Assembly: GCA_964594185.1 (NCBI GenBank)
Contig: CAZQMD010000001.1
Coordinates: 1,585-65,584, forward strand
Reading direction: 5' to 3'
DNA: 64,000 nucleotides
Source: an uncultured Afipia sp.
Lineage (GTDB): Bacteria; Pseudomonadota; Alphaproteobacteria; Rhizobiales; Xanthobacteraceae
The position numbers and the translations under genes are program-made. The notes under the pieces were generated by a model. It saw nothing but the letters and a program-made list of their open reading frames with translations, searched no databases and had not been told where the DNA came from. This document shows, in pieces, positions 1 through 64,000 of the stretch. Position 1 is the first letter of the stretch, and the number at the start of each line of letters is the position of its first letter.

Positions 1-486
1 CTGGAGCCTGAACAGGTCCGGCATCTGCTCGGCGACATCTTTGTCCTGTCCTGCGATCTGGCGGCCGGTTACCCGTTCCGGGTGGCGGGAACCCGGATGT
101 GCGCCCTGCTCGGCGCCGACCTGAAGGGCCAACGCTTCACCAGCCTGTTCCGTGACGCCGACCGCGAAGACATCACGGACATTCTTGGGGTCGTGACCGA
201 GGAAAACCAGCCCACCGTGGCCGGCCTTTCCGCGCTGGCTCCGGACGGCGGACGATTCCACCTCGAACTCTTGCTGTTGCCGTTCAGCGCCCGCTCCCAC
301 AGCCCGATCAGCCTGACCGGATTGCTCGCACCGCTCACGCCCATCGGGGCAATGCACACCTATGGCAGCCTGAAAGACTTCAGCCTGACCTCATGGCGTC
401 ATCTCGAACAGGACCGCGGACGTCCGCGCGCGTTGCGGAAATGGTCGCTGATCCGCGGCTTCACCGTCTACGAAGGCCTGCGCTAA
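1..486 (+). CDS. PAS_5 (DUF1457)-type PAS domain protein, 5'-truncated by window edge
   Basis: Frame is open from base 1 (LEPEQVRHLLGDIFVL...YPFRVAGTRMCALLG...LELLLLP), typical of the Rhizobiales PAS_5 gene found upstream of PilZ genes. Confidence 0.75.
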   Translation: MEPEQVRHLLGDIFVLSCDLAAGYPFRVAGTRMCALLGADLKGQRFTSLFRDADREDITDILGVVTEENQPTVAGLSALAPDGGRFHLELLLLPFSARSHSPISLTGLLAPLTPIGAMHTYGSLKDFSLTSWRHLEQDRGRPRALRKWSLIRGFTVYEGLR

Positions 487-506
487 GAGGACGCAATTCG
501 TTAGGG

Positions 507-522
507 CTAACACATCGTTAAC
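507..522 (+). promoter_or_regulatory. CtrA-box-like site upstream of PilZ gene
   Basis: CTAA-CACATCG-TTAAC, one mismatch to TTAA-N7-TTAAC. Confidence 0.45.
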
Positions 523-575
523 CGTGAGCGCCGTAAGGTTCATCATACCGAAAAACCGGTCGGCCGGTGTTGATG

Positions 576-1190
576 ATGGCGTTGGTGCAAAGACAATCGA
601 TCCGTCCGTCCGCTCAGGAGCGGCGACGCTTTCAGCGCGTGAAGGTTCACCTGCTCGGCCGCTACATGCTGTCGGACCGGCGTGAGTTTCCGTGCCAGGT
701 CATCAACATGTCTCCCGGCGGCCTCGCCATGCTGGCGCCCGGCATCGGCAATGTCGGCGACCGCGTCGTCGCCTATCTCGACCATATCGGCCGCGTCGAG
801 GGCAAGATCACCCGCCTGCTCGACAACGGCTTTGCCATGACGGTCGGAGCGACGCCGCGCAAGCGCGACAAGCTCGCAGCCCAGCTCACCTGGCTCGCCA
901 ACCGCCAGATCCTCAACCTGCCGGAAGACCGCCGCCACGACCGCATCGTGCCGCGCAATTCGATGTCCATCATGAAATTCGACGACGGCCGCGCGATGGC
1001 CTGCCGGATCATGGACCTGTCGCTGTCCGGTGCGGCGCTTGCAGCCGAAATCAAGCCGCTGGTCGGCGAGCCGGTTACCCTCGGCCGCGTGCAGGCGCGC
1101 GTTGTCCGTCACCTCGAAGAAGGCTTCGCGATCGAGTTCGTTCACGCGCAGCTTCCCGAGACAGTCGAAGATAACGTAAGCGCGCAGTAA
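576..1190 (+). CDS. Tandem PilZ-domain (c-di-GMP-binding) protein
   Basis: Two RxxxR plus (D/N)xSxxG motif pairs: ERRRFQR/NMSPGG and DRRHDR/DLSLSG. Confidence 0.9.
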   Translation: MALVQRQSIRPSAQERRRFQRVKVHLLGRYMLSDRREFPCQVINMSPGGLAMLAPGIGNVGDRVVAYLDHIGRVEGKITRLLDNGFAMTVGATPRKRDKLAAQLTWLANRQILNLPEDRRHDRIVPRNSMSIMKFDDGRAMACRIMDLSLSGAALAAEIKPLVGEPVTLGRVQARVVRHLEEGFAIEFVHAQLPETVEDNVSAQ

Positions 1191-1521
1191 AGAGCGGCGG
1201 TTACCAGTTTCTGATTTTTCAGGCCAATCAGGGCGATACCCGCATCCGGGTGTCGTCCTGATGCTTTTTGCGGCCTGTTCGACCCCTTTCAGCCCCTATC
1301 AACCGATCTGAAATTCGTCAGCAGGAGCAGAGCCTTGCCCGGAAATAGATAAAATTTGAATCAAATTCGATTATCTCAAATTTTAAGCGTATTTTATTCA
1401 AGTATAGATCGATTTAGCCGCGTCTTTTACTTGTATTCGTCTCAATTGTACTTCGACGACTTAGCGGCGGTGCAAATCCTTTGTGTGAAAAGTGGTCCCA
1501 ACAAGAAAAACGGGGGCCACA

Positions 1522-2142
1522 ATGTTTTCAATTCGTGGACGGGGAGTCGGTCTGGCCATTGCTGCCAGCCTTTTTGGAATGACCGTTGCGGCGCAGGCCG
1601 CGAACGAACGCGTGCTTTACGCCAGCCTGGGTGACACCACACGCGCGCCGATCGGCTGGGTTGAATTCTGCAACGACAATCCGCGCGATTGCCGCAACGG
1701 CGCGACGCAGGCCCGCGACATCGTGATGACGCAGGCGGCGTGGAAAGATCTCCTGCGGGTCAATCGCTGGGTCAACGAGACCATCAAGCCGATGACCGAC
1801 ATGGATCACTGGGGCGTCATCGAGAAGTGGTCGTATCCAAGCGACGGATACGGCGACTGCGAGGATTATGTCCTGCTCAAGCGCAAGATGCTGATCGACG
1901 CCGGATGGCCGCGCGAGGCGCTGCTGATCACGGTGGTGCGCGACAAGAAGGGCGAAGGCCACGCGGTGCTGACCGTGAAGTCCGACAAGGGCGAGTTCAT
2001 CCTCGACAATCAGAACGAGGAAGTAGTTGCCTGGACCGACACCGGCTACCGCTTTGTGAAGCGGCAGTCGCAGAACGATCCGAACACATGGGTGTCGCTG
2101 GGAGACTCGCGTCCCGCCGTCGCCACCGCAAGTTCACGCTGA
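1522..2142 (+). CDS. Transglutaminase-like cysteine peptidase (BTLCP/peptidase C93)
   Basis: Signal peptide; GDCEDY, GHAVL and ILDN catalytic motifs. Confidence 0.9.
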   Translation: MFSIRGRGVGLAIAASLFGMTVAAQAANERVLYASLGDTTRAPIGWVEFCNDNPRDCRNGATQARDIVMTQAAWKDLLRVNRWVNETIKPMTDMDHWGVIEKWSYPSDGYGDCEDYVLLKRKMLIDAGWPREALLITVVRDKKGEGHAVLTVKSDKGEFILDNQNEEVVAWTDTGYRFVKRQSQNDPNTWVSLGDSRPAVATASSR

Positions 2143-2199
2143 GATTTCGAGCATGATCGAAAGGTCATGCTCACCAAGGAATACTTGAAGAGATAGGAA

Positions 2200-2288
2200 C
2201 CCACGACCCGGTCGTATCCCCACCCCTCCCCGTCCCAGACCGGTTCGTGCGCGGCCGAGCTTCCCCCAAGCTCGGCCGCAACTTTTTT
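2200..2288 (+). ncRNA. Candidate structured sRNA/3' UTR element: two hairpins with C-rich loops ending in an intrinsic terminator
   Basis: Stem 2202-2249 with loop containing CCCCACCCCTCCCC; perfect 12-bp stem 2251-2279 with CCCCC loop; T-tract at 2283-2288. Confidence 0.55.
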
Positions 2289-2368
2289 GAAAATCGCTGA
2301 CAATGCCTGGCTTCTGCGACATCATGTGGTGCGGGTGTCTCTCGCACTTTTGATGACGAAATTTAGGG

Positions 2369-2887
2369 GTGAAAATGATTTTCAAGAACCGTTGGTCACA
2401 AACACTTGTAACAGCCTTGTTCACAGGCATCGCACTGAGCTTCGGGCTCGCGCTGGCGGAAGCAGCAACCATCGTGGCCCTCGGCGCAAGCAACACCTAC
2501 GGCAAGGGTGTCGCCCGCAACGAGGCCTATCCGGCCCAGCTTCAGGCTATTCTGAAGGCCAGCGGCAAATCCGTTCGCGTCATCAACGCAGGCATCAATG
2601 GCGATACGACAGAAGGAATGCTGAACCGGCTCGATCGCGCCGTGCCAAACGGCACCAGCCTTGTCATCCTGCAACCGGGAGGCAATGACCGGCGCAAAGG
2701 CAGCGCGGATCGCACCTCGGACATTCAAAGCCGGCTGAGCGCGCGCGGGATTCCGGTTGTGATGCTCAGCAACAGCATGCTCTCCGGGCTACCGAAGCAG
2801 CCGGACGGAATTCATCTGACGCCAGAAGGCTATCAAATGCTGGCACGATCGATTGCGCCAAACGTTCAGAGTTCGATGGGACGCTGA
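2369..2887 (+). CDS. SGNH/GDSL hydrolase (arylesterase-like), exported
   Basis: GASNT, NAGINGDT, GGND and DGIH blocks; signal peptide. Confidence 0.85.
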   Translation: MKMIFKNRWSQTLVTALFTGIALSFGLALAEAATIVALGASNTYGKGVARNEAYPAQLQAILKASGKSVRVINAGINGDTTEGMLNRLDRAVPNGTSLVILQPGGNDRRKGSADRTSDIQSRLSARGIPVVMLSNSMLSGLPKQPDGIHLTPEGYQMLARSIAPNVQSSMGR

Positions 2888-2986
2888 TCGCGCGCGATCT
2901 CGTCAATTGATGTGCGGCCAGCCCTCGAGAGCTGACCGCAATTTTCACAGACATGCTCCGGCAACAGCGCTGCCAGCAAGCTGCCG

Positions 2987-3784
2987 TCAAGCCGATCCAA
3001 GAATGATCGACGTGACCTGCGCAGGATCGATCACCATCACGTCGTGACCGATGTCGAGTTCAAGTGTCTTCCACTTGCCCGACTCTTTCACCTTCGCGAG
3101 GTTCGCATCGAACGTGGCGCTCTTGTAGCCTTTGGCGCGGACGTAGAGCTTCTTCGCGATCTTGTCCCGCGCGCCCTTGAACACCGCAGCTTCGGTATAT
3201 GTGCCGACTGGCTGCGCCGTGGTTTTGCCATCGACCCAGGGACGATCCTTTTCCGCAACACCGAAGGCCGCGGCCGGCGGCGGCTTGATGCCGCTTTCGC
3301 CCTTCTCGATCGCCGCATTGATGGCGGTGACGAAAGCCGGAGACGATTTCTGCAAAAGCGTTTCGCCGTCTTCGGGCAGGAACGCATCGAGGAAAACGAT
3401 CGACGAAATCCGGTCAGCAAGCTGCTCGGCCACGCCGCTGATGATAATGCCGCCGTAGGAATGACCGACCAGCACGACGTCTGAAAGATCTTCGTACCGG
3501 ATCACATTGGCAATGTCGGTGATGTGAGTCGTGAGATTGATGCTTTTGTTGAGAAGATGGGACCGCTCGCCCAATCCGGTCATTGTCGGAGTGAAGACCC
3601 GATGCCCCTGCTTCACAAGCACATCCGACACCTGACGCCAGCACCAGCCGCCATGCCATGCGCCATGAACAAGCACGAATGTTTTCGGCGTCGTCGTTTG
3701 CGCTGCGCTCTTCGACACGCCGTTTACGGCTGCCAAAGCCCCAACGCCGGTCGCGACGAGATGCCGCCGCGTGATTCCAACCAT
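2987..3784 (-). CDS. Alpha/beta hydrolase (esterase) with Tat signal
   Basis: TRRHLV twin-arginine motif; HGAWHGGW and GHSYGG motifs. Confidence 0.85.
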   Translation of the reverse strand: MVGITRRHLVATGVGALAAVNGVSKSAAQTTTPKTFVLVHGAWHGGWCWRQVSDVLVKQGHRVFTPTMTGLGERSHLLNKSINLTTHITDIANVIRYEDLSDVVLVGHSYGGIIISGVAEQLADRISSIVFLDAFLPEDGETLLQKSSPAFVTAINAAIEKGESGIKPPPAAAFGVAEKDRPWVDGKTTAQPVGTYTEAAVFKGARDKIAKKLYVRAKGYKSATFDANLAKVKESGKWKTLELDIGHDVMVIDPAQVTSIILGSA

Positions 3785-3964
3785 GACCTTCTCTCCGGAT
3801 ATCTTTGATGTTGGCTCAAACGAATTGAGCAAAGTTCTTCAACACCATTATCAAACGGCAGGAAAGCACGATTTCGACTGATACATTTGCACATTGTACC
3901 ACTCGATCCGCTGCAAGGATGCGCGCAACCGGATCGCGTGAGAGACGTCATCGAACCTTTTGCA

Positions 3965-4360
3965 TCACGATGACGTTTGAGTCAGCGGCAGCAGTTCGCG
4001 CAACCGCGCGTCGCGCAGATAAAGCCCGCCCCATGTCATGACGCCGAGCAGCAGACAGATGAGCTGCGGCGGCGATCCCAGTTCGCCGAGCCGGAAGTGG
4101 GTGCAGATCGCACCGCCGAGAAAGGCTGTGGTGAGGATCGCACCGAGAAATGCGGTTCGCGGAATTGCATAAAGAACGCCGCAGACGAGCATGACGATGC
4201 CGAGCGGCACGGCGAGGCCCATCGGAAATCCGGTCGCTTCCATCGGCTCTTTCAGCAGGTGCGGCGCGAACAATTGAACCCCAGCGTCAGCGAGCAACGC
4301 CAGCACCACGAGGGCACTCATGACATCGCCAATCCAGTTGGCTGCGGTCTTCTGCGCCAT
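3965..4360 (-). CDS. DoxX family membrane protein
   Basis: LYAIPRTAFLGAILTTAFLGGAICTHFR motif; four hydrophobic segments. Confidence 0.8.
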   Translation of the reverse strand: MAQKTAANWIGDVMSALVVLALLADAGVQLFAPHLLKEPMEATGFPMGLAVPLGIVMLVCGVLYAIPRTAFLGAILTTAFLGGAICTHFRLGELGSPPQLICLLLGVMTWGGLYLRDARLRELLPLTQTSS

Positions 4361-4589
4361 AATATCTCCTTTGGTCACAATGATTTTTGAAACGTCCGCG
4401 CGATGACAGACGAAAAACGTCCGCCTGCAAATATCCAGCTACGGGCTGCGCAGGTCATGGCCAGCGCACGCCGCCGCGTCAATGTGAAATTGCCTTCAAT
4501 TCTGCAACTAAAAAACTTGCGGCGGGGCTTGAACCGGAAGGCTCCCGCCGCAAGCGCCACGATTTCGGATCGAAGACGCGCGGATGCGC

Positions 4590-5120
4590 TCACCCGATCT
4601 TTTTCAGGCCCGCCTTGAAGCGCTTGCCGTTGTGAACGTAATGCGCGGCGCCATAGGTCATGGCCTTGACCTGCTCTTCGGTCAGCGTCTTGATCGCACG
4701 GGCGGGCGCACCGATCACCAGCGCGCGATCCTCGAATGTCTTGCCTTCGGTAATCACGGACCCCGCGCCGACGATGCAGCCCTTGCCGATGCGCGCGCCG
4801 TTCATGATGATCGCGCCCATGCCGATCAGCGCGCCATCCTCGATGGTGCAGCCATGCAGGATGACGTTGTGGCCGATGGTGCAGTTCGTGCCGATGGTCA
4901 GCGGAAATCCGGGATCGGTGTGAAAGGTGCAGTTGTCCTGCACATTGGAGCCTTCGCCGATATCGATCAGCTCATTGTCGCCGCGCAGCACCGAGCCGAA
5001 CCAGACGCTGGCATTGGCCTTCAGGCGCACATTGCCGATCACCGTCGCGGTCTCGGCGATGAAGTACTGCCCGTCGGCAGGCAATTGAGGGGATTTTCCG
5101 TCGAGTTCGTAGATCGCCAT
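4590..5120 (-). CDS. Gamma carbonic anhydrase family (YrdA-like) protein
   Basis: Hexapeptide repeats; LRGD, SNVQDN and IGHNVILHGC motifs. Confidence 0.9.
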   Translation of the reverse strand: MAIYELDGKSPQLPADGQYFIAETATVIGNVRLKANASVWFGSVLRGDNELIDIGEGSNVQDNCTFHTDPGFPLTIGTNCTIGHNVILHGCTIEDGALIGMGAIIMNGARIGKGCIVGAGSVITEGKTFEDRALVIGAPARAIKTLTEEQVKAMTYGAAHYVHNGKRFKAGLKKIG

Positions 5121-5179
5121 TCATCGTCTCCTTTCGGAAGACCATGCCACGAAAAAAGCGGGTCTGGCGAGAGTTTGGA

Positions 5180-5509
5180 TTAAGCGAGGACGCCCGCGCG
5201 CTCCAGCAGCATCAGAACGAACGTCCCTGACATCATGCTCCAGAACCCGGCAATGACGGTGGCGATCGCAACGAACTGAACCCGGCGGCCTTCGATCATG
5301 CGGCCGCGCACGGTGTTGCGCATGATGATGAAGGGCGCGGCGAAAACCAGAAACGGCACGGCGGCGAATGCCTTCGGCGCGGCCTTCTGCATCAGCAATC
5401 CGAAACCGGGAGGCTTTTCCATGAAAGCCTGAAAGCCGCTGTTGAGCGCGCCCGCGAAGGCAAATCCAATGAAAAGGGCAAAGAAGGAATTCAACGCTTC
5501 GGGCGACAT
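5180..5509 (-). CDS. Conserved small membrane protein (DUF6949-like)
   Basis: Three hydrophobic segments; FAAPFIIMRNT motif. Confidence 0.6.
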   Translation of the reverse strand: MSPEALNSFFALFIGFAFAGALNSGFQAFMEKPPGFGLLMQKAAPKAFAAVPFLVFAAPFIIMRNTVRGRMIEGRRVQFVAIATVIAGFWSMMSGTFVLMLLERAGVLA

Positions 5510-5604
5510 CTGACACATCCAACGCACGCGACCACCTGGAGCCGCCGCGCACGGCAACCCGGCGTCAGACTTCGCAAAATGCCGCCGCGCCCGCCAGTTT
5601 ATCC

Positions 5605-5620
5605 TTAAAGGAAGGTTAAC
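5605..5620. promoter_or_regulatory. CtrA binding box
   Basis: Exact TTAA-AGGAAGG-TTAAC in a divergent intergenic region. Confidence 0.65.
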
Positions 5621-5767
5621 ACGCCCGCGCCGCTCGGCCCTGTGCGCATGGCTCCGGCGGGACGTCCATCACGGGGAACCGCCGGAAACGCGTCCGCGCA
5701 TGGCATAATCCGCAGCGATTCGGCCCGCATCTGGCGGCTGTCACCACGAAATGTCTGTTTCCCGCTC

Positions 5768-6481
5768 ATGGCTCTGTTTTCGTCCACATCGCCCCGCCCC
5801 GCTCCCGCGCGGTCTGCCCAGCGCAGCCACCTCGTGCCGCTCCTGGCCATGGGCGCAATCGGCGCATGCGCGGTCGCGGCAGTGGCGTATCTGTTGTGGC
5901 CCACCTGGAATGTCGAAAAAGCCGGCGATCCGGACCGGCTGCCGATCAGCATCGGCGGCACGCTGTTCAATGTGCCGACCAACGCGATCCGGGTAAAACT
6001 GCAAAAGCGCACCGGTCCGCAGGAGCGCGTCGATATCAACTTCGTCTATCCCTCGCTGGAAGCCCCCGAAGCGCGGCGTCCGGTCAGCGCCGAAACGGTG
6101 GAGGACAATCTGCCGGAGATTGACCGGATCTTCCTGTCGATCGCGGCGCATCACGATGCGGTGTCGCCGGACGAGCGGACACGGACAATCTATCCGCGCT
6201 ATCTCGACCAGAATGCGGGACGCATCGAAGACGGATTGAGCATCCGCCCGTTCCGCGACAATACGCCTTATGCAAATGAGGATCTGGTCTATGCCTCATC
6301 GCCGCTGATCATCGCGCGCTGCACGCGCGATGCGAAAACGCCGGGGATGTGTCTCAGCGAACGGCGGATCGAGGGAGCGGATCTGACCTTCCGCTTTCCG
6401 CGCGACTGGTTGTCGAAGTGGCGGGATGTCTCGGCTGCGATGGATCAGATCATCGGCCGGATGCGCAGGCCGCACGGGTAA
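5768..6481 (+). CDS. Conserved membrane-anchored hypothetical protein
   Basis: N-terminal TM segment followed by a soluble domain; host-like codon use; start uncertain. Confidence 0.65.
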   Translation: MALFSSTSPRPAPARSAQRSHLVPLLAMGAIGACAVAAVAYLLWPTWNVEKAGDPDRLPISIGGTLFNVPTNAIRVKLQKRTGPQERVDINFVYPSLEAPEARRPVSAETVEDNLPEIDRIFLSIAAHHDAVSPDERTRTIYPRYLDQNAGRIEDGLSIRPFRDNTPYANEDLVYASSPLIIARCTRDAKTPGMCLSERRIEGADLTFRFPRDWLSKWRDVSAAMDQIIGRMRRPHG

Positions 6482-6485
6482 ACCT

Positions 6486-6559
6486 GTCATTGCGAGGGGC
6501 GAAGCGACGAAGCAACCCACTCTTCTAAAGGTGGATTGCTTCGCTTCGCTCGCAATGAC
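6486..6559. repeat. REP-like palindrome, family A (GTCATTGCGAG...CTCGCAATGAC)
   Basis: Inverted repeat between convergent genes; further copies at 47766 and 48497. Confidence 0.85.
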
Positions 6560-6565
6560 GTATAC

Positions 6566-6784
6566 TTAAACCTCTTCCTCGATGTCGGTCTCGAGGATCG
6601 CCATCTGGAACTGGAAGGAACGGTCATCGTCCTCGTCATCGACGAACAGCACGCCGATGAATTCCTCGCCGATATAGACCTCGGCCGAGTCATCCTTCTT
6701 CGGACGCGGCACGACGCGGATTTTTGGATTACCGAACAGGCGCTTGAGATAAGCGTCGAGCTTTCTGACTTCCGTAACGTCCAC
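6566..6784 (-). CDS. DUF3126 family protein
   Basis: 72 aa; KKDDSAEVYIGEEFIGVLFVD motif; downstream of cysE. Confidence 0.85.
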   Translation of the reverse strand: MDVTEVRKLDAYLKRLFGNPKIRVVPRPKKDDSAEVYIGEEFIGVLFVDDEDDDRSFQFQMAILETDIEEEV

Positions 6785-6978
6785 GGGCGTTTCTCCAACT
6801 GAACAATGATTGTTGGCGACAGCTTTAAAACGATATGGCGCAGACCGCTAGTGTGGTGGTTCGCAAGTCCGCACATTTTCTCAGCGCGGCCATTTGCGGC
6901 CTTGCGGACCCAAACCACAGGCGAACTTCGGATTCAGGACACCAGGTCCCTGCGCCGCGATAAATCGTAATCCGTTTT

Positions 6979-7803
6979 TCAGGTGCCGAGAGCGTTGAGC
7001 ATCTGGTTCATGGTGCGCGATGGCTCGGAGCAGCCGGCCTCGCCGACGATTTTCGCCGGTACACCCGCCACCGTCACATTGTGCGGCACATCCTTGAGCA
7101 CAACCGAGCCGGACGCGACGCGGGCGCAGTGGCCCACTTCGATGTTGCCGAGGATCTTCGCGCCTGCGCCGAGCATGACGCCATGACGGATCTTCGGATG
7201 ACGATCCTCGTTTTCCTTGCCGGTGCCGCCGAGCGTCACGCCGTGCAGGATCGAAACGTCGTCCTCGATCACAGCCGTCTCGCCGACAACGAAGCCCGTC
7301 GCATGATCGAGGAAGATGCCGCGGCCGATGCGCGCGGCTGGATTGATGTCGGTCTGGAATTCCGCCGACGAACGGCTCTGGATGTAGAAGGCGAAATCCT
7401 TGCGCCCGTTCTTGTAAAGCCAGTGCGCGAGCCGGTGCGCCTGAATGGCATGAAAGCCCTTGAAGTAGAGCAGCGCGTCGATAAAGCGCGACACCGCAGG
7501 ATCGCGATCGTAGACCGCGACGAGATCGGCGCGAAACGCGTTGCCAAGATCGGGATCGGCTTCAAGCGCGTCGTTGTAAGCCTGACGGATCAGATCGCCG
7601 GACAATGCCGAATGATCGAGACGCTCGGCAATGCGATGCACCACCGCGTCTTCGAGACGGTCGTGATGCAGCACGGTGGAATAGATGAAGGTCGCAAGTT
7701 CAGGCTCGCGCTGCACGATGGCCTCAGCCTCGTCGCGAATACGGGTCCAGACAGGATCGACGGTCGAAAGAGCCGCCTTCGTATCGAGATGATGCTTCAC
7801 CAT
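6979..7803 (-). CDS. cysE: Serine O-acetyltransferase
   Basis: DRDPA, YFKGFHA, FLDHATG and GGTGKE..DRHPKI motifs. Confidence 0.95.
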   Translation of the reverse strand: MVKHHLDTKAALSTVDPVWTRIRDEAEAIVQREPELATFIYSTVLHHDRLEDAVVHRIAERLDHSALSGDLIRQAYNDALEADPDLGNAFRADLVAVYDRDPAVSRFIDALLYFKGFHAIQAHRLAHWLYKNGRKDFAFYIQSRSSAEFQTDINPAARIGRGIFLDHATGFVVGETAVIEDDVSILHGVTLGGTGKENEDRHPKIRHGVMLGAGAKILGNIEVGHCARVASGSVVLKDVPHNVTVAGVPAKIVGEAGCSEPSRTMNQMLNALGT

Positions 7804-7938
7804 GGGAACAGTCCGGCTGATAGCGTTGAGGATATCTTACCACATAATGGGTTGTTGGAAGGCCACAACGTCCGGCAAGGTTGACGCCGGAATAATGTTC
7901 TCCTTCCGCCGTAGAATATTTATCTACGGCGCACGGAA

Positions 7939-8703
7939 TCAACCGTGCTGCCCAAGGAACTCCAGAACGCCTTCCTTGTAAACCTTGTCGCCGACCGCGC
8001 GCATGTGATCGCGGTTTGGAATATCAAGCACTTGCGACCCCGAAATGACGTCGGAAAGGCGTTGCGCCGAGCCAGCAATGTCATCGGTGGTCCCCACCGC
8101 GACCAGCGTCGGGACGGCAATTGCGGCAGCTTCCTCGCGTGTCATCAGCCGCCGCGAACCGCGCAGGCACGCCGCAAGTGCCCTGCGATCCGAGCGGGTC
8201 TGATCTGCAAACGCCCGGAACGTGCGGCCGACAGGATCGGTCACGTCATCAAGCGATGCCGCTTCCAGTGCGCTCGCGACATTCTCGCCCGGCCCGCCGC
8301 CTTCGATCAGGCCCATGCCAATACCGCCAAGAATGATGTTGCGCAGGCGCTCCGGACTGCGCTGGCCGAGATAGGCGGTGATGCGTCCGCCCATCGAGTA
8401 ACCCATCATGTCCGCGCGTTCGATCTTCAGATGATCCATCAGCGAGCGCACATCACCGGCCATGGTGCCGATGTGATAGTCCTCGGAATCGTACAGCTTG
8501 GTGGACTCTCCATGTCCGCGAAGATCGAGCGCGATGACGCGTCGGCCGGCTTTTGTCAGCGTCGATGTCCAGCCCGGATACGCCCAGTTCACATTCTTGC
8601 TCGATGCAAATCCATGCACCAGAACGATCGGATCGCCCGCGCCTTCATCGAGATATGAAAGCTCAACGGAGCCGTTGTGAAAACTCGGCATCTTGTCGTC
8701 CAA
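7939..8703 (-). CDS. Alpha/beta hydrolase
   Basis: HGFAS, DLRGHG and GYSMGG motifs. Confidence 0.85.
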   Translation of the reverse strand: MDDKMPSFHNGSVELSYLDEGAGDPIVLVHGFASSKNVNWAYPGWTSTLTKAGRRVIALDLRGHGESTKLYDSEDYHIGTMAGDVRSLMDHLKIERADMMGYSMGGRITAYLGQRSPERLRNIILGGIGMGLIEGGGPGENVASALEAASLDDVTDPVGRTFRAFADQTRSDRRALAACLRGSRRLMTREEAAAIAVPTLVAVGTTDDIAGSAQRLSDVISGSQVLDIPNRDHMRAVGDKVYKEGVLEFLGQHG

Positions 8704-8786
8704 TGTTCGTGGGAAGTGATGCGGCCGAAGCGGCCACGATGCGATATCTGGAGTTTATCCGGATGCGGCGCACATGACCAGCGCAG

Positions 8787-9983
8787 TCAGGCCGCTTGAG
8801 TGGACGCCTGCGCAACAGCAAGTTCACGCCGTGCGCGTTTCAGTTTCGAACGTTGAATCCACGCCAGCGTCAGCCGTTCGGTCGTTGCCTTGATCGAGGT
8901 GATAAAACCGAACAGCGCCAGCAATGCGGCGAACACCCACCACGCCAGATTGAATACGCCGGCGGTCAGCAGCAGTGCACCGCGCCCGAGAATCTTGACA
9001 ATAGCGCGGGTCTGGCTGCCCTTGGACTCTGCAAGCCGCGCGGCACGCGCAACGTCCTTGGGTCCGTCGGCAATGCGCAGCACATCGAGCGCGCCTTTGG
9101 TGCCGGCCTTTTCACCGACGCGGCCGACATCCTTTGCAAGACGCACCAGCGCGCCCGCTTTCTCTGCCTTGAAGGCGGCCTTCATCGCACTGATGGTCTG
9201 ACCGGGACGTGCGATCGAGGCGGTCGCGACAGCCTGCTGCAGCATCGGCGCATCGACCATGCCGCGCGCCGAGCGTCCGGCCCATTCGGTGAGGCCCGCA
9301 CCGAGCCGTCCGACCTTGCGTGCATCCTTCACCATCGACAGCCCCGCCCGAACCGGCGTTGCACCGCCGGCGGAGGCATACGTTGCAGCCGTCACCACAA
9401 GACCGGCGCTGGCAAGCCCAAGCACCAGTTGGTCCGCGTCTTCGCCCATCGCCAGCCGTTTGCCTTCGCGCAACACGTCGCGAATGTCGCCGAACACGAA
9501 CAGGTCGCCTGCAACGGTGCCGGAGAGACTGGCGACGTCGTCCGCTTCGCCGGTCACAAGACCGGTCGCAAAACGCTTCGCCATGCTGGCTGTGGAATTC
9601 TCGTCAGCGACGGCGGCATGGACGCGCGCGGCTATCCCATCGGGCAGCGCCACACCCTTGTCCCGCGCCAGATCGGCAAAACTGTTCGCCAGATCGGCAT
9701 CCCTGGCGTCGAGCGCCTGTTCGATGCCAAGGCCAATCGTCGCAGCGTTCGTTCGCAAGGCGGAATTGATCTGGCTGTCAGACAAGGCCACCGGATCGTC
9801 CTGCGCCAGCAGAAGCGACCCAGCCTCGCGGGCATGCGGCAACAGCAAGGCAAATACCGCCGCCGATGCGACGGCCCCCGCAAGCGTCAAACCGATGCGC
9901 CGAGCCTGTTTCATACCAGGGACAACCCTTTCGCCAGCCACGAGGTCCCGATTTCGTGACCTGACATGACTTGGCGATGACAT
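8787..9983 (-). CDS. Conserved Ala-rich membrane protein of unknown function
   Basis: Long ORF with N- and C-terminal TM segments; GDLFVFGDIRD motif; start uncertain. Confidence 0.65.
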   Translation of the reverse strand: MSSPSHVRSRNRDLVAGERVVPGMKQARRIGLTLAGAVASAAVFALLLPHAREAGSLLLAQDDPVALSDSQINSALRTNAATIGLGIEQALDARDADLANSFADLARDKGVALPDGIAARVHAAVADENSTASMAKRFATGLVTGEADDVASLSGTVAGDLFVFGDIRDVLREGKRLAMGEDADQLVLGLASAGLVVTAATYASAGGATPVRAGLSMVKDARKVGRLGAGLTEWAGRSARGMVDAPMLQQAVATASIARPGQTISAMKAAFKAEKAGALVRLAKDVGRVGEKAGTKGALDVLRIADGPKDVARAARLAESKGSQTRAIVKILGRGALLLTAGVFNLAWWVFAALLALFGFITSIKATTERLTLAWIQRSKLKRARRELAVAQASTQAA

Positions 9984-10212
9984 GGTGTGCCGTTTTTCGG
10001 ACACAACCTCTCCGCCGAAAGAAGGGCTTTCCCAAGACGGCAGGATTGTGTCGAATTCACACGCTGACTTCTGGGGCGAATGGACGAATCCGGCGCCGCA
10101 ATCTAGGAATAAATGGTATCTCCCGGTATGCTGCAAAGCAGCGGCTGCGTCGCCGCTATAGGCTGGGTTGTGGGCAAAAGACGCGGAAGACCAGGATTGG
10201 GGTTGTATTGCT

Positions 10213-10458
10213 ATGGCGGATCACGTCGTCCCTCACTTTCATAACGATGCGGGCGTGGCCATCATCGAAATCGGATCGCGCGAGTTCATGTGCGTGGGAG
10301 CGAATCCCCCGTTCGATCATCCGCATGTGTTTCTCGATCTCGGCGACGACAACGAAATCATCTGCCCGTATTGCTCGACGCTGTACCGCTACGCCAAGGA
10401 CCTTGCCGCCGGACAGGCGCGCCCTCCCGAATGCGTCGTGAAAGACAAAGTCGCCTAA
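10213..10458 (+). CDS. zf-CHCC zinc-finger protein
   Basis: C...DHPHVFL...CPYC pattern. Confidence 0.85.
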   Translation: MADHVVPHFHNDAGVAIIEIGSREFMCVGANPPFDHPHVFLDLGDDNEIICPYCSTLYRYAKDLAAGQARPPECVVKDKVA

Positions 10459-10465
10459 CAAACCT

Positions 10466-11656
10466 GTGGCCGATTCACGCACCATCGTTGTCGCTGGTGC
10501 GGGTATTGGCGGACTGACAACCGCGCTTGCGCTCGCCGCGCGCGGTTTTCGCGTCATCGTGCTTGAGCGCACCGCCAAACTCGAGGAAGCCGGCGCAGGG
10601 CTACAGCTATCGCCCAACGCCAGCCGCGTCCTGATCGAGCTTGGGCTCCAGCCGCCGCTCGCGCCGCATGTCATCGCGCCCGACTCGATCAGCATCATGA
10701 CCGCCCGCACCGGCAAGGAGATCGGCCGCGTGCCGCTCGGCGAAGCCGCGGCGCTGCGCTACGGCGCGCCCTACTGGATCGTTCGCCGCGCCGACCTGCA
10801 ATCCGCATTGCTGGCGCGCGTCACCAGCCATCCCGACATTGACCTGCGACTCGGTGCGCAGTTCGAAGACGTCGCCGTCTATCCGAAGGGCGTCACGGTG
10901 GTTCAGCGCAGCGGCAGCGCGCGGCAACAGGAGCCTGCGCTGGCGCTGATCGGCGCCGACGGTGTCTGGTCCAGCGTCCGTCACCAGATTTTTCCCGACG
11001 CGCAGCCGCAGTTCACCGGCAGCATCGCCTGGCGCGGCACTGTCGATGCCTCGCAATTGCCGCGCGGCTTCGTGACACAGCGCGTGCAATTGTGGATGGG
11101 CACCAACGCGCATCTGGTCGCCTACCCGATGTCCGGCGGCAAGCGCATCAACATGGTCGCCATCGTCTCCGGCAAATGGAACAGGCCGGGCTGGAGCGAG
11201 CCCGGCGATGTGGTCGAGATCGCCAATCATTTCGCCGATCCGCACTGGCCGATTGCCGCGCGCATGATGATCGGCGCGGTCGATAGCTGGCGGAAGTGGG
11301 CGCTGTTTGCCATGCGCGATGGCGGCGTCTGGAACAAGGGACCGATTGCGCTGCTCGGTGACGCGTCTCACGCCATGCTGCCGTTCGCCGCGCAGGGTGC
11401 GGGCATGGCGATCGAAGATGCCGCGGTGATCGCCAAATGTCTCGACGCCTCGCGCGCCAATCCGACGGCAGCTTTCGCGCAATATGCCAGCCAGCGCGCC
11501 GCGCGTGTCGGGCGCGTTCAACGCACCGCGCGCAAGAACGGCCAGACCTATCACCTCGGCGGGCCGGTCGGCTTCGCCCGCGATCAGGTGATCCGCGTGC
11601 TGGGCGGCTCGCGCCTGCTGTCGCGGCAGGACTGGATCTACGACTGGAAGGTCTAG
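10466..11656 (+). CDS. FAD-dependent monooxygenase (salicylate hydroxylase-like)
   Basis: GAGIGG, GADG and GDASHAMLPFAAQG motifs. Confidence 0.9.
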   Translation: MADSRTIVVAGAGIGGLTTALALAARGFRVIVLERTAKLEEAGAGLQLSPNASRVLIELGLQPPLAPHVIAPDSISIMTARTGKEIGRVPLGEAAALRYGAPYWIVRRADLQSALLARVTSHPDIDLRLGAQFEDVAVYPKGVTVVQRSGSARQQEPALALIGADGVWSSVRHQIFPDAQPQFTGSIAWRGTVDASQLPRGFVTQRVQLWMGTNAHLVAYPMSGGKRINMVAIVSGKWNRPGWSEPGDVVEIANHFADPHWPIAARMMIGAVDSWRKWALFAMRDGGVWNKGPIALLGDASHAMLPFAAQGAGMAIEDAAVIAKCLDASRANPTAAFAQYASQRAARVGRVQRTARKNGQTYHLGGPVGFARDQVIRVLGGSRLLSRQDWIYDWKV

Positions 11657-12066
11657 CGGCGTCGCTTGCTGGTGGGCGCGGCGGGAGCGGACGGCGCGGC
11701 AACCTCTGCACTGCAATTGTTGCGGGCCATCTTTTGATCGATGGCGTCGCGCTGCGCGCGCTCGGCGCGATAGTCGGTCTGATAGGCAAGGCCCGAAACC
11801 AGCGTCCCGCCCGCGCCGCTTTCGGCCTTGGCCATCAACCCTTCAAGCTCGACAACGCGGTTGTTGGAGGCCGTGCGCGCCGTGGCGAGCTGCTGGCAGT
11901 TGTAAAGATCGTATTTGGACGGATCGACAAACACGCTCGACCCGAAGCCCGAGTCGCCACCGCTGGCGCAGGCGCCGAGACCGATCGCCATTGCGCCAAG
12001 GATGGCGGCCTGCAGACCGCCGCGCGACTGGCGCAGCACCAAATTGCTTCTCATAACTTCCGTCAT
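11653..12066 (-). CDS. Putative lipoprotein
   Basis: Lipobox LGAC; YNCQQL motif; start uncertain. Confidence 0.6.
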   Translation of the reverse strand: MTEVMRSNLVLRQSRGGLQAAILGAMAIGLGACASGGDSGFGSSVFVDPSKYDLYNCQQLATARTASNNRVVELEGLMAKAESGAGGTLVSGLAYQTDYRAERAQRDAIDQKMARNNCSAEVAAPSAPAAPTSKRRR

Positions 12067-12269
12067 CCGCGCGTGTTTCTGATGTGGGTCGTGTTGCCGG
12101 TCTTCATGTTGAATTTGTGGTGGTGTATTTGGCGCGGGCCGCACGGATAGGGTGCGGCTGCGGTAAGGCTGTCTGGATGAATTCCATGCCGCGATGAATC
12201 AAGGCGCTTGTAGCACCGGTTATTCATAACTATCAGCTACGCCTTGATAATTCATTCATTGGTCCTGAC

Positions 12270-13901
12270 GTGGCTATTCCCTCGTTTCCTCCACCGCCGA
12301 CCCGACCGGCTGTCGCCCCATGGCGCAGGCCGTTCGAGGCATGGCTGGACGGGATCGAGCGCGGATGGGCCATCCCGGCCCTGCTCGCCGCCTTTGTCGC
12401 GGTCTGGATGCTGTATTTCAGCATCGCCTATGTCGCGGGCGACCTGCATCCGGATGTCCTCGAAGCCTGGTCGGTCGGCCGCACCCTGTCCTGGGGCAGC
12501 GGCAAGCATCCGCCGCTGATGGGCTGGTTCACCCATGTTTGGACCCTGATTTTCCCGACCACCGACTGGTCGATGGAATTGCTCGCGATGGTCAACGCCG
12601 CCCTCGCGCTCTGGGCGGTCGACCTGATCACGCGGCGCTATGTGCGCGGCGACAAGCGGGTCATCGTCATTCTTCTGCTGATGCTGTTGCCCGCCTATCA
12701 GTTTCATGCCCAGCGGTTCAACGCCAACACGGTCTTGCTCGCGGTCTGGCCGCTGGCGACCTACTGCTTCCTGCGCTCGTTCGAAACGCGGACAGTGCTC
12801 TGGTCGGCAGCCGCCGGTGTGATGTGCGCCGTCGCGATGCTCGGCAAGTATTACTCGATCTTCCTGATCGCAGCCTTTGCCATCGCCGCCATCGCCCATC
12901 CGCAGCGGCGGGCCTATCTCACTTCAAAAGCGCCGTGGATCTCCGCCATCGCGGGCCTGATCGCGCTGGCCCCTCATCTGCACTGGCTCGCAACCACGGG
13001 CGCGATGCCGTTCCAGTATGCGATGGACGCCCATTCCGGCTGGACATTCTCAGGCATGCTCTGGGAAGTCGCCATGTTCGTCGCCGGCATCGGCGGCTAC
13101 CTCGCCATTCCGGCAATCGCCCTTTTGCTGATGACGCGGGCGAACCTGCGGGCCTTCGCGGCCAATCTGCGCCAGCTCGATTCCGGATTGTTGTTGCTCG
13201 CCATCATTTTCGCGGCAACGATCATCTTGCCCGCCATCGTCGCGATCATTCTGGTGACCGATCTGCCGCCGCTGTGGAATCTGCAGGGCCTGTTCTTTGT
13301 CGCAGTCATCGCGGTGTGCTGCACCCGTTTCACCATCGACCGGTTCGATACGGTCAATCTGACGGTCGGCGTGATAACGCTGTGCCTTGGCGCGGTGATC
13401 GCTGCGCCGTTCTACGCGTCCTACCGCAACACCCACCCGTTCGAAATGCGCCGGAATTTTCTCAAACTGGCAGCGGACGAACTGACCACACGCTGGAACG
13501 ACACCTACGACATGCCGCTCAAGCGCATCAGCGGAAGCGATACCCTCGCCTTCGCGATGGCCTTCTACAGCCCGCAGCATCCCGCCTACAGCCGCCCCTT
13601 CCGTCTTCAGGATCAATGGCCGATTCCGAAACGCGCCCTGCGGGCGGGTTGGGCCGCCATGTGCTTCTCGGACGAAGCTCCCTGCCTGAACTGGATGCAG
13701 CAGGTCCACGACACAGCGCCGAACGGTCAGCGCATCGAATTCACGGTTCAGAGCCGGCTCTGGGGCGTACCCGGGGTGGAAGCGCGGGTCGTGGCGCTGA
13801 TGGTGCCGCCGCATGCCGGTCAGCCGGCCCTGCCGCCTTCACCGTTGCATGAAGAACATCCGTTGCAGGATTTCAGCGCCAGCAGGCGCGCGCCGTTCTA
13901 G
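12270..13901 (+). CDS. ArnT/PMT-like polytopic membrane glycosyltransferase
   Basis: KHPPL and LGKY motifs; many TM helices. Confidence 0.8.
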   Translation: MAIPSFPPPPTRPAVAPWRRPFEAWLDGIERGWAIPALLAAFVAVWMLYFSIAYVAGDLHPDVLEAWSVGRTLSWGSGKHPPLMGWFTHVWTLIFPTTDWSMELLAMVNAALALWAVDLITRRYVRGDKRVIVILLLMLLPAYQFHAQRFNANTVLLAVWPLATYCFLRSFETRTVLWSAAAGVMCAVAMLGKYYSIFLIAAFAIAAIAHPQRRAYLTSKAPWISAIAGLIALAPHLHWLATTGAMPFQYAMDAHSGWTFSGMLWEVAMFVAGIGGYLAIPAIALLLMTRANLRAFAANLRQLDSGLLLLAIIFAATIILPAIVAIILVTDLPPLWNLQGLFFVAVIAVCCTRFTIDRFDTVNLTVGVITLCLGAVIAAPFYASYRNTHPFEMRRNFLKLAADELTTRWNDTYDMPLKRISGSDTLAFAMAFYSPQHPAYSRPFRLQDQWPIPKRALRAGWAAMCFSDEAPCLNWMQQVHDTAPNGQRIEFTVQSRLWGVPGVEARVVALMVPPHAGQPALPPSPLHEEHPLQDFSASRRAPF

Positions 13902-13938
13902 ACCGGCACAACTGCGTCAGCGCACGACGCGATTGGCG

Positions 13939-14148
13939 TCAAAGCGTTTCCTGCTTGTGGCCGCATTCCTTGCAGGTGAACGACGCCCGCTTTGTGCCCT
14001 TCTCGGCCAAAACGCGATTAGGCTTGCCGCACTTGCCGCATGTCGCATCGAAGCGCGTATTGCCCTGCTTGACGACAAGCGCCTTGCGTTCCATCGCCTC
14101 ACGCACCAGCCGCTCGGTTTCCTCGCGCAGGGCCTGCTTGTCCACCAT
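13939..14148 (-). CDS. Small zinc-ribbon protein
   Basis: CGKC...CKEC; GAAGGA ribosome-binding site upstream. Confidence 0.7.
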   Translation of the reverse strand: MVDKQALREETERLVREAMERKALVVKQGNTRFDATCGKCGKPNRVLAEKGTKRASFTCKECGHKQETL

Positions 14149-14190
14149 GGTCGGTCCTTCGGCTATGTCCCGGAAAATTCCCGCGCGTAT

Positions 14191-14634
14191 TTAGCGGGCC
14201 TTGCTCCCGTTTAACAAACCATATCCATCCGCGACACGGCGAAATCGCCATTGACCTGTGCCGCCGGGATGCACTGTCAGCACGGGACCATCTGTCTCGA
14301 CCTGCGTCCTGCTGTTGCTCATGGTGCCGTTATGGCTTTTCCATTTCAGCGAAACGGAACTGCCCCACACCTTGCAGTCATAAACGCCGCCCAGCGAACT
14401 CCGAAAAATAATCCAGCCGAAACTTTCGTCGATCTGGTGCGGAGGCTGCGGCAGGTTGAAGTACGACTGCACGCTCGCCTGACAGATCAGCGCGTTCGTC
14501 CAGGACGTGTCGCTACCCTGAGCAAGGGAAACGGTTGGGCTCAATGCACCGGAGGTGAGAAAGGCAGCGAAGCCGGCAGTTCTGAAAAACACGTTCGTAT
14601 CCTGCAACATCACCTGGTCGAAAACGGCATCCAT
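14191..14634 (-). CDS. Hypothetical exported protein
   Basis: ORF just downstream of the tRNA 3' half; signal-peptide-like segment; start uncertain. Confidence 0.5.
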   Translation of the reverse strand: MDAVFDQVMLQDTNVFFRTAGFAAFLTSGALSPTVSLAQGSDTSWTNALICQASVQSYFNLPQPPHQIDESFGWIIFRSSLGGVYDCKVWGSSVSLKWKSHNGTMSNSRTQVETDGPVLTVHPGGTGQWRFRRVADGYGLLNGSKAR

Positions 14635-14656
14635 TGTCCTGATGCGGACAACGTTT

Positions 14657-14712
14657 TGGTGCGGACGGCGGGAATCGAACCCGCACGACGTTGCCATCGA
14701 GGGATTTTAAGT
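14657..14712 (-). pseudogene. 3' half of the interrupted host tRNA-Leu(UAA), left island junction
   Basis: Minus strand reads ACTTAAAATCCCTCGATGGCAACGTCGTGCGGGTTCGATTCCCGCCGTCCGCACCA (anticodon loop, long variable arm, T arm, CCA); no 5' half adjacent. Confidence 0.95.
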
Positions 14713-14769
14713 GTACTCAGCCTATATACATCTTATTGAAATCGTTTGATATTTTCGCTTCAAAAAAGT

Positions 14770-14791
14770 GTATGTGTAAAAGACTGTGTAA
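14770..14791 (+). repeat. Putative integrase arm-type sites, left end
   Basis: TGTGTAA at 14773 and 14785; GTATGTGTAA also present at the right end (43756). Confidence 0.65.
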
Positions 14792-14996
14792 AAATTCCCC
14801 GTTTTTGCCCTATTGGACGAACCATTCGCCCATCTGGGCTTCTAGCGATATTTAGGACTTTTTTCCAGAAGAAATCGGATGCGGCTTCAATAGCACTACG
14901 AAACTGCAAAACAGTGTGGCCTGCTTGCCTTTTGCGAAGCTAGTCTCGCCCGCTTTTCCTTACCAAACGGTTTGCAGCACCGATTAGTCCTTTCAT

Positions 14997-16223
14997 TTAC
15001 GCTCCCTGCTGCCGATACCGCTGCGTGATGATGAGACCTATCAGGGCGATGGCTGTGAATCCCGCTCCCGCCAAAAATGTGAAGCGCGGCCCATAGGCAT
15101 CCCACAGCCCGCCCGCGATGACACTGGCGATGAGCATGGCTACCCCGCTCGCAAGATTGAAAATGCCAAACGCGGTTCCGCGCAATCTCTCGGGCGCGGT
15201 GTCGGCTACAAGTGTTGCCAGCAATCCTTGGGTAAGGCCCATGTGAAGTCCCCAGAACACAACACCCAAAAGGACGGCGGGTATCGTGGCCGCGAAGGCA
15301 AGTGTGAGGTCGGCCACAATAAGCATAGAAATGCCCACAAGAAGAATGCCGTTGCGTCCAATGCGATCAGACAGGCTTCCGGCTGGATAGGAAGAGAGCG
15401 CATAGATGACGTTCATCACCACCATCACCACTGGGACGAACGCAATCGGCAAGCCCACGTTCTGTGCTTTCAAGATGAGGAATGCTTCACTGAACCGCGC
15501 CAATGTGAAGATGGCTGCAATGCCCACGACAACCCAAAACGCGCCTGAAAACAACTTCGCATCACGCCAATGCAAACGAGGCTCGCTGGCTTCACTCGTC
15601 GCTTTCTTGGCTGGTTCTTCAACACCATAGACCATGAGACCGAACGCGATGAACGCCGGAATGACTGCAATCCAGAACACCAACTTAAAATTATCGGCTG
15701 TCAGCAGCATGAGGCCGATAGCGAAAAGCGGCCCGACAAATGCGCCAATGGTATCGAGCGATTGCCGCAGGCCAAAGCTCGCGCCGCGCAAATGATCCGG
15801 CGCAATATCGGCAACTAGCGCATCACGCGGCGCACCCCGAATGCCCTTGCCAATCCGGTCAACGAAACGCGCGCCCACGAACCATCCAATGCTGCTTGCC
15901 AATGGAAATACCGGCTTCGTGAAAGCCGCCAAGCCGTAGCCGATGACGGCAAGCAATTTACGTTTGCCGAGCCAATCGGAAATTGCGCCTGAAAATACTT
16001 TGGTAATCATTGCCGTCGCCTCGGCAATGCCTTCGATGAAGCCCACTGTCACCATCGAAGCACCAAGTACGCTGACGAGATAGATCGGAAACAGCGCATG
16101 GATCATCTCCGACGAGATGTCCATGAACATGCTGACGAAGCCGAGTGCCCAAACCCCGCGCGGAATTTGTTTCAGGACATTTGTTTGGGTGGGCGGAATT
16201 GACATTCGGGTTTCGGATTTCAT
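14997..16223 (-). CDS. MFS transporter
   Basis: GAISDWLGKRK and GSLSDRIGR motif A; about 12 TM segments. Confidence 0.9.
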   Translation of the reverse strand: MKSETRMSIPPTQTNVLKQIPRGVWALGFVSMFMDISSEMIHALFPIYLVSVLGASMVTVGFIEGIAEATAMITKVFSGAISDWLGKRKLLAVIGYGLAAFTKPVFPLASSIGWFVGARFVDRIGKGIRGAPRDALVADIAPDHLRGASFGLRQSLDTIGAFVGPLFAIGLMLLTADNFKLVFWIAVIPAFIAFGLMVYGVEEPAKKATSEASEPRLHWRDAKLFSGAFWVVVGIAAIFTLARFSEAFLILKAQNVGLPIAFVPVVMVVMNVIYALSSYPAGSLSDRIGRNGILLVGISMLIVADLTLAFAATIPAVLLGVVFWGLHMGLTQGLLATLVADTAPERLRGTAFGIFNLASGVAMLIASVIAGGLWDAYGPRFTFLAGAGFTAIALIGLIITQRYRQQGA

Positions 16224-16248
16224 TTAGTGTTGATTGTGAACGCCGCCG

Positions 16249-17172
16249 TTATCCTGACGTGCCAGAGGAAAGCACCCGCTCAAGGTTTTTAACCAATGTG
16301 GCCCGCTGAACTGCACTGAGCGTATCAAGGTTTTGCTGACGCCACTTCACTGCCGGTAAGTCCACCGCCGCAGGCACGCCAAGAAGTTCCCACTCTGGCT
16401 GACCCTTTTCAAAAGAAACAAGAAAACGGCGATGCGCGTCAGGCATCTTGCCGACAATACCCGCGATAAGGGCTTCGCGTGCTGCTGAAAGCTCTTCGAG
16501 CGAAACCGGTTCATCCGTCATGCCCGCAAAACCCCGCGCGAATTCCTCGGCAAGCTCTTTGCGTGTGGGTGCGAGAACTTCAAACATGGGTCTGCCATGA
16601 CTGAGCAGATAAACAATGAAGGCATTTCGCAACTCGTCACTGAGGCCTTCTTGCGCCAGCAAGTCCCGAACGTCGAATAGGTCACGCGGATGCTGACGGT
16701 CAAGGGCAGCAACAATTTTTCCAGCATACAAATCGGCAAATGAGACGACGCGCATTTCCGCAAAGCCGAAGGCTTCTTCGACCTGCGGTGAGACCGTGCG
16801 CATTTCGGGTTCAAACACGCAACCGCGTAGCACAGGTGTCACTTCGATTTTGATTTGAACGCCGTCCGCCCGAATGAAGAGTTTCGTCACCGCGCCTTCC
16901 ACACCCGCCTCGGTGAGTTCAGTCGGTTTGATACCCGCATGGATGCGAGCCTTGATTCGCGTCATCGCTGCGCTGATGGCAGCCAGCGATTTCGGACGCG
17001 GCTCAACGGGTAGATAGGTCAGATCAATATCAACTGACAGGCGCGGCATATCGCGGATAAAAAGATTGATCGCTGTGCCGCCTTTCAGGGCAAAGCACGG
17101 CTCTTCTGCGACGTGCGGCAGTGTGCGAACAAGCAGGCTGACCTGCTTGCGGTAAATGTCACTGAACGCCAT
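16249..17172 (-). CDS. abiEii: AbiEii/AbiGii-family nucleotidyltransferase toxin (type IV TA)
   Basis: LKGGTAINLF..RLSVDIDL, GKIVAALDR and RDLFD motifs; overlaps the antitoxin stop. Confidence 0.9.
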   Translation of the reverse strand: MAFSDIYRKQVSLLVRTLPHVAEEPCFALKGGTAINLFIRDMPRLSVDIDLTYLPVEPRPKSLAAISAAMTRIKARIHAGIKPTELTEAGVEGAVTKLFIRADGVQIKIEVTPVLRGCVFEPEMRTVSPQVEEAFGFAEMRVVSFADLYAGKIVAALDRQHPRDLFDVRDLLAQEGLSDELRNAFIVYLLSHGRPMFEVLAPTRKELAEEFARGFAGMTDEPVSLEELSAAREALIAGIVGKMPDAHRRFLVSFEKGQPEWELLGVPAAVDLPAVKWRQQNLDTLSAVQRATLVKNLERVLSSGTSG

Positions 17173-18010
17173 CCAAGTCCTCCGGCACGGTGATCTGAGT
17201 AGCGGGATCAAGTCGCCCACCTTTGACTAACATGCGCTTGCCGGTTCCAAAGTTCACCTGATTCCGATCAAGCCGCTTGTACCAAGCATGGTGATGACGC
17301 TCGGCAAAGAAAAAGAACAGGCGCTTGACCTTCACGCTGCGGCAATCTTGAAGCAATTTTTTCAGCCGTTCTGGACTTAGGCTCGTAAGCCCAGAAAAAA
17401 GCATATCCACTTGATGGAAGCTCTCGTGATGCGGCAACTCATCTAGCAATTGGAGAACAGCGCGCTCGGGCGTTGCAAGCGTAAGCGGCCAATCCCATTG
17501 ACCGTAAGGTTGCTCGATGACACCGCCTCTGAATGAGGTCACATCACGTCCTGAATTTTTCTCAACGTTCCATGACAGGCTGGTGAGTGCTCGTGTTATC
17601 GGCTCATTGGCAAAAAGGCGTTGATCGTTGTGAACAACAAACGCCACGCCGAGCGAAAGGCGCCGCAACCATGCGGGCAATTTTTCGCCACCATAGAGAT
17701 GCACCTCCTTGGTTTTTTGCGGCAGGTAGTGAGCATAGCCTTGGAGTTCGAGAGCGGTGCGGCCTCCCACGACAACTGGGCAACTCAGAATGGTCTGCAA
17801 CGAGATAACCACTTGCTGCCACGTCAGGGGGCCGCGCGGGTTGCGCCAATAGAGCTGACGTGTTGGCTGCTCAAGTCTGCCGGACTTCACGTACTGGCTT
17901 CGCAGCGACGTTGAATAGCCGTGCTTGGTGAGCCACGCGGAATCCACCACAAGCCCCTCGGGAAGGTGCTGCTCAAGCCAGTTTAGCTTATTTTGTTTTT
18001 GCGTAGTCAT
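17159..18010 (-). CDS. abiEi: AbiEi-family antitoxin / transcriptional regulator
   Basis: N-terminal wHTH; GGRTALELQGYAHY, TPERA and SVKVKRLF motifs. Confidence 0.88.
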   Translation of the reverse strand: MTTQKQNKLNWLEQHLPEGLVVDSAWLTKHGYSTSLRSQYVKSGRLEQPTRQLYWRNPRGPLTWQQVVISLQTILSCPVVVGGRTALELQGYAHYLPQKTKEVHLYGGEKLPAWLRRLSLGVAFVVHNDQRLFANEPITRALTSLSWNVEKNSGRDVTSFRGGVIEQPYGQWDWPLTLATPERAVLQLLDELPHHESFHQVDMLFSGLTSLSPERLKKLLQDCRSVKVKRLFFFFAERHHHAWYKRLDRNQVNFGTGKRMLVKGGRLDPATQITVPEDLDGVQ

Positions 18011-18132
18011 GCTACGCATCCTAGCACATTCTCAAACCGATTTCTAGTTTGAAATATGCCTCCAACGCTAAGGTTTTCTTAGCAATTATTGACATTTATA
18101 AACCAATTGGTGGGCCACCTCACCGCATAGAG

Positions 18133-19473
18133 TCACGCCAAAGGTAACGAACTGTGTTCCGGTGTGGGGCTAACGACCGAAGGGATACTAACAGTTACAC
18201 GCAGACCTGATCGCGCGGCACCCCCTATATTTTCTAAGGTCACTGAACCTTCCAACCGTTCGACGATGCGCTTCACAATGGAAAGCCCAAGCCCTGACCC
18301 TTCCTTGACAGCGGCGCTTCCGCGTATAAACGGTTCAAAAATTCGAGCAAGCTCGGCTTCCGGTATTCCCGGCCCATTATCCTCAACCTGAAATATCGCT
18401 CGCGTTCCCTCACGGTAGACCCCTATGTCAATCCTGCCATCAAGCGGGATATGGCGGATGGCATTATCGATCAGATTGCGGATCATGACTTTCAACATCG
18501 TAGGCCCGCCCCGCACGAACACCGCTTCGACGATTTCAAATCCGAGATCGACGTCCCGATCCGCCATGCTCGTCAATACGTCCGCGACAACTTCCTTCGT
18601 GCATTGGTCAAGGGACGTAGCCGGAACATCAATCTTACCCGTCATGTCGTAGCGCGCGAGCGCGAGCAACTGTTCCAGTAGGTGAGCCGTGCGACGGGTG
18701 CCCTCGCGCAACGCCGCCAGCCGCTCGCGGCTTTCCGGCATCAACTCCCCATGGGCAAGATTATCCGCCTGAAGGCTGATGGCGGTGACGGGGGTGCGAA
18801 GCTCATGGGCCGCATCGGCAATGAAGCGCCGTTGCTGGTCGATGAGGCCTTGGACACGTTCCAGCAGACGGTTGATAGAGGCGATAAACGGATGCAATTC
18901 ATCGGGCGTGCCTTCAAGCGGAAGATGTTGAAGATCGTCGGCCTGACGCGCATCAACGCGCTCCGCTAGAGAACGCACTGGCCGCAGCGTTTGGTGGATA
19001 ACCAGACCAACAATCAGCATCAGGAAGGGAATAAGGGCGAGCAACGGCACCACACTACGAAGCGCGCTGTCGCTCGCAATTTCGTCGCGGATCGCGGTGG
19101 GCTGGCCAATCGCTATACGGCTGGCATCCGCGCGCGTCCTAATAAGTACGCGCCAAGGGCCACCGCTTCGTGTGACGGTATGCAGCCCATCGGGCAGGGC
19201 CTGTAGTTTACCTCTCTCATTCAGATCACCACCCGGACCATCGAGCGGTTCGATCACGACTTGCGCTTCGGCATCGACGCCACCGCCCGCAGGCGCGGTG
19301 TCCAGGATATGGATCGCACCTGCCACCGCGCCAATCTGAACGAGGATTGAATCCTGCAACTCGATCGCCTCATCGAACGCCCATTTATAGGCGAGTACAC
19401 CTGCGCACAGACCGGCGACGATAATCGTAATTGTCAGGCTGACGAAAAGTCGGCCACGCAGGGATCGCGTCAT
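18133..19473 (-). CDS. Sensor histidine kinase (QseC/PmrB-like)
   Basis: FIADAAHELRTP H-box; NLIDNA, DNGPG and GSGLGL boxes; two TM segments. Confidence 0.92.
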   Translation of the reverse strand: MTRSLRGRLFVSLTITIIVAGLCAGVLAYKWAFDEAIELQDSILVQIGAVAGAIHILDTAPAGGGVDAEAQVVIEPLDGPGGDLNERGKLQALPDGLHTVTRSGGPWRVLIRTRADASRIAIGQPTAIRDEIASDSALRSVVPLLALIPFLMLIVGLVIHQTLRPVRSLAERVDARQADDLQHLPLEGTPDELHPFIASINRLLERVQGLIDQQRRFIADAAHELRTPVTAISLQADNLAHGELMPESRERLAALREGTRRTAHLLEQLLALARYDMTGKIDVPATSLDQCTKEVVADVLTSMADRDVDLGFEIVEAVFVRGGPTMLKVMIRNLIDNAIRHIPLDGRIDIGVYREGTRAIFQVEDNGPGIPEAELARIFEPFIRGSAAVKEGSGLGLSIVKRIVERLEGSVTLENIGGAARSGLRVTVSIPSVVSPTPEHSSLPLA

Positions 19474-20132
19474 GACGCTCGGTCGACCATCCATCCGACC
19501 CCCCTGACGTTGCGGATAGAAGATACTCCGATTTTCTTACGGATCGCGTGAATCAAAAACTCGATAGCGTTGCTTTCGACTTCCTCGTTCCAGCCGTAAA
19601 TTTGCCGTTCCAGATCGCTGCGCGACAGGATCACGCCCGGCCTTGTCAGGAGCGCTTGCAGCAACGCGAACTCACGCGCGGTGAGGTGGCAGGTTGTTTT
19701 GCCAAGGACGACTTCGTGCGTCGCAGGGTCAAGACTAATGACGCCGTTACTCAATACCGGAGCCGCGCCGCTGCCCGGACGCCGAAGGATGGCGCGCAGC
19801 CGCGCCAACAATTCGCGGATTTCGAAAGGTTTGACCAGATAGTCATCAGCACCGAGGTCAAGCCCATCGATCCGGTCGTCGATACCGTCGCGCGCGGTGA
19901 CGATGATCACGGGAAGCGTTCGGCCACTCTTCCGCAAACGCCGCAACACCTCGCGCCCATCGACGTTGGGAAGGCCTAAGTCGAGCAATGCTGCGTCGTA
20001 GGTTTCTACCTCTGCGGCTTCAATCGCGCTCTCACCCTCGGTGACCCAATCGACCGCGTAGGCGGCATCTTTCAACGCCTGCACTAGCGCCGCGCCCACC
20101 ATGCGGTCATCTTCGATTAACAGCACACGCAT
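19470..20132 (-). CDS. OmpR-family response regulator (QseB/PmrA-like)
   Basis: MRVLLIEDD, LLDLGLP, GADDYLVKPF and IRNVRGVGW motifs. Confidence 0.92.
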   Translation of the reverse strand: MRVLLIEDDRMVGAALVQALKDAAYAVDWVTEGESAIEAAEVETYDAALLDLGLPNVDGREVLRRLRKSGRTLPVIIVTARDGIDDRIDGLDLGADDYLVKPFEIRELLARLRAILRRPGSGAAPVLSNGVISLDPATHEVVLGKTTCHLTAREFALLQALLTRPGVILSRSDLERQIYGWNEEVESNAIEFLIHAIRKKIGVSSIRNVRGVGWMVDRAS

Positions 20133-20202
20133 TCGTTCCCCTGTCAGCGTAACCGGCGGCGTATTCCTGTCCGCCGCCGACTTTCGCATAGGCTTATGTA
20201 AC

Positions 20203-20538
20203 TCAATCGGTCTTATCGCCGTCATCGTCGTTATCGGCGGTGTCCTCCGTCGAGGCTAGGACGATACCATTCACGGCATCGACTTTCACGTCGAAAACCT
20301 TGGAGGCGGTTTTTACTTCGACATCGTAGACCCAGCCGCCGCCCTTTTGAGCTTCGTATTCGGCGCGGACCGCTTTGCCTCGAACGTGCTTTTCGGCGAC
20401 TGCAACTGCGGTGTTCATGGATACCTTTGCAGATGCAATCGGCCCTGCGTCATTGGTCGAAACCGTCGCGGTTTCAGCGAACGCGGCGGTCGAGAACAAA
20501 AGGGCAGCAGCACAAGCGGGAATTAGGAATCGGGACAT
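20203..20538 (-). CDS. PepSY-domain exported protein
   Basis: Signal peptide; YDVEV...VKVDAVNG motif; AGGAG ribosome-binding site. Confidence 0.85.
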   Translation of the reverse strand: MSRFLIPACAAALLFSTAAFAETATVSTNDAGPIASAKVSMNTAVAVAEKHVRGKAVRAEYEAQKGGGWVYDVEVKTASKVFDVKVDAVNGIVLASTEDTADNDDDGDKTD

Positions 20539-20588
20539 GTTGTATTCTCCTTTGGTTGGTTGGAACGCACGATTGATTGCGACTCAGA

Positions 20589-20683
20589 CTTAGCAGGGCC
20601 TTAGCGATTACGGCGACGCATGTGCCAACAATAGGACATTGCGTAACGATTCCTGAGCGACCGTTCCTAAGTCGCCGCTAAGT
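20589..20683. promoter_or_regulatory. Paired OmpR-family regulator boxes for the divergent promoters
   Basis: CTTAGC-N5-CTTAGC (20589-20605) and oppositely oriented CTAAGT-N5-CTAAGT (20667-20683), both with 11-bp period. Confidence 0.6.
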
Positions 20684-20760
20684 GAGCACTCGCATGGTGA
20701 TGTCCTGACAATCGTGCGGCCAACGCTTCGGGAGCACACATCAAAAAAGGAATTGAACCC

Positions 20761-21549
20761 ATGAGCGCACGACCAAGCGAAAAACTTCAGGCCATGCTCA
20801 ATAAAGTCCCGGAAGTTACGCTGGCCTTCTGGGTCATCAAGATCATGTCGACCACTGTCGGTGAAACCGGCGCAGACTATCTGGCGGTCCATGTCGGATT
20901 GGGCACCGCCGCCACCGGCGCAATCATGATTGCGCTGCTCGCTGCTATACTGTTTCTACAAGTGCGGGCACGACGCTATGTGCCTTGGATTTATTGGCTG
21001 ACAGTGGTGCTGGTGAGCATCGTCGGCACCCAGATTACCGATGCCCTGACCGATGGCTTAGGGGTTAGTCTTTATGTGAGCACGGCGGCATTCGCCGCAG
21101 CCCTGTCAGCGACGTTCGCAGCTTGGTATTGGAGCGAACGCACGCTCTCGATCCACTCCATCGTTACGAGGCGACGCGAGCTGTTCTATTGGCTGGCAAT
21201 TTTGTTCACCTTCGCACTGGGCACAGCCTCGGGCGATCTCGCCACCGAAGCGCTCGGGCTCGGATTTACACTCGGCACCGTGGTGTTCGGCGCATTGATT
21301 GCCGTCATTGGTGCTGCCAACGCGCTTGGGGCAAATTCTGTCCTGACCTTCTGGCTTGCCTATATCCTCACCCGGCCGCTAGGCGCTTCACTCGGCGATC
21401 TGATGTCGCAGGCGCACGAATATGGCGGTTTGGGTCTCGGCACGCTCTATACCAGCCTCGGGTTTCTTGCCGTCATCGTCGCACTCCTAATCTACCTTAG
21501 CGTAAACGACAGACATGCTCGCCGCCGACGCATCGCAGGCATAGCCTGA
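20761..21549 (+). CDS. COG4705 (DUF347 repeat) membrane protein
   Basis: KVPEVTLAFWVIKIMSTTVGET, ALGTASGD and LTRPLGAS motifs. Confidence 0.85.
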   Translation: MSARPSEKLQAMLNKVPEVTLAFWVIKIMSTTVGETGADYLAVHVGLGTAATGAIMIALLAAILFLQVRARRYVPWIYWLTVVLVSIVGTQITDALTDGLGVSLYVSTAAFAAALSATFAAWYWSERTLSIHSIVTRRRELFYWLAILFTFALGTASGDLATEALGLGFTLGTVVFGALIAVIGAANALGANSVLTFWLAYILTRPLGASLGDLMSQAHEYGGLGLGTLYTSLGFLAVIVALLIYLSVNDRHARRRRIAGIA

Positions 21550-21628
21550 TGCTCGTATGTTTTATCGCTTCCATTTCCAACCAAGGGTCTCGCGATGATG
21601 CGCACCCTTTAACAACAGGAGACACTCC

Positions 21629-22033
21629 GTGAAAAATCGAAGGCTATTTTTGTCAGCGGGCATCTTGGCTGCGCTTGCTGGACCCGCATCGTTCGGGTCA
21701 ATGATTGCGGTGTCGTTATTCGTGCCGACCCAAGCGGTAGCGGCTTCCAAGCTTGGCGATCTCTCGAAGTTTCGTACTATCGCTGCCGACAGCGCCGGCC
21801 TTGTTGGCAAAGGCGATCTTGCGGGGGCAAAGACGCGCATCAAGGATTTGGAAATGGCGTGGGATGAAGCGGAAGCGGGATTGAAGCCGCGTGACGCCGC
21901 CACTTGGCACGTCATCGACAAAGCGATCGACCGCGCACTTTCGGCGCTGCGTGCCAGCACCCCGGATGCGGGCAGTTGCAAGCAATCATTGGACGATTTA
22001 CTTGCGACCTTGAATGCCACTGGGAATCCCTAA
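21629..22033 (+). CDS. Exported helical hypothetical protein
   Basis: Signal peptide; [13 protein letters not shown] motif; AGGAG ribosome-binding site. Confidence 0.7.
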
Positions 22034-22097
22034 ACAATCGATAATCGCCCGATGACATGCATTGGGGCGTAGCGGTAGCTAACTGCTTACCGCTCAA

Positions 22098-22880
22098 ATG
22101 ACTTTGCTAAAGGAATACGATTTGCAAAACCTTCTGAATAATCATGCGGCCAAAGTGCCCGCCGTCACTCTCGCTTTCTGGATTATAAAAATCTTGGCCA
22201 CGACCCTCGGTGAGACCGGCGGCGACGCCGTAACCATGTCGATGAATCTTGGGTACTTGGTAGGAACCGCCATTTTTGCCGCAATCGTTTTCGCGGCAGT
22301 AGCGGCTCAGATTGCAGTCAAGCGGTTTCATCCCTCGCTTTATTGGTTCGTGATTATCGCGACCACTACGGCGGGCACCACGCTTGCCGATTACGTCGAT
22401 CGGTCTCTCGGCATCGGCTATCTCGGCGGCTCCTCGTTGCTTGCGGCAATGCTCATTCTGTCCCTCTTTCTTTGGTATCGCACGTTGGGTTCGGTCTCAG
22501 TTAGCTCCATTACCTCCCCCAAGGCAGAAGTGTTCTATTGGGCCACCATCATGTTTTCGCAAACGCTTGGAACAGCACTCGGAGACTGGGTGGCAGATTC
22601 AACCGGACTCGGTTATCGCGGCGGCGCGCTGGTATTCGCGTTTGGTCTTGCAATCGTGGCCGCTGCTTACTACTGGACATCAATCTCACGCACAGTCCTT
22701 TTCTGGGCCGCCTTTGTGCTCACTCGCCCCCTCGGCGCGACCGTCGGCGATTTTCTGGACAAGCCGCTTGATCACGGCGGATTGGCGCTCAGTCGGTACA
22801 CCGCTTCCGCCGTGCTTGCGGCACTAATTGTTGCCCTCATCACGCTTCTACCAAAGCAAACAAGTAAGCATCCAAGTTGA
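22098..22880 (+). CDS. COG4705 (DUF347 repeat) membrane protein, second paralog
   Basis: KVPAVTLAFWIIKILATTLGET and LTRPLGAT motifs. Confidence 0.85.
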   Translation: MTLLKEYDLQNLLNNHAAKVPAVTLAFWIIKILATTLGETGGDAVTMSMNLGYLVGTAIFAAIVFAAVAAQIAVKRFHPSLYWFVIIATTTAGTTLADYVDRSLGIGYLGGSSLLAAMLILSLFLWYRTLGSVSVSSITSPKAEVFYWATIMFSQTLGTALGDWVADSTGLGYRGGALVFAFGLAIVAAAYYWTSISRTVLFWAAFVLTRPLGATVGDFLDKPLDHGGLALSRYTASAVLAALIVALITLLPKQTSKHPS

Positions 22881-22937
22881 TCAGGATGGATTGAGGCTAC
22901 CGTTCTTCGTATAGCGCATCATTTCGCTTCAAAATTA

Positions 22938-25346
22938 TCAAAAGCGTTCAGTCGGTGGCACATACTGTTCGGGTGGGATTGAATCGAAGGGGCAGCCCTT
23001 CGCATACATATTTCCAATGTTGATGGCGGCGTTCGTTTGAAACTGCAAGTCGTTGAGATAAGGATTGTCGATAATCTTGAAAATCAAATCGAACAATTCG
23101 GGTGCATACTGTTTTATGGGTTCGTCTTTCTTCCTTCGCATAGACTGCCTGTTCCCATCCTTATCAATCCAACGGTCACTCGTGATGGTCAGACCAAGCT
23201 CCCTCAGCCTCGTCATCAGTACATCATCCTCTGAGCGCCATTTCGTGACCAGTGGGAGCGTCGGGGTACGATCCTCATTGAAGGCATTGACAGGAATTGC
23301 ACAGTATCGCTCCGCAAAATAGATGAGGTGATTCATCTGCGGCACTTCCAGCTCTGCCTTGGTATCCGTGCAATAATTCATGTGCGTGCGAATGTAGGAT
23401 TTGTAGCGATCACACCATTCTGGATTCCGCTTCTGCATGTGCTCGCCTTCACCAATCCGGTTCGGGCCTCTGACAAATTCAGGGCGCGGTATCTTTGGCG
23501 GGCCAACGGGTACTGGCGGCGGCACATAAACTGGTGCGACGGGTGGTCGCACGACTTCAGCCACTTTGGGCGGCGGCGATGACGGCCAAAGCCAGAAACC
23601 GAGAAGCAATACGGCAACGCAAGCGGCGACGATTTTGTGAAGTCTATAGGAAGGCTTCGCTACAACGACCGGCTCGGGGGGAGGAAGTGCCCGTGGCTGC
23701 GGCGGTGGCGGAGCCAGCGCAAGCGGTATTCCTTCATATCGCCACTCAAAAGTTTCGCGTTCGCTTTCATCGCGGGGTTCGCGCCCAATGGTGCCGAGAA
23801 TATCGGGCAGGCTGAAGTGTGGCAGCGATTTCGCGTATGTGGAAAAATGCCGACGCTGCGCGTACACAAGCGGCAGTCCGCGAAAAAAGATGATTTGCTC
23901 ATTATCTCGAAGGCGGCGAATTTCATCGGCGAACATCACGGGGCGGCCAATGTAGGCGGTCGTCTCGCCTTCCGTCTGGGTCACGCCAAAGGTGTCGGTA
24001 ATGCCCGAAGTGTGCGTGGTGCCGTAGTTGGATGACGATCCCTGCTGGTTCGATGAACTGCCAGAATTATGCGCGGTGCTTTCGTTGAACGCCTTGCTCT
24101 CACTTTTAGCACTGCTGGCGCTGAACGATTTGTTTTGCACGGTCGCCGTGCCGCTCATTTCCGAAAGATATTTGGTGGTGAAATTATCATTCAGTGCGAA
24201 GGCGCGAATGAAGGTGGCGTTGATAAAGGTTTCCCACTTCTCGCCATAGACACCGCGAAGCTGCGTAAAATCCTGTGTCGCAAGGTGATACTGAATGTCG
24301 TATCCACGCGCCACGGTAATGTCATTATAGACAAACGACATCTCACCCAGGTTTGTAAATTCATCGATGATGATGTGGCGGCGGTGCTGATATTCTCCGT
24401 TTTTGTCCTTTACGCGATAGCGCTTGAACGCATTGGAGAACGTGGCAACGATAAGCCGGAGCCACGATTTTTGCGTCATAAAGTATTCTGGCGGTATCAC
24501 CACATGAATACGCGCCGTCCCCACCGCAAGTGACGGCAAGTCAAGGCTGCGGCGACTCGATGTGACATCGCGCATCTGCGGGCTTTCCAGCCACGCCGTA
24601 TCACGTTCGATGGTGCTGATAATGCCTGCGCGCTCGTTATCGCTGCGGCCTATCAGTCCGTTGACACCTCGCCGCACCGTGCCATCTGCCAGCGGACTGT
24701 CAGAAAGGAATGCAAGGAAGTCTTTCCACTTGTCCTGCCGCTGCGTGATGAGTTCACGCAAGCGAAAGATGGTGCGGGTCTTTTTCTCTTCGCGGTCAAG
24801 CGCAACAAAAAGAATAAGCGCCATCAAAAAATTGCGACCCGTTGTATCCCAATGGGCGCTATCCGCGCCTGTTGGGACAATCATCGCATCGGCCAGAACC
24901 CGCGCGTCGTCAACGAGGCGCGGGTTGTCTTCCGTTAGCCCGTCAAAAAAATTGAGTGTCGAACCAAACTCTTTCGCAGCGCCCGTGTCATCCCACGGAT
25001 CAAGCAGTAAGACTTGCTGCGTGCCATCGAAAGCGCGTTGGTAAGTCGGACCCAATGCGCGGGCAATTTCACCCTTGGGGTCGATGATAAGGGCGCAATT
25101 CTGGATGGATTGTGGCACAAGAAGCAGCGGGCCGAGAGCTGATACGAATTTGCCGCCTCCCGTACCGCCGATGATGAGCTGGTGAAGCTGCCCTTTGTAG
25201 CGAAGAAAATGCTCCTCAACGCCGTTGAAAACGGAGCCGATCATCAATCCTTCGGTCTCGTGATCCGAAAGATTATCGCGGCGGATTAACCCTGCGAGCA
25301 ACAGCTCTTGATGAGCGGCAACACGCGCACTGCCAAATGTAGTCAA
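22938..25346 (-). CDS. virD4: VirD4/TraG-like type IV coupling protein with C-terminal TM and extra domain
   Basis: GGTGGGK Walker A; IIDPKGE; IIDEFTNLG Walker B; ARGY..QD; RPVMFADEIRRL. Confidence 0.8.
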   Translation of the reverse strand: MTTFGSARVAAHQELLLAGLIRRDNLSDHETEGLMIGSVFNGVEEHFLRYKGQLHQLIIGGTGGGKFVSALGPLLLVPQSIQNCALIIDPKGEIARALGPTYQRAFDGTQQVLLLDPWDDTGAAKEFGSTLNFFDGLTEDNPRLVDDARVLADAMIVPTGADSAHWDTTGRNFLMALILFVALDREEKKTRTIFRLRELITQRQDKWKDFLAFLSDSPLADGTVRRGVNGLIGRSDNERAGIISTIERDTAWLESPQMRDVTSSRRSLDLPSLAVGTARIHVVIPPEYFMTQKSWLRLIVATFSNAFKRYRVKDKNGEYQHRRHIIIDEFTNLGEMSFVYNDITVARGYDIQYHLATQDFTQLRGVYGEKWETFINATFIRAFALNDNFTTKYLSEMSGTATVQNKSFSASSAKSESKAFNESTAHNSGSSSNQQGSSSNYGTTHTSGITDTFGVTQTEGETTAYIGRPVMFADEIRRLRDNEQIIFFRGLPLVYAQRRHFSTYAKSLPHFSLPDILGTIGREPRDESERETFEWRYEGIPLALAPPPPQPRALPPPEPVVVAKPSYRLHKIVAACVAVLLLGFWLWPSSPPPKVAEVVRPPVAPVYVPPPVPVGPPKIPRPEFVRGPNRIGEGEHMQKRNPEWCDRYKSYIRTHMNYCTDTKAELEVPQMNHLIYFAERYCAIPVNAFNEDRTPTLPLVTKWRSEDDVLMTRLRELGLTITSDRWIDKDGNRQSMRRKKDEPIKQYAPELFDLIFKIIDNPYLNDLQFQTNAAINIGNMYAKGCPFDSIPPEQYVPPTERF

Positions 25347-25348
25347 GC

Positions 25349-26071
25349 CTACCGCCCCCGATCATGATCACGATCTTCACTGCGCTCCATATCCGCTCGC
25401 AGAGCACGCGCCTCGTCCGTCATTTCTTTTTGCCACCGGCTGGAATCTTTTTCCTGCTGCGCGTCAGTTCGTTCGCGCGCCTCTTCGCGCTCCTGCCGTT
25501 CGGAAGAGCGGTCAGTCTTTTCATCGCGCGTCACAAGTTGCTGTTCTTTCGCCCGTTCGATCCAATCGTCTCTCACTTGCTGTTCTTGCTCGTTACGTTC
25601 GGCGGCAACTTGCTTGCGTTGTTCCTCCCGCGCATATTCCTGCGGATCAGCGATCTGCATGACACCCGCCCGTTCTTCGGATCGTTCTTCTCGGGCTTGG
25701 TCTTCGCGTTCGCGGCGTTCGAATTCAGTCTTCTGCCACTCGAAGCGCTTGTATCTTTCCAGCTCGACGTCCTGTCTGGCTTGGTCCTGTGTTTTCTCCA
25801 GTTCGGCGTCACGGCGCTTGGTATCTTGATCGATCTCAGGCTGTCGCGTGTCTTCTTGTTCCGGCCCGTTGGCTTGCCGTTCCTCGGCGGCGATACGCGC
25901 ATGGTGGTCATTGAGGGGCTGGTAGGGATTGATGCCCCTGTCATCGATGCCTTTGTCCCGGTCACCTTCCGCGAGTTTCTGCTCGCGCGCCTGTTCCACC
26001 TCGCGCAATCGCTGTTCTTCAACGATCTGCTGGTGCGTCAGGTCCAATGGCTCGTAACGAGGATCGCTCAT
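25349..26071 (-). CDS. Highly charged (E/R/Q-rich) protein, candidate T4SS substrate
   Basis: Coiled-coil composition; C-terminus resembles the relaxase C-terminus; ends 2 bp before virD4. Confidence 0.65.
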   Translation of the reverse strand: MSDPRYEPLDLTHQQIVEEQRLREVEQAREQKLAEGDRDKGIDDRGINPYQPLNDHHARIAAEERQANGPEQEDTRQPEIDQDTKRRDAELEKTQDQARQDVELERYKRFEWQKTEFERREREDQAREERSEERAGVMQIADPQEYAREEQRKQVAAERNEQEQQVRDDWIERAKEQQLVTRDEKTDRSSERQEREEARERTDAQQEKDSSRWQKEMTDEARALRADMERSEDRDHDRGR

Positions 26072-26136
26072 CGCCGTACCTTGTCCGAAGGTCACGGGGC
26101 TGAAGATGCCCTAGAGCGAGGATAAAGGATAGAGGA

Positions 26137-26457
26137 TCAGGATTTCTGTTGAAGGTTTTTATGCTTATCGAAGACGCGATCAAGCTCGATGTCGAATTCG
26201 GCCTGCTTGGGAAAGACGGCATAGTACGCTGGATAAATTCGATTGCCGTGCTTCTCAAGAACGCGGTCGATGGATGCAAACTGTCGCTCGCAATAGTTGC
26301 GATCTTCCGTGGTTATCTTTTTGAGCTGAGCATTCTGCTCAGATAATTGATTGCATCGCTTCAACAGCGAATTGAACATGCTGAGTGTGCGCTCCAATTC
26401 CTGCTTCTGCTCTTTTACTTCTTCTTCGAGCGCTTCAATTCGTTTGTCATTGAACAT
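26137..26457 (-). CDS. Coiled-coil hypothetical protein
   Basis: GGAGG ribosome-binding site; heptad pattern. Confidence 0.6.
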   Translation of the reverse strand: MFNDKRIEALEEEVKEQKQELERTLSMFNSLLKRCNQLSEQNAQLKKITTEDRNYCERQFASIDRVLEKHGNRIYPAYYAVFPKQAEFDIELDRVFDKHKNLQQKS

Positions 26458-26510
26458 ACGGCCTCCATTAGCAATGAGGTCATTCTACGATATTTCGGCC
26501 TCTTATGGAA

Positions 26511-26753
26511 TCACCGTTTTGGTGTGAGCGTGTGGTTGCTGCCACGTCCACGATTGCGTGAACGGGTTGGCTCCGGTGTTTTGCGTGTGGTGAGGGCAAT
26601 GGCGGCGGCTCGATAGGCCGCAGTCAGCTTTCGTGCCTCTTCACCGTAAGCCGAACGGGCGTGTGCCTCGCGCTCCTCCAAGGTTCGCAATGCGGCGGCT
26701 TCTTCCGCCTTCACGGTATCGCGCATTCCACGCTGAAGATGCGCCGGTAACAT
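26511..26753 (-). CDS. Hypothetical protein, true start unclear
   Basis: Helical Ala/Glu/Arg-rich ORF with basic tail; frame open back to about 26925. Confidence 0.35.
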   Translation of the reverse strand: MLPAHLQRGMRDTVKAEEAAALRTLEEREAHARSAYGEEARKLTAAYRAAAIALTTRKTPEPTRSRNRGRGSNHTLTPKR

Positions 26754-26881
26754 ATCGATAGCCGCGAACTTCGCGGCGAAAAGAGTGATGATGGCGGAGC
26801 GCTCTGCTCCGTAGGTAGAGAACCGGCGGGACTTGGCCCCATCCGATGCGGGCGGCCGTGCGGGCCGCTGACGGTGCCCGC

Positions 26882-27847
26882 TTATCGGTCCAGTTCGGGT
26901 CCGCTTTTTTGTTCGCGGTCCATTTCACCGCGCAACTTGCTCGCGTCTTCCGACATTTCTCTTCTCCATCGGTTCGGCGCACCGCCTATCTGACGATCGC
27001 GCATCGACGTGCTGGCTTGTTGCTCCTGCGCTTTTCGTACCCACTCATTCGCGGCGCGTTCCTGCGCGACCAATCCGGCGCGGTCGGTCCAATCCAGTTC
27101 AGGTCGTTCGCTACTGAGTGCGCGATACCGATTGCGTTCTTTGATTTCGTCATTCGCTTCATGGCGGGTTTTGCCGCCATCGATGGAGGGATAGTCGATG
27201 ACAATCGGCTTCAGCCCGCCATCGACAATCCGTCCCACTTCGCGCGGGGTGCTATCGGGCCGTTCGCCGCGTTCGGTGAGCTGGCGGGCAGCCTGTCCGA
27301 CATGGATTTCAGCCTCCCGTTTGAGGCCTTGCGCTTCCAGCGTTCGGCGGTCCACGCGGACCTCAAGACCAGCCCGTTCGAGGGCGGTATTGACCCGTTC
27401 TTCCCACGCGATACGGATGCGCTCGGTGCTGCCCTTTTCGGACAGTTCCATGACCCGTTTTCCGGTCTCAAAATCGCGGTCCCGGAGGATGATATGGGCA
27501 TGGGGATTGTCGGCATCCCCGATCCCGTCATGGATCCCTGCCACCCACGAAGCCCGCCCCTTGGTCAGGCCTTCCGCGAACTCCGTGACCAATTCCGCGT
27601 TCTGGGCATGGGTCAGTTCGCGGGGTAGAGCCACCATCACCTTGTCGATGACGCGGGCGTTTTTCCGGTCCTTGTCTTCCTGGCCGTCAAGCCACGCATA
27701 CAGCTCATCCCGTTCGGTCGGCATCCGGCGCCCGAGCACCTGCGTGCAGGCCTCGTCACGGGTGATGTAGCGGGCATTGGCGCTGGCGGTGCGAGGGGCG
27801 TGAGTCGTCCGCCCCACGGTGCTATGATTGAGACTGAAGATCGCCAC
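26882..27847 (-). CDS. mobA: MobA/MobL (MOBQ) relaxase
   Basis: MAIFSL start; ARYITR catalytic Tyr; RKNARV..ALPREL; H....NPHAHI HUH motif; RVDRRTLEAQG. Confidence 0.9.
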   Translation of the reverse strand: MAIFSLNHSTVGRTTHAPRTASANARYITRDEACTQVLGRRMPTERDELYAWLDGQEDKDRKNARVIDKVMVALPRELTHAQNAELVTEFAEGLTKGRASWVAGIHDGIGDADNPHAHIILRDRDFETGKRVMELSEKGSTERIRIAWEERVNTALERAGLEVRVDRRTLEAQGLKREAEIHVGQAARQLTERGERPDSTPREVGRIVDGGLKPIVIDYPSIDGGKTRHEANDEIKERNRYRALSSERPELDWTDRAGLVAQERAANEWVRKAQEQQASTSMRDRQIGGAPNRWRREMSEDASKLRGEMDREQKSGPELDR

Positions 27848-27921
27848 GGCGTCTCCTTTGCTGCGAGGGTGCCGGGCTACGTTCCGGCTCCGTTACCGCC
27901 CATTGGCGGCTCTGGCTGCAC

Positions 27922-27954
27922 GGGTTTGGGACAAACCCATAAGTGCGCCCTCAC
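27922..27954 (+). other. MOBQ-type origin of transfer (oriT); predicted nic between 27947 and 27948
   Basis: Inverted repeat GGGTTTG-GGA-CAAACCC followed by TAAGTGCGCCCT, the RSF1010/MOBQ core; just upstream of the relaxase. Confidence 0.88.
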
Positions 27955-28305
27955 AATCTTAACTATTCTTACTTTCTTATTTACGAATTAACAAATGCAC
28001 CCCAATACCGCCGCTCGAAACCGGCCCCGGGTTAACCAAACACTCCCCCGGATTGCCTTGCCTTCACCTCCGACCCGTCCGCCGTCAGGCTCTACCCCGG
28101 GTCGGGCGTCCTGCTGCTGCGCGGGTGGTCTAACGGGCGGTTCTAGTTCCCTCCGGCGATCCGGAATCCCGCGTCCCTTACCCCTCCCGAAACCGCACCG
28201 GCAGGTGACCTCATTCTGGCCTCCAACGACGCTAGACTAGTCGGCGCTGACCAAAATTCGGCCAAGGCACCCTTTCCATGCCGGGCCGGGGACGGTGCAT
28301 TTTCG

Positions 28306-28328
28306 GCGGCGGTCAGCCTGACCGCCGC
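28306..28328. repeat. Perfect 11-bp inverted repeat in the leading region
   Basis: GCGGCGGTCAG-C-CTGACCGCCGC. Confidence 0.7.
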
Positions 28329-28513
28329 ATTTGGGTAAGGCCCAAAAATCGGTCGCGCCTTCGGCGCGGACGACGAAAAGGCACCCAAAAAAAGATGCCC
28401 TCACGGGCAAGAAAAGAGCCTGCCAACAGGTGAGCAAGGGCTGGGTTCAGCGTGGGACGAACTGCAACGCAAATCAGACGGACGGGATAACCCCTCCGGC
28501 TGGTTGCTCCAGT

Positions 28514-28927
28514 TCAAGCGACAATATGTTCGTGCTCGCTGGCGATCTGAGCATAGGCTCCAAGCGGCTTATCGGCTTTGAAATACCGATCGCGTTCAAC
28601 CGGCAGGCCGAGCCTGCCGCGCACTGCGGCAAGTTCCGACAGGCTGACATAGCCAAGCTCTGGACAGCCAACGCCAAGGTCACAAAGACCAAAGGCGGTG
28701 TCTGGGTCAGCGGGGTCAATCTCGCTTAGAAGCCATGTGCAATTGGCATCGGGAGTGAAGAGTTTGACGACTGGTTGGAAGTCAATTTCTTCGTCTGTGC
28801 CGCGCACCTGATTTTGGCGTTGTCCATTGGACAGCAGTCGCTGACGCTGGGCTGAGGTGAAGAGGAGTTTCGCCTTGGCAGGCGCTTTCGCGCCTGCCTG
28901 TTTGGCGGATGTGCCGATGCCGCTCAT
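28514..28927 (-). CDS. DUF2958 family protein
   Basis: PVVKLFTPDANCTWLLSE, AFGLCDLG.G.PELGYVSLSEL and VERD motifs. Confidence 0.85.
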   Translation of the reverse strand: MSGIGTSAKQAGAKAPAKAKLLFTSAQRQRLLSNGQRQNQVRGTDEEIDFQPVVKLFTPDANCTWLLSEIDPADPDTAFGLCDLGVGCPELGYVSLSELAAVRGRLGLPVERDRYFKADKPLGAYAQIASEHEHIVA

Positions 28928-29133
28928 GCTGCACCTGCCTTCTTCGCTTGCGCGGTGCGGAGAACCAGAACGGCTCCCTCGGGCACTGCGGCAGAGAATT
29001 TCAGATTGAAGCCTTTGCCGTCTTTGTGGGGCCAGGCTGCGCCGATTTCGTCCCACGAAGTCTTCTCGGTTTCTTGCTTGGTGACATTGAAGACGCGATG
29101 CGTCGGGGCGGCCTTTTTGGTTTCGGTTGTCAT
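28924..29133 (-). CDS. Small conserved mobile-element protein, possibly ssDNA-binding
   Basis: WDEIGAAWPHKDGKGFNL motif; AAAGGA ribosome-binding site; ATGA overlap with DUF2958 gene. Confidence 0.7.
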   Translation of the reverse strand: MTTETKKAAPTHRVFNVTKQETEKTSWDEIGAAWPHKDGKGFNLKFSAAVPEGAVLVLRTAQAKKAGAA

Positions 29134-29168
29134 GGTTTTGTCCTTTCGTTTATGAGACCGCCTCAATG

Positions 29169-29344
29169 GCGACCTCGATGCCCGTTCAAAGGCCGAGGCG
29201 GACAAGCGGGGCTGTCACAAGCGAGCGTCCATTTTTTATGGGCGCTCCCCGAAGGGCGCGGAGCTGCACGGAGCATCGCGGAGGAAGCGAGCGGCTTTGA
29301 CAGCCACGCGCGCCTCGGCAGAACAGGGCAATATGAGAGGTCGC
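29169..29344. promoter_or_regulatory. Long imperfect hairpin, Frpo/ssi-like single-strand promoter candidate
   Basis: Nested pairings GCGACCTC/GAGGTCGC, GCCGAGGCG/CGCCTCGGC and GGCTGTCA/TGACAGCC; TTGACA at 29297. Confidence 0.6.
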
Positions 29345-29557
29345 GTTTGTAGCGGGATTCAATTTTAAAAAGGACAGTGGCGACAGAACCATCCGCCCCC
29401 GCCAACCGCATTTTCAGACACAATAAAAACGAGAACAATTCGGTGCGCATTTGCGCACCGAACAAAACGGCAGATAAAAAATCTGCAAGGCAACGCATTA
29501 GCCGGAAGCACTGCCGCGCCTCCGGCTAAACACGCCAGCGAACGGAATGGAGATTAG

Positions 29558-31411
29558 CTATTGCGCCACGCCGCCCCGCAGCAGAACCGGAAGCCAGCCT
29601 TTACCCGCCAGCAACTTCGAGGCGGTTTCTGCCATCGGCTGCTTCTTCATGGCAGCGATATTCGTGGCCGCAGCCTCCGTTACGCCTTCATGCACCGCCT
29701 CGATGATGCGCTCTTTGGCAACGCGGCCTAAGTAGCTTTCTGCGGTTGGTTGCCAGTACACGGTCATGTCGAGTGCAAGTTCTCGCGCCAGTATGTCCGC
29801 ATGGTCAATCGCAACAGCGTGGCGATTGCCGGAAGCCTGAACCGCATTGACCGTCAGCGACACGCAATGCGCCAGCAAGCCCAATCGTTCGGAATCCGAA
29901 AGTCCGTGAACGAAATTCCAGAGCGTTGCGGGGTCGCGTGGCAATCGCTTAGCCCATGCCTCATGCCGCTCCGCAATTTGCCGCGAAGCCGACCTTTCTT
30001 CAATACCGGACGCATAGGCGGCAAGAGACACACTGCGCGGTGCAAGTTGCAGACACGAAGTATCGCCCTTGCCGGAAAAGAATGTCGCCGCCGCAAGCGC
30101 ATGAACGGTTGCGATGACCGCCATACTGGAATTCTGCGCAAGTTCATTGCGCAATCCTGCTGTGCGATGTGCAGTGAGGTCAGCGACTAGCTTTTCCGAT
30201 AAAGGTGCTTTCCCATCGGATGGCTCATCGTTGGCACTTTTCTTATCCGTCTTGCCGGATTTCTTAATCGGCTCATCCTCGCTGCGCACCAAACCGCGCT
30301 CAACGCGAACCTCGCCATCATGGCTGAGCGTGACAATCGCTCCCGCGATGGCAAAATCCGCACCTGAGAATTCGCGCTTGTCGAGAGCTTCGATGGCGCG
30401 TTCAAGACGTTCACACTGCGCTCCGACTTTCTCAGGCATATCTGCATCAGCATATTTTTCACATAGCGCGTCATATCGGGTTTGCAGCTTGCGAACTTGC
30501 TTGCGCTCGTTCTTCGACAATTTCACTGCTACGGGATAGATGCGGCGCATGTCCGCCATCATGCCGTGGTCAAACTCCGGTTCGATGGCAATCCACTTCC
30601 ATCCCTCGGTGGAAATCGTATCAGCAAAGCCTTGCAGCTTCTCCCGCGCAAGACGACCCAGAAGTTCCGCATCGGCAAAGAACCCGCCGCCCTCGGAATC
30701 AAACAGGTCACGCATAATCACGCCTCCCGCTGCTTCATAGGCTTTTGTGCCAACGAACACGGCACGGCGGTCGTCCGAACGAACCTGACCTTCGCTAAGC
30801 GCATGGAGGATGGCTTCGCGGTCGCAGTTGAATGGTGGAAGTTCAGACCACACGCGCTCCTGCTTCTTGTGGTCATCGGTAATGGCAAAGGCCGTGAGTT
30901 GGTCGAGATTCAATTCAGCGCTACGATACAGCTTCATCAGCTTGGGGCTGACCGCGCCAAGTTTTAGACGCTGCTTCACCACTGCGGACGTTACGCCAAA
31001 ACGCGCCGCAATATCCTCGGCAGTCATGCCGTGTTCATCATGCAGCTTGGCAAACGCTTCGTACTGGTCGGCGGGGTGCATGGGGCATTGCAACGCATTC
31101 TCGGCAAGACTGATTTCTTCGGCAATGCCTTCAACAATTATGTTGCAAGGAATGACTGCGTTCGCTGGCAAAGCCTTGCGCTTGGCAAGCACCTTCAACG
31201 CGGCGAGCCGTCTGCCACCTGCGATAACTTCAAACGCTTCGGGCTTCTTTTTGCCGTTCAACACCGGACGAACGGTCAAGTTCTGCAATAGGCCGTGGGC
31301 TTCGATACTCGCGGCTAATTCACCGATGTTGGTACTGCGCCCCGTGCGCCGCACGTTTGCAGAGGATGCGATAAGTTTGGACAACGGAATTTCTTGGATT
31401 GCGTAAGTCAT
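29558..31411 (-). CDS. ParB/RepB/Spo0J-family leading-region protein
   Basis: LAASIEAHGLLQNL, IAGGRRLAAL and SLAEN motifs; HTH; ends in GWLP. Confidence 0.88.
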   Translation of the reverse strand: MTYAIQEIPLSKLIASSANVRRTGRSTNIGELAASIEAHGLLQNLTVRPVLNGKKKPEAFEVIAGGRRLAALKVLAKRKALPANAVIPCNIIVEGIAEEISLAENALQCPMHPADQYEAFAKLHDEHGMTAEDIAARFGVTSAVVKQRLKLGAVSPKLMKLYRSAELNLDQLTAFAITDDHKKQERVWSELPPFNCDREAILHALSEGQVRSDDRRAVFVGTKAYEAAGGVIMRDLFDSEGGGFFADAELLGRLAREKLQGFADTISTEGWKWIAIEPEFDHGMMADMRRIYPVAVKLSKNERKQVRKLQTRYDALCEKYADADMPEKVGAQCERLERAIEALDKREFSGADFAIAGAIVTLSHDGEVRVERGLVRSEDEPIKKSGKTDKKSANDEPSDGKAPLSEKLVADLTAHRTAGLRNELAQNSSMAVIATVHALAAATFFSGKGDTSCLQLAPRSVSLAAYASGIEERSASRQIAERHEAWAKRLPRDPATLWNFVHGLSDSERLGLLAHCVSLTVNAVQASGNRHAVAIDHADILARELALDMTVYWQPTAESYLGRVAKERIIEAVHEGVTEAAATNIAAMKKQPMAETASKLLAGKGWLPVLLRGGVAQ

Positions 31412-31439
31412 GGTTACTCTCCTTCAAGGGTTAGGTTCA

Positions 31440-31675
31440 GCGCAAGGAACGCGCATGAACCGTTGCCCGTCGGCGAGACCGGGGGTAGCAACTGCAAGGA
31501 GGCTCCGAACGCGGACTGACGAGGCTCCGCACGAGGGTTCCCCCACTCAAGGGGATACGTGTGGATGCGGCAGAACCGTTTGGATGCCTTGCGGGCGCGA
31601 GGGGCGGCGCCCCATAGCACTTCAAAAAGCGAGACAAGATGAGCGGCAACGTCGCTCTCACTATTCACTTGCGCG
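31440..31675. promoter_or_regulatory. Long imperfect hairpin upstream of the parB-like gene, Frpo/ssi-like candidate
   Basis: Nested pairings GCGCAAG/CTTGCGC, CGTTGCC/GGCAACG, GCAAGG/CCTTGC, TCCGCACG/CGTGTGGA and TCCCC/GGGGA. Confidence 0.55.
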
Positions 31676-31987
31676 CGGGATCGTTACCGAATGGCTGAGA
31701 TGCCGCTTCCCGCCTGCGGGATCTGCGGCGGCTCGGGGCGAAGCCTAGAGCCCGTTCCGTAAGGACGCGCCACGTTTACTGTCAGCACATTTTCTTCCAG
31801 CGTTACCACACCCACCTACGTCCTTCTTTCGGCCAAAAAGCACCTTCTACCGGCTTGATAGCTGCAAGTGCTCCTTCGAAGCACTCCTCCTCTGCGTTCC
31901 GGTCGTGACCGATGCAGCCGCCTCCTTCGGCGCAAACGCCGCTCCAGAAGGCCGCGATGCGTGCGGTCAAAAACGAAGGAGGAAATT

Positions 31988-32176
31988 ATGAGAGTGCTGA
32001 CAATAACCGAACTAATGCGTCTAACCCGGATCGAGCTTTGCGATCTTGCCGCCCACATCACCAATGCGTGGCCCGACTATCCCGAAGGCTCCGAAGCGCA
32101 ACACAATGCGCACATCAATCTGCGCAATATCCGCCGCGCTCTGTACAACCGCGCACAACTGTCGCGGGGGCCGTAG
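31988..32176 (+). CDS. Small hypothetical protein (62 aa)
   Basis: AAGGAGG ribosome-binding site; MRVLTITELMRLTRIEL...NLRNIRRAL. Confidence 0.65.
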   Translation: MRVLTITELMRLTRIELCDLAAHITNAWPDYPEGSEAQHNAHINLRNIRRALYNRAQLSRGP

Positions 32177-32209
32177 GGGTTCAAGCGATGCAAAAATCCC
32201 TGACCTCGA

Positions 32210-34888
32210 TCAGGAATACTGTTTCAATAAAAAGTCCAACGTCATGTTTTCGGCGATAGCATCATGCGGAATAAGGACATATTGCCACGGTTTACCTTTA
32301 TAGGATTGCGCATGTTGGCTCGCCCAGCCACACCATTGGATCGCTACATCCCTTTTCGCCAACACATCTTTGTCCTGCATTTGCGTTGCCATTTTCGGCT
32401 CTAGCATCAGGATGCGATCCGCCATCTCCGCTACAAAATCAGGCTGATATTCGAGATGGTCATTGCCGTTGCGATAGAACATCTGAAACTGCCCCTTAGC
32501 TGGTCGTAGCCATTTCAAGGATTCCCGTTCAAGGATGACGGCCAGCTTGCGTTCTGAATCGGAATGAAACTTCGTAATCGTGGAGAGGCATTTGCTAAAC
32601 CCGCCGAACAAATAACGGGCCATGTTGCTCTTGTCGGCGGGAGCCACTCGATAATCGAGCGGCGGCTCTCGCAACGCCGTGTAGGCGCTTTCTCTCAACT
32701 CAGTGAAGCCCTGCCGCACTTCATGATGGTATTCGACCGTATCGTCCTTCCAGAAATGATCTTGCATTTGCGCGTGAACGGCGCGAGCGATCTCGCGCTG
32801 ATGCAGTGCTAAAACCTGTCCTGCATCTTTCTCCGAAAGGTAGGTCAGCAAGTGGCGCACCACCTGTCCAGCCAGATCATAAAGCATGTCGGCATGTTCA
32901 TCATAGGCAATATCGGGGAAATCGATTAGGCCACTGACAACATAATCCTCTAGCCGTCGCTCCAGCAGATTGCCTTGCGACAAACCAATCACATCGACTT
33001 GATCCGTCCGCAAATGTTTTGCCCAAAATTCTTCGCTGGGTGCGGGGTAGCGCATTCCCGACAAGTCCAGCGTGAATGGCTTAAAGCCTGCCTTCACTTC
33101 TCCCTTTGGCATCACGGTAATACGGGGAATGTCGATAGTGCGATCAGCCATCAGTTTCGCCGTCGCGGCGATGACTGCCGCCATATCGGGCGCGGGTTTG
33201 GCGACACCCTCCAATTCCATCTGTGCTGGCTGGTACTGGCTTTGCACTTCGCGCACGATCTGTTCCTGCACTTCGGGGCGCGACAGGTAAGAGACACTTG
33301 GCACTTTGTCTGGTTCACGCGCCAACTTGCGGAAAGCGTCATAGGCGAGCCGCGCCACACGCATCTCATCTGGATCGGCGAATGCCGGAGTGGGTGCTGG
33401 GCCAGCCGATGCTGCCCCGTCTGCCGTCTGTGCTGTCTGCAATCCGAGGCTGCCCAAAATAGTCGGCGCAGATAATACCGTTACTGTCTTGCGCGCAAAG
33501 TCTGACTCATCCAGCACCAGTTGCTTCAAGCGGATTGGCGAATTCGGATTGTTCGCTTCGTCCACGATCTCCTGAAAGCGGTCGTGCGCGACGATGTTGA
33601 GGCGATCCACTGCGATTACGCCCGTGCGTTTGCCATATGGCAGGCGAAGTCCGCGCCCGATGCTTTGCTCAATCAAGGTGCGAGCGTTAGCCGCCCGCAA
33701 TGGAATAATCGTGTAAAGGTTGGTTACGTCCCAACCTTCCTTCAGCATGTTTACATGAATGACGATTTCGACAGGGTTGTCGTTCTGCTCGACCGTCAAT
33801 AGCTTCTCGACGGTCTCTTCTTCCTTCACGCTTGAATCGACCTGAATTACCTTGTCGGCATAGCGCCCTTGGAAAAAGGCATCCGACTGGATCAGGCTCA
33901 TCAATTCGGCAGCGTGGGTGGTATCCCGCGCAATGACGAGGACAAACGGCTTGACAATCCTCTCACCATTTTCGCGGGCGTAGGTCTCAAGATCAACCTT
34001 CACACTTTCATGAAGTCGAACGCCATCCTCCAGCTTCATGGTTTGGATGGCTTCGGGCGATTTGCCAACCGGGTTGAAATCCTTACGAGTAACCACGGCG
34101 GGCTCTTTTACGAAGCCGTCTTCCATCGCGCGAGCGAGTGGATAATCGAAGATGACGTTGCTAAACGCAACTGGCCCCTTTGTGCTTTCAACAAAGGGCG
34201 TTGCCGTCAGTTCAAGGCCAAGCACCGGCTTCAACTCATTGATTGCGCGCATTCCCGCTGTCGCACGGTAACGATGCGATTCATCCATCAGCAACACGAG
34301 GTCAGGCAGACTGGCCAGATAATCGAAATAGCTCTCGCCGATCTCTTCACGGAAGGAACGGATACGCGGGCTGCGCCCGCCGCGCACTTCAGAAGAAATC
34401 TTGGCGATGTTGAAGATATTGATGGTGGTTGGGAAAAGCTGACCGCCTGATGCAATCTGCCGCTCATAGGTTTCGCCTGTCGTCAACACGGGTGGCGAAA
34501 TGGCAAACTCTGAGATGCCCTTGAACACATACTTTGGCGTGTTCGGCGTAAAATCGGCAATGAGCTTGTTATAGATAGTCAAGTTCGGCGCGAGCACGAA
34601 GAAATTATTTATGCCATGCGCCAGCTTCAAGTAAGCGATGAACGCGCCCATCAGGCGCGTCTTGCCGACACCCGTTGCGAGTGCGAAACACAGCGACGGA
34701 AATTCGCGTTCAAAATCCACTACGCCGGGAAACTCGCTCTTGATAATCTCAAGCGCAGCGGCGAGATCAGCCGTTTTAGTCGGCGACACGATCTCAGTAA
34801 CGCGGTCAAGGATTTCGAGACTGCGCCGCTGGGGGTGCCGTAAGCTAAGACGACCAGCGATAGCATTCACATGACGAAGGTTGCTCAT
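32210..34888 (-). CDS. res: Type III restriction endonuclease, Res subunit
   Basis: ATGVGKT, DESH, LTATP, LKEGWDV and QSIGRGLRLP helicase motifs; C-terminal YQPDF...LEPK PD-(D/E)xK nuclease. Confidence 0.92.
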   Translation of the reverse strand: MSNLRHVNAIAGRLSLRHPQRRSLEILDRVTEIVSPTKTADLAAALEIIKSEFPGVVDFEREFPSLCFALATGVGKTRLMGAFIAYLKLAHGINNFFVLAPNLTIYNKLIADFTPNTPKYVFKGISEFAISPPVLTTGETYERQIASGGQLFPTTINIFNIAKISSEVRGGRSPRIRSFREEIGESYFDYLASLPDLVLLMDESHRYRATAGMRAINELKPVLGLELTATPFVESTKGPVAFSNVIFDYPLARAMEDGFVKEPAVVTRKDFNPVGKSPEAIQTMKLEDGVRLHESVKVDLETYARENGERIVKPFVLVIARDTTHAAELMSLIQSDAFFQGRYADKVIQVDSSVKEEETVEKLLTVEQNDNPVEIVIHVNMLKEGWDVTNLYTIIPLRAANARTLIEQSIGRGLRLPYGKRTGVIAVDRLNIVAHDRFQEIVDEANNPNSPIRLKQLVLDESDFARKTVTVLSAPTILGSLGLQTAQTADGAASAGPAPTPAFADPDEMRVARLAYDAFRKLAREPDKVPSVSYLSRPEVQEQIVREVQSQYQPAQMELEGVAKPAPDMAAVIAATAKLMADRTIDIPRITVMPKGEVKAGFKPFTLDLSGMRYPAPSEEFWAKHLRTDQVDVIGLSQGNLLERRLEDYVVSGLIDFPDIAYDEHADMLYDLAGQVVRHLLTYLSEKDAGQVLALHQREIARAVHAQMQDHFWKDDTVEYHHEVRQGFTELRESAYTALREPPLDYRVAPADKSNMARYLFGGFSKCLSTITKFHSDSERKLAVILERESLKWLRPAKGQFQMFYRNGNDHLEYQPDFVAEMADRILMLEPKMATQMQDKDVLAKRDVAIQWCGWASQHAQSYKGKPWQYVLIPHDAIAENMTLDFLLKQYS

Positions 34889-36558
34889 GCGTCATCTCCT
34901 TCGTCAAACAAGCCAGGTTGTTTTGCTGGAGGAGCGTTCTTTGCCTTCGTCTCAGCCTGCGGAAGATTGGCGACGTTGAGGCTGTAGTCGTCATGCCCCC
35001 ACTCGCAACGGCTGCGGATGTGGTTTGGTATCTTACGGATAGTTAGATTCGGCCAAAGTTGGACATTACCACGAAACGCAGCACAAAGGATCAACAGCGA
35101 ACGGCCTTCGCCAACCTCCTCGCTTAATGCGGCCAGCTCCTGCGGCCCCAATGTCTGGGTGGTGACATAGAGGAAATCGCTTTCCGATGAGTGGCCTTGC
35201 TGCCAATACACGTCGGGGCTAGGTGCATAGGTAAAGCCTTCGAGTTTGCACAACGCTTGCGCCAGCATGGCGGGGTTATAATCTTTTGAAATGACCTCAC
35301 GGCCCCATTTGTCTTTCTCTAGCAACGATGGAGCGAGTTCATAGTAGCGAAACCCGCCGCCACCTTTCCAGTCGAATACACTGCTAATGCCGCCGGGGTC
35401 TTCATCATCAATCACTTTTTGCAAGCGCGGCACGATATGAGTATCGCAAGTGGCTTCTAACTCCACCATGATCCAGCGACGGCCCATTTTATGCGCGGCA
35501 GCGCCTGTCGTCCCTGAACCAGCAAATGAGTCTAAGACAAGATCGCCAGCGATGGTGCACATCGAAAGGATTCTCTCGATGAGTGGTTCAGGCTTTGGGG
35601 TGTCGAACTCGTTGCTTGTACCAAAGATTTCTTTTTGGTGGGCTTTAGTCTGCCGGGTAGTCGGCAGGTCCGTCCAAAGGCTGTTATATGGGCGGGTCGG
35701 GGCATCTTTAGCGTACTCTCGGGTATAGGGTACCCAATTTGGCTTTCCCGGTTCTCCGCGATTTTTCCAGACCAGCTCTGAATTTTTAACAAGCTCGTCG
35801 ACCGAGTCCTTGCCAAGCGCCCATCGGGCTTCTCGGCCATCATCGTGGATCGGAAATACCTCTCGACCGTCCGGGTCGATGACGGGAAACCACATCGTAG
35901 GTCTATCGGCTCTAAGACTGCTTTTTCCGTTCTTCTTTAACAGTCGGTCACGATAGTACCGTCCATCATCGTCTGGCCCGCGATATGCCCTAAGCAATTC
36001 AGGATCAGCTTTGGGCCTCAACCTGACTTTACTGATGTCCTTCGCATATCCGTAAATAAATTCATGATCGGGCGTGACAGGAACCTTATTATCGTTTGGG
36101 CTATCAACTTTCCGCCACAAGAACGTGGAGATAAAATTCGTGCGACCAAAAATCTCGTCGCAAAGCACCTTCAGATAGTGTCCCTCGTTATCATCTGCCT
36201 GAACAAACAAAGCGCCATCCATCGCTAAAAGGCTTCGCAGTATTTCGAGCCTGTCACGCATGAGGCCCAGCCAAATGGAGTGCTCCACTCCATCGTCATA
36301 GTGTTTGAACGCGCTGCCCGTGTTGTAGGGCGGATCGATATAAACGCACTTCACTTTGCCTGCAAAATCAGCTTCCAGCGCTTTCAGCGCGAGCAGATTG
36401 TCGCCGTGGATTAGAATATTGTCGAAAATATCATTCTCGCTCACCCGTGTAGCGGCATGATGAGACTTTTCAGTATCTTCAATTAGGATGCGCGGCTCCA
36501 GACGAGGTCGATTTTCTTTTCCCACCCATGTCAGTTCAAGTTTTTGTTTTTTGCTCAT
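34885..36558 (-). CDS. mod: Type III DNA adenine methyltransferase, Mod subunit
   Basis: IHGDNL, IDPPYNTG, TPKPE and VLDSFAGSGTT motifs (beta-class order). Confidence 0.93.
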   Translation of the reverse strand: MSKKQKLELTWVGKENRPRLEPRILIEDTEKSHHAATRVSENDIFDNILIHGDNLLALKALEADFAGKVKCVYIDPPYNTGSAFKHYDDGVEHSIWLGLMRDRLEILRSLLAMDGALFVQADDNEGHYLKVLCDEIFGRTNFISTFLWRKVDSPNDNKVPVTPDHEFIYGYAKDISKVRLRPKADPELLRAYRGPDDDGRYYRDRLLKKNGKSSLRADRPTMWFPVIDPDGREVFPIHDDGREARWALGKDSVDELVKNSELVWKNRGEPGKPNWVPYTREYAKDAPTRPYNSLWTDLPTTRQTKAHQKEIFGTSNEFDTPKPEPLIERILSMCTIAGDLVLDSFAGSGTTGAAAHKMGRRWIMVELEATCDTHIVPRLQKVIDDEDPGGISSVFDWKGGGGFRYYELAPSLLEKDKWGREVISKDYNPAMLAQALCKLEGFTYAPSPDVYWQQGHSSESDFLYVTTQTLGPQELAALSEEVGEGRSLLILCAAFRGNVQLWPNLTIRKIPNHIRSRCEWGHDDYSLNVANLPQAETKAKNAPPAKQPGLFDEGDDA

Positions 36559-36565
36559 GAGCGAC

Positions 36566-38887
36566 CTAGCTTGGTTTTTTTAGAGGGTGCAGACGACGGG
36601 AATCGGCGCTGTTGCGCCAATAGCTGCCGGACTTATCGTTACTCGGCCAACCGTGATCGGGGTGCGTGAGCGCATCGACTAGCAGAACGACGTGTTTCGC
36701 GAAGCCCACTGCATCTGCGTCTAAAAGCTCGAAGGAAATGGCTTTGAAATGAGCGCCAAAGGCATTTCGGGCCTGTGCGATGCGCGTCAGTTCATCAAGG
36801 ATCGGCTTCAATTCGACTGTGCTGTTTGACGGTGCGGTCGCACTCGTCAGACCGTCGCGCAGTTCAACCCTCAAGGCTTCCCGTAGCTTTCCGCTGATAG
36901 CGGGCAACAAGTCGCCTAGCGTGTATGCCGCCCCATGCCGTCGCGGAACGGCGCATTCGTATTTCTGAGTAAGGTAGTCCAGCACTGCCTCAAGGACGAC
37001 CCCCGCTTTGCTACAAATTGCTTGAGGGTCAATTGGTGACTCGTTGAGCAACGCTTTTAGGCGGTCAATTTCAGGCAGCGAACTGACAACACGAATTCCG
37101 TCGTCAATCGCCCATCCCGTCAGTTCAACGAACTGGCACGCCTGTCCAGGCTTGAGCCAACCCCACCGGAATTTTTCACGCCACGGGCGATAATGGGTAG
37201 TAACAATGGTGTGCTGAAATTTCGTGCTCAGCTCGTAGATCATACCGATGACGCGCTCAACGTGCGGCTCATCTACGCTACCTAATACGTCGTCCAAAAT
37301 TAAGACGGTTTCCGCAGATCGATCGCGTGCGGCCAGCGCCAAGAACACACAAAGACCTAATGTGTCTAAGTGGGATTGGCTGAAGTAAGCCTGAGGTGGC
37401 GCATCGAGCCCCGCGAATTTGGCCATTAGTTCCATCGATGCGCGTTTGGCCGGATCAAGAGGCAGCGCAATAGCGTCTAATCCCTCGCCGGGGTGAACGG
37501 CCTCATAGAGTTTGCCTACCTCCTGCGCGATTTCAGAAATTATGCCGTCGGTAAATTTCTGACGTTCTTCCACGCACTGCGTCAGCGCCCGGTCAACCTT
37601 TGGCGTCAAACTTTCTAATTCTTTACGGCGCGTGACATTGGATTCGTAGCGTTCGGATGCGGTCTTCAGTGCCGCGACAAATTTCTTTTCTTCATGCCAC
37701 GAGGCTTCTACCGCAGGCCATGAACCCGCCACGGCGGCGTTGTCCGCCAACCATGCTGCCAGCTTAGACGGCTCCGTCGGCGCAGCATTGGAAGGCAATT
37801 TTACTTCCGTTTTCCAGCTATGGCTTTTCTGTGCCGCATCGAATGCCGAAATTGCCTTCTGGTAATCAGTTTCAGCCAGCGTGAGGGCCGCCTCCGCGCT
37901 GTTAAGTGCAATCTGTTGTTTCTTCTTAGCTGCGTCGGCGGCTTTCAGCGAGGCAAGGTTTTTGAGCCGTTCTTCAATCGACGCAGCAAGTCCACTGATC
38001 TTGTCGTCGCTCCCGCACAACGGACACTCGGCGACGTCAGGGTGGGCGTGCAGGTAGTCGTGGCCTGTTTGAAGCACGGCCAGCGCTTCACCTGCACCTT
38101 CGGTGGCTGATGCGATTGCATCGGTCAGAGCTTTCTCAGCCGTCGCTAAGGCATCCCTTGCTGCGGCGACAGCGACCCGGTGGGATTCAAACCTTTCGGG
38201 AAACCCCTTGAGGGCGTCGAACGCCGTTCGCAATTTTCCAATCGCGGTGATGTCTGCGCCAAGCTCAGTCACCGGCTCGGCCAATTTCTTCTTTGCCCAT
38301 GTGACGGGATTCAGCCCGGCGGGCTTTCCGGCGGCATCGTAAAAGCCCTGCAACGTGGCAAGGTTTTCATTTTCGGCGACCTGGGCCTGCTGCTTTTCGG
38401 CGGCAAGCGTCTTGCCAAGCTGTCGAAGTGTCTCCTCCGAACGCTCGAAGGCGTCGATGTCGATGAAGCGTTTGATCTTTCCGTAACGCTCTGCCGGTTG
38501 AGCCTGAATTAATTCGAGTATTTGGCGCTGTCTTAGAAGTTCAATTCGCGGACGCGCCGACACCGGAGAAACCGAGGCCTTCTTGCTAACGACCGTACCC
38601 GTGCATTTAGCGGCGCTCGTTTCCAGATCAATTCGAAGTGCCGATGCTGGTTTTCCGGCAGTCGGCCAAAATCGTTCCAGCCCCTTGCCCATGCCACGGT
38701 CCTCAATCGAGCCGACCCTTTCAAAGGCGAGGAATTCGAAGGCGTCGCAGATTGTTGTCTTGCCGGTGCCGTTCTCACCGTAGATGAGCGTAAGTTTCTT
38801 GCCTTTTTCGAAGTCGAGCTTGAACGTGGCGCTAGAGCCACGAAAGGCGGTAAGAGTAAGAGATTTCAATGCTGCGGTCGGGGTCAT
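36566..38887 (-). CDS. Rad50/SMC-like ABC ATPase with zinc hook and C-terminal HEPN-like domain (RloC-like)
   Basis: GENGTGKT Walker A; coiled coil with CPLC; FSQSH signature; LILDD Walker B; TTH; C-terminal VLEAVL...RNAFGAH (R-X5-H). Confidence 0.75.
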   Translation of the reverse strand: MTPTAALKSLTLTAFRGSSATFKLDFEKGKKLTLIYGENGTGKTTICDAFEFLAFERVGSIEDRGMGKGLERFWPTAGKPASALRIDLETSAAKCTGTVVSKKASVSPVSARPRIELLRQRQILELIQAQPAERYGKIKRFIDIDAFERSEETLRQLGKTLAAEKQQAQVAENENLATLQGFYDAAGKPAGLNPVTWAKKKLAEPVTELGADITAIGKLRTAFDALKGFPERFESHRVAVAAARDALATAEKALTDAIASATEGAGEALAVLQTGHDYLHAHPDVAECPLCGSDDKISGLAASIEERLKNLASLKAADAAKKKQQIALNSAEAALTLAETDYQKAISAFDAAQKSHSWKTEVKLPSNAAPTEPSKLAAWLADNAAVAGSWPAVEASWHEEKKFVAALKTASERYESNVTRRKELESLTPKVDRALTQCVEERQKFTDGIISEIAQEVGKLYEAVHPGEGLDAIALPLDPAKRASMELMAKFAGLDAPPQAYFSQSHLDTLGLCVFLALAARDRSAETVLILDDVLGSVDEPHVERVIGMIYELSTKFQHTIVTTHYRPWREKFRWGWLKPGQACQFVELTGWAIDDGIRVVSSLPEIDRLKALLNESPIDPQAICSKAGVVLEAVLDYLTQKYECAVPRRHGAAYTLGDLLPAISGKLREALRVELRDGLTSATAPSNSTVELKPILDELTRIAQARNAFGAHFKAISFELLDADAVGFAKHVVLLVDALTHPDHGWPSNDKSGSYWRNSADSRRLHPLKKPS

Positions 38888-39069
38888 GATTTGCCCGCCT
38901 TCATCGACGCGAGATCAATTTCGCTTTTCCAATCCTCACCCTTCATCGTCCCCGATGCGATCTTCGCGATCAATCCGTCACGCTTATCGGGCCGCAAAAG
39001 ACCGGACGCGATCAACCGATCAACTGTCAATGCGGCTAACTTTGCCGACGGCACCGCTTCATCGCTCAT
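38884..39069 (-). CDS. Small hypothetical protein (61 aa) coupled to helicase and ATPase genes
   Basis: ATGA overlaps at both ends; GGAGG ribosome-binding site. Confidence 0.75.
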   Translation of the reverse strand: MSDEAVPSAKLAALTVDRLIASGLLRPDKRDGLIAKIASGTMKGEDWKSEIDLASMKAGKS

Positions 39070-41939
39070 TGCACCCTCCACCTAATCGTGAAGAGCGGTT
39101 GCACGTCGATCTTCTGCTCCAGTTTTCCTTCGATCTGGGCGATAAGCTCCGTGCGCTGCTCGTCAATTTTGTCCTGTGCGTCGAACAGCGAACGCCGTTT
39201 TGTCGAGCGTTCCGCTTCAAGGGCCTTCACCGCCTTCTGTCCTGCGAGTTTATCTTCTAACGTCAGCGCAACGGTGGCCGCGCGCCGCGCTTCCTTGATC
39301 TGGCGATCCAGTTCTTTCAATTCTCGTTCAAGACCAACCTTCAAGTCATCAGCCCAGCCGTCCAACTTATCTGCTTCGGCTTCGAAGAAACGTGCGTTGC
39401 GCTCAGAAATGTCGCGGCGAATCTTTGACTGCTGCGTGAGCAAGTCATCGGCCAAACCTGACGAAATATCTTGTGGCGCGCTAACCTCTGACCCAACCGA
39501 TCCACCAATGGTCATCAGGCGAGAAGTAGCTTCGTTCCCCAGTGCAGCACCATCATCGCTCATACCCGAAAGCAATAGATGATCTTCGCTCTGACCGAGC
39601 GCATCAACTGACAAGAGTGATGCCATCAGCCAACCTGACTTGCCTACAAGTGGCTCTACCTGCGAAATGCGCCCTGCATGACGCGAGTAGTCCAAAATAA
39701 GTTCTGCGGTCGGCAATTTCCGTGAACGCGCACGGGAAACGATGGCCTCTCCTAGAGGATGATTGATGCGGAAAAAGTGCGCCTCGCCTGAACGGCGCGG
39801 AAGTTCATAAAGTCCAGTTGGAATACTCGCTCCCGAAATCCAGCTCGGCAAGGCATTTAACCTGAACGATGATGAATCGATGAAGTTTGCCACACCGTCC
39901 AGTTCATGCTTGGCGAGACGCATCAACTGCTGCTCAAACTGATTGAGGTGCAGATTGGTGTCGGCATTACGGACTTTCAGCTTTTCGCGAACCTCGTCGT
40001 CGAAATTTTCGAGTAACTTCTGACGCGCATGAGTCATTGCCTGATTGATCTCTAGCGTCAGCTCCTGCTGGAGCTGGTCGAAGGCCGCTTTGATTTCGCC
40101 AGTCTGACGGCATTGCTGGTAGATGCCTGCAATGCGCTTTTCAAAATCAACTCCTGATTCAATGACGCCCAACACCTCGTCACTTGCACCAAACACGCCC
40201 TCGAATAGTTGGAACTTCTCCGATAAAAGCTCATAGACGCGCTGATCGGCTTCATTTTTCTGATTGAGGAAATTTACGACGACGACATCGTGCTTTTGGC
40301 CGTAGCGATGGCAGCGACCGATACGCTGCTCGATCCGCTGAGGGTTCCACGGAAGATCGTAGTTCACCACCATCGCGCAGAATTGCAGATTGATGCCTTC
40401 TGCTCCGGCTTCTGTGGCAATCATTATTTTTCCGCGTTCCCGAAAATAATCGACCAAAGCCGAGCGCATGTCAGCGGTCTTGGAACCCGTGACACGATCC
40501 GACCCGGCGTGACGCGCCAGCCATTCTTTAAAGATGGCTTTGGACTGTTCGTCGGTATTCGTTCCGTTGAACAGAACGATGTGGTCGGCAAACGGACTCT
40601 CGGCGAGGACACGAAGCAGATAGGATTGCGTACGCCTAGATTCAGTAAAAATAATCGCCTTTTCGTCCGCACCATGCTCGCGTGCCTTAGCAAAACCCAC
40701 TTCTAACGCTTTTAGAAGTGCGCGTCCTTTGGCATTCTGTTCGATAGACGTTGCCAAAGTGGCAAACTCACGAAGCTCGATAATTTCAAGCTCTAATGCT
40801 CGCTGGTCGGCCTCGGTCAACAATTCAGCGTCATCGTCCGGCCACTCATCCGCCGTTTCATTAAGTGCTTCGTAGTCTTCATCGAGTTCATCGACGAGCG
40901 ATGTTGGCCTGCTTTGATCTAGCCGCTTTTGAAGGCGGTTGGAAATGGATGTTAGTGCACCCGCAATGGCGAATGTCGAAGACGCGAGTAGTTTTCGCAG
41001 GACGAGCGTCATCAGCGAACGCTGGCTGGCAGGTAATGCCTGAAGATTGTCACGCTGCAAGTAAGCGGTAACCAGATTATACAACTTGTCTTCGGCTTCG
41101 TCGGGGTTGAATTTTTCAAGGATCGCGTGGCGCTTGGTGTAGGGAACGTAAGCAGTTACCTGACGCCGCAATGTGCGGTGGCAAATTGGCTTCAAACGCT
41201 CTTTCAAAATCTGGAACGTGCGTTCTTGAGTGCCACCGCCAAATTGATCACGAAAGCTCTTCAAATCACCGAATGTGTGTTCGTCAATGAAGCTCACTAA
41301 GCCGTAAAGCTCCAAGAGCGAGTTCTGTAGCGGTGTGGCTGTCAACAGCAGTTTATTCCGCTCGGCAAGTGCGCCTTTCAGCGTGTTGGCGATGACATTG
41401 GACGGCTTGTAAACATTGCGCAGGCGGTGTGCTTCGTCGATAACCACCAAATCCCAAGGGATGGCGTGAACATCGACTGCCTTGTTCCTCGCAAATTGGT
41501 AGGAGCAAATTACGATGCTGTCAGTTCGATCAAAAGGACGAAAATTTCCCGCTTTGACTTCAGCATTGTAAGGTTTTGATTCCATGATGGTGCATGGAAT
41601 GAAAAACTTCTCATTCAATTCCTGATGCCACTGCTTACGCAGGTTGGAGGGCGCGATAATGAGAATCCGCCGCTTCATCTCGGCCCATCGCTGCGAAATC
41701 ACGAGTCCAGCTTCGATGGTTTTACCAAGCCCAACTTCATCGGCCAGTAATGCGCCCTTTGAAAGGGGCGAAGCGAAGGCAAATAGGGCTGCGTCCACCT
41801 GATGTGGATTCATATCGACTTGAGCGCCTGCGACAGCGACTGCCAGCTTCTCAGAGCTGTCAGACGCGCGCCGCCTTGTTAATTCATATGCGAACAGCTT
41901 GGCGTGATAATCAGTCGATGATGCAATGGTCTCCTGCAC
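39066..41939 (-). CDS. SNF2/RapA-like helicase
   Basis: LLADEVGLGKT, DEAH, LTATP, EGINLQ and YDLPWNPQRIEQRIGRCHRYGQ motifs; C-terminal coiled coil. Confidence 0.92.
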   Translation of the reverse strand: MQETIASSTDYHAKLFAYELTRRRASDSSEKLAVAVAGAQVDMNPHQVDAALFAFASPLSKGALLADEVGLGKTIEAGLVISQRWAEMKRRILIIAPSNLRKQWHQELNEKFFIPCTIMESKPYNAEVKAGNFRPFDRTDSIVICSYQFARNKAVDVHAIPWDLVVIDEAHRLRNVYKPSNVIANTLKGALAERNKLLLTATPLQNSLLELYGLVSFIDEHTFGDLKSFRDQFGGGTQERTFQILKERLKPICHRTLRRQVTAYVPYTKRHAILEKFNPDEAEDKLYNLVTAYLQRDNLQALPASQRSLMTLVLRKLLASSTFAIAGALTSISNRLQKRLDQSRPTSLVDELDEDYEALNETADEWPDDDAELLTEADQRALELEIIELREFATLATSIEQNAKGRALLKALEVGFAKAREHGADEKAIIFTESRRTQSYLLRVLAESPFADHIVLFNGTNTDEQSKAIFKEWLARHAGSDRVTGSKTADMRSALVDYFRERGKIMIATEAGAEGINLQFCAMVVNYDLPWNPQRIEQRIGRCHRYGQKHDVVVVNFLNQKNEADQRVYELLSEKFQLFEGVFGASDEVLGVIESGVDFEKRIAGIYQQCRQTGEIKAAFDQLQQELTLEINQAMTHARQKLLENFDDEVREKLKVRNADTNLHLNQFEQQLMRLAKHELDGVANFIDSSSFRLNALPSWISGASIPTGLYELPRRSGEAHFFRINHPLGEAIVSRARSRKLPTAELILDYSRHAGRISQVEPLVGKSGWLMASLLSVDALGQSEDHLLLSGMSDDGAALGNEATSRLMTIGGSVGSEVSAPQDISSGLADDLLTQQSKIRRDISERNARFFEAEADKLDGWADDLKVGLERELKELDRQIKEARRAATVALTLEDKLAGQKAVKALEAERSTKRRSLFDAQDKIDEQRTELIAQIEGKLEQKIDVQPLFTIRWRVQ

Positions 41940-42064
41940 GCGCGCCTCATGTTAGCGACGATTTAGCCCGCCGGGCGGACGAACCTTGATCGCCTTGTCA
42001 ATCTCTTCATCGGTATTGCGGGAGACGTAATCCCGACGAATTTCTCGGATTGAGAAACTCAAAT

Positions 42065-42403
42065 TGGTGCGGGCGGCCGGAATCGAACCGGCACGGGGTT
42101 ACCCCCAACGGATTTTCTTACCAGCTTCGGCTTTCGCCGCCTCGCCGTTGCACGTTTGTGCTTAGGCGAGTTCGTGGTCTGGACTATCCCTTCACCGTGG
42201 CGTTCGCCGTGAAGCGATAGCGTTAGGTGCTGCCCGTCTAGTCTCTACACCTTCCCTCGGGCACGTTTGTGCTTCGAGGGCTTGGCTCGGGATTGCCATC
42301 TGACAGGTTTCCCCGATTTTGAGCAGTTCTGCATCTCGGGTTTCCCTGAGAGCACTCAATTTCCGTTTAAGTCCGTTGCGTCTACCAGTTCCGCCACGTC
42401 CGC
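42065..42403 (-). tRNA. trnL: Island-encoded tRNA-Leu(UAA) with group I intron (exons 42403-42369 and 42116-42065; 87 nt spliced)
   Basis: Spliced product GCGGACGTGGCGGAACTGGTAGACGCAACGGACTT^AAAATCCGTTGGGGGTAACCCCGTGCCGGTTCGATTCCGGCCGCCCGCACCA folds as a cloverleaf: ACGGA/TCCGT anticodon stem, long variable arm, encoded CCA. Confidence 0.93.
42117..42368 (-). ncRNA. Group I self-splicing intron (252 nt, IC3/tRNA type), no ORF
   Basis: Inserted after U34; ends in G; P1 ACUU^AA/UUGAGU with U.G at the splice site; core elements AAAUCGGGGAAAC, AAUCCCGAGC, GUAGAGACUAGACGG and AAGGGAUAGUCC resemble P, Q, R, S of trnL/Azoarcus introns. Confidence 0.92.
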
Positions 42404-42415
42404 ATACCGCCACAT

Positions 42416-42444
42416 TTATAGGCGTGACCCCCATGACAAGCCAA
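42416..42444 (-). promoter_or_regulatory. Putative sigma70 promoter of the island tRNA
   Basis: TTGGCT-N17-CTATAA, 12 bp upstream of tRNA G1. Confidence 0.55.
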
Positions 42445-42469
42445 GGAATTTTTATGCAGGTCCAAGGAG

Positions 42470-43660
42470 TTAGTCTTTTGCAGCCTTCTTTTGGGTTTTC
42501 TTCACGTTTTTTGCACTTGGCTTCGGCCTGCGAATATTGATGGCCGCCGCATCAAGACTGGTTTTGATGTGTGAGGCGTAATATTTCTCGATCATCTCCA
42601 CGCTGGTGCGACAGTTCTTGGCGATCTGGTAGATGTCCGCACCTTCCATCAAGCGTAGGCAGATGTAGGTATGCCGTAAGCTGTACGCGGTGCGGCGATT
42701 GCCTTCGCGATCGAACTTGAGTTCTTCCTCATCGAGGATAGCGTTGAAAAGCTCTCGATGACCCTTCGGAAAAATCCGGTCGGTCGGCTTCGGGTTGTTG
42801 CGTTTCTTCAATCGCTCAAACGGAAGCACGGCCCCATTCGTGCTCTTGCAATATCCGACGCCGCGCTTGCCGCGTACTTCAATTTCCAAGATCGTCTCTT
42901 CTGTGGACTCGTCATCGACGACAGTCACGTCCCGATATTCCAGTCGTGCGACTTCATCGGGACGCAAGCCGGTGTTCACCATGAACAGCACATAGTCGTG
43001 AAGCTGTTCACCTTGCCACGCGTAGCGTTTGCGTTTTGGATTCTGTGCCCGATGCCGTGTGGCCGTGTAGAGCTTCTTGTATTCTTCCGGCGAGAACCAC
43101 GCACGATGAGAGACTTTTCCGTTCGTCTTGTACGGCTCAGAAAGGTCAGGAATGTATTGAATCCAGCCGTGGCGCGCTGCTGTTTTTAGCACCTGACGTA
43201 GCGTCACGATCTCTTGGTGCATCGTGTTGCGCGCGGGCGGTTTGCCACGCGCAGCAACCGTCTCCTCCCGCCGATGAATGCGGTATTCCTGCAAGAGGCC
43301 GGGGGTGACTTGCAATAGCGTCTTTTTGCCAAAGAAGGGGAGAAGGTGAATGTCGAGCCTTCGCATGTGCCCTTCGACATACTGAGGGTTGCGCTGTCCT
43401 TCGGTGATGATTTCGTATTCGCGGCGAAATTGGTCGGCGGCTATCTTGAAGCTCTTGCCGCCAATGACTTCACCGGCGCGGTGTTTGCCCTTCAACTCAA
43501 GATACCAATCCTCGGCGAAGTCCTTCGCATGTTCGAGGCTTTCTTCTTTCGTGGTCACGCGCCGGTTACGGCCCGCGAGAAATGTCGAGCACTGCCAGTG
43601 ACGGCTGTTCTCGCGTTTGTAGAGATGGAGTTTTCCTCCCATCAATTCGTGATGTGCCAT
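42470..43660 (-). CDS. int: Tyrosine recombinase / integrase
   Basis: NTGLRPDE, GKRG, YSLRHTY and RTSVEMIEKYY motifs; adjacent to the att site. Confidence 0.93.
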   Translation of the reverse strand: MAHHELMGGKLHLYKRENSRHWQCSTFLAGRNRRVTTKEESLEHAKDFAEDWYLELKGKHRAGEVIGGKSFKIAADQFRREYEIITEGQRNPQYVEGHMRRLDIHLLPFFGKKTLLQVTPGLLQEYRIHRREETVAARGKPPARNTMHQEIVTLRQVLKTAARHGWIQYIPDLSEPYKTNGKVSHRAWFSPEEYKKLYTATRHRAQNPKRKRYAWQGEQLHDYVLFMVNTGLRPDEVARLEYRDVTVVDDESTEETILEIEVRGKRGVGYCKSTNGAVLPFERLKKRNNPKPTDRIFPKGHRELFNAILDEEELKFDREGNRRTAYSLRHTYICLRLMEGADIYQIAKNCRTSVEMIEKYYASHIKTSLDAAAINIRRPKPSAKNVKKTQKKAAKD

Positions 43661-43681
43661 GCTGGCCTCTTCCACATTCGC

Positions 43682-43765
43682 TTACACAGTTTGCACAAGT
43701 TGAAGCGGATCAGACTTCGCGTTGTGTGCGCCCGAAAAAGCGCATTTTGTGTAACGTATGTGTAA
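43682..43765. repeat. Putative integrase arm-type sites, right end
   Basis: TGTGTAA at 43748 and 43759; inverted copy TTACACA at 43682. Confidence 0.65.
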
Positions 43766-43858
43766 GGGTATTTTGGTCTTTTTTGGATGTCAAATTGTTT
43801 AGTTATCTATATGATTTTATTAGAAAAATTGTCTAATAAAAATGTTATGCTTGTGTGC

Positions 43859-43897
43859 TTTTAAGTCCCTTGCGTCTACCAATTCCGCCACGTCCGC
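43859..43897 (-). pseudogene. 5' half of the interrupted host tRNA-Leu(UAA), right island junction
   Basis: Minus strand reads GCGGACGTGGCGGAATTGGTAGACGCAAGGGACTTAAAA then non-tRNA AT-rich DNA; pairs perfectly with the 14657-14712 half. Confidence 0.95.
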
Positions 43898-44210
43898 GCG
43901 GGCGGGTTGTAGCATCGCGCAGGGTGCCGCTGAAAGCCCGGTCTGGGCCATAAATGTCTCGCCGCACGGATGAATCCTGCCATTCCCGTACCGGCCCGCA
44001 GCGGCAGCTCTTTGATCGAGCCTCATGCCGAATGCAAAAAACATCGGCAATGCAGGCCTAATTCGCACATGCTGCGTCGAAAAGCCCTCACGTCCCGCGC
44101 ATCGGCAATTGCACGTTCCGCGTTTGACGCTACAACTGGCGGGCCGGACGGATCGTCGCCAATGCCTTTTTTGAGGAGCATTCGCGAATTGAAATCGGAT
44201 GTGATTCGTC

Positions 44211-45038
44211 ATGCGCTGCCTGGTGGTCGCCGACCTGCACTACTCTCTGCCGCAGTTCGACTGGGTGCTGGGCGCTGCCTCGCATTTCGATGTGGTGATC
44301 ATTGCCGGCGACGCGCTCGACATCGGATCGGTGGTCGATTTCCGCGCGCAGATCGTCGTGGTGCAGAAATATCTGAAGATGCTCGCCGCGAAGACGCGGG
44401 TGATCCTGTGTTCGGGCAACCACGATCTCGATGAGCGCGACGGCTCAGGCGAGAAGATCTCGCGCTGGATCGGCGATGTCGGCAATCTCGGCATCGCCCA
44501 TGACGGCGACAGCCTGACCATCGGCGATACGTTCTTCACCATCTGCCCGTGGTGGGATGGCCCTCGCGTGAAAGCACAGATCGGCGTGCAACTCGAGGAA
44601 GCCGCCGCCGAACATCGCGGCCGCTGGATCTGGGTCCACCATGCGCCGCCCGCCAATTCGCCGACAAGCTGGGCAGGCTCGCGCTTTCAGGGCGACATCG
44701 AACTCGTGCAATGGATCGAGGCCTATCGGCCTGACATCGTTCTGTCAGGTCATGTGCACCAGTCGCCGTTCACCAAGGACGGCTCATGGTTCGACAGGAT
44801 CGGCGACACCTGGGTGTTCAACGCGGGCCACCAGTTCGGAAGTCCGCCCTCGTTTATCGCGCTTGATCTCGACGCAGGCCGCGCGTTCTGGCTTTCGGCG
44901 GCCGGCGAACAATGCATCGATCTCGGAGCGCCGTTGCAGCGTCCCGCGAACGCCATCGACGAATTTCCCGGCTGGCTTATAGCCGCGGGTCAGGCTGGCG
45001 GTCCGAGCCCGGCGATGTCTTCGAGCCTGGCAGGTTGA
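44211..45038 (+). CDS. Metallophosphoesterase (Icc-like)
   Basis: ADLH, GD, GNHD, HH.PP and GHVH motifs. Confidence 0.88.
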   Translation: MRCLVVADLHYSLPQFDWVLGAASHFDVVIIAGDALDIGSVVDFRAQIVVVQKYLKMLAAKTRVILCSGNHDLDERDGSGEKISRWIGDVGNLGIAHDGDSLTIGDTFFTICPWWDGPRVKAQIGVQLEEAAAEHRGRWIWVHHAPPANSPTSWAGSRFQGDIELVQWIEAYRPDIVLSGHVHQSPFTKDGSWFDRIGDTWVFNAGHQFGSPPSFIALDLDAGRAFWLSAAGEQCIDLGAPLQRPANAIDEFPGWLIAAGQAGGPSPAMSSSLAG

Positions 45039-45462
45039 CCAGGGTCTCCAGCACCTCGCCCACCATTTCCAGATGCGTGCCGTGTCCGGCATATTGCCGC
45101 TTGATGTCGGCGAGATACGTCGTCGCAGCATTCAGCCGCTGGGCAAGAACCTTCCCGACCAGCAGCGCAACTTCGGATTTCTCGCGCAGGAAACCGTCGC
45201 CATCGTCGATCCGGTAGACCGTCGAGCCGGTGGAGGCCCGCACCGTTGCGGTATGCGGCAGGCCGAGCAGCACCGACATCTCGCCCAGCACAGCGCCGGG
45301 CTCTGTCACGACGGCGACGACGGTCTCGCCCTTGAGGACCTCAAGCTCGCCTTCCAGCAGCACGAACAGTTCGCCGGTGGTTTCCCCTTCCCGCAGCAGC
45401 AGCGAATCCGCCGCGACATAGGTTTCCTTCCGGCCCACACAATGTTCGAGAACTGCACGCAT
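44977..45462 (-). CDS. Cyclic-nucleotide-binding domain protein
   Basis: LLREGE...GELEV...LGEMSVLLGLPHTATVRA. Confidence 0.85.
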   Translation of the reverse strand: MRAVLEHCVGRKETYVAADSLLLREGETTGELFVLLEGELEVLKGETVVAVVTEPGAVLGEMSVLLGLPHTATVRASTGSTVYRIDDGDGFLREKSEVALLVGKVLAQRLNAATTYLADIKRQYAGHGTHLEMVGEVLETLVNLPGSKTSPGSDRQPDPRL

Positions 45463-45634
45463 GGCGATCTCCGTCCTGACACAGCAAGGCTAGGCTGCGC
45501 TGTTTAAAACGTCCATCGCATAGTGGCGTCCCGTTTGCGCAAATTGCCAGCACTTCGGCGGGCGCGGTATGGTCCGCGTCCGGTTCGCCTTCGCGCGGAC
45601 ATAAGAACAAACAAGCTCAAGAGGATGCGCCGCG

Positions 45635-46540
<906 letters not shown>

Positions 46541-46584
46541 GGAACGATCATCGCGAGGTGCACTCACCGCACAAAACATACGAT

Positions 46585-46708
46585 GTCGTCCCCGCGCAGG
46601 CGGGACCCATACTCCTTATATCGTCGATTTGAGGGAGATGTTGGAGCAATCTTTTTGCTCTCACAGTGAAGTAGAGGGGTTATGGGTCCCCGCCTCCGCG
46701 GGGACGAC
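46585..46708. repeat. REP pair, family B (GTCGTCCCCGCG..GCGGGGACCCAT)
   Basis: Inverted pair; second copy at 56595. Confidence 0.85.
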
Positions 46709-46736
46709 GTGGGGAGAGATCACGCAAGTTGCGCGG

Positions 46737-47723
46737 CTACCTCATCACCAGCACCACACGCCCGATCGCTTTGCGGTCCATCAGCAAACGCATCGCCTTC
46801 GCATAATCTTCAAGCGGCAGGCGGTGCGAGATGTTCGGACTGATCCGGCGCTCGTCGGCAAGCCGCGTCAGGTCCGCCATGCGCGCGATATTGAGCGATG
46901 GGTCTTTTCGGACGGCTTCGCCCGCGCGTACCCCAAGCACGCTTGCGCCCTTGATCAGAACGAGGTTGGTCTTCGCCACACCGACCCCGCCGGTAAAGCC
47001 GACTACCAGCAGCCGCGCGCCCCATGCGATGCAGCGCAGGCTGTCCTCGAAAATTTGGCCGCCCACCGGATCGAACACCACATCCACGCCGCGTCCGTCG
47101 GTGATGCGTTTCACCGCATCCTTGAACGGTTCGCGGCCATAGAGCACGCCATGATCCGCGCCGCGTTGCCGCGCGACGTCAAGCTTCTCTTCGCTCGATG
47201 CGCAGGCAATGACGGTTGCGCCAGAGACCTTGCCGAGTTCGACAGCGGCAAGCCCGACTCCGCCGCCCGCGCCATGCACCAGCAGCACCTCGCCCGGTTT
47301 GATCTGCGCGCGGTCATGCAGCGCGTGCCAGGCCGTGCCATGCGCCGCGAGGAACGCCGCGCCCTGCGCGTAATCGAATGTCAGCGGCAGCGGCATTAGT
47401 TGATCGGGCGCAACGATGATTTCATCGGCGTAGCAGCCGAACCGTGCCTTCACGATCACCCTGTCGCCCGCATGAAAGCCGTCGCTACCAGCGACATCGA
47501 TCACCTCGCCTGCGGCTTCCATACCCGGCGTGAAGGGCAGCGGCGGCTTGAGCTGATACTCGCCCGCCGCCATCAGGATGTCGGGAAAGTTCAACCCGGC
47601 GGCATGGATCGCAACCCGCACCTGACCTTGCCCGTTCTCTGGCGCCAGCGCGGCGCGCGGGACATCTTCAAGCTTGAGCTTTTCAGGCGGCCCGAGTTCG
47701 CGGCAGACGACGGCGCGCGGCAT
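46737..47723 (-). CDS. NADPH:quinone oxidoreductase (MDR family)
   Basis: GLNFPD, PFTPGME and VHGAGGGVG motifs. Confidence 0.9.
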   Translation of the reverse strand: MPRAVVCRELGPPEKLKLEDVPRAALAPENGQGQVRVAIHAAGLNFPDILMAAGEYQLKPPLPFTPGMEAAGEVIDVAGSDGFHAGDRVIVKARFGCYADEIIVAPDQLMPLPLTFDYAQGAAFLAAHGTAWHALHDRAQIKPGEVLLVHGAGGGVGLAAVELGKVSGATVIACASSEEKLDVARQRGADHGVLYGREPFKDAVKRITDGRGVDVVFDPVGGQIFEDSLRCIAWGARLLVVGFTGGVGVAKTNLVLIKGASVLGVRAGEAVRKDPSLNIARMADLTRLADERRISPNISHRLPLEDYAKAMRLLMDRKAIGRVVLVMR

Positions 47724-47765
47724 TTAGATGATCCTTAGAATTCCAGCAGTCGTGACGGCGATTGC

Positions 47766-47848
47766 CGTCATTGCGAGCGAAGCGAAGCAATCCAGCTTTC
47801 TTGACACAAGAATGGACTGCTTCGTCGCTATCGCTCCTCGCAATGACG
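47766..47848. repeat. REP-like palindrome, family A
   Basis: CGTCATTGCGAG...CTCGCAATGACG. Confidence 0.85.
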
Positions 47849-47849
47849 C

Positions 47850-48467
47850 TTACGCCATCGCCTTCTTCTCCAGCAACTTGGCATGGATCAGCGGCAGGCG
47901 GTCGTTACCGAAGTACATATCGGTCTTGTCGAGATAGATCGTCGGCGAACCGAACGCGCCGCGCGCAATTGCCTCGTCGGTATTGACCTTGAGCTGATCC
48001 TTGACCGATTGCTCGCCGATGCCCGCGAAAAACTTTTGCGGATCGATTCCGACGCGTTCGCAGATTTTCGTCAGCACTTCATCCTTGGAAATATCCTGAT
48101 CGTCGCCCCAATAGGCCTCGAATACCGCCGTCGCGAAAGGAATCAGTTTGTCCGGCGCAGTCTGCTGAACCCAGATGCAGCCGCGCATCGATTTCACCGC
48201 GTTCACCGGAAACACCGTCGGCGGCATGGTGATCTTGATGCCCGCCAGCCGCGCCCAGTCCTGCATGTCCTTGGCGGTGTAGGCCTGCTTCGCCGGCACG
48301 GGATTGGCGCGGGTCTCATACATCGCCTTGTTGACGGTGTTGAAAATGCCGCCGACCAGGATCGGCCGCCATGTGATCGGCGCACCAAGCTCCTTCGCCA
48401 TCGGCTGGATGTTGGTGAACGCCAGATAGGTCCACGGGCTGGAGCAGTCGAAGAAGAACTCGATCAT
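47850..48467 (-). CDS. 2-hydroxychromene-2-carboxylate isomerase / kappa-GST (DsbA family)
   Basis: FFDCSSPWTYL, GAFGSPT and YFGNDRL motifs. Confidence 0.88.
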   Translation of the reverse strand: MIEFFFDCSSPWTYLAFTNIQPMAKELGAPITWRPILVGGIFNTVNKAMYETRANPVPAKQAYTAKDMQDWARLAGIKITMPPTVFPVNAVKSMRGCIWVQQTAPDKLIPFATAVFEAYWGDDQDISKDEVLTKICERVGIDPQKFFAGIGEQSVKDQLKVNTDEAIARGAFGSPTIYLDKTDMYFGNDRLPLIHAKLLEKKAMA

Positions 48468-48496
48468 GAGTGCGTTTCCTTATTGTGGTTACTTGG

Positions 48497-48585
48497 CGTC
48501 ATTGCGAGGAGCGTAGCGACGAAGCAATCCATTCTCCCCTTGAGTTGAAACCGATATGGATTGCTTCGCTTCGCTCGCAATGACG
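48497..48585. repeat. REP-like palindrome, family A
   Basis: CGTCATTGCGAG...CTCGCAATGACG. Confidence 0.85.
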
Positions 48586-48601
48586 AATGGCTGCTGATTA
48601 T

Positions 48602-49297
48602 TCACTGCGCCTGCTGCGCAGCCTTGCCGAACATGTTCTTGCGCTGCTCGTCGGTGAACGGCGTCTTGTCGAACTTGCCGACCGCCAGCCCCTTCTGCAC
48701 CTCCGGCCGCGCACGTACAGCCGCGTACCAGCGCTTGATGTTCGGAAAATTGTCGAGCGTGAAACCCTGCGCCTTGTGCGTCATGGTCCACGGAAAGATC
48801 GCGATGTCCGCGATGGAATAGTCATCGCCCGCGACATAGGCGCCGGTCTTGCCGAGTTGCCGATCCAGCACGGCATAGAGCCGCTCAGCCTCGTCGCGAT
48901 AGCGCTGGATGGCGTAAGGAATTTTATCGGCCGCATAGAGCGCGAAATGGCCGTGCTGGCCGAGCATCGGGCCGAGGCCGCCCATCTGCCACATCACCCA
49001 CTGGATCACCTTGAAGCGGCCGCGCACATCCTTTGGCAGAAACCGCCCGGTCTTTTCGGCGAGATAGATCAGGATCGCGCCGGTTTCGAACATCGGGATC
49101 GGCTCACCGCCGTCAGCAGGCGCCTGATCGATGATCGCAGGGATGCGGTTGTTCGGGCTGATCTCGAGGAACTCGGGCTTGAACTGGTCGCCGGTACGGA
49201 TGTTCACCGGGATCACGTTGTAAGGCAGCCCCAGTTCCTCCAGCATGATCGAGATTTTCCACCCGTTGGGCGTCGGCGCATAATAAAGGTCGATCAT
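48602..49297 (-). CDS. Glutathione S-transferase (YfcG/nu-class-like)
   Basis: TPNG, SPNNRIPAI, ETGAILIYLAEK and YSIADIA motifs. Confidence 0.9.
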   Translation of the reverse strand: MIDLYYAPTPNGWKISIMLEELGLPYNVIPVNIRTGDQFKPEFLEISPNNRIPAIIDQAPADGGEPIPMFETGAILIYLAEKTGRFLPKDVRGRFKVIQWVMWQMGGLGPMLGQHGHFALYAADKIPYAIQRYRDEAERLYAVLDRQLGKTGAYVAGDDYSIADIAIFPWTMTHKAQGFTLDNFPNIKRWYAAVRARPEVQKGLAVGKFDKTPFTDEQRKNMFGKAAQQAQ

Positions 49298-49447
49298 GAG
49301 GCATCCGCAAATGAAGAACCGCCGGAGTGGCGCGGCGCGATCCTAACCACGCTCACGGTGACATTCCATCCCGCAAGCGCGAACGGCTTGTATGCCACGC
49401 CCCGGACATGGCAGATAGGCGTGCAACAATAAGAACGGACGCGCCCC

Positions 49448-50470
49448 ATGCTGTTTCAAACGACGATTGCAGGCTCATTGCCGAAACCCGAATGGCTTGC
49501 CGAGCCCAACACGCTGTGGGCGCCCTGGAAGCTCAAGGGCGCCGAACTGGTCAGCGCCAAGCGCGATGCAACGCTGCTGTGGGTGAAAATTCAGGAAGAC
49601 GCCGGGATCGATCTGGTCACCGAAGGCGAACAGGCGCGCCAGCATTTCGTCCACGGCTTTCTCGAGCGCGTCGAAGGCATCGATTTCGCCCACAAGGTCG
49701 AAATGGGAATCCGCAAGGACCGCTACAAGGCGATGGTGCCGCAGGTGGTCGCGCCGCTGCAGCTCAAGGGCCGCGTTCACGCCGATGAAGCGCGCGCGGC
49801 GCGGGCGCATACCAAGCACAAGTTGAAGTTCACCCTTCCCGGCCCGATGACCATCATCGATACGCTGGCCGACAGCTATTACGGCGACCGGGTGAAGATG
49901 GCGTTCGCCTTCGCCGATCTGCTCAATCAGGAAGCCAAGGCGCTGCAGGCCGATGGCGTCGACATGATCCAGTTCGACGAACCGGCATTCAACGTGTTCA
50001 TGGATGAAGTGAACGACTGGGGCATTGAGGCGCTGACCCGTGCCGCCGCGGGCCTTACCTGCAAGACCGCCGTCCACATCTGCTACGGCTACGGCATCAA
50101 GGCCAACACCGACTGGAAAGAATCGCTCGGCGCCGAATGGCGGCAATACGAACAGATCTTCCCGGCGATCGACAAGAGTCCGATCCAGCAGGTTGCCATC
50201 GAATGCCGCAACTCGCATGTGCCGCTGGAACTGCTGAGCCTGCTCAAGAACAAGGTCGTGCAGGCCGGCGTGATCGATGTCGCCAGCGATGTGGTGGAAA
50301 CGCCCGACGACGTGGTGAAGACCATCGAGGCTGTGATGAAGTTTGTCCCGAAGGAAAACATCATGGCCACCACCAATTGCGGCATGGCCCCGATGCGGCG
50401 CGACATTGCCGAAGCGAAACTGCGCGCGCTCGGCGCAGGAGCGAAGCTGGCACGGGAGAAGTTTCAGTAA
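49448..50470 (+). CDS. Cobalamin-independent methionine synthase catalytic-domain protein (MesD-like)
   Basis: GSLPKP.WL, LPGPMT, QFDEPAF, HICYGYG and NCGM motifs; 340 aa, lacks MetE N-terminal half. Confidence 0.8.
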   Translation: MLFQTTIAGSLPKPEWLAEPNTLWAPWKLKGAELVSAKRDATLLWVKIQEDAGIDLVTEGEQARQHFVHGFLERVEGIDFAHKVEMGIRKDRYKAMVPQVVAPLQLKGRVHADEARAARAHTKHKLKFTLPGPMTIIDTLADSYYGDRVKMAFAFADLLNQEAKALQADGVDMIQFDEPAFNVFMDEVNDWGIEALTRAAAGLTCKTAVHICYGYGIKANTDWKESLGAEWRQYEQIFPAIDKSPIQQVAIECRNSHVPLELLSLLKNKVVQAGVIDVASDVVETPDDVVKTIEAVMKFVPKENIMATTNCGMAPMRRDIAEAKLRALGAGAKLAREKFQ

Positions 50471-50509
50471 TTGAGTTGTCCCGGCCTTCGCCGGGGCGAC
50501 CCCAAATCT

Positions 50510-51013
50510 TTACGCCCCCCCCACCCTGATCGGCGGCAGGTAAGACAGCCCCGTGGCCCACCGAAAGAAGATCCAGGTGTCCTGCGACACTTCCGTGATG
50601 AACGTATCGACCAGCGGCTTGCCCATCGGCTTGGCGTAGACGGCCGCAATATGCGCCTGCGGCACCAGATCGCGCACGATACGCGCAGTCTTTCCGGTAT
50701 CGACAAGGTCTTCCACCACCAGCAGCCCCTTGCCGGTACCGCCGCCAAGCCGCGCCACCGCATCGGAGATGCCTTTCAGCACCGTCGGCTCGCTGACCTG
50801 CGAGGTGTGGCTGTAGCTCGACACACACAGCGTATCGATCACGCGGATGCCGAGTTCGCGCGCAATGACAGCCGCAGGCACCAGACCGCCGCGCGTCACC
50901 GCAACCATGGCCTCGAATGGACCGGCACCGCTCAGCCGCCACGCCAGCGCACGCGCGTCGCGATGAAACTGGTCCCACGACACAGGAAATGGTTTTCGCG
51001 CCTCGTCACTCAT
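50510..51013 (-). CDS. gpt: Xanthine phosphoribosyltransferase
   Basis: [33 protein letters not shown] and EVSQDTWI motifs. Confidence 0.88.
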
Positions 51014-51027
51014 CGCTGCGCTCTCCG

Positions 51028-51450
51028 TTATGACGCGATCTTCCGGAACATCGCCGTCGCCGTGGCGCTGGCGACCAGCTTGCCGTCCTGAAACAGTTCC
51101 GCTGCGAGATGAAAGATTTCCCTGCCGCGCATGGTGATGCGGCCCTTGCCCATCAGCTTGCCGATCTTGGCCGGACGATGAAACTGGACATTGAGGCCCA
51201 GCGTCGGTGCAAACTCGCCGACATGCATCGCGGTCGCCGACGCCAGCCCCATTGTGTCGTCCAGCATCGCGGAGAGGAAACCGCCCTGCACGATCCCGAT
51301 CGGATTGGCGAATTCCGGCTTGCCGTCGAACGACAGTTCGACGGTATGCGCGTCGAGATCGTAAGCGATGATGTCGAGGCCCAGCGTCTTGGCGCATTCC
51401 GGCGGCGGTAACCGCCCTGCCGCGATGGCCTCGAAAAAACGCTCGGCCAT
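51028..51450 (-). CDS. PaaI family thioesterase
   Basis: [17 protein letters not shown] motif. Confidence 0.88.
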
Positions 51451-52184
51451 TATTTCACAACCTTGAGGTTCGCCAGCATGGCCTCGACCTCGACCATGGC
51501 GGCCTTGAGCTTGGCCTCGTCACGCGAACCCACCACGACATTGGTGTTCGGCTTGCCGTTCTCCTCCATGAACGGATAGCTGCCGATGCTGGTGTCGGGA
51601 TTGGCTTCCTGAATGGCGCGCAGCGGGGTGCCGATGTCGCCTTCCCGCGCATTGGCGCGCACCGAGTCCGACAGCATGCGCACGCCGGACTTCAGCTTCG
51701 GCGAGACGATGTCCATCATCGCCTGCATGATCGACGGAACGCCCGCCATGACGATGACATTGCCGATCTTGAAACCGGGCGCGAGAATGGTGGCGCTGGA
51801 AATGAGTTCCGCCCCGTCGGGAATGCGGGCCATCCGCAGCCGCGCCTCGTTCAGGTCCGCGCCGAACCGCTCCTGGAAACGGGCCACAACCTCCGGGTGG
51901 TGGTCGATCTTGACCCCGAACGCCTTGGCCACGCTGTCGGCGGTAATATCGTCGTGGGTCGGCCCGATACCGCCCGTGGTGAAGACGTAGGTATAACGCT
52001 GACGCAGCGCGTCGAGCGCATAGATAATGGCGTCCTCATCGTCGGCCACAACCCGGACTTCCTTCAGGTCGATGCCGATATTGGTGAGGTACTCGGCGAT
52101 GAAGCCGATATTCTTGTCCTTGGTACGCCCGGACAGGATTTCATCGCCGATCACGAGAATGCCGGCGGTGACGATCTCAGTCAT
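51450..52184 (-). CDS. CinA-like molybdopterin-binding domain protein
   Basis: [14 protein letters not shown] and [11 protein letters not shown] motifs. Confidence 0.88.
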
Positions 52185-52434
52185 CTCAACTCTCCTCCTG
52201 TCCCGGACGCTCCGGGTCACCACTGCTATGCCATGTTCCTTGGCGCACGCAACGCATTGAAGTCACGCACTTTTGCCGCATGACTGGGCAGCGTTCCGCC
52301 CGTTTTTCGGGCAGGGCGGCGCAAGATGCCGCTAATTGCCCGCCAGCAATGCATATCGCGCTGGCCCAACCCTTGCTACCATCAGTTTGAGCGGGGATCG
52401 TCGTCCCCGTTACAAGAAGGAAGCGTTCCGGTTT

Positions 52435-53850
52435 ATGGCAATTGCGTTCGACGAAATGAACGGACCGGGCGGCGCTTTGCGCTCCGCCTACCACGAACTC
52501 TCCCTCTGGCTGAAGGAGACCCCTCCGGACGCGCTGGAGTATCGCCGTCAGGAAGCGGAGCTGCTGTTCCGGCGGATCGGGATCACCTTCGCGGTCTATG
52601 GCGAGGCCGAATCCACCGAACGGCTGATCCCCTTCGACGTGATCCCCCGGATTCTCTCCGGCAAGGAATGGACGACGCTGGAAAAGGGACTGAAGCAGCG
52701 CGTCAAGGCGCTCAACATGTTCCTGAGCGACATCTATCACAGCCGCGACATTCTCCGCGCCAAGATCGTCCCGGACGACCTGATCTTCCAGAACCCGGTG
52801 TTCCGGCCGGAGATGAACGGCCAGGACGTCCCGCATGACGTTTATGTCCATATCGCCGGGATCGACATCGTCCGTGTCGATGCCGAAAACTTCTACGTGC
52901 TGGAAGACAATGCGCGCACGCCGTCCGGCGTATCCTACATGCTGGAAAACCGCGAAATCATGATGCGGCTGTTTCCGGATCTGTTTGCGCGGCATCGCGT
53001 GGCGCCGGTCGAGAATTATCCGGACGAACTTCTGGCCGCGCTGCGCTCGGTCGCGCCGCTCACCTCAAAGACCGAACCGACCATCGCACTGCTGACGCCG
53101 GGCATCTACAACTCGGCCTATTACGAACACTCGTTCCTGGCCGACAAGCTCGGCGTCGAGCTGGTGGAAGGCCGCGACCTCATCGTCAAGAACGATGAAG
53201 TCTTCATGCGCACCACCGAAGGCCTGAAACGGGTCGACGTGATCTATCGCCGCGTCGACGACGACTTCCTCGATCCCCTCACCTTCCGCCCCGATTCCGT
53301 GCTTGGCGTACCGGGCCTGATGTCGGCCTACATGGCCGGCAACATCACACTGGCCAATGCGGTCGGCACCGGCATCGCCGACGACAAGGCGGTCTACAGC
53401 TACATGCCGGACATCGTGAAGTTCTATCTCGGCGAGGAGCCGATCCTGAAGAACGTCCCGACCTATCGCTGCCGCGAGGCGGACGATCTCAAATACGTGC
53501 TCGACAATCTGAAAGACCTCGTGGTCAAGGAAGTCCATGGCTCCGGCGGTTACGGCATGCTGATCGGCCCCGCCGCAACGACGGAGCAGATCGAATCCTT
53601 CCGCGCCAAGCTGCTGAAAGAGCCTGAAGGCTTCATCGCCCAGCCGACGCTGGCGCTCTCCACCTGCCCGACCTGCACGGCGTCGGGCCTCGCACCGCGT
53701 CATGTCGATCTGCGTCCGTTCGTGCTGACCGGCAAGGACCACGTCACCGTGGTGCCCGGCGGCCTGACCCGCGTCGCGTTGAAAGAAGGTTCGCTCGTGG
53801 TCAACTCCAGCCAGGGCGGCGGTACCAAAGACACATGGATTCTCGAGTAA
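52435..53850 (+). CDS. Circularly permuted type 2 ATP-grasp protein
   Basis: LEDNARTPSGVSY, YRRVDDDFLDP and VVNSSQGGGTKDTW motifs. Confidence 0.92.
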   Translation: MAIAFDEMNGPGGALRSAYHELSLWLKETPPDALEYRRQEAELLFRRIGITFAVYGEAESTERLIPFDVIPRILSGKEWTTLEKGLKQRVKALNMFLSDIYHSRDILRAKIVPDDLIFQNPVFRPEMNGQDVPHDVYVHIAGIDIVRVDAENFYVLEDNARTPSGVSYMLENREIMMRLFPDLFARHRVAPVENYPDELLAALRSVAPLTSKTEPTIALLTPGIYNSAYYEHSFLADKLGVELVEGRDLIVKNDEVFMRTTEGLKRVDVIYRRVDDDFLDPLTFRPDSVLGVPGLMSAYMAGNITLANAVGTGIADDKAVYSYMPDIVKFYLGEEPILKNVPTYRCREADDLKYVLDNLKDLVVKEVHGSGGYGMLIGPAATTEQIESFRAKLLKEPEGFIAQPTLALSTCPTCTASGLAPRHVDLRPFVLTGKDHVTVVPGGLTRVALKEGSLVVNSSQGGGTKDTWILE

Positions 53851-53853
53851 CAC

Positions 53854-54798
53854 ATGCTCTCGCGCACTGCTGAAAGTCTCTACTGGCTGGCCCGCTATGT
53901 CGAACGCGCGGAATATCTCGCGCGCACCATCGAGGCGACGCTGCGCGCCACCGCGCTGCCGGATGCCTATGTCGGCAAGAGCAACGAATGGGAATCCGCG
54001 CTGCTCACCGCGGGCATCGACGAAATCTTCCATCAGTTCCACGAAGAGGCCAATGAACGCACTGTCGTCGACTTCCTCGCCTTCTCGCCCAACAATCCCT
54101 CCTCGATCCGCAATTGCATCGAGAACGCGCGGCTGAATTCGCGATCGGTCCGCACCGCACTCACCAGCGAGATGTGGGACACCATCAACAGCGCATGGAT
54201 CGAACTGCACGCATCATGGCCGCGCGGCGCGACCACCCGCGACGAACTGACCAAGTTTCTGCGCTTCGTGCAGGAGACGTCATTGCGCTTCGACGGCTCC
54301 GCCTACCGGACCATGCTGCGCAACGACGCCTACTGGTTTTCGCGGCTCGGCCTGCATCTGGAACGCGCCGACAACACCGCGCGCATTCTTGACGTGAAGT
54401 ATCATGTGCTGCTGCCGGAAGAAGAGCATGTCGGCGGCCCGCTCGATTACTATCAGTGGACCTCGATCCTGCGCTCGGTCTCCGCGCTCACCGCCTATCA
54501 CTGGGTCTATCGCGAAACGCTCAAACCATGGCTGATCGCCGATCTTCTGATCCTGAATGAATCGCTGCCGCGCTCGCTGGCGAGCTGCTACGGCAACCTC
54601 GTGCGCAATCTCGACCAGATCGGCGTCGCTTACGGCCGTCAGGGTGCCGCGCAGCGTCATGCGCGCGGCGTCCGCAACCGGCTCGAACACAGCAACATGG
54701 ACGACCTGTTCCAGCGCGGCATGCATGAATTCATCCAGGAGTTCATTGCGGACAATGCCCGGCTGGGCGATACCATCTCGAAGCAATATCTGATCTGA
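53854..54798 (+). CDS. Alpha-E domain protein
   Basis: MLSRTAESLYWLARYVERAE and LERADNTARILDVKY motifs. Confidence 0.92.
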   Translation: MLSRTAESLYWLARYVERAEYLARTIEATLRATALPDAYVGKSNEWESALLTAGIDEIFHQFHEEANERTVVDFLAFSPNNPSSIRNCIENARLNSRSVRTALTSEMWDTINSAWIELHASWPRGATTRDELTKFLRFVQETSLRFDGSAYRTMLRNDAYWFSRLGLHLERADNTARILDVKYHVLLPEEEHVGGPLDYYQWTSILRSVSALTAYHWVYRETLKPWLIADLLILNESLPRSLASCYGNLVRNLDQIGVAYGRQGAAQRHARGVRNRLEHSNMDDLFQRGMHEFIQEFIADNARLGDTISKQYLI

Positions 54799-54821
54799 TG
54801 CGATCCAAGCTCCATTAATGC

Positions 54822-54914
54822 CGTCATGGCCGGGCTTGACCCGGCCATCCACGTTTTGCTTTAGAACTGCGCAATAAAAAGACGTGGATGCCCGGCACAA
54901 GGCCGGGCATGACG
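54822..54914. repeat. REP pair, family C (GTCATGGCCGGGCTTGACCCGGCCATCCAC)
   Basis: Inverted pair inside the operon. Confidence 0.85.
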
Positions 54915-54939
54915 AAACTCAAAGTTGCCTGATAACGCC

Positions 54940-55764
54940 ATGCGCCTGAAAATCGCCCACACCACCACATACCGCTACGAGCCGCCGGCCACCGGCGTGA
55001 TCCAGATTCTGCGCATGACGCCCGGCAGCCACGACGGTCAATATGTCGCCGACTGGCAGATCGACGTCTCCACCGATTCACGCCTCGATGTGCATGAAGA
55101 CGCTTTCGGCAATGTCACGCATGTCCTGACCCATGGCGCGATCTCCGATCTGACGATTTCCGTCGAAGGGCTGATCGAAACCCACGACACCGGCGGCGTG
55201 TTGCGCGGCACCGATGAGCGGTTTCCACCGAGCCTGTTCCTGCGCGCGACGCCGCTGACCGAGGTCAACGCGGCGATGGCGAAATTCGCCAGCGACCTGC
55301 ATACGGAGGCCTCTGGTGACACCCTTGGCTTCCTGCATGCGCTGATGCTGCAGATCAACGATCACATGACGTTCGACACCGATCCGACCCACGCCGGCAC
55401 ATCGGCGGCGGAGGCTTTCGCGCTGCGGCGCGGCGTCTGTCAGGATTACGCGCACATTTTCATTGCCTGCGCGCGCAGCGTGGGTGTCTCTGCCCGCTAC
55501 GTGTCCGGACATCTGCTGCGCTCCGACGGCATGGTGGCGCAGGATGCGGGTCATGCCTGGGCGGAAGCCTATGTCGAGAAACTTGGTTGGGTCGGCTTCG
55601 ACGCGGCCAATGCCATCTGCACCACCGAGGCTCATGTCCGCGTTGCCGTCGGCCTCGATTATCTGAGCGCCGCCCCCGCCCGCGGCACCCGTTATGGCGG
55701 CGGCACCGAGACGCTGGAAGTCGCGGTGCGGGTCGATCAGGCCGGACGGCAGAGCCAGAGCTGA
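54940..55764 (+). CDS. Transglutaminase family protein
   Basis: H.T.Y.Y, GVCQDYAH, ARYVSG, HAWAE and GWVGFD motifs. Confidence 0.92.
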   Translation: MRLKIAHTTTYRYEPPATGVIQILRMTPGSHDGQYVADWQIDVSTDSRLDVHEDAFGNVTHVLTHGAISDLTISVEGLIETHDTGGVLRGTDERFPPSLFLRATPLTEVNAAMAKFASDLHTEASGDTLGFLHALMLQINDHMTFDTDPTHAGTSAAEAFALRRGVCQDYAHIFIACARSVGVSARYVSGHLLRSDGMVAQDAGHAWAEAYVEKLGWVGFDAANAICTTEAHVRVAVGLDYLSAAPARGTRYGGGTETLEVAVRVDQAGRQSQS

Positions 55765-55822
55765 TTTCGCGAGTTGCCCCGCTCCTCCCCACCGCGTAGA
55801 AATGCGCGCTCGGGAGAATGGA

Positions 55823-56569
55823 ATGACCTATTGCTGCGGAATCCTGGTTCGTGACGGTCTTGTGATGATGGCCGATACCCGCACCAATGCGGGACTCGAC
55901 AACATCTCGACCTTCCGCAAGCTGCACATCTTCAAGGACCCCGGCGAACGCATCATGGCGATTGCGACCGCGGGCAACCTCGCCATCACCCAGTCCGTGA
56001 TCTCGACCCTGACCGAGGGCATCGAGAACCCGGAGACCGGCGAAGTTGAAACCTTGATGAATGCGCCGACCATGTTTCAGGCCGCGCAGCGCATCGGCCG
56101 CGCCATTCGCAGCGTTCATGCACTGGAAGGCAATGCACTGCGCGCCGAAGACATTTCGTTCGACGTGTCGTTCCTGTTCGGCGGCCAGATCAAGGGCGCG
56201 CGGATGCGCCTGTTCATGATCTACACCGCGGGCAATTTTATCGAGTGCACCACCGACACACCCTACCTGCAGATCGGCGAACACAAATACGGCAAGCCGG
56301 TGCTCGACCGCGCGATTTCCTACGACGTCGATCTCTATGACGCGCTCAAGGTCGGCCTCGTCTCGATGGATTCGACCATGCGCTCCAATCTCGGCGTCGG
56401 CATGCCGATCGACATTCTGCTGGTGCGGCCCGACGCCCTCGACGCCGATCTCGACTATCGCATCGAAGCCGGCGAGCCGTATTTTCATGACCTGCGCTCG
56501 CGCTGGTCTGCGGCGCTGCGCGCCGCGCATCAGAACATTCCTCGCCCGCCTTATGGCAATGTGAAATGA
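55823..56569 (+). CDS. Proteasome-type (Anbu) Ntn protease
   Basis: MTYC N-terminal Thr; DTRTNAGLD, QIGEHKYGKP and SMDSTMRSNL motifs. Confidence 0.92.
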   Translation: MTYCCGILVRDGLVMMADTRTNAGLDNISTFRKLHIFKDPGERIMAIATAGNLAITQSVISTLTEGIENPETGEVETLMNAPTMFQAAQRIGRAIRSVHALEGNALRAEDISFDVSFLFGGQIKGARMRLFMIYTAGNFIECTTDTPYLQIGEHKYGKPVLDRAISYDVDLYDALKVGLVSMDSTMRSNLGVGMPIDILLVRPDALDADLDYRIEAGEPYFHDLRSRWSAALRAAHQNIPRPPYGNVK

Positions 56570-56594
56570 GAGGCGGAGCTGCGACACTTATCAA

Positions 56595-56716
56595 TGTCGT
56601 CCCCGCGAAGGCGGGGACCCATAATCACCGGCCGGTCTGTTGATGTTCACATGGCCGAAGCCCGCTCATAATCACTTCGACAGGGAGTATGGGTCCCCGC
56701 CTTCGCGGGGACGACA
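56595..56716. repeat. REP pair, family B
   Basis: TGTCGTCCCCGCGAAGGCGGGGACCCATA and its exact inverse. Confidence 0.85.
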
Positions 56717-56760
56717 CCGTAATAATTCCTCAAAACGATAAACAACAAAGGGAGAAACAC

Positions 56761-57513
56761 ATGTCTGAACTGAAAGTCGCGATTGTCACCGGCGCAGGTT
56801 CCGGAATCGGCCGCGCCGCATCGCTGGCGCTGATGAAGACCGGATTCGCGGTGGTGCTGGCCGGACGCCGCAAGGACGCACTCGAGGAAACCGCAAAGCT
56901 CGGCAAGGATTTCGGCAAGAGCCTTGCGGTGCCGAGCGACATGACCGACCCGGCCTCGATCGCCGCGCTGTTTGCAAAGACCATGGAAGCATTCGGCCGC
57001 CTCGACGTTCTCTTCAACAATGCAGGCGTCGGCACGCCGCCGGTGCCGCTGGAAGATCTCACCCTGCAGCAGTGGCAGACCACGGTGGCGACCAACCTCA
57101 CCGCGCCGTTCCTCTGCACGCAGCATGCGTTCCGCATCATGAAGAACCAGACGCCGCGCGGCGGACGCATCATCAACAACGGATCGATCTCGGCCTATGC
57201 ACCGCGGCCGTTCTCCTCGCCCTACACCTCGACCAAGCACGCGATCTCGGGCCTCACCCGCGCCACTGCGCTCGACGGCCGCGCCTATGACATCGCCTGC
57301 GGCCAGATTGACATCGGCAATGCCGCGACCGAGATGACCGAGCGCATGACCGGCGGCGTGCTTCAGCCGCGCGGCGACAGCATGGTCGAGCCGCGCATGG
57401 ATGTGCAGAACGTCGCCGATGCCATCGTGTTCATGGCCACGCGCTCGCTCGACGCCAACGCGCTGTTCCTCAACATCATGGCGACCAAGATGCCGTTCGT
57501 CGGACGGGGCTGA
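56761..57513 (+). CDS. SDR family oxidoreductase
   Basis: [12 protein letters not shown] and YTSTK motifs. Confidence 0.9.
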
Positions 57514-57532
57514 CAGCCTGTGTCCATGCGCG

Positions 57533-58342
57533 TCAGCGGTTCAATTCCGCTGACGCGAGTTCCGCGACCCGCAGATCCACTTCGGCGGGATCGCCGTCGT
57601 CCAGATACCAGGCCGCGGACAATCCGGTCCACGCGAGAATCCAGCGCAGCATCCGCCTGCGCTCGATTTTCGCAGTATCCGTCACGATTTCCAGCCGCCT
57701 CAAAAACCGCTCCGGATTTGTCGCCACCGGCCATTGCGGATGATCGAGGTCCGGATTGGTGAAGATGTTCGCGTAATCGAAACCGCGCTCTCCAACCAGA
57801 TGCTTGGGATCGATCGCAAGCCATCCTCGTGCGCCGAAGTCCAGCACGTTATTGTGGTGCAGGTCGCCATGCAGAACGCAGACATCGCGCGGCTCCGCCA
57901 GCAATGCCCTCGCCGCTTCGGCGCTTTGAACAAGAATGCCGCCGTATCTCGCGGCGGCGGGTTCGAGATCGCGAAACCATTGCTGCAACGGCAGCAGGCC
58001 GGGCGGCGGGCTTGAGCGGGATGCGTGAAGCCGTGCCGCGACGTCGCAAAGAATTTTGCTGGCTTCATCGTCGCGACCGCTGCGCGCCATCAAGGCGAGC
58101 GATGCAGAGCCTTCGGCGCGCTCCAGCAAGACCGCAATATCGTCCCGCGCCAGCACATGAGCCGCGCCCTCGCCGTTCCACCACTGCATTACTGACCCAC
58201 CGATCCGCTCGTCTTCGTGATCGGCAACTTTCAGCATCGCAGGCGTGCCACGCTGCCGGACCGGCAGCAGATGCGACGCATGAGTTATGATGGCAGGGCC
58301 GTCGGGGATCAGATCCCAGGCCTGAAGGTATTCATCGAACAT
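57533..58342 (-). CDS. APH(6)/StrB-like aminoglycoside/hydroxyurea phosphotransferase family protein
   Basis: AMLKV, LHGDLHHNNVLDFG and WLAIDPK motifs. Confidence 0.85.
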   Translation of the reverse strand: MFDEYLQAWDLIPDGPAIITHASHLLPVRQRGTPAMLKVADHEDERIGGSVMQWWNGEGAAHVLARDDIAVLLERAEGSASLALMARSGRDDEASKILCDVAARLHASRSSPPPGLLPLQQWFRDLEPAAARYGGILVQSAEAARALLAEPRDVCVLHGDLHHNNVLDFGARGWLAIDPKHLVGERGFDYANIFTNPDLDHPQWPVATNPERFLRRLEIVTDTAKIERRRMLRWILAWTGLSAAWYLDDGDPAEVDLRVAELASAELNR

Positions 58343-58406
58343 CGCTGATACTTACGACACAGGATGCCGGCTCGCACCACCCTGCGGCAATCGGACATAC
58401 CGCGCT

Positions 58407-58994
58407 CTACGCCGTCAACTCCATTGTCTCGAAATCCGCCGGCAGAATCACTTCCAGCAGTTCGCACTCATCGGAGTAATCGCGGATCAAGTGCCTGATG
58501 CGCGGCGGCTGCGTCCAGCAGCTACCCTCGCGCATCAGGATTTCGCCCTGGCCTTCCAGATAGGTCTTCACCCATCCCTTAAGGACGTAGACCATCTGGA
58601 ATTCGACATCGTGCAGATGCAGCTTGGAGACTTCCTGCGGATTGCATGGACCGATCAGGCGAATGACATGGGCACGCGCAAGGCCGTGCGTTCCTTTCGC
58701 GATGCCAAGATCGCGATACTCGGCATAAGCGCGCAGGCCGTCGGCCTTGAAATCTTCCTCGCGATGATGGCTGACCACGAAACGCTGCTTCGGACGCGCG
58801 GCCTTCGCTGCGCTTCGCGCCGGCGCTACACGCGGCTTGCGAGCCGCTGCCTTGGATGCGGATGCAGCGGGCCTCTTGCGCGGCGTGGATTTTTTCACAG
58901 CGGCAGTATGCGCCGCCGATCGGGCCTTTGCCGGTTTCGATTTGGCCGCTTTCGATTTGGCCGATTTTGTTTTAGCCGACTTCCTTTGAGCCAT
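58407..58994 (-). CDS. Cupin-domain protein with Lys/Ala-rich N-terminal extension
   Basis: H.H..EFQMVYVLKGW and PPRIRH motifs; AKSK repeats. Confidence 0.8.
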   Translation of the reverse strand: MAQRKSAKTKSAKSKAAKSKPAKARSAAHTAAVKKSTPRKRPAASASKAAARKPRVAPARSAAKAARPKQRFVVSHHREEDFKADGLRAYAEYRDLGIAKGTHGLARAHVIRLIGPCNPQEVSKLHLHDVEFQMVYVLKGWVKTYLEGQGEILMREGSCWTQPPRIRHLIRDYSDECELLEVILPADFETMELTA

Positions 58995-59093
58995 GAACGC
59001 CTCCCCTTGCCCGCCGTCTCAAGGACGGCGCGGCCAGCGAAGGTTAGCCACTGACAGCCCGCCGGACAATCCGGCAGCGCTGTCCCAAAAGCC

Positions 59094-59393
59094 TCAATGC
59101 AGCCGGAACACGCCGTCGATGGCCTTGATCTCCGCCGGCTTGATCAGCTTGGAATGCGCCACGGTGACGGACACCAGCGGTCCTTCCAGCTTGTCCTGCC
59201 AGAAGGCGAGAAAGTCCTTCAGCGCGGGAAAGTTCGGGAACAGATCGTAGTTCTGCCAGACGTAGGACTGCAGCAGCCAGCGGTGGTCGGGGCGCCGGTA
59301 GAGAATTTCGGCCGTCGTCAGGCCGTAACCGGCAAGTTGCCGTTTGAAGTCCTCGGAGACGTTGCCCCGAGGAACGGTCGTATTCGAGACCAT
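59094..59393 (-). CDS. usg: Usg family protein
   Basis: GYGLTTAEILYRRPDHRWLLQSYVWQNYD motif. Confidence 0.9.
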   Translation of the reverse strand: MVSNTTVPRGNVSEDFKRQLAGYGLTTAEILYRRPDHRWLLQSYVWQNYDLFPNFPALKDFLAFWQDKLEGPLVSVTVAHSKLIKPAEIKAIDGVFRLH

Positions 59394-59471
59394 CAGAACC
59401 TCCTTAAGCGGAGGCGATCGGCAAACAGTGGCAAACCGGCTTTTGTCGAACGCTCTCGCACCTGCTCTCTG

Positions 59472-59572
59472 AGGGCATTTTCTGGCGGCGAACCGGAATT
59501 CCACTTCGCCGGAAAAGGCCCTGTTGAGCGCGACAGTCGCGAACCGGATTCCACGTCGCGACCAAACGCGCT
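59472..59572. repeat. Tandem degenerate palindromic elements (AACCGG..TCCAC type)
   Basis: Two units sharing GCGAACCGGA(A)TTCCAC; first bounded by AGGGCATTTTC/GAAAAGGCCCT. Confidence 0.55.
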
Positions 59573-59646
59573 TGAGGAAAAGTCTCACGCAGTACAGAGG
59601 TTCATCTCAAGCCTAAATGTTAAATAAAGTGTTGCCTATCCGGGCA

Positions 59647-59673
59647 CTGGCAGCATCGCCCGGCGAGTGCTGA
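59647..59673. promoter_or_regulatory. CIRCE-like element upstream of usg
   Basis: CTGGCAGCA-N9-GAGTGCTGA versus consensus TTAGCACTC-N9-GAGTGCTAA. Confidence 0.45.
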
Positions 59674-59685
59674 TAGGGTCGCGGA

Positions 59686-60372
59686 TCAACTCGTCCGGAT
59701 CGTGAATTCGTTGCCGCGTCCAGTCTCAAACGGCAGCGGCAGCGAGAGATAGCCATTGCGTGGATCGCGCACATAGTCGATGTAGCCCGGCGCTTCCTCG
59801 AATGCGTTCTCGCCGACGATCAGCGCGCCGGGTTTCAGATGCGGCTCCAGCACCTTGAGAACGGAAAGATAGAGCGTGAAGGCTCCGTCGAGCATCACCA
59901 TGTCGATGTTGCTGCCGACGCCGCCTTCGAGTGTCTTGCGTGCATCGCCGACACGAAACTCGACAAACTCCGCAAGCCCGGCGGCAGCGACATTCGCACG
60001 CGCACGCTCGACCTTGCCGAGCTCCAGATCGGTTCCGATCACGCGGCCGCCGCCCATGTCGCGCAGCGCTGCGGCTAGATAGATGGTGGAAACACCCATC
60101 GACGAACCGAACTCGACAATGCATGTCGGCTTGCAGGCGCGGACGCACATATAAAGAAATCGTCCGAAGACAGGTGAGACGCTCAGGAAATTTCCTGCAA
60201 GCTCACGATAGACTGCGGCCACGTCCCTGGTTTCGGCTTGCAGAAATTCGCCGAGAATTTCCTCGCGGCCCTTGTTCATGACCGTTTGCATCAGCGGCGA
60301 GTCGGCCGCTTCGGCTTCGCGGTGAAGGCGTGCAAGAACATCCGCGACAAGACCGCTGCTGAGTGAATTCAT
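59686..60372 (-). CDS. SAM-dependent O-methyltransferase
   Basis: VEFGSSMGVSTIYLA, GDA and LKPGALIV motifs. Confidence 0.85.
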   Translation of the reverse strand: MNSLSSGLVADVLARLHREAEAADSPLMQTVMNKGREEILGEFLQAETRDVAAVYRELAGNFLSVSPVFGRFLYMCVRACKPTCIVEFGSSMGVSTIYLAAALRDMGGGRVIGTDLELGKVERARANVAAAGLAEFVEFRVGDARKTLEGGVGSNIDMVMLDGAFTLYLSVLKVLEPHLKPGALIVGENAFEEAPGYIDYVRDPRNGYLSLPLPFETGRGNEFTIRTS

Positions 60373-60465
60373 GTTGGGCTCCCTGCCATGTGCCGGCGCA
60401 AAGCGCAGGCGTCGGAGCTTCAATACAGAACCGTCCCTCCGGCCGCATTCCGCGAACGGGACATT

Positions 60466-61188
60466 CTATTGCGATTTCCGGTCACGCCCACCCGATGCCC
60501 GCCGCGCTTCAATGCCGCCAAGAATGAGATCGATCCCGGCAACGAAATCCGCGCGGTCGTCGTGAATTCGCATCGGCCCGGCAAGACTGCGCACAGACGG
60601 AAACCGGTCCGGATCGAGCTGGGACCATTGCGCCGCCACCGCTTCCAGAAAATCGGATCGGACGAGGCCGCGCGTTCGGGCAAACTGCCCGTTGGCCGCG
60701 TTCCGTCCGCCGACACCGAGAATGTAGTTCAGCAGAGCGGACACAGTGGCCCACAGTTCATTGTCCGGCACGCCAAGAGCGCGGACCTCGCGCGTCATCA
60801 CCTCGACCACGCGCACGACGGGCAATTCTCCCGGTGCGCGCATCAGGGCCGAACCGATCCATGGATGCGCGTCGATGGCATCGAACATACCGAGCGCGAG
60901 GGCATGAATTGTCGCGTCCGGCGATGCACCGGCCGGGTAGTCGCTCATGATGCGGGCAACAACCGCGTCGCAGGCCGCTGTCAGCAGATCGCTCTTGCTG
61001 GCGACGTGCCAGTAAATCGCGCCGGGGCCTGTGGCCAGCCGCTCCGACAAGGCGCGGAATGTCAGGCCGTCCTCCCCGCTGGAGTCCAGCAGATCGATCG
61101 CCGCCTCGATAATGCGGTCCCGCGAGAGCGAATCCTCGCGCCGGGGGCTGCTGCGTTTCTTTGGGCTGGTACGTGTTTTTTTCGCCAT
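60466..61188 (-). CDS. TetR family transcriptional regulator (TetR_C-type)
   Basis: LSRDRII.AA..LLD..G...LTFRALSERL...PGAIYWHV HTH. Confidence 0.9.
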   Translation of the reverse strand: MAKKTRTSPKKRSSPRREDSLSRDRIIEAAIDLLDSSGEDGLTFRALSERLATGPGAIYWHVASKSDLLTAACDAVVARIMSDYPAGASPDATIHALALGMFDAIDAHPWIGSALMRAPGELPVVRVVEVMTREVRALGVPDNELWATVSALLNYILGVGGRNAANGQFARTRGLVRSDFLEAVAAQWSQLDPDRFPSVRSLAGPMRIHDDRADFVAGIDLILGGIEARRASGGRDRKSQ

Positions 61189-61206
61189 GGCCCATTCTGC
61201 CATAAA

Positions 61207-61242
61207 TGGAACATCATTCCAATAGATTGGAACGTCATTCCA
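61207..61242. promoter_or_regulatory. Tandem TetR-type operators
   Basis: TGGAACATCATTCCA (61207-61221) and TGGAACGTCATTCCA (61228-61242): TGGAA-N5-TTCCA palindromes 21 bp apart between divergent genes. Confidence 0.75.
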
Positions 61243-61300
61243 TTGATCACCGGAGCGGCCTCCACGGGTTCGGCCCGGCGACACGACGAAAGACATCACG

Positions 61301-62437
61301 ATGACTGCTCACATCACCATCATCGGCGCCGGGCTCGGCGGCCTGACGCTCGCACGCGTCCTTCACCGGCACGGCATCCCGTCCACGATTTACGAGGCGG
61401 AAACCTCTCCGGATGCGCGCGGCCAGGGCGGCCTGCTCGATATTCACGACTACAACGGCCAGCTCGCCCTCAAGGATGCAGGCCTCTACGACAAATTCCT
61501 CGGCCTCATCCAGCACGGCGCCGACGCCAAACGAATCTGCGACAAGGACGGCAAGATCCTGTTCGACCGGCCCGACAACGGCAACGGCAGCCGCCCCGAG
61601 GTCGACCGAGGCGAGCTGCGCCGGATTCTCCTCGAGTCGCTTCCCAAGGAGACAATCGTCTGGGGCCATAAACTCACCGCGGTGTCCGCGCTCGGGGGCG
61701 GACGACATCAAGTGACTTTCGCCAACGGTGTGTCTGTCACCACCGATCTTCTGGTCGGCGCGGACGGCGCGTGGTCGAAGGTTCGCCCGCTTCTCTCCAG
61801 TGTGAAGCCCGCCTATGTCGGCACGTCCTTTATCGAGACCCGTCTGTTCGATGGCGATACCCGCCACAAGCCGAGCGCGGATGCGGTCGGCGGCGGCACA
61901 CTGATGGCGGTGGCGCCCGGCAAGGGCATTTTCGCGCATCGCTATGCCAACGGCAATCTGCACACCTATGTGTCGCTCAACAAACCCGAGGACTGGATCG
62001 CCCGCATCGACTTCGCCGATCCGCTGAATGCACTGGCGCGCATTGCCGAGGAATTCGACGGCTGGGCGCCGCAACTGACGGCGCTGATCACCGAGGGAGA
62101 GACCGAACCGGTGCTGCGCCTGATCCATGCGCTCCCGATCGGACACAGTTGGGATCGCGTGCCCGGTGTGACGCTGATCGGCGATGCCGCCCACCTGATG
62201 TCGCCATTCGCCGGTGAAGGGGCCAACCTTGCACTTTATGACGGCGCTGAACTCGCCAAGGCCATTATTGCCAGCCCCGACAATATCGAGGCTGCACTCG
62301 CAGCCTATGAAACGGAGATGTTTCCGCGCAGCGCCACCGTTGCCGCCGAGACGGACAAGAACCTCAAGCTGTTCGTCAACAAGAACTCACCGCAAAGCGT
62401 GGTCGACCTGTTCACCGGATTTCAGACCGTCGCATAG
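61301..62437 (+). CDS. FAD-dependent monooxygenase, TetX-like family
   Basis: [27 protein letters not shown] and [16 protein letters not shown] motifs. Confidence 0.85.
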
Positions 62438-62440
62438 CGA

Positions 62441-63262
62441 TCATGCCGCGAGACGGCGTTCCGCCAGATAGCGCGCGGGCGGCTTTCCGAGCGCTTTCCG
62501 AAACATCGTGACGAAAGCACTCGCGCCCTCATAGCCGAGATCGAGCGCCACGGTCTGGACCGATGCGCCCTGATCGAGACGCTGCAAGGCAACGAGGATG
62601 TGCAACTGCTGGCGCCAGCGGCCGAAGCTCATGCCGGTCTCGCGTTTCAAAACGCGGGTCAGCGTGCGCGGGGCGACGGCGATGCGGCGGCCCCAGTCCT
62701 CGATGGTCGCGCGGTCGGATGGATCGGCCATCATCGCCGCCGCGATCCTGCGCAGCTTGGCGTCGGCCGGCATCGGAAAGTTCAGCTTCTCGACGGGGGC
62801 CACGGACAACTGATCGAGCAGCACCGCCGCGATCCGGCCATCCGCGCCATCGACGTTGTACAGCACCGGCATGTCGGTCGCGTGCAGCACCAGCCGCTCC
62901 AACAGTGGCGAGATCGACAGCGTGCAGCACTGTCCGGGCAGCGCCGCCGCCGCATCCGGAGCGGCGAACAGGCAATAGACCTCGACATGTCCTGAAACGG
63001 TGATGCTGTGGGGGACATTGCCGGGAATCCACACCGCGCAGCGCGGCGGCACGATCCAGACACCGTGGTCGGCTTCGCACCTGACGATGCCCCGCAGGGT
63101 CAGAAAAAGCTGGCCCTTGCGATGCGCATGCATCGGCATCTCGACACCCTTCGTGACCATCGCGCCGCCAAAGGCCGCGATGGCGCGGGGCACGTCATCG
63201 GGATCGAAGCCCGCGTCATCGACGCTGGGAAGCTGGTTGTCGTCGGGGCGATAGAACGGCAT
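62441..63262 (-). CDS. AraC family regulator (cupin plus HTH, NimR-like)
   Basis: HAHRKGQL, AVWIPG and ETGMSFGRWRQQ..LGY..SAF motifs. Confidence 0.9.
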   Translation of the reverse strand: MPFYRPDDNQLPSVDDAGFDPDDVPRAIAAFGGAMVTKGVEMPMHAHRKGQLFLTLRGIVRCEADHGVWIVPPRCAVWIPGNVPHSITVSGHVEVYCLFAAPDAAAALPGQCCTLSISPLLERLVLHATDMPVLYNVDGADGRIAAVLLDQLSVAPVEKLNFPMPADAKLRRIAAAMMADPSDRATIEDWGRRIAVAPRTLTRVLKRETGMSFGRWRQQLHILVALQRLDQGASVQTVALDLGYEGASAFVTMFRKALGKPPARYLAERRLAA

Positions 63263-63545
63263 GGCGGGCGACGGATGATCCGGAGGCGATTGACCGGATC
63301 TGACAATATTCCCCCGGGATTTCGCTGTTCAACACGAAAGCCTCTAATCCGGTGCGGACCGCGCCAGCCGCGACTCTTCCATCCCCTGACGGGCAGATGA
63401 CGCCGGGCCCCCCGGCCGGAATATCCCGCTTGCCCGGCGTTAACGCTGGAGCAAAAATTGGCAGCCGTCACATCAGACTGCCAATTTTTCTGCTACAGAC
63501 CCTTGCCCGGCGCCCGCCGTGGGCCTATGTCCCTTTCAGTCACGC

Positions 63546-63572
63546 CTAGCACTCGCTGGTCCTGACTGCTAA
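63546..63572 (+). promoter_or_regulatory. CIRCE element (HrcA operator) of groES
   Basis: CTAGCACTC-N9-GACTGCTAA. Confidence 0.85.
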
Positions 63573-63615
63573 ATTTTCGAAAACACAAGCATCATCAATC
63601 TATTAGGAGGACTGC

Positions 63616-63930
63616 ATGAAATTCCGTCCGCTTCACGACCGCGTCGTGGTCAAGCGTATCGACGCCGAAGAGAAGACTGCTGGCGGCATCATCATTCCGG
63701 ACAGCGCCAAAGAGAAGCCCTCCCAGGGTGAAATCCTTTCGGTGGGTCCGGGCGGCCGCGACGAGGCCGGCAAGCTGATCCCGATCGACCTCAAGGTCGG
63801 CGACATCGTCCTGTTCGGCAAGTGGTCCGGCACCGAGGTCAAGATCGACGGCCAGGAAGTGCTGATCATGAAGGAAAGCGACATCATGGGCGTCATCACC
63901 GAGACCGGCGCCAAGAAGAAGGCCGCCTAA
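63616..63930 (+). CDS. groES: Co-chaperonin GroES
   Basis: [28 protein letters not shown]. Confidence 0.98.
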
Positions 63931-63944
63931 GCCACGCCATTAGC

Positions 63945-63987
63945 CTCATCCTGAGGAGCCGGCGCAGCCGGCGTCTCGAAGGATGAG
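63945..63987. repeat. REP-like element, family D (CTCATCCTGAGGAG...TCTCGAAGGATGAG)
   Basis: Palindromic unit immediately after groES. Confidence 0.7.
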
Positions 63988-64000
63988 ACCCACGACCATC

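Follow-up and report, generated by a model that had tools for sequence, protein, structure and literature searches.

The host gene for tRNA-Leu(UAA) in the stretch of uncultured Afipia sp. DNA analysed here (64,000 nucleotides, hereafter the window) is split by a 29,154-bp mobilizable island (Table 1). The island carries a tRNA-Leu(UAA) gene of its own, interrupted by a group I intron, and the cell likely relies on this copy. We put at roughly 85% the probability that, taken as a whole, this is a mobilizable island sitting in the loop of a tRNA gene, with an intron-bearing copy that likely splices itself and is likely the sole decoder of UUA. The proposal of the preliminary description, that the island breaks the host gene and replaces it, is well supported by the lack of another UAA tRNA in the draft genome and by the linkage of integrase and tRNA over 80 homologous loci.

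Table 1. Features of the island and its flanks, numbered from the first base of the window.
Feature	Position	Strand	Basis or remark
Host tRNA-Leu(UAA) 3' half, 56 nt	14657..14712	-	begins with core 14705-14712; far junction
Island body	14713..43858		between host tRNA halves
Predicted arm-type sites inside far end	14773..14791		two TGTGTAA repeats
Cargo: MFS transporter, PepSY + response regulator + histidine kinase, two DUF347 genes	14997..22880
AbiEi/AbiEii toxin-antitoxin pair	16249-18019		part of cargo region
Mobilization block: ParB-like, DUF2958, relaxase, coupling protein	22938..31411	-	NCBIfam matches under cut-offs
VirD4/TraG-like coupling protein	22938-25346	-	in mobilization block
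MobA/MobQ-like relaxase	26882-27847	-	in mobilization block
Defence block: DrmD-like SNF2 helicase, SMC-like ATPase, type III R-M methylase + restriction subunit	32210..41939	-
Island tRNA-Leu(UAA) exon 2, 52 nt	42065..42116	-	ARAGORN; CCA encoded
Group I intron, 252 nt	42117..42368	-	RF00028, fold, P1; between U34 and A35, terminal G
Island tRNA-Leu(UAA) exon 1, 35 nt	42369..42403	-	ARAGORN; last base U34
Promoter-like hexamer pair before island tRNA	42415..42444	-	read by eye; weak
Tyrosine integrase, 396 aa	42470..43660	-	Pfam Phage_integrase + SAM-like, both weak; PHROG 1 E 3e-28
Predicted integrase arm-type sites	43682..43765		TGTGTAA/TTACACA-like repeats at 43682, 43691, 43748, 43759
Host tRNA-Leu(UAA) 5' half, 39 nt	43859..43897	-	ends with core 43859-43866; integrase-side junction

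The two host halves overlap in exactly 8 bases, ACTTAAAA on the minus strand, and when joined in our script they form an 87-nt tRNA-Leu(TAA) with fully paired stems according to ARAGORN, just as had been described. It also held true that neither junction rebuilds a tRNA, the overlap being 8 bp only, and no intronless tRNA is called by ARAGORN anywhere in the window. attB overlaps the host gene in its anticodon loop, and a displaced tRNA fragment that would restore this gene is not carried at the attP of the island. The distance from core to core (29,154 bp) is the predicted size of the excised circle, and the GC content of the island body is 0.55, versus 0.61 and 0.62 in the flanks. Despite the core being present 27 times in the 5.6-Mb genome, the split is not due to chance, since relatives without the island carry an intact, identical tRNA between colinear flanks: of 19 loci from the same genus, 15 carry a tRNA-Leu(TAA) that is intact and intronless, at 10 of the 19 it is 100% identical to both host halves, and four loci (L004, L006, L008 and L013) are colinear with the window on both sides.

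On its predicted gene content, the element can be assigned to the integrative mobilizable elements, as it encodes an integrase, a relaxase and a coupling protein without mating-pair genes of its own, next to several small ORFs without a family. A prophage was considered and rejected, since no structural gene was found among 18 proteins compared with PHROGs or among the Pfam-scanned ORFs, and the integrase has no phage match among 50,697 phage records. Relatives of this integrase were confirmed in 587 of the 606 stretches scanned, and homologous islands carry repeats similar to the predicted arm-type sites ahead of the far core. A search by place for look-alikes came back empty.

The island tRNA runs from 42403 to 42065 on the minus strand and starts 66 bp past the integrase stop (ORF end 42470). 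That it is separate and complete, as initially noted, is correct, to which a flaw in its acceptor stem, an A5.C68 mismatch, has to be added. We rejected this mismatch as the mark of a dead copy, because the same mismatch is seen in native tRNA-Leu(UAA) genes of genus g18. The promoter attributed to the island tRNA is a pair of hexamers read by eye that a consensus scan left unreported, and the counts of the promoter/terminator scan were at chance level. Removing the intron in silico yields an 87-nt tRNA-Leu(TAA) according to ARAGORN. The insert matches Rfam Intron_gpI (RF00028) across the whole model with 47.2 bits (E 7.7e-11), which lies below the gathering score of 50 and was hence missed by the default scan. 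Both default ARAGORN and the Rfam gathering scan returned nothing in the window, where intron mode and E-value mode succeeded. The intron has a fold z of -5.1, its P1 helix folds with the exon U paired to the intron G, and the P1 guide motif recurs in 37/37 complete introns of the family. At 252 nt it is too short for a homing endonuclease, and it divides the 8-bp att core 4+4.

The proposed survey of integrase homologues for a linked replacement tRNA, carried out on 80 loci from several phyla (Pseudomonadota, Acidobacteriota, Planctomycetota and others), was strongly positive. A broken tRNA-Leu half adjoins the integrase at 65 of the 80 loci (61 by pattern, 4 by eye); the other 15 comprise 7 with the core only, 2 without upstream DNA, and 6 that show either an intact tRNA or the 3' half of one, with no full tRNA behind the integrase at any of these (0/6). 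Leaving L070 out of the counts as a spurious downstream call, the adjacent copies are 42 intron-bearing UAA (37 complete), 1 intronless UAA, 10 CAA and 2 UAG, introns thus being confined to UAA copies (42/43, against 0/12 for CAA and UAG). In all 53 readable loci the anticodon of the copy is that of the target core (UAA 42, CAA 9, UAG 2). Since these states alternate on the integrase tree, with 18 label changes on a quick tree without L028, whose translated frame contained stops, the matching of anticodons has outlasted several target switches. At a distance of 20-60 kb, an orphan 3' half of the host gene is present in 5/5 UAA genomes and 3/5 CAA genomes checked. No tRNA is present within 520 nt after the integrase at 16/80 loci, all CAA, and at two UAA loci for which there is enough DNA (L054 and L077). 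Among the CAA loci without an adjacent tRNA, those checked include three whose island has a full CAA tRNA further in and one with an intact gene elsewhere. The idea that CAA islands drop their replacement because the UAA tRNA reads UUG is unsupported, as 3/3 split genomes checked hold a full CAA tRNA in the island. Furthermore, the same integrase family restored the tRNA at five loci (L063, L072, L080, L090 and L093).

A genome-wide search with ARAGORN, blastn and an anticodon-arm scan, as had been suggested, found no other UAA tRNA in the draft genome G000 (616 contigs, 94.28% complete), so that the island copy is the sole complete one in this draft. TTA accounts for 1,004 of 108,841 Leu codons and is present in 744 of 2,495 crude long ORFs, and we infer that decoding of UUA depends on the island copy and its splicing. 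RNA runs X16 and X17, both from one study, each yielded a single contig, 310 and 352 nt long, that falls entirely on the unspliced intron-tRNA with 1 difference and at depths of 26 and 34; the adjoining integrase is not covered in this way. A spliced form of the source strain was not found in the contigs of four RNA runs, which cannot show absence; the sole 252-nt skip stems from a divergent relative, and runs X18 and X20 yielded divergent relatives only.

In the mechanism that we propose, the tyrosine integrase, bound at TGTGTAA-type arm repeats, would exchange strands in loop A31-A38. The island tRNA would then be transcribed, and its intron would excise itself from between U34 and A35 to leave a mature tRNA that would take over from the destroyed host tRNA. 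With its core broken by the intron, the island copy would not resemble attB. Loss of the island tRNA by deletion would be lethal unless precise excision restores the site, whereas the integrase itself could go. Indeed, the original claim that the integrase-tRNA end could be lost only by precise excision fails for the integrase, even if the tRNA itself is likely protected, as in relatives the intron copy is found with this integrase missing, either at the native locus or ahead of orphan host 3' halves. Such integrase-less copies occupy the native locus at 5/30 loci of a related genus, and within one genus a single locus exists in three states: intact gene, split gene with integrase, and intron copy alone. 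The integrase family lies directly upstream at 16/55 intron-first Leu(UAA) loci, and in this set the stems are fully paired in 53/53 intron copies with both exons read. These paired stems, and exons that in the closest cases are not host-type, led us to reject the integrase-less copies as host/island hybrids. The integrase-less copies at the native locus suggest a route by which introns become fixed in host tRNA genes.

Two similar tRNA 5' ends lie only 1.5 kb apart in a metagenome-type draft, which could have misled the assembly at a repeated tRNA and so produced the arrangement as an artefact. We regard this as extremely improbable, because the left junction is bridged without difference by contigs of three runs, X3 (a possible source), and X6 and X7 (not flagged as such), which disposes at that end of the misassembly named as a refuter, and because the right-end layout recurs in L005, L021 and L266 as well as in dozens of unrelated genomes. 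The right junction itself is not bridged by contigs of the RNA runs, the sole data type compared there, and contigs of four DNA runs, which drop rare forms, contain neither the excised circle nor the empty site. It is likewise improbable, if less so, that the host holds a second intact tRNA-Leu(UAA) that is absent from the draft and makes the island copy a dispensable extra. A draft in 616 contigs that is 94% complete leaves room for such a gene, and tRNA genes are often lost from assemblies; however, the gene that is split is the native-locus one, an intron copy is the sole full UAA gene seen in five near-complete integrase-less relatives, and the matching of anticodons over 53 readable loci argues for selection.

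As for why the replacement tRNA has an intron, we give nearly an even chance to its being retained as a plausible shield of the island tRNA against the island's integrase as well as incoming relatives, the core being broken in the DNA and restored in the RNA. The insertion point dividing the core fits this, as do the host-like loop-flanking bases (G30-A31, T39-C40), which are kept in 37/37 complete intron copies and changed in 9/11 intronless UAA/CAA copies adjoining the integrase, in about four separate places of the tree. The same change occurs in 1/150 UAA/CAA tRNA-Leu genes among the matches listed from own-phylum genomes, and in 6/125 from the phylum to which G050 belongs, not counting G193 and the island copy. 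Moreover, in genus g18, fixed intron copies stand in for the target at the native site. Against shielding, the flanking bases are kept in intronless CAA copies within islands L105-L107 and in the adjacent ones of L026 and L075, and six of the nine changed copies represent one Acidobacteria lineage. Target half L036 has T31 and the flanks on the attP side vary, the window's included, which indicates that the integrase tolerates changes there. Seven non-canonical background tRNAs have no integrase of this family nearby (0/7), for which reason an altered 31:39 pair was also rejected as a marker of island copies. Finally, U34/A35 is the invariable site of this intron class (bioRxiv 10.1101/2020.01.27.920355). 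The intron could instead be a neutral passenger, with odds that again fall just short of even: a Leu.3Ug intron already in the tRNA gene captured by the ancestral island, which can only be lost precisely as the tRNA is essential, and which overlaps the core only since the anticodon loop is the target of both. In tRNA-Leu(UAA), the classical place for an intron is Leu.3Ug (bioRxiv 10.1101/2020.01.27.920355), the intron follows the anticodon as expected if splicing needs U34 (UAA 42/43, CAA and UAG 0/12), its state over the whole integrase tree is compatible with single inheritance, and L033 gets by on an intronless UAA copy. Yet this leaves unexplained the frequent loop-flanking changes in intronless copies, at pairs nearly invariant in chromosomal genes.

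Related islands likely help to spread tRNA-Leu introns between bacteria. More tentatively, and with somewhat less than an even chance for its parts taken jointly, one integrase family might be a main vehicle for the group I introns of tRNA-Leu(UAA) in bacteria other than cyanobacteria: the host gene would be destroyed and the cell made dependent on an intron copy immune to its own integrase, and later deletion of the integrase would leave this copy as a permanent, integration-proof native gene. If true, the ribozyme would confer immunity at the level of DNA, and addiction to the island would supply the mobility route that is missing for an intron without a homing endonuclease. The arrangement described here offers a testable route by which endonuclease-free tRNA-Leu group I introns may reach scattered bacteria, and a bacterial, bench-testable case of introns protecting tRNA genes against integration. 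Such islands and tRNAs are easily missed, default ARAGORN and Rfam being blind in the window, and island finders that require a displaced tRNA fragment would likely overlook them.

Classical tRNA-targeting islands carry the displaced tRNA fragment, so that the gene is restored. The present island resembles these and integrative mobilizable elements in its terminal integrase, low GC, defence and toxin-antitoxin cargo, relaxase and coupling protein; unlike the classical islands, it does not restore the host tRNA gene. This restoring design is set out in PMC10865867, which also describes break-and-replace as tRNA-dependent lysogeny in the actinobacteriophages Fionnbharth, Cluster L and Gaia (Guerrero-Bustamante and Hatfull 2024). 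Their cores measure 8-17 bp, and even closely related phages change from restoring the gene to replacing it or the reverse; in Gaia the core, 8 bp long, lies in tRNA-Leu(CAA), and the phage has its own tRNA downstream of int (PMC10865867). Shared with our island are the tyrosine integrase, attB in a host tRNA, the short core, the lack of a rebuilt tRNA, and an element-borne tRNA of the same isotype, and the integrase family studied here also mixes restoring and replacing. Break-and-replace itself has therefore already been published, whereas the island is non-phage (relaxase, coupling protein), belongs to a family found in several phyla, and has a group I intron in its UAA copy; we found no such non-phage, intron-bearing form in print, and no island whose replacement tRNA has an intron is described in the literature searched, which left subscription papers out of reach. 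In PMC10865867, 'intron' appears once, in a reference title. Our findings extend tRNA-dependent integration from actinobacteriophages to non-phage islands of several phyla, a question that article leaves open. The intron itself is like the Leu.3Ug introns of subgroup IC3 (Williams 2020, bioRxiv 10.1101/2020.01.27.920355) in being inserted after U34, with a U at -1, in ending in G, in having a U.G in P1, and in its size near 250 nt; the main text of that study does not tie these introns to integrases or islands, whereas here 16/55 intron-first loci have this integrase family directly upstream. Intron gain at attB as protection from integrating elements has been proposed for archaea (Randau and Soll, cited in Sugahara et al. 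2012, PMC3293823), and similarly involves an intron in an attachment site that blocks recombination and may favour the element bringing it. The archaeal case concerns protein-spliced introns and one population example, in which the intron arrives in the attP of a restored gene (PMC3293823), whereas here a bacterial group I intron interrupts a second, complete gene that lies 1.5 kb away from the att site.

Joined in silico, the two halves of the interrupted host gene give an 87-nt tRNA-Leu(TAA) call with perfect stems. The 8-bp core repeated at both island ends corresponds to tRNA positions 31-38, its two copies are spaced 29,154 bp apart, and GC content is 0.55 between them versus 0.61-0.62 outside. 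An intact intronless tRNA-Leu(TAA) is present in 15 of 19 same-genus loci, in ten cases with the exact sequence of the halves, and in L004, L006, L008 and L013 the left and right window flanks join across the intact gene. Of the other four loci, two are without a tRNA in the stretch retrieved and two carry the 5' half alone: in L005 an integrase and the beginning of another tRNA come after it, and in L007 it sits at a contig end. The left junction is bridged without a difference by contigs of sequencing runs X6, X7 and X3, the last being a possible source. The insertion site is the native tRNA locus, and the break is real. The split tRNA-Leu(UAA) with a separate intron-bearing copy had been correctly seen in the preliminary description, and it is widespread. 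Relative to the adjoining metallophosphoesterase gene, L002 and L003 have the intact tRNA, promoter region included, in inverted orientation. Integration may bring the integrase gene int under control of the host tRNA promoter, since this promoter and the 5' half are directed into int, about 200 bp downstream (window 43660-43897).

Features of the island and its target gene (window coordinates)
Feature	Position	Strand	Remark
Host tRNA-Leu 5' half	43897-43859	-	overlaps 3' half by 8 bases
Host tRNA-Leu 3' half	14712-14657	-	overlaps 5' half by 8 bases
Second tRNA-Leu gene	42403-42065	-	starts 66 bp past int stop
Hairpin	43726-43745		between host 5' half and int
AbiEi/AbiEii toxin-antitoxin pair	16249-18019		

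The anticodon stem, variable arm and T stem of the island's own tRNA-Leu are unlike those of the host gene, and it carries an A5.C68 mismatch. The 252-nt insert in it follows U34, ends in a terminal G and makes a P1 helix together with the exon; it aligns over the entire Rfam group I model (E 7.7e-11; 47.2 bits against a cut-off of 50) and folds much better than shuffles (z -5.1). It is an ordinary Leu.3Ug intron (bioRxiv 10.1101/2020.01.27.920355). In each of two RNA runs from a single study, one contig falls entirely within the unspliced intron-tRNA, with a single difference, and the adjoining integrase has no cover from this strain; this hints at transcription, though not at splicing. The intron-tRNA also matches 1,278 plasmid records. 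Several Bradyrhizobium plasmids match over its full length, while many plasmids of Escherichia, Klebsiella, Salmonella and Acinetobacter hold a partial copy that spans the first 234 of 339 bases at ~72% identity; among the matches listed, these copies are without annotation.

A UUA codon requires the UAA isoacceptor. The genome-wide check proposed beforehand found no other tRNA-Leu(UAA) by ARAGORN, blastn or a TAA anticodon-arm scan of the 616-contig draft (94.28% complete), in which CAA, CAG, GAG and TAG tRNA-Leu genes were found. By crude ORF calling, TTA makes up 0.9% of Leu codons and occurs in 744 of 2,495 long ORFs. The defence genes at 32210-41939 hold 10, 9, 5 and 4 TTA codons versus 0-3 in most island genes, which makes the cargo itself reliant on the UAA tRNA.

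The island encodes the tyrosine integrase, ParB, a MobQ-like relaxase and a VirD4-like coupling protein, together with defence genes (DrmD-like helicase, SMC-like ATPase, type III R-M), the AbiE pair and transport/regulatory genes, and its most fitting description is that of an integrative mobilizable element. The proteins scanned yielded no phage structural gene, and int had no match in 50,697 phage records. TGTGTAA-type repeats lie within both island ends, as would be expected of predicted arm-type sites. The AbiEi/AbiEii pair is a possible second stabiliser of the island; related nucleotidyltransferase toxins act on tRNA ends. Where tyrosine recombinases usually carry the first His of HxxR, int (42470-43660) has Tyr326, conserved in at least 97% of 80 aligned integrases. 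The integrase of L021, the nearest named locus, is 95% identical to int; this relative and a two-piece tmRNA indicate that the host is an alphaproteobacterium.

The 606 stretches scanned in the integrase search yielded 587 confirmed relatives; the 80 top-ranking loci (61-95% identity; raw counts inflated by near-copies) span Pseudomonadota, Acidobacteriota, Planctomycetota, Gemmatimonadota, Nitrospinota and others. Some 160-240 bp upstream of int, 65 of the 80 have a broken tRNA-Leu half, seven the core alone, six an intact tRNA or 3' half, and two no DNA. Directly after int, 42 of 80 carry an intron-bearing UAA gene (37 complete, five cut by a contig end or gap), and intronless copies are of UAA (1), CAA (10) or UAG (2) type; no tRNA was found directly there in 16 CAA loci, three UAA loci (one at a contig end) and six intact-type loci. 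The anticodon of the copy agrees with that of the target core in 53 of 53 loci where both are readable. The linkage anticipated between integrase, split target and replacement tRNA is borne out. Orphan 3' halves lie at the far end in 5/5 UAA and 3/5 CAA genomes examined, with islands of ~20-60 kb. That the copy is lost when dispensable is refuted by these three CAA genomes, which are without a tRNA after int and have a full, different CAA gene deeper in the island. A quick maximum-likelihood tree puts the number of copy-state changes at 18 or more. L063 has a restored CAA tRNA upstream and a decayed intron end plus 3' exon after the int stop, where L069 and L081 have tRNA 3' remnants alone; this suggests that replacement copies decay once unneeded at that place. 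In the acidobacterial L101 and L102 (genomes G042 and G041), the far-end repeat takes in 17-32 bases of the 5' half of the tRNA (D arm, anticodon stem) without reaching the acceptor stem, which still leaves the gene unrestored. The UAG-targeting L046 and L047 have the core in opposite orientation, and in L047 it is the host 3' half that adjoins the integrase, in place of the 5' half. Genome G049 (L128, L133, L138, L143) holds one intact CAA tRNA; its orphan 3' halves, three or more in number, suggest that integration was repeated or in tandem.

Introns of this kind were found in 34 of 400 genomes from the same class and in 64 of 400 from the same family. The 58 best-scoring intron loci fetched comprise three tRNA-Arg introns and 55 Leu(UAA) loci, 16 with an int-family integrase directly upstream and 39 without. 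Pfam found no integrase in 105 larger ORFs of those 39, nor did the integrase query find a homologue in five near-complete integrase-less genomes; none of these five showed a full UAA gene other than the intron copy, and in three a host 3' half, orphan or decayed, follows 0.5-4.5 kb downstream of that copy. At one native locus of the related genus g18 (30 of 61 loci fetched) there are 21 intact intronless genes, one half with an int-family integrase, two halves without one within reach, one stretch without a tRNA, and five intron copies in native position without such an integrase. The simplest reading of these loci is a cycle in which the host gene would be split and replaced by the copy, after which the integrase would be lost and the intron copy kept. 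In some lineages an intron may instead have invaded the native gene directly, since some intronless native genes resemble exons of intron copies. The earlier claim that the integrase-tRNA end could be lost only by precise excision fails for the integrase, given the integrase-less intron copies at the native locus, and stands uncontradicted for the tRNA. L216 (G309) is a mini-element without integrase, with the host 5' half ~260 bp before the intron copy and the 3' half ~1 kb after it.

So why would the copy carry an intron? By splitting the core in the DNA, it may hide the copy from the island's own integrase; with about equal odds, it was merely carried along with a captured tRNA. The loop flanks G30-A31 and T39-C40 are kept in 37 of 37 complete intron copies and changed in 9 of 11 intronless UAA/CAA copies adjoining int, a change seen in only 1/150 (among those listed) and 6/125 chromosomal genes of two phylum samples, which favours shielding. 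However, six of those nine copies are one lineage, five intronless copies retain the flanking bases, attP flanks and one target vary at them, and none of seven altered background genes examined is island-linked. Moreover, the Leu.3Ug class always occupies that position.

Break-and-replace corresponds to the tRNA-dependent lysogeny described in PMC10865867; the island works in a like manner but falls outside that description, not being a phage. Introns protecting attachment sites have been proposed for archaea (PMC3293823). We found no description of a break-and-replace element whose replacement tRNA bears an intron in the literature searched, most subscription papers lying outside its reach. 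The core trick is already published; what is added to it is a non-phage family, anticodon-matched switching, and an apparent route to the fixation of a group I intron in host tRNA genes, all of them directly testable and likely to interest specialists.
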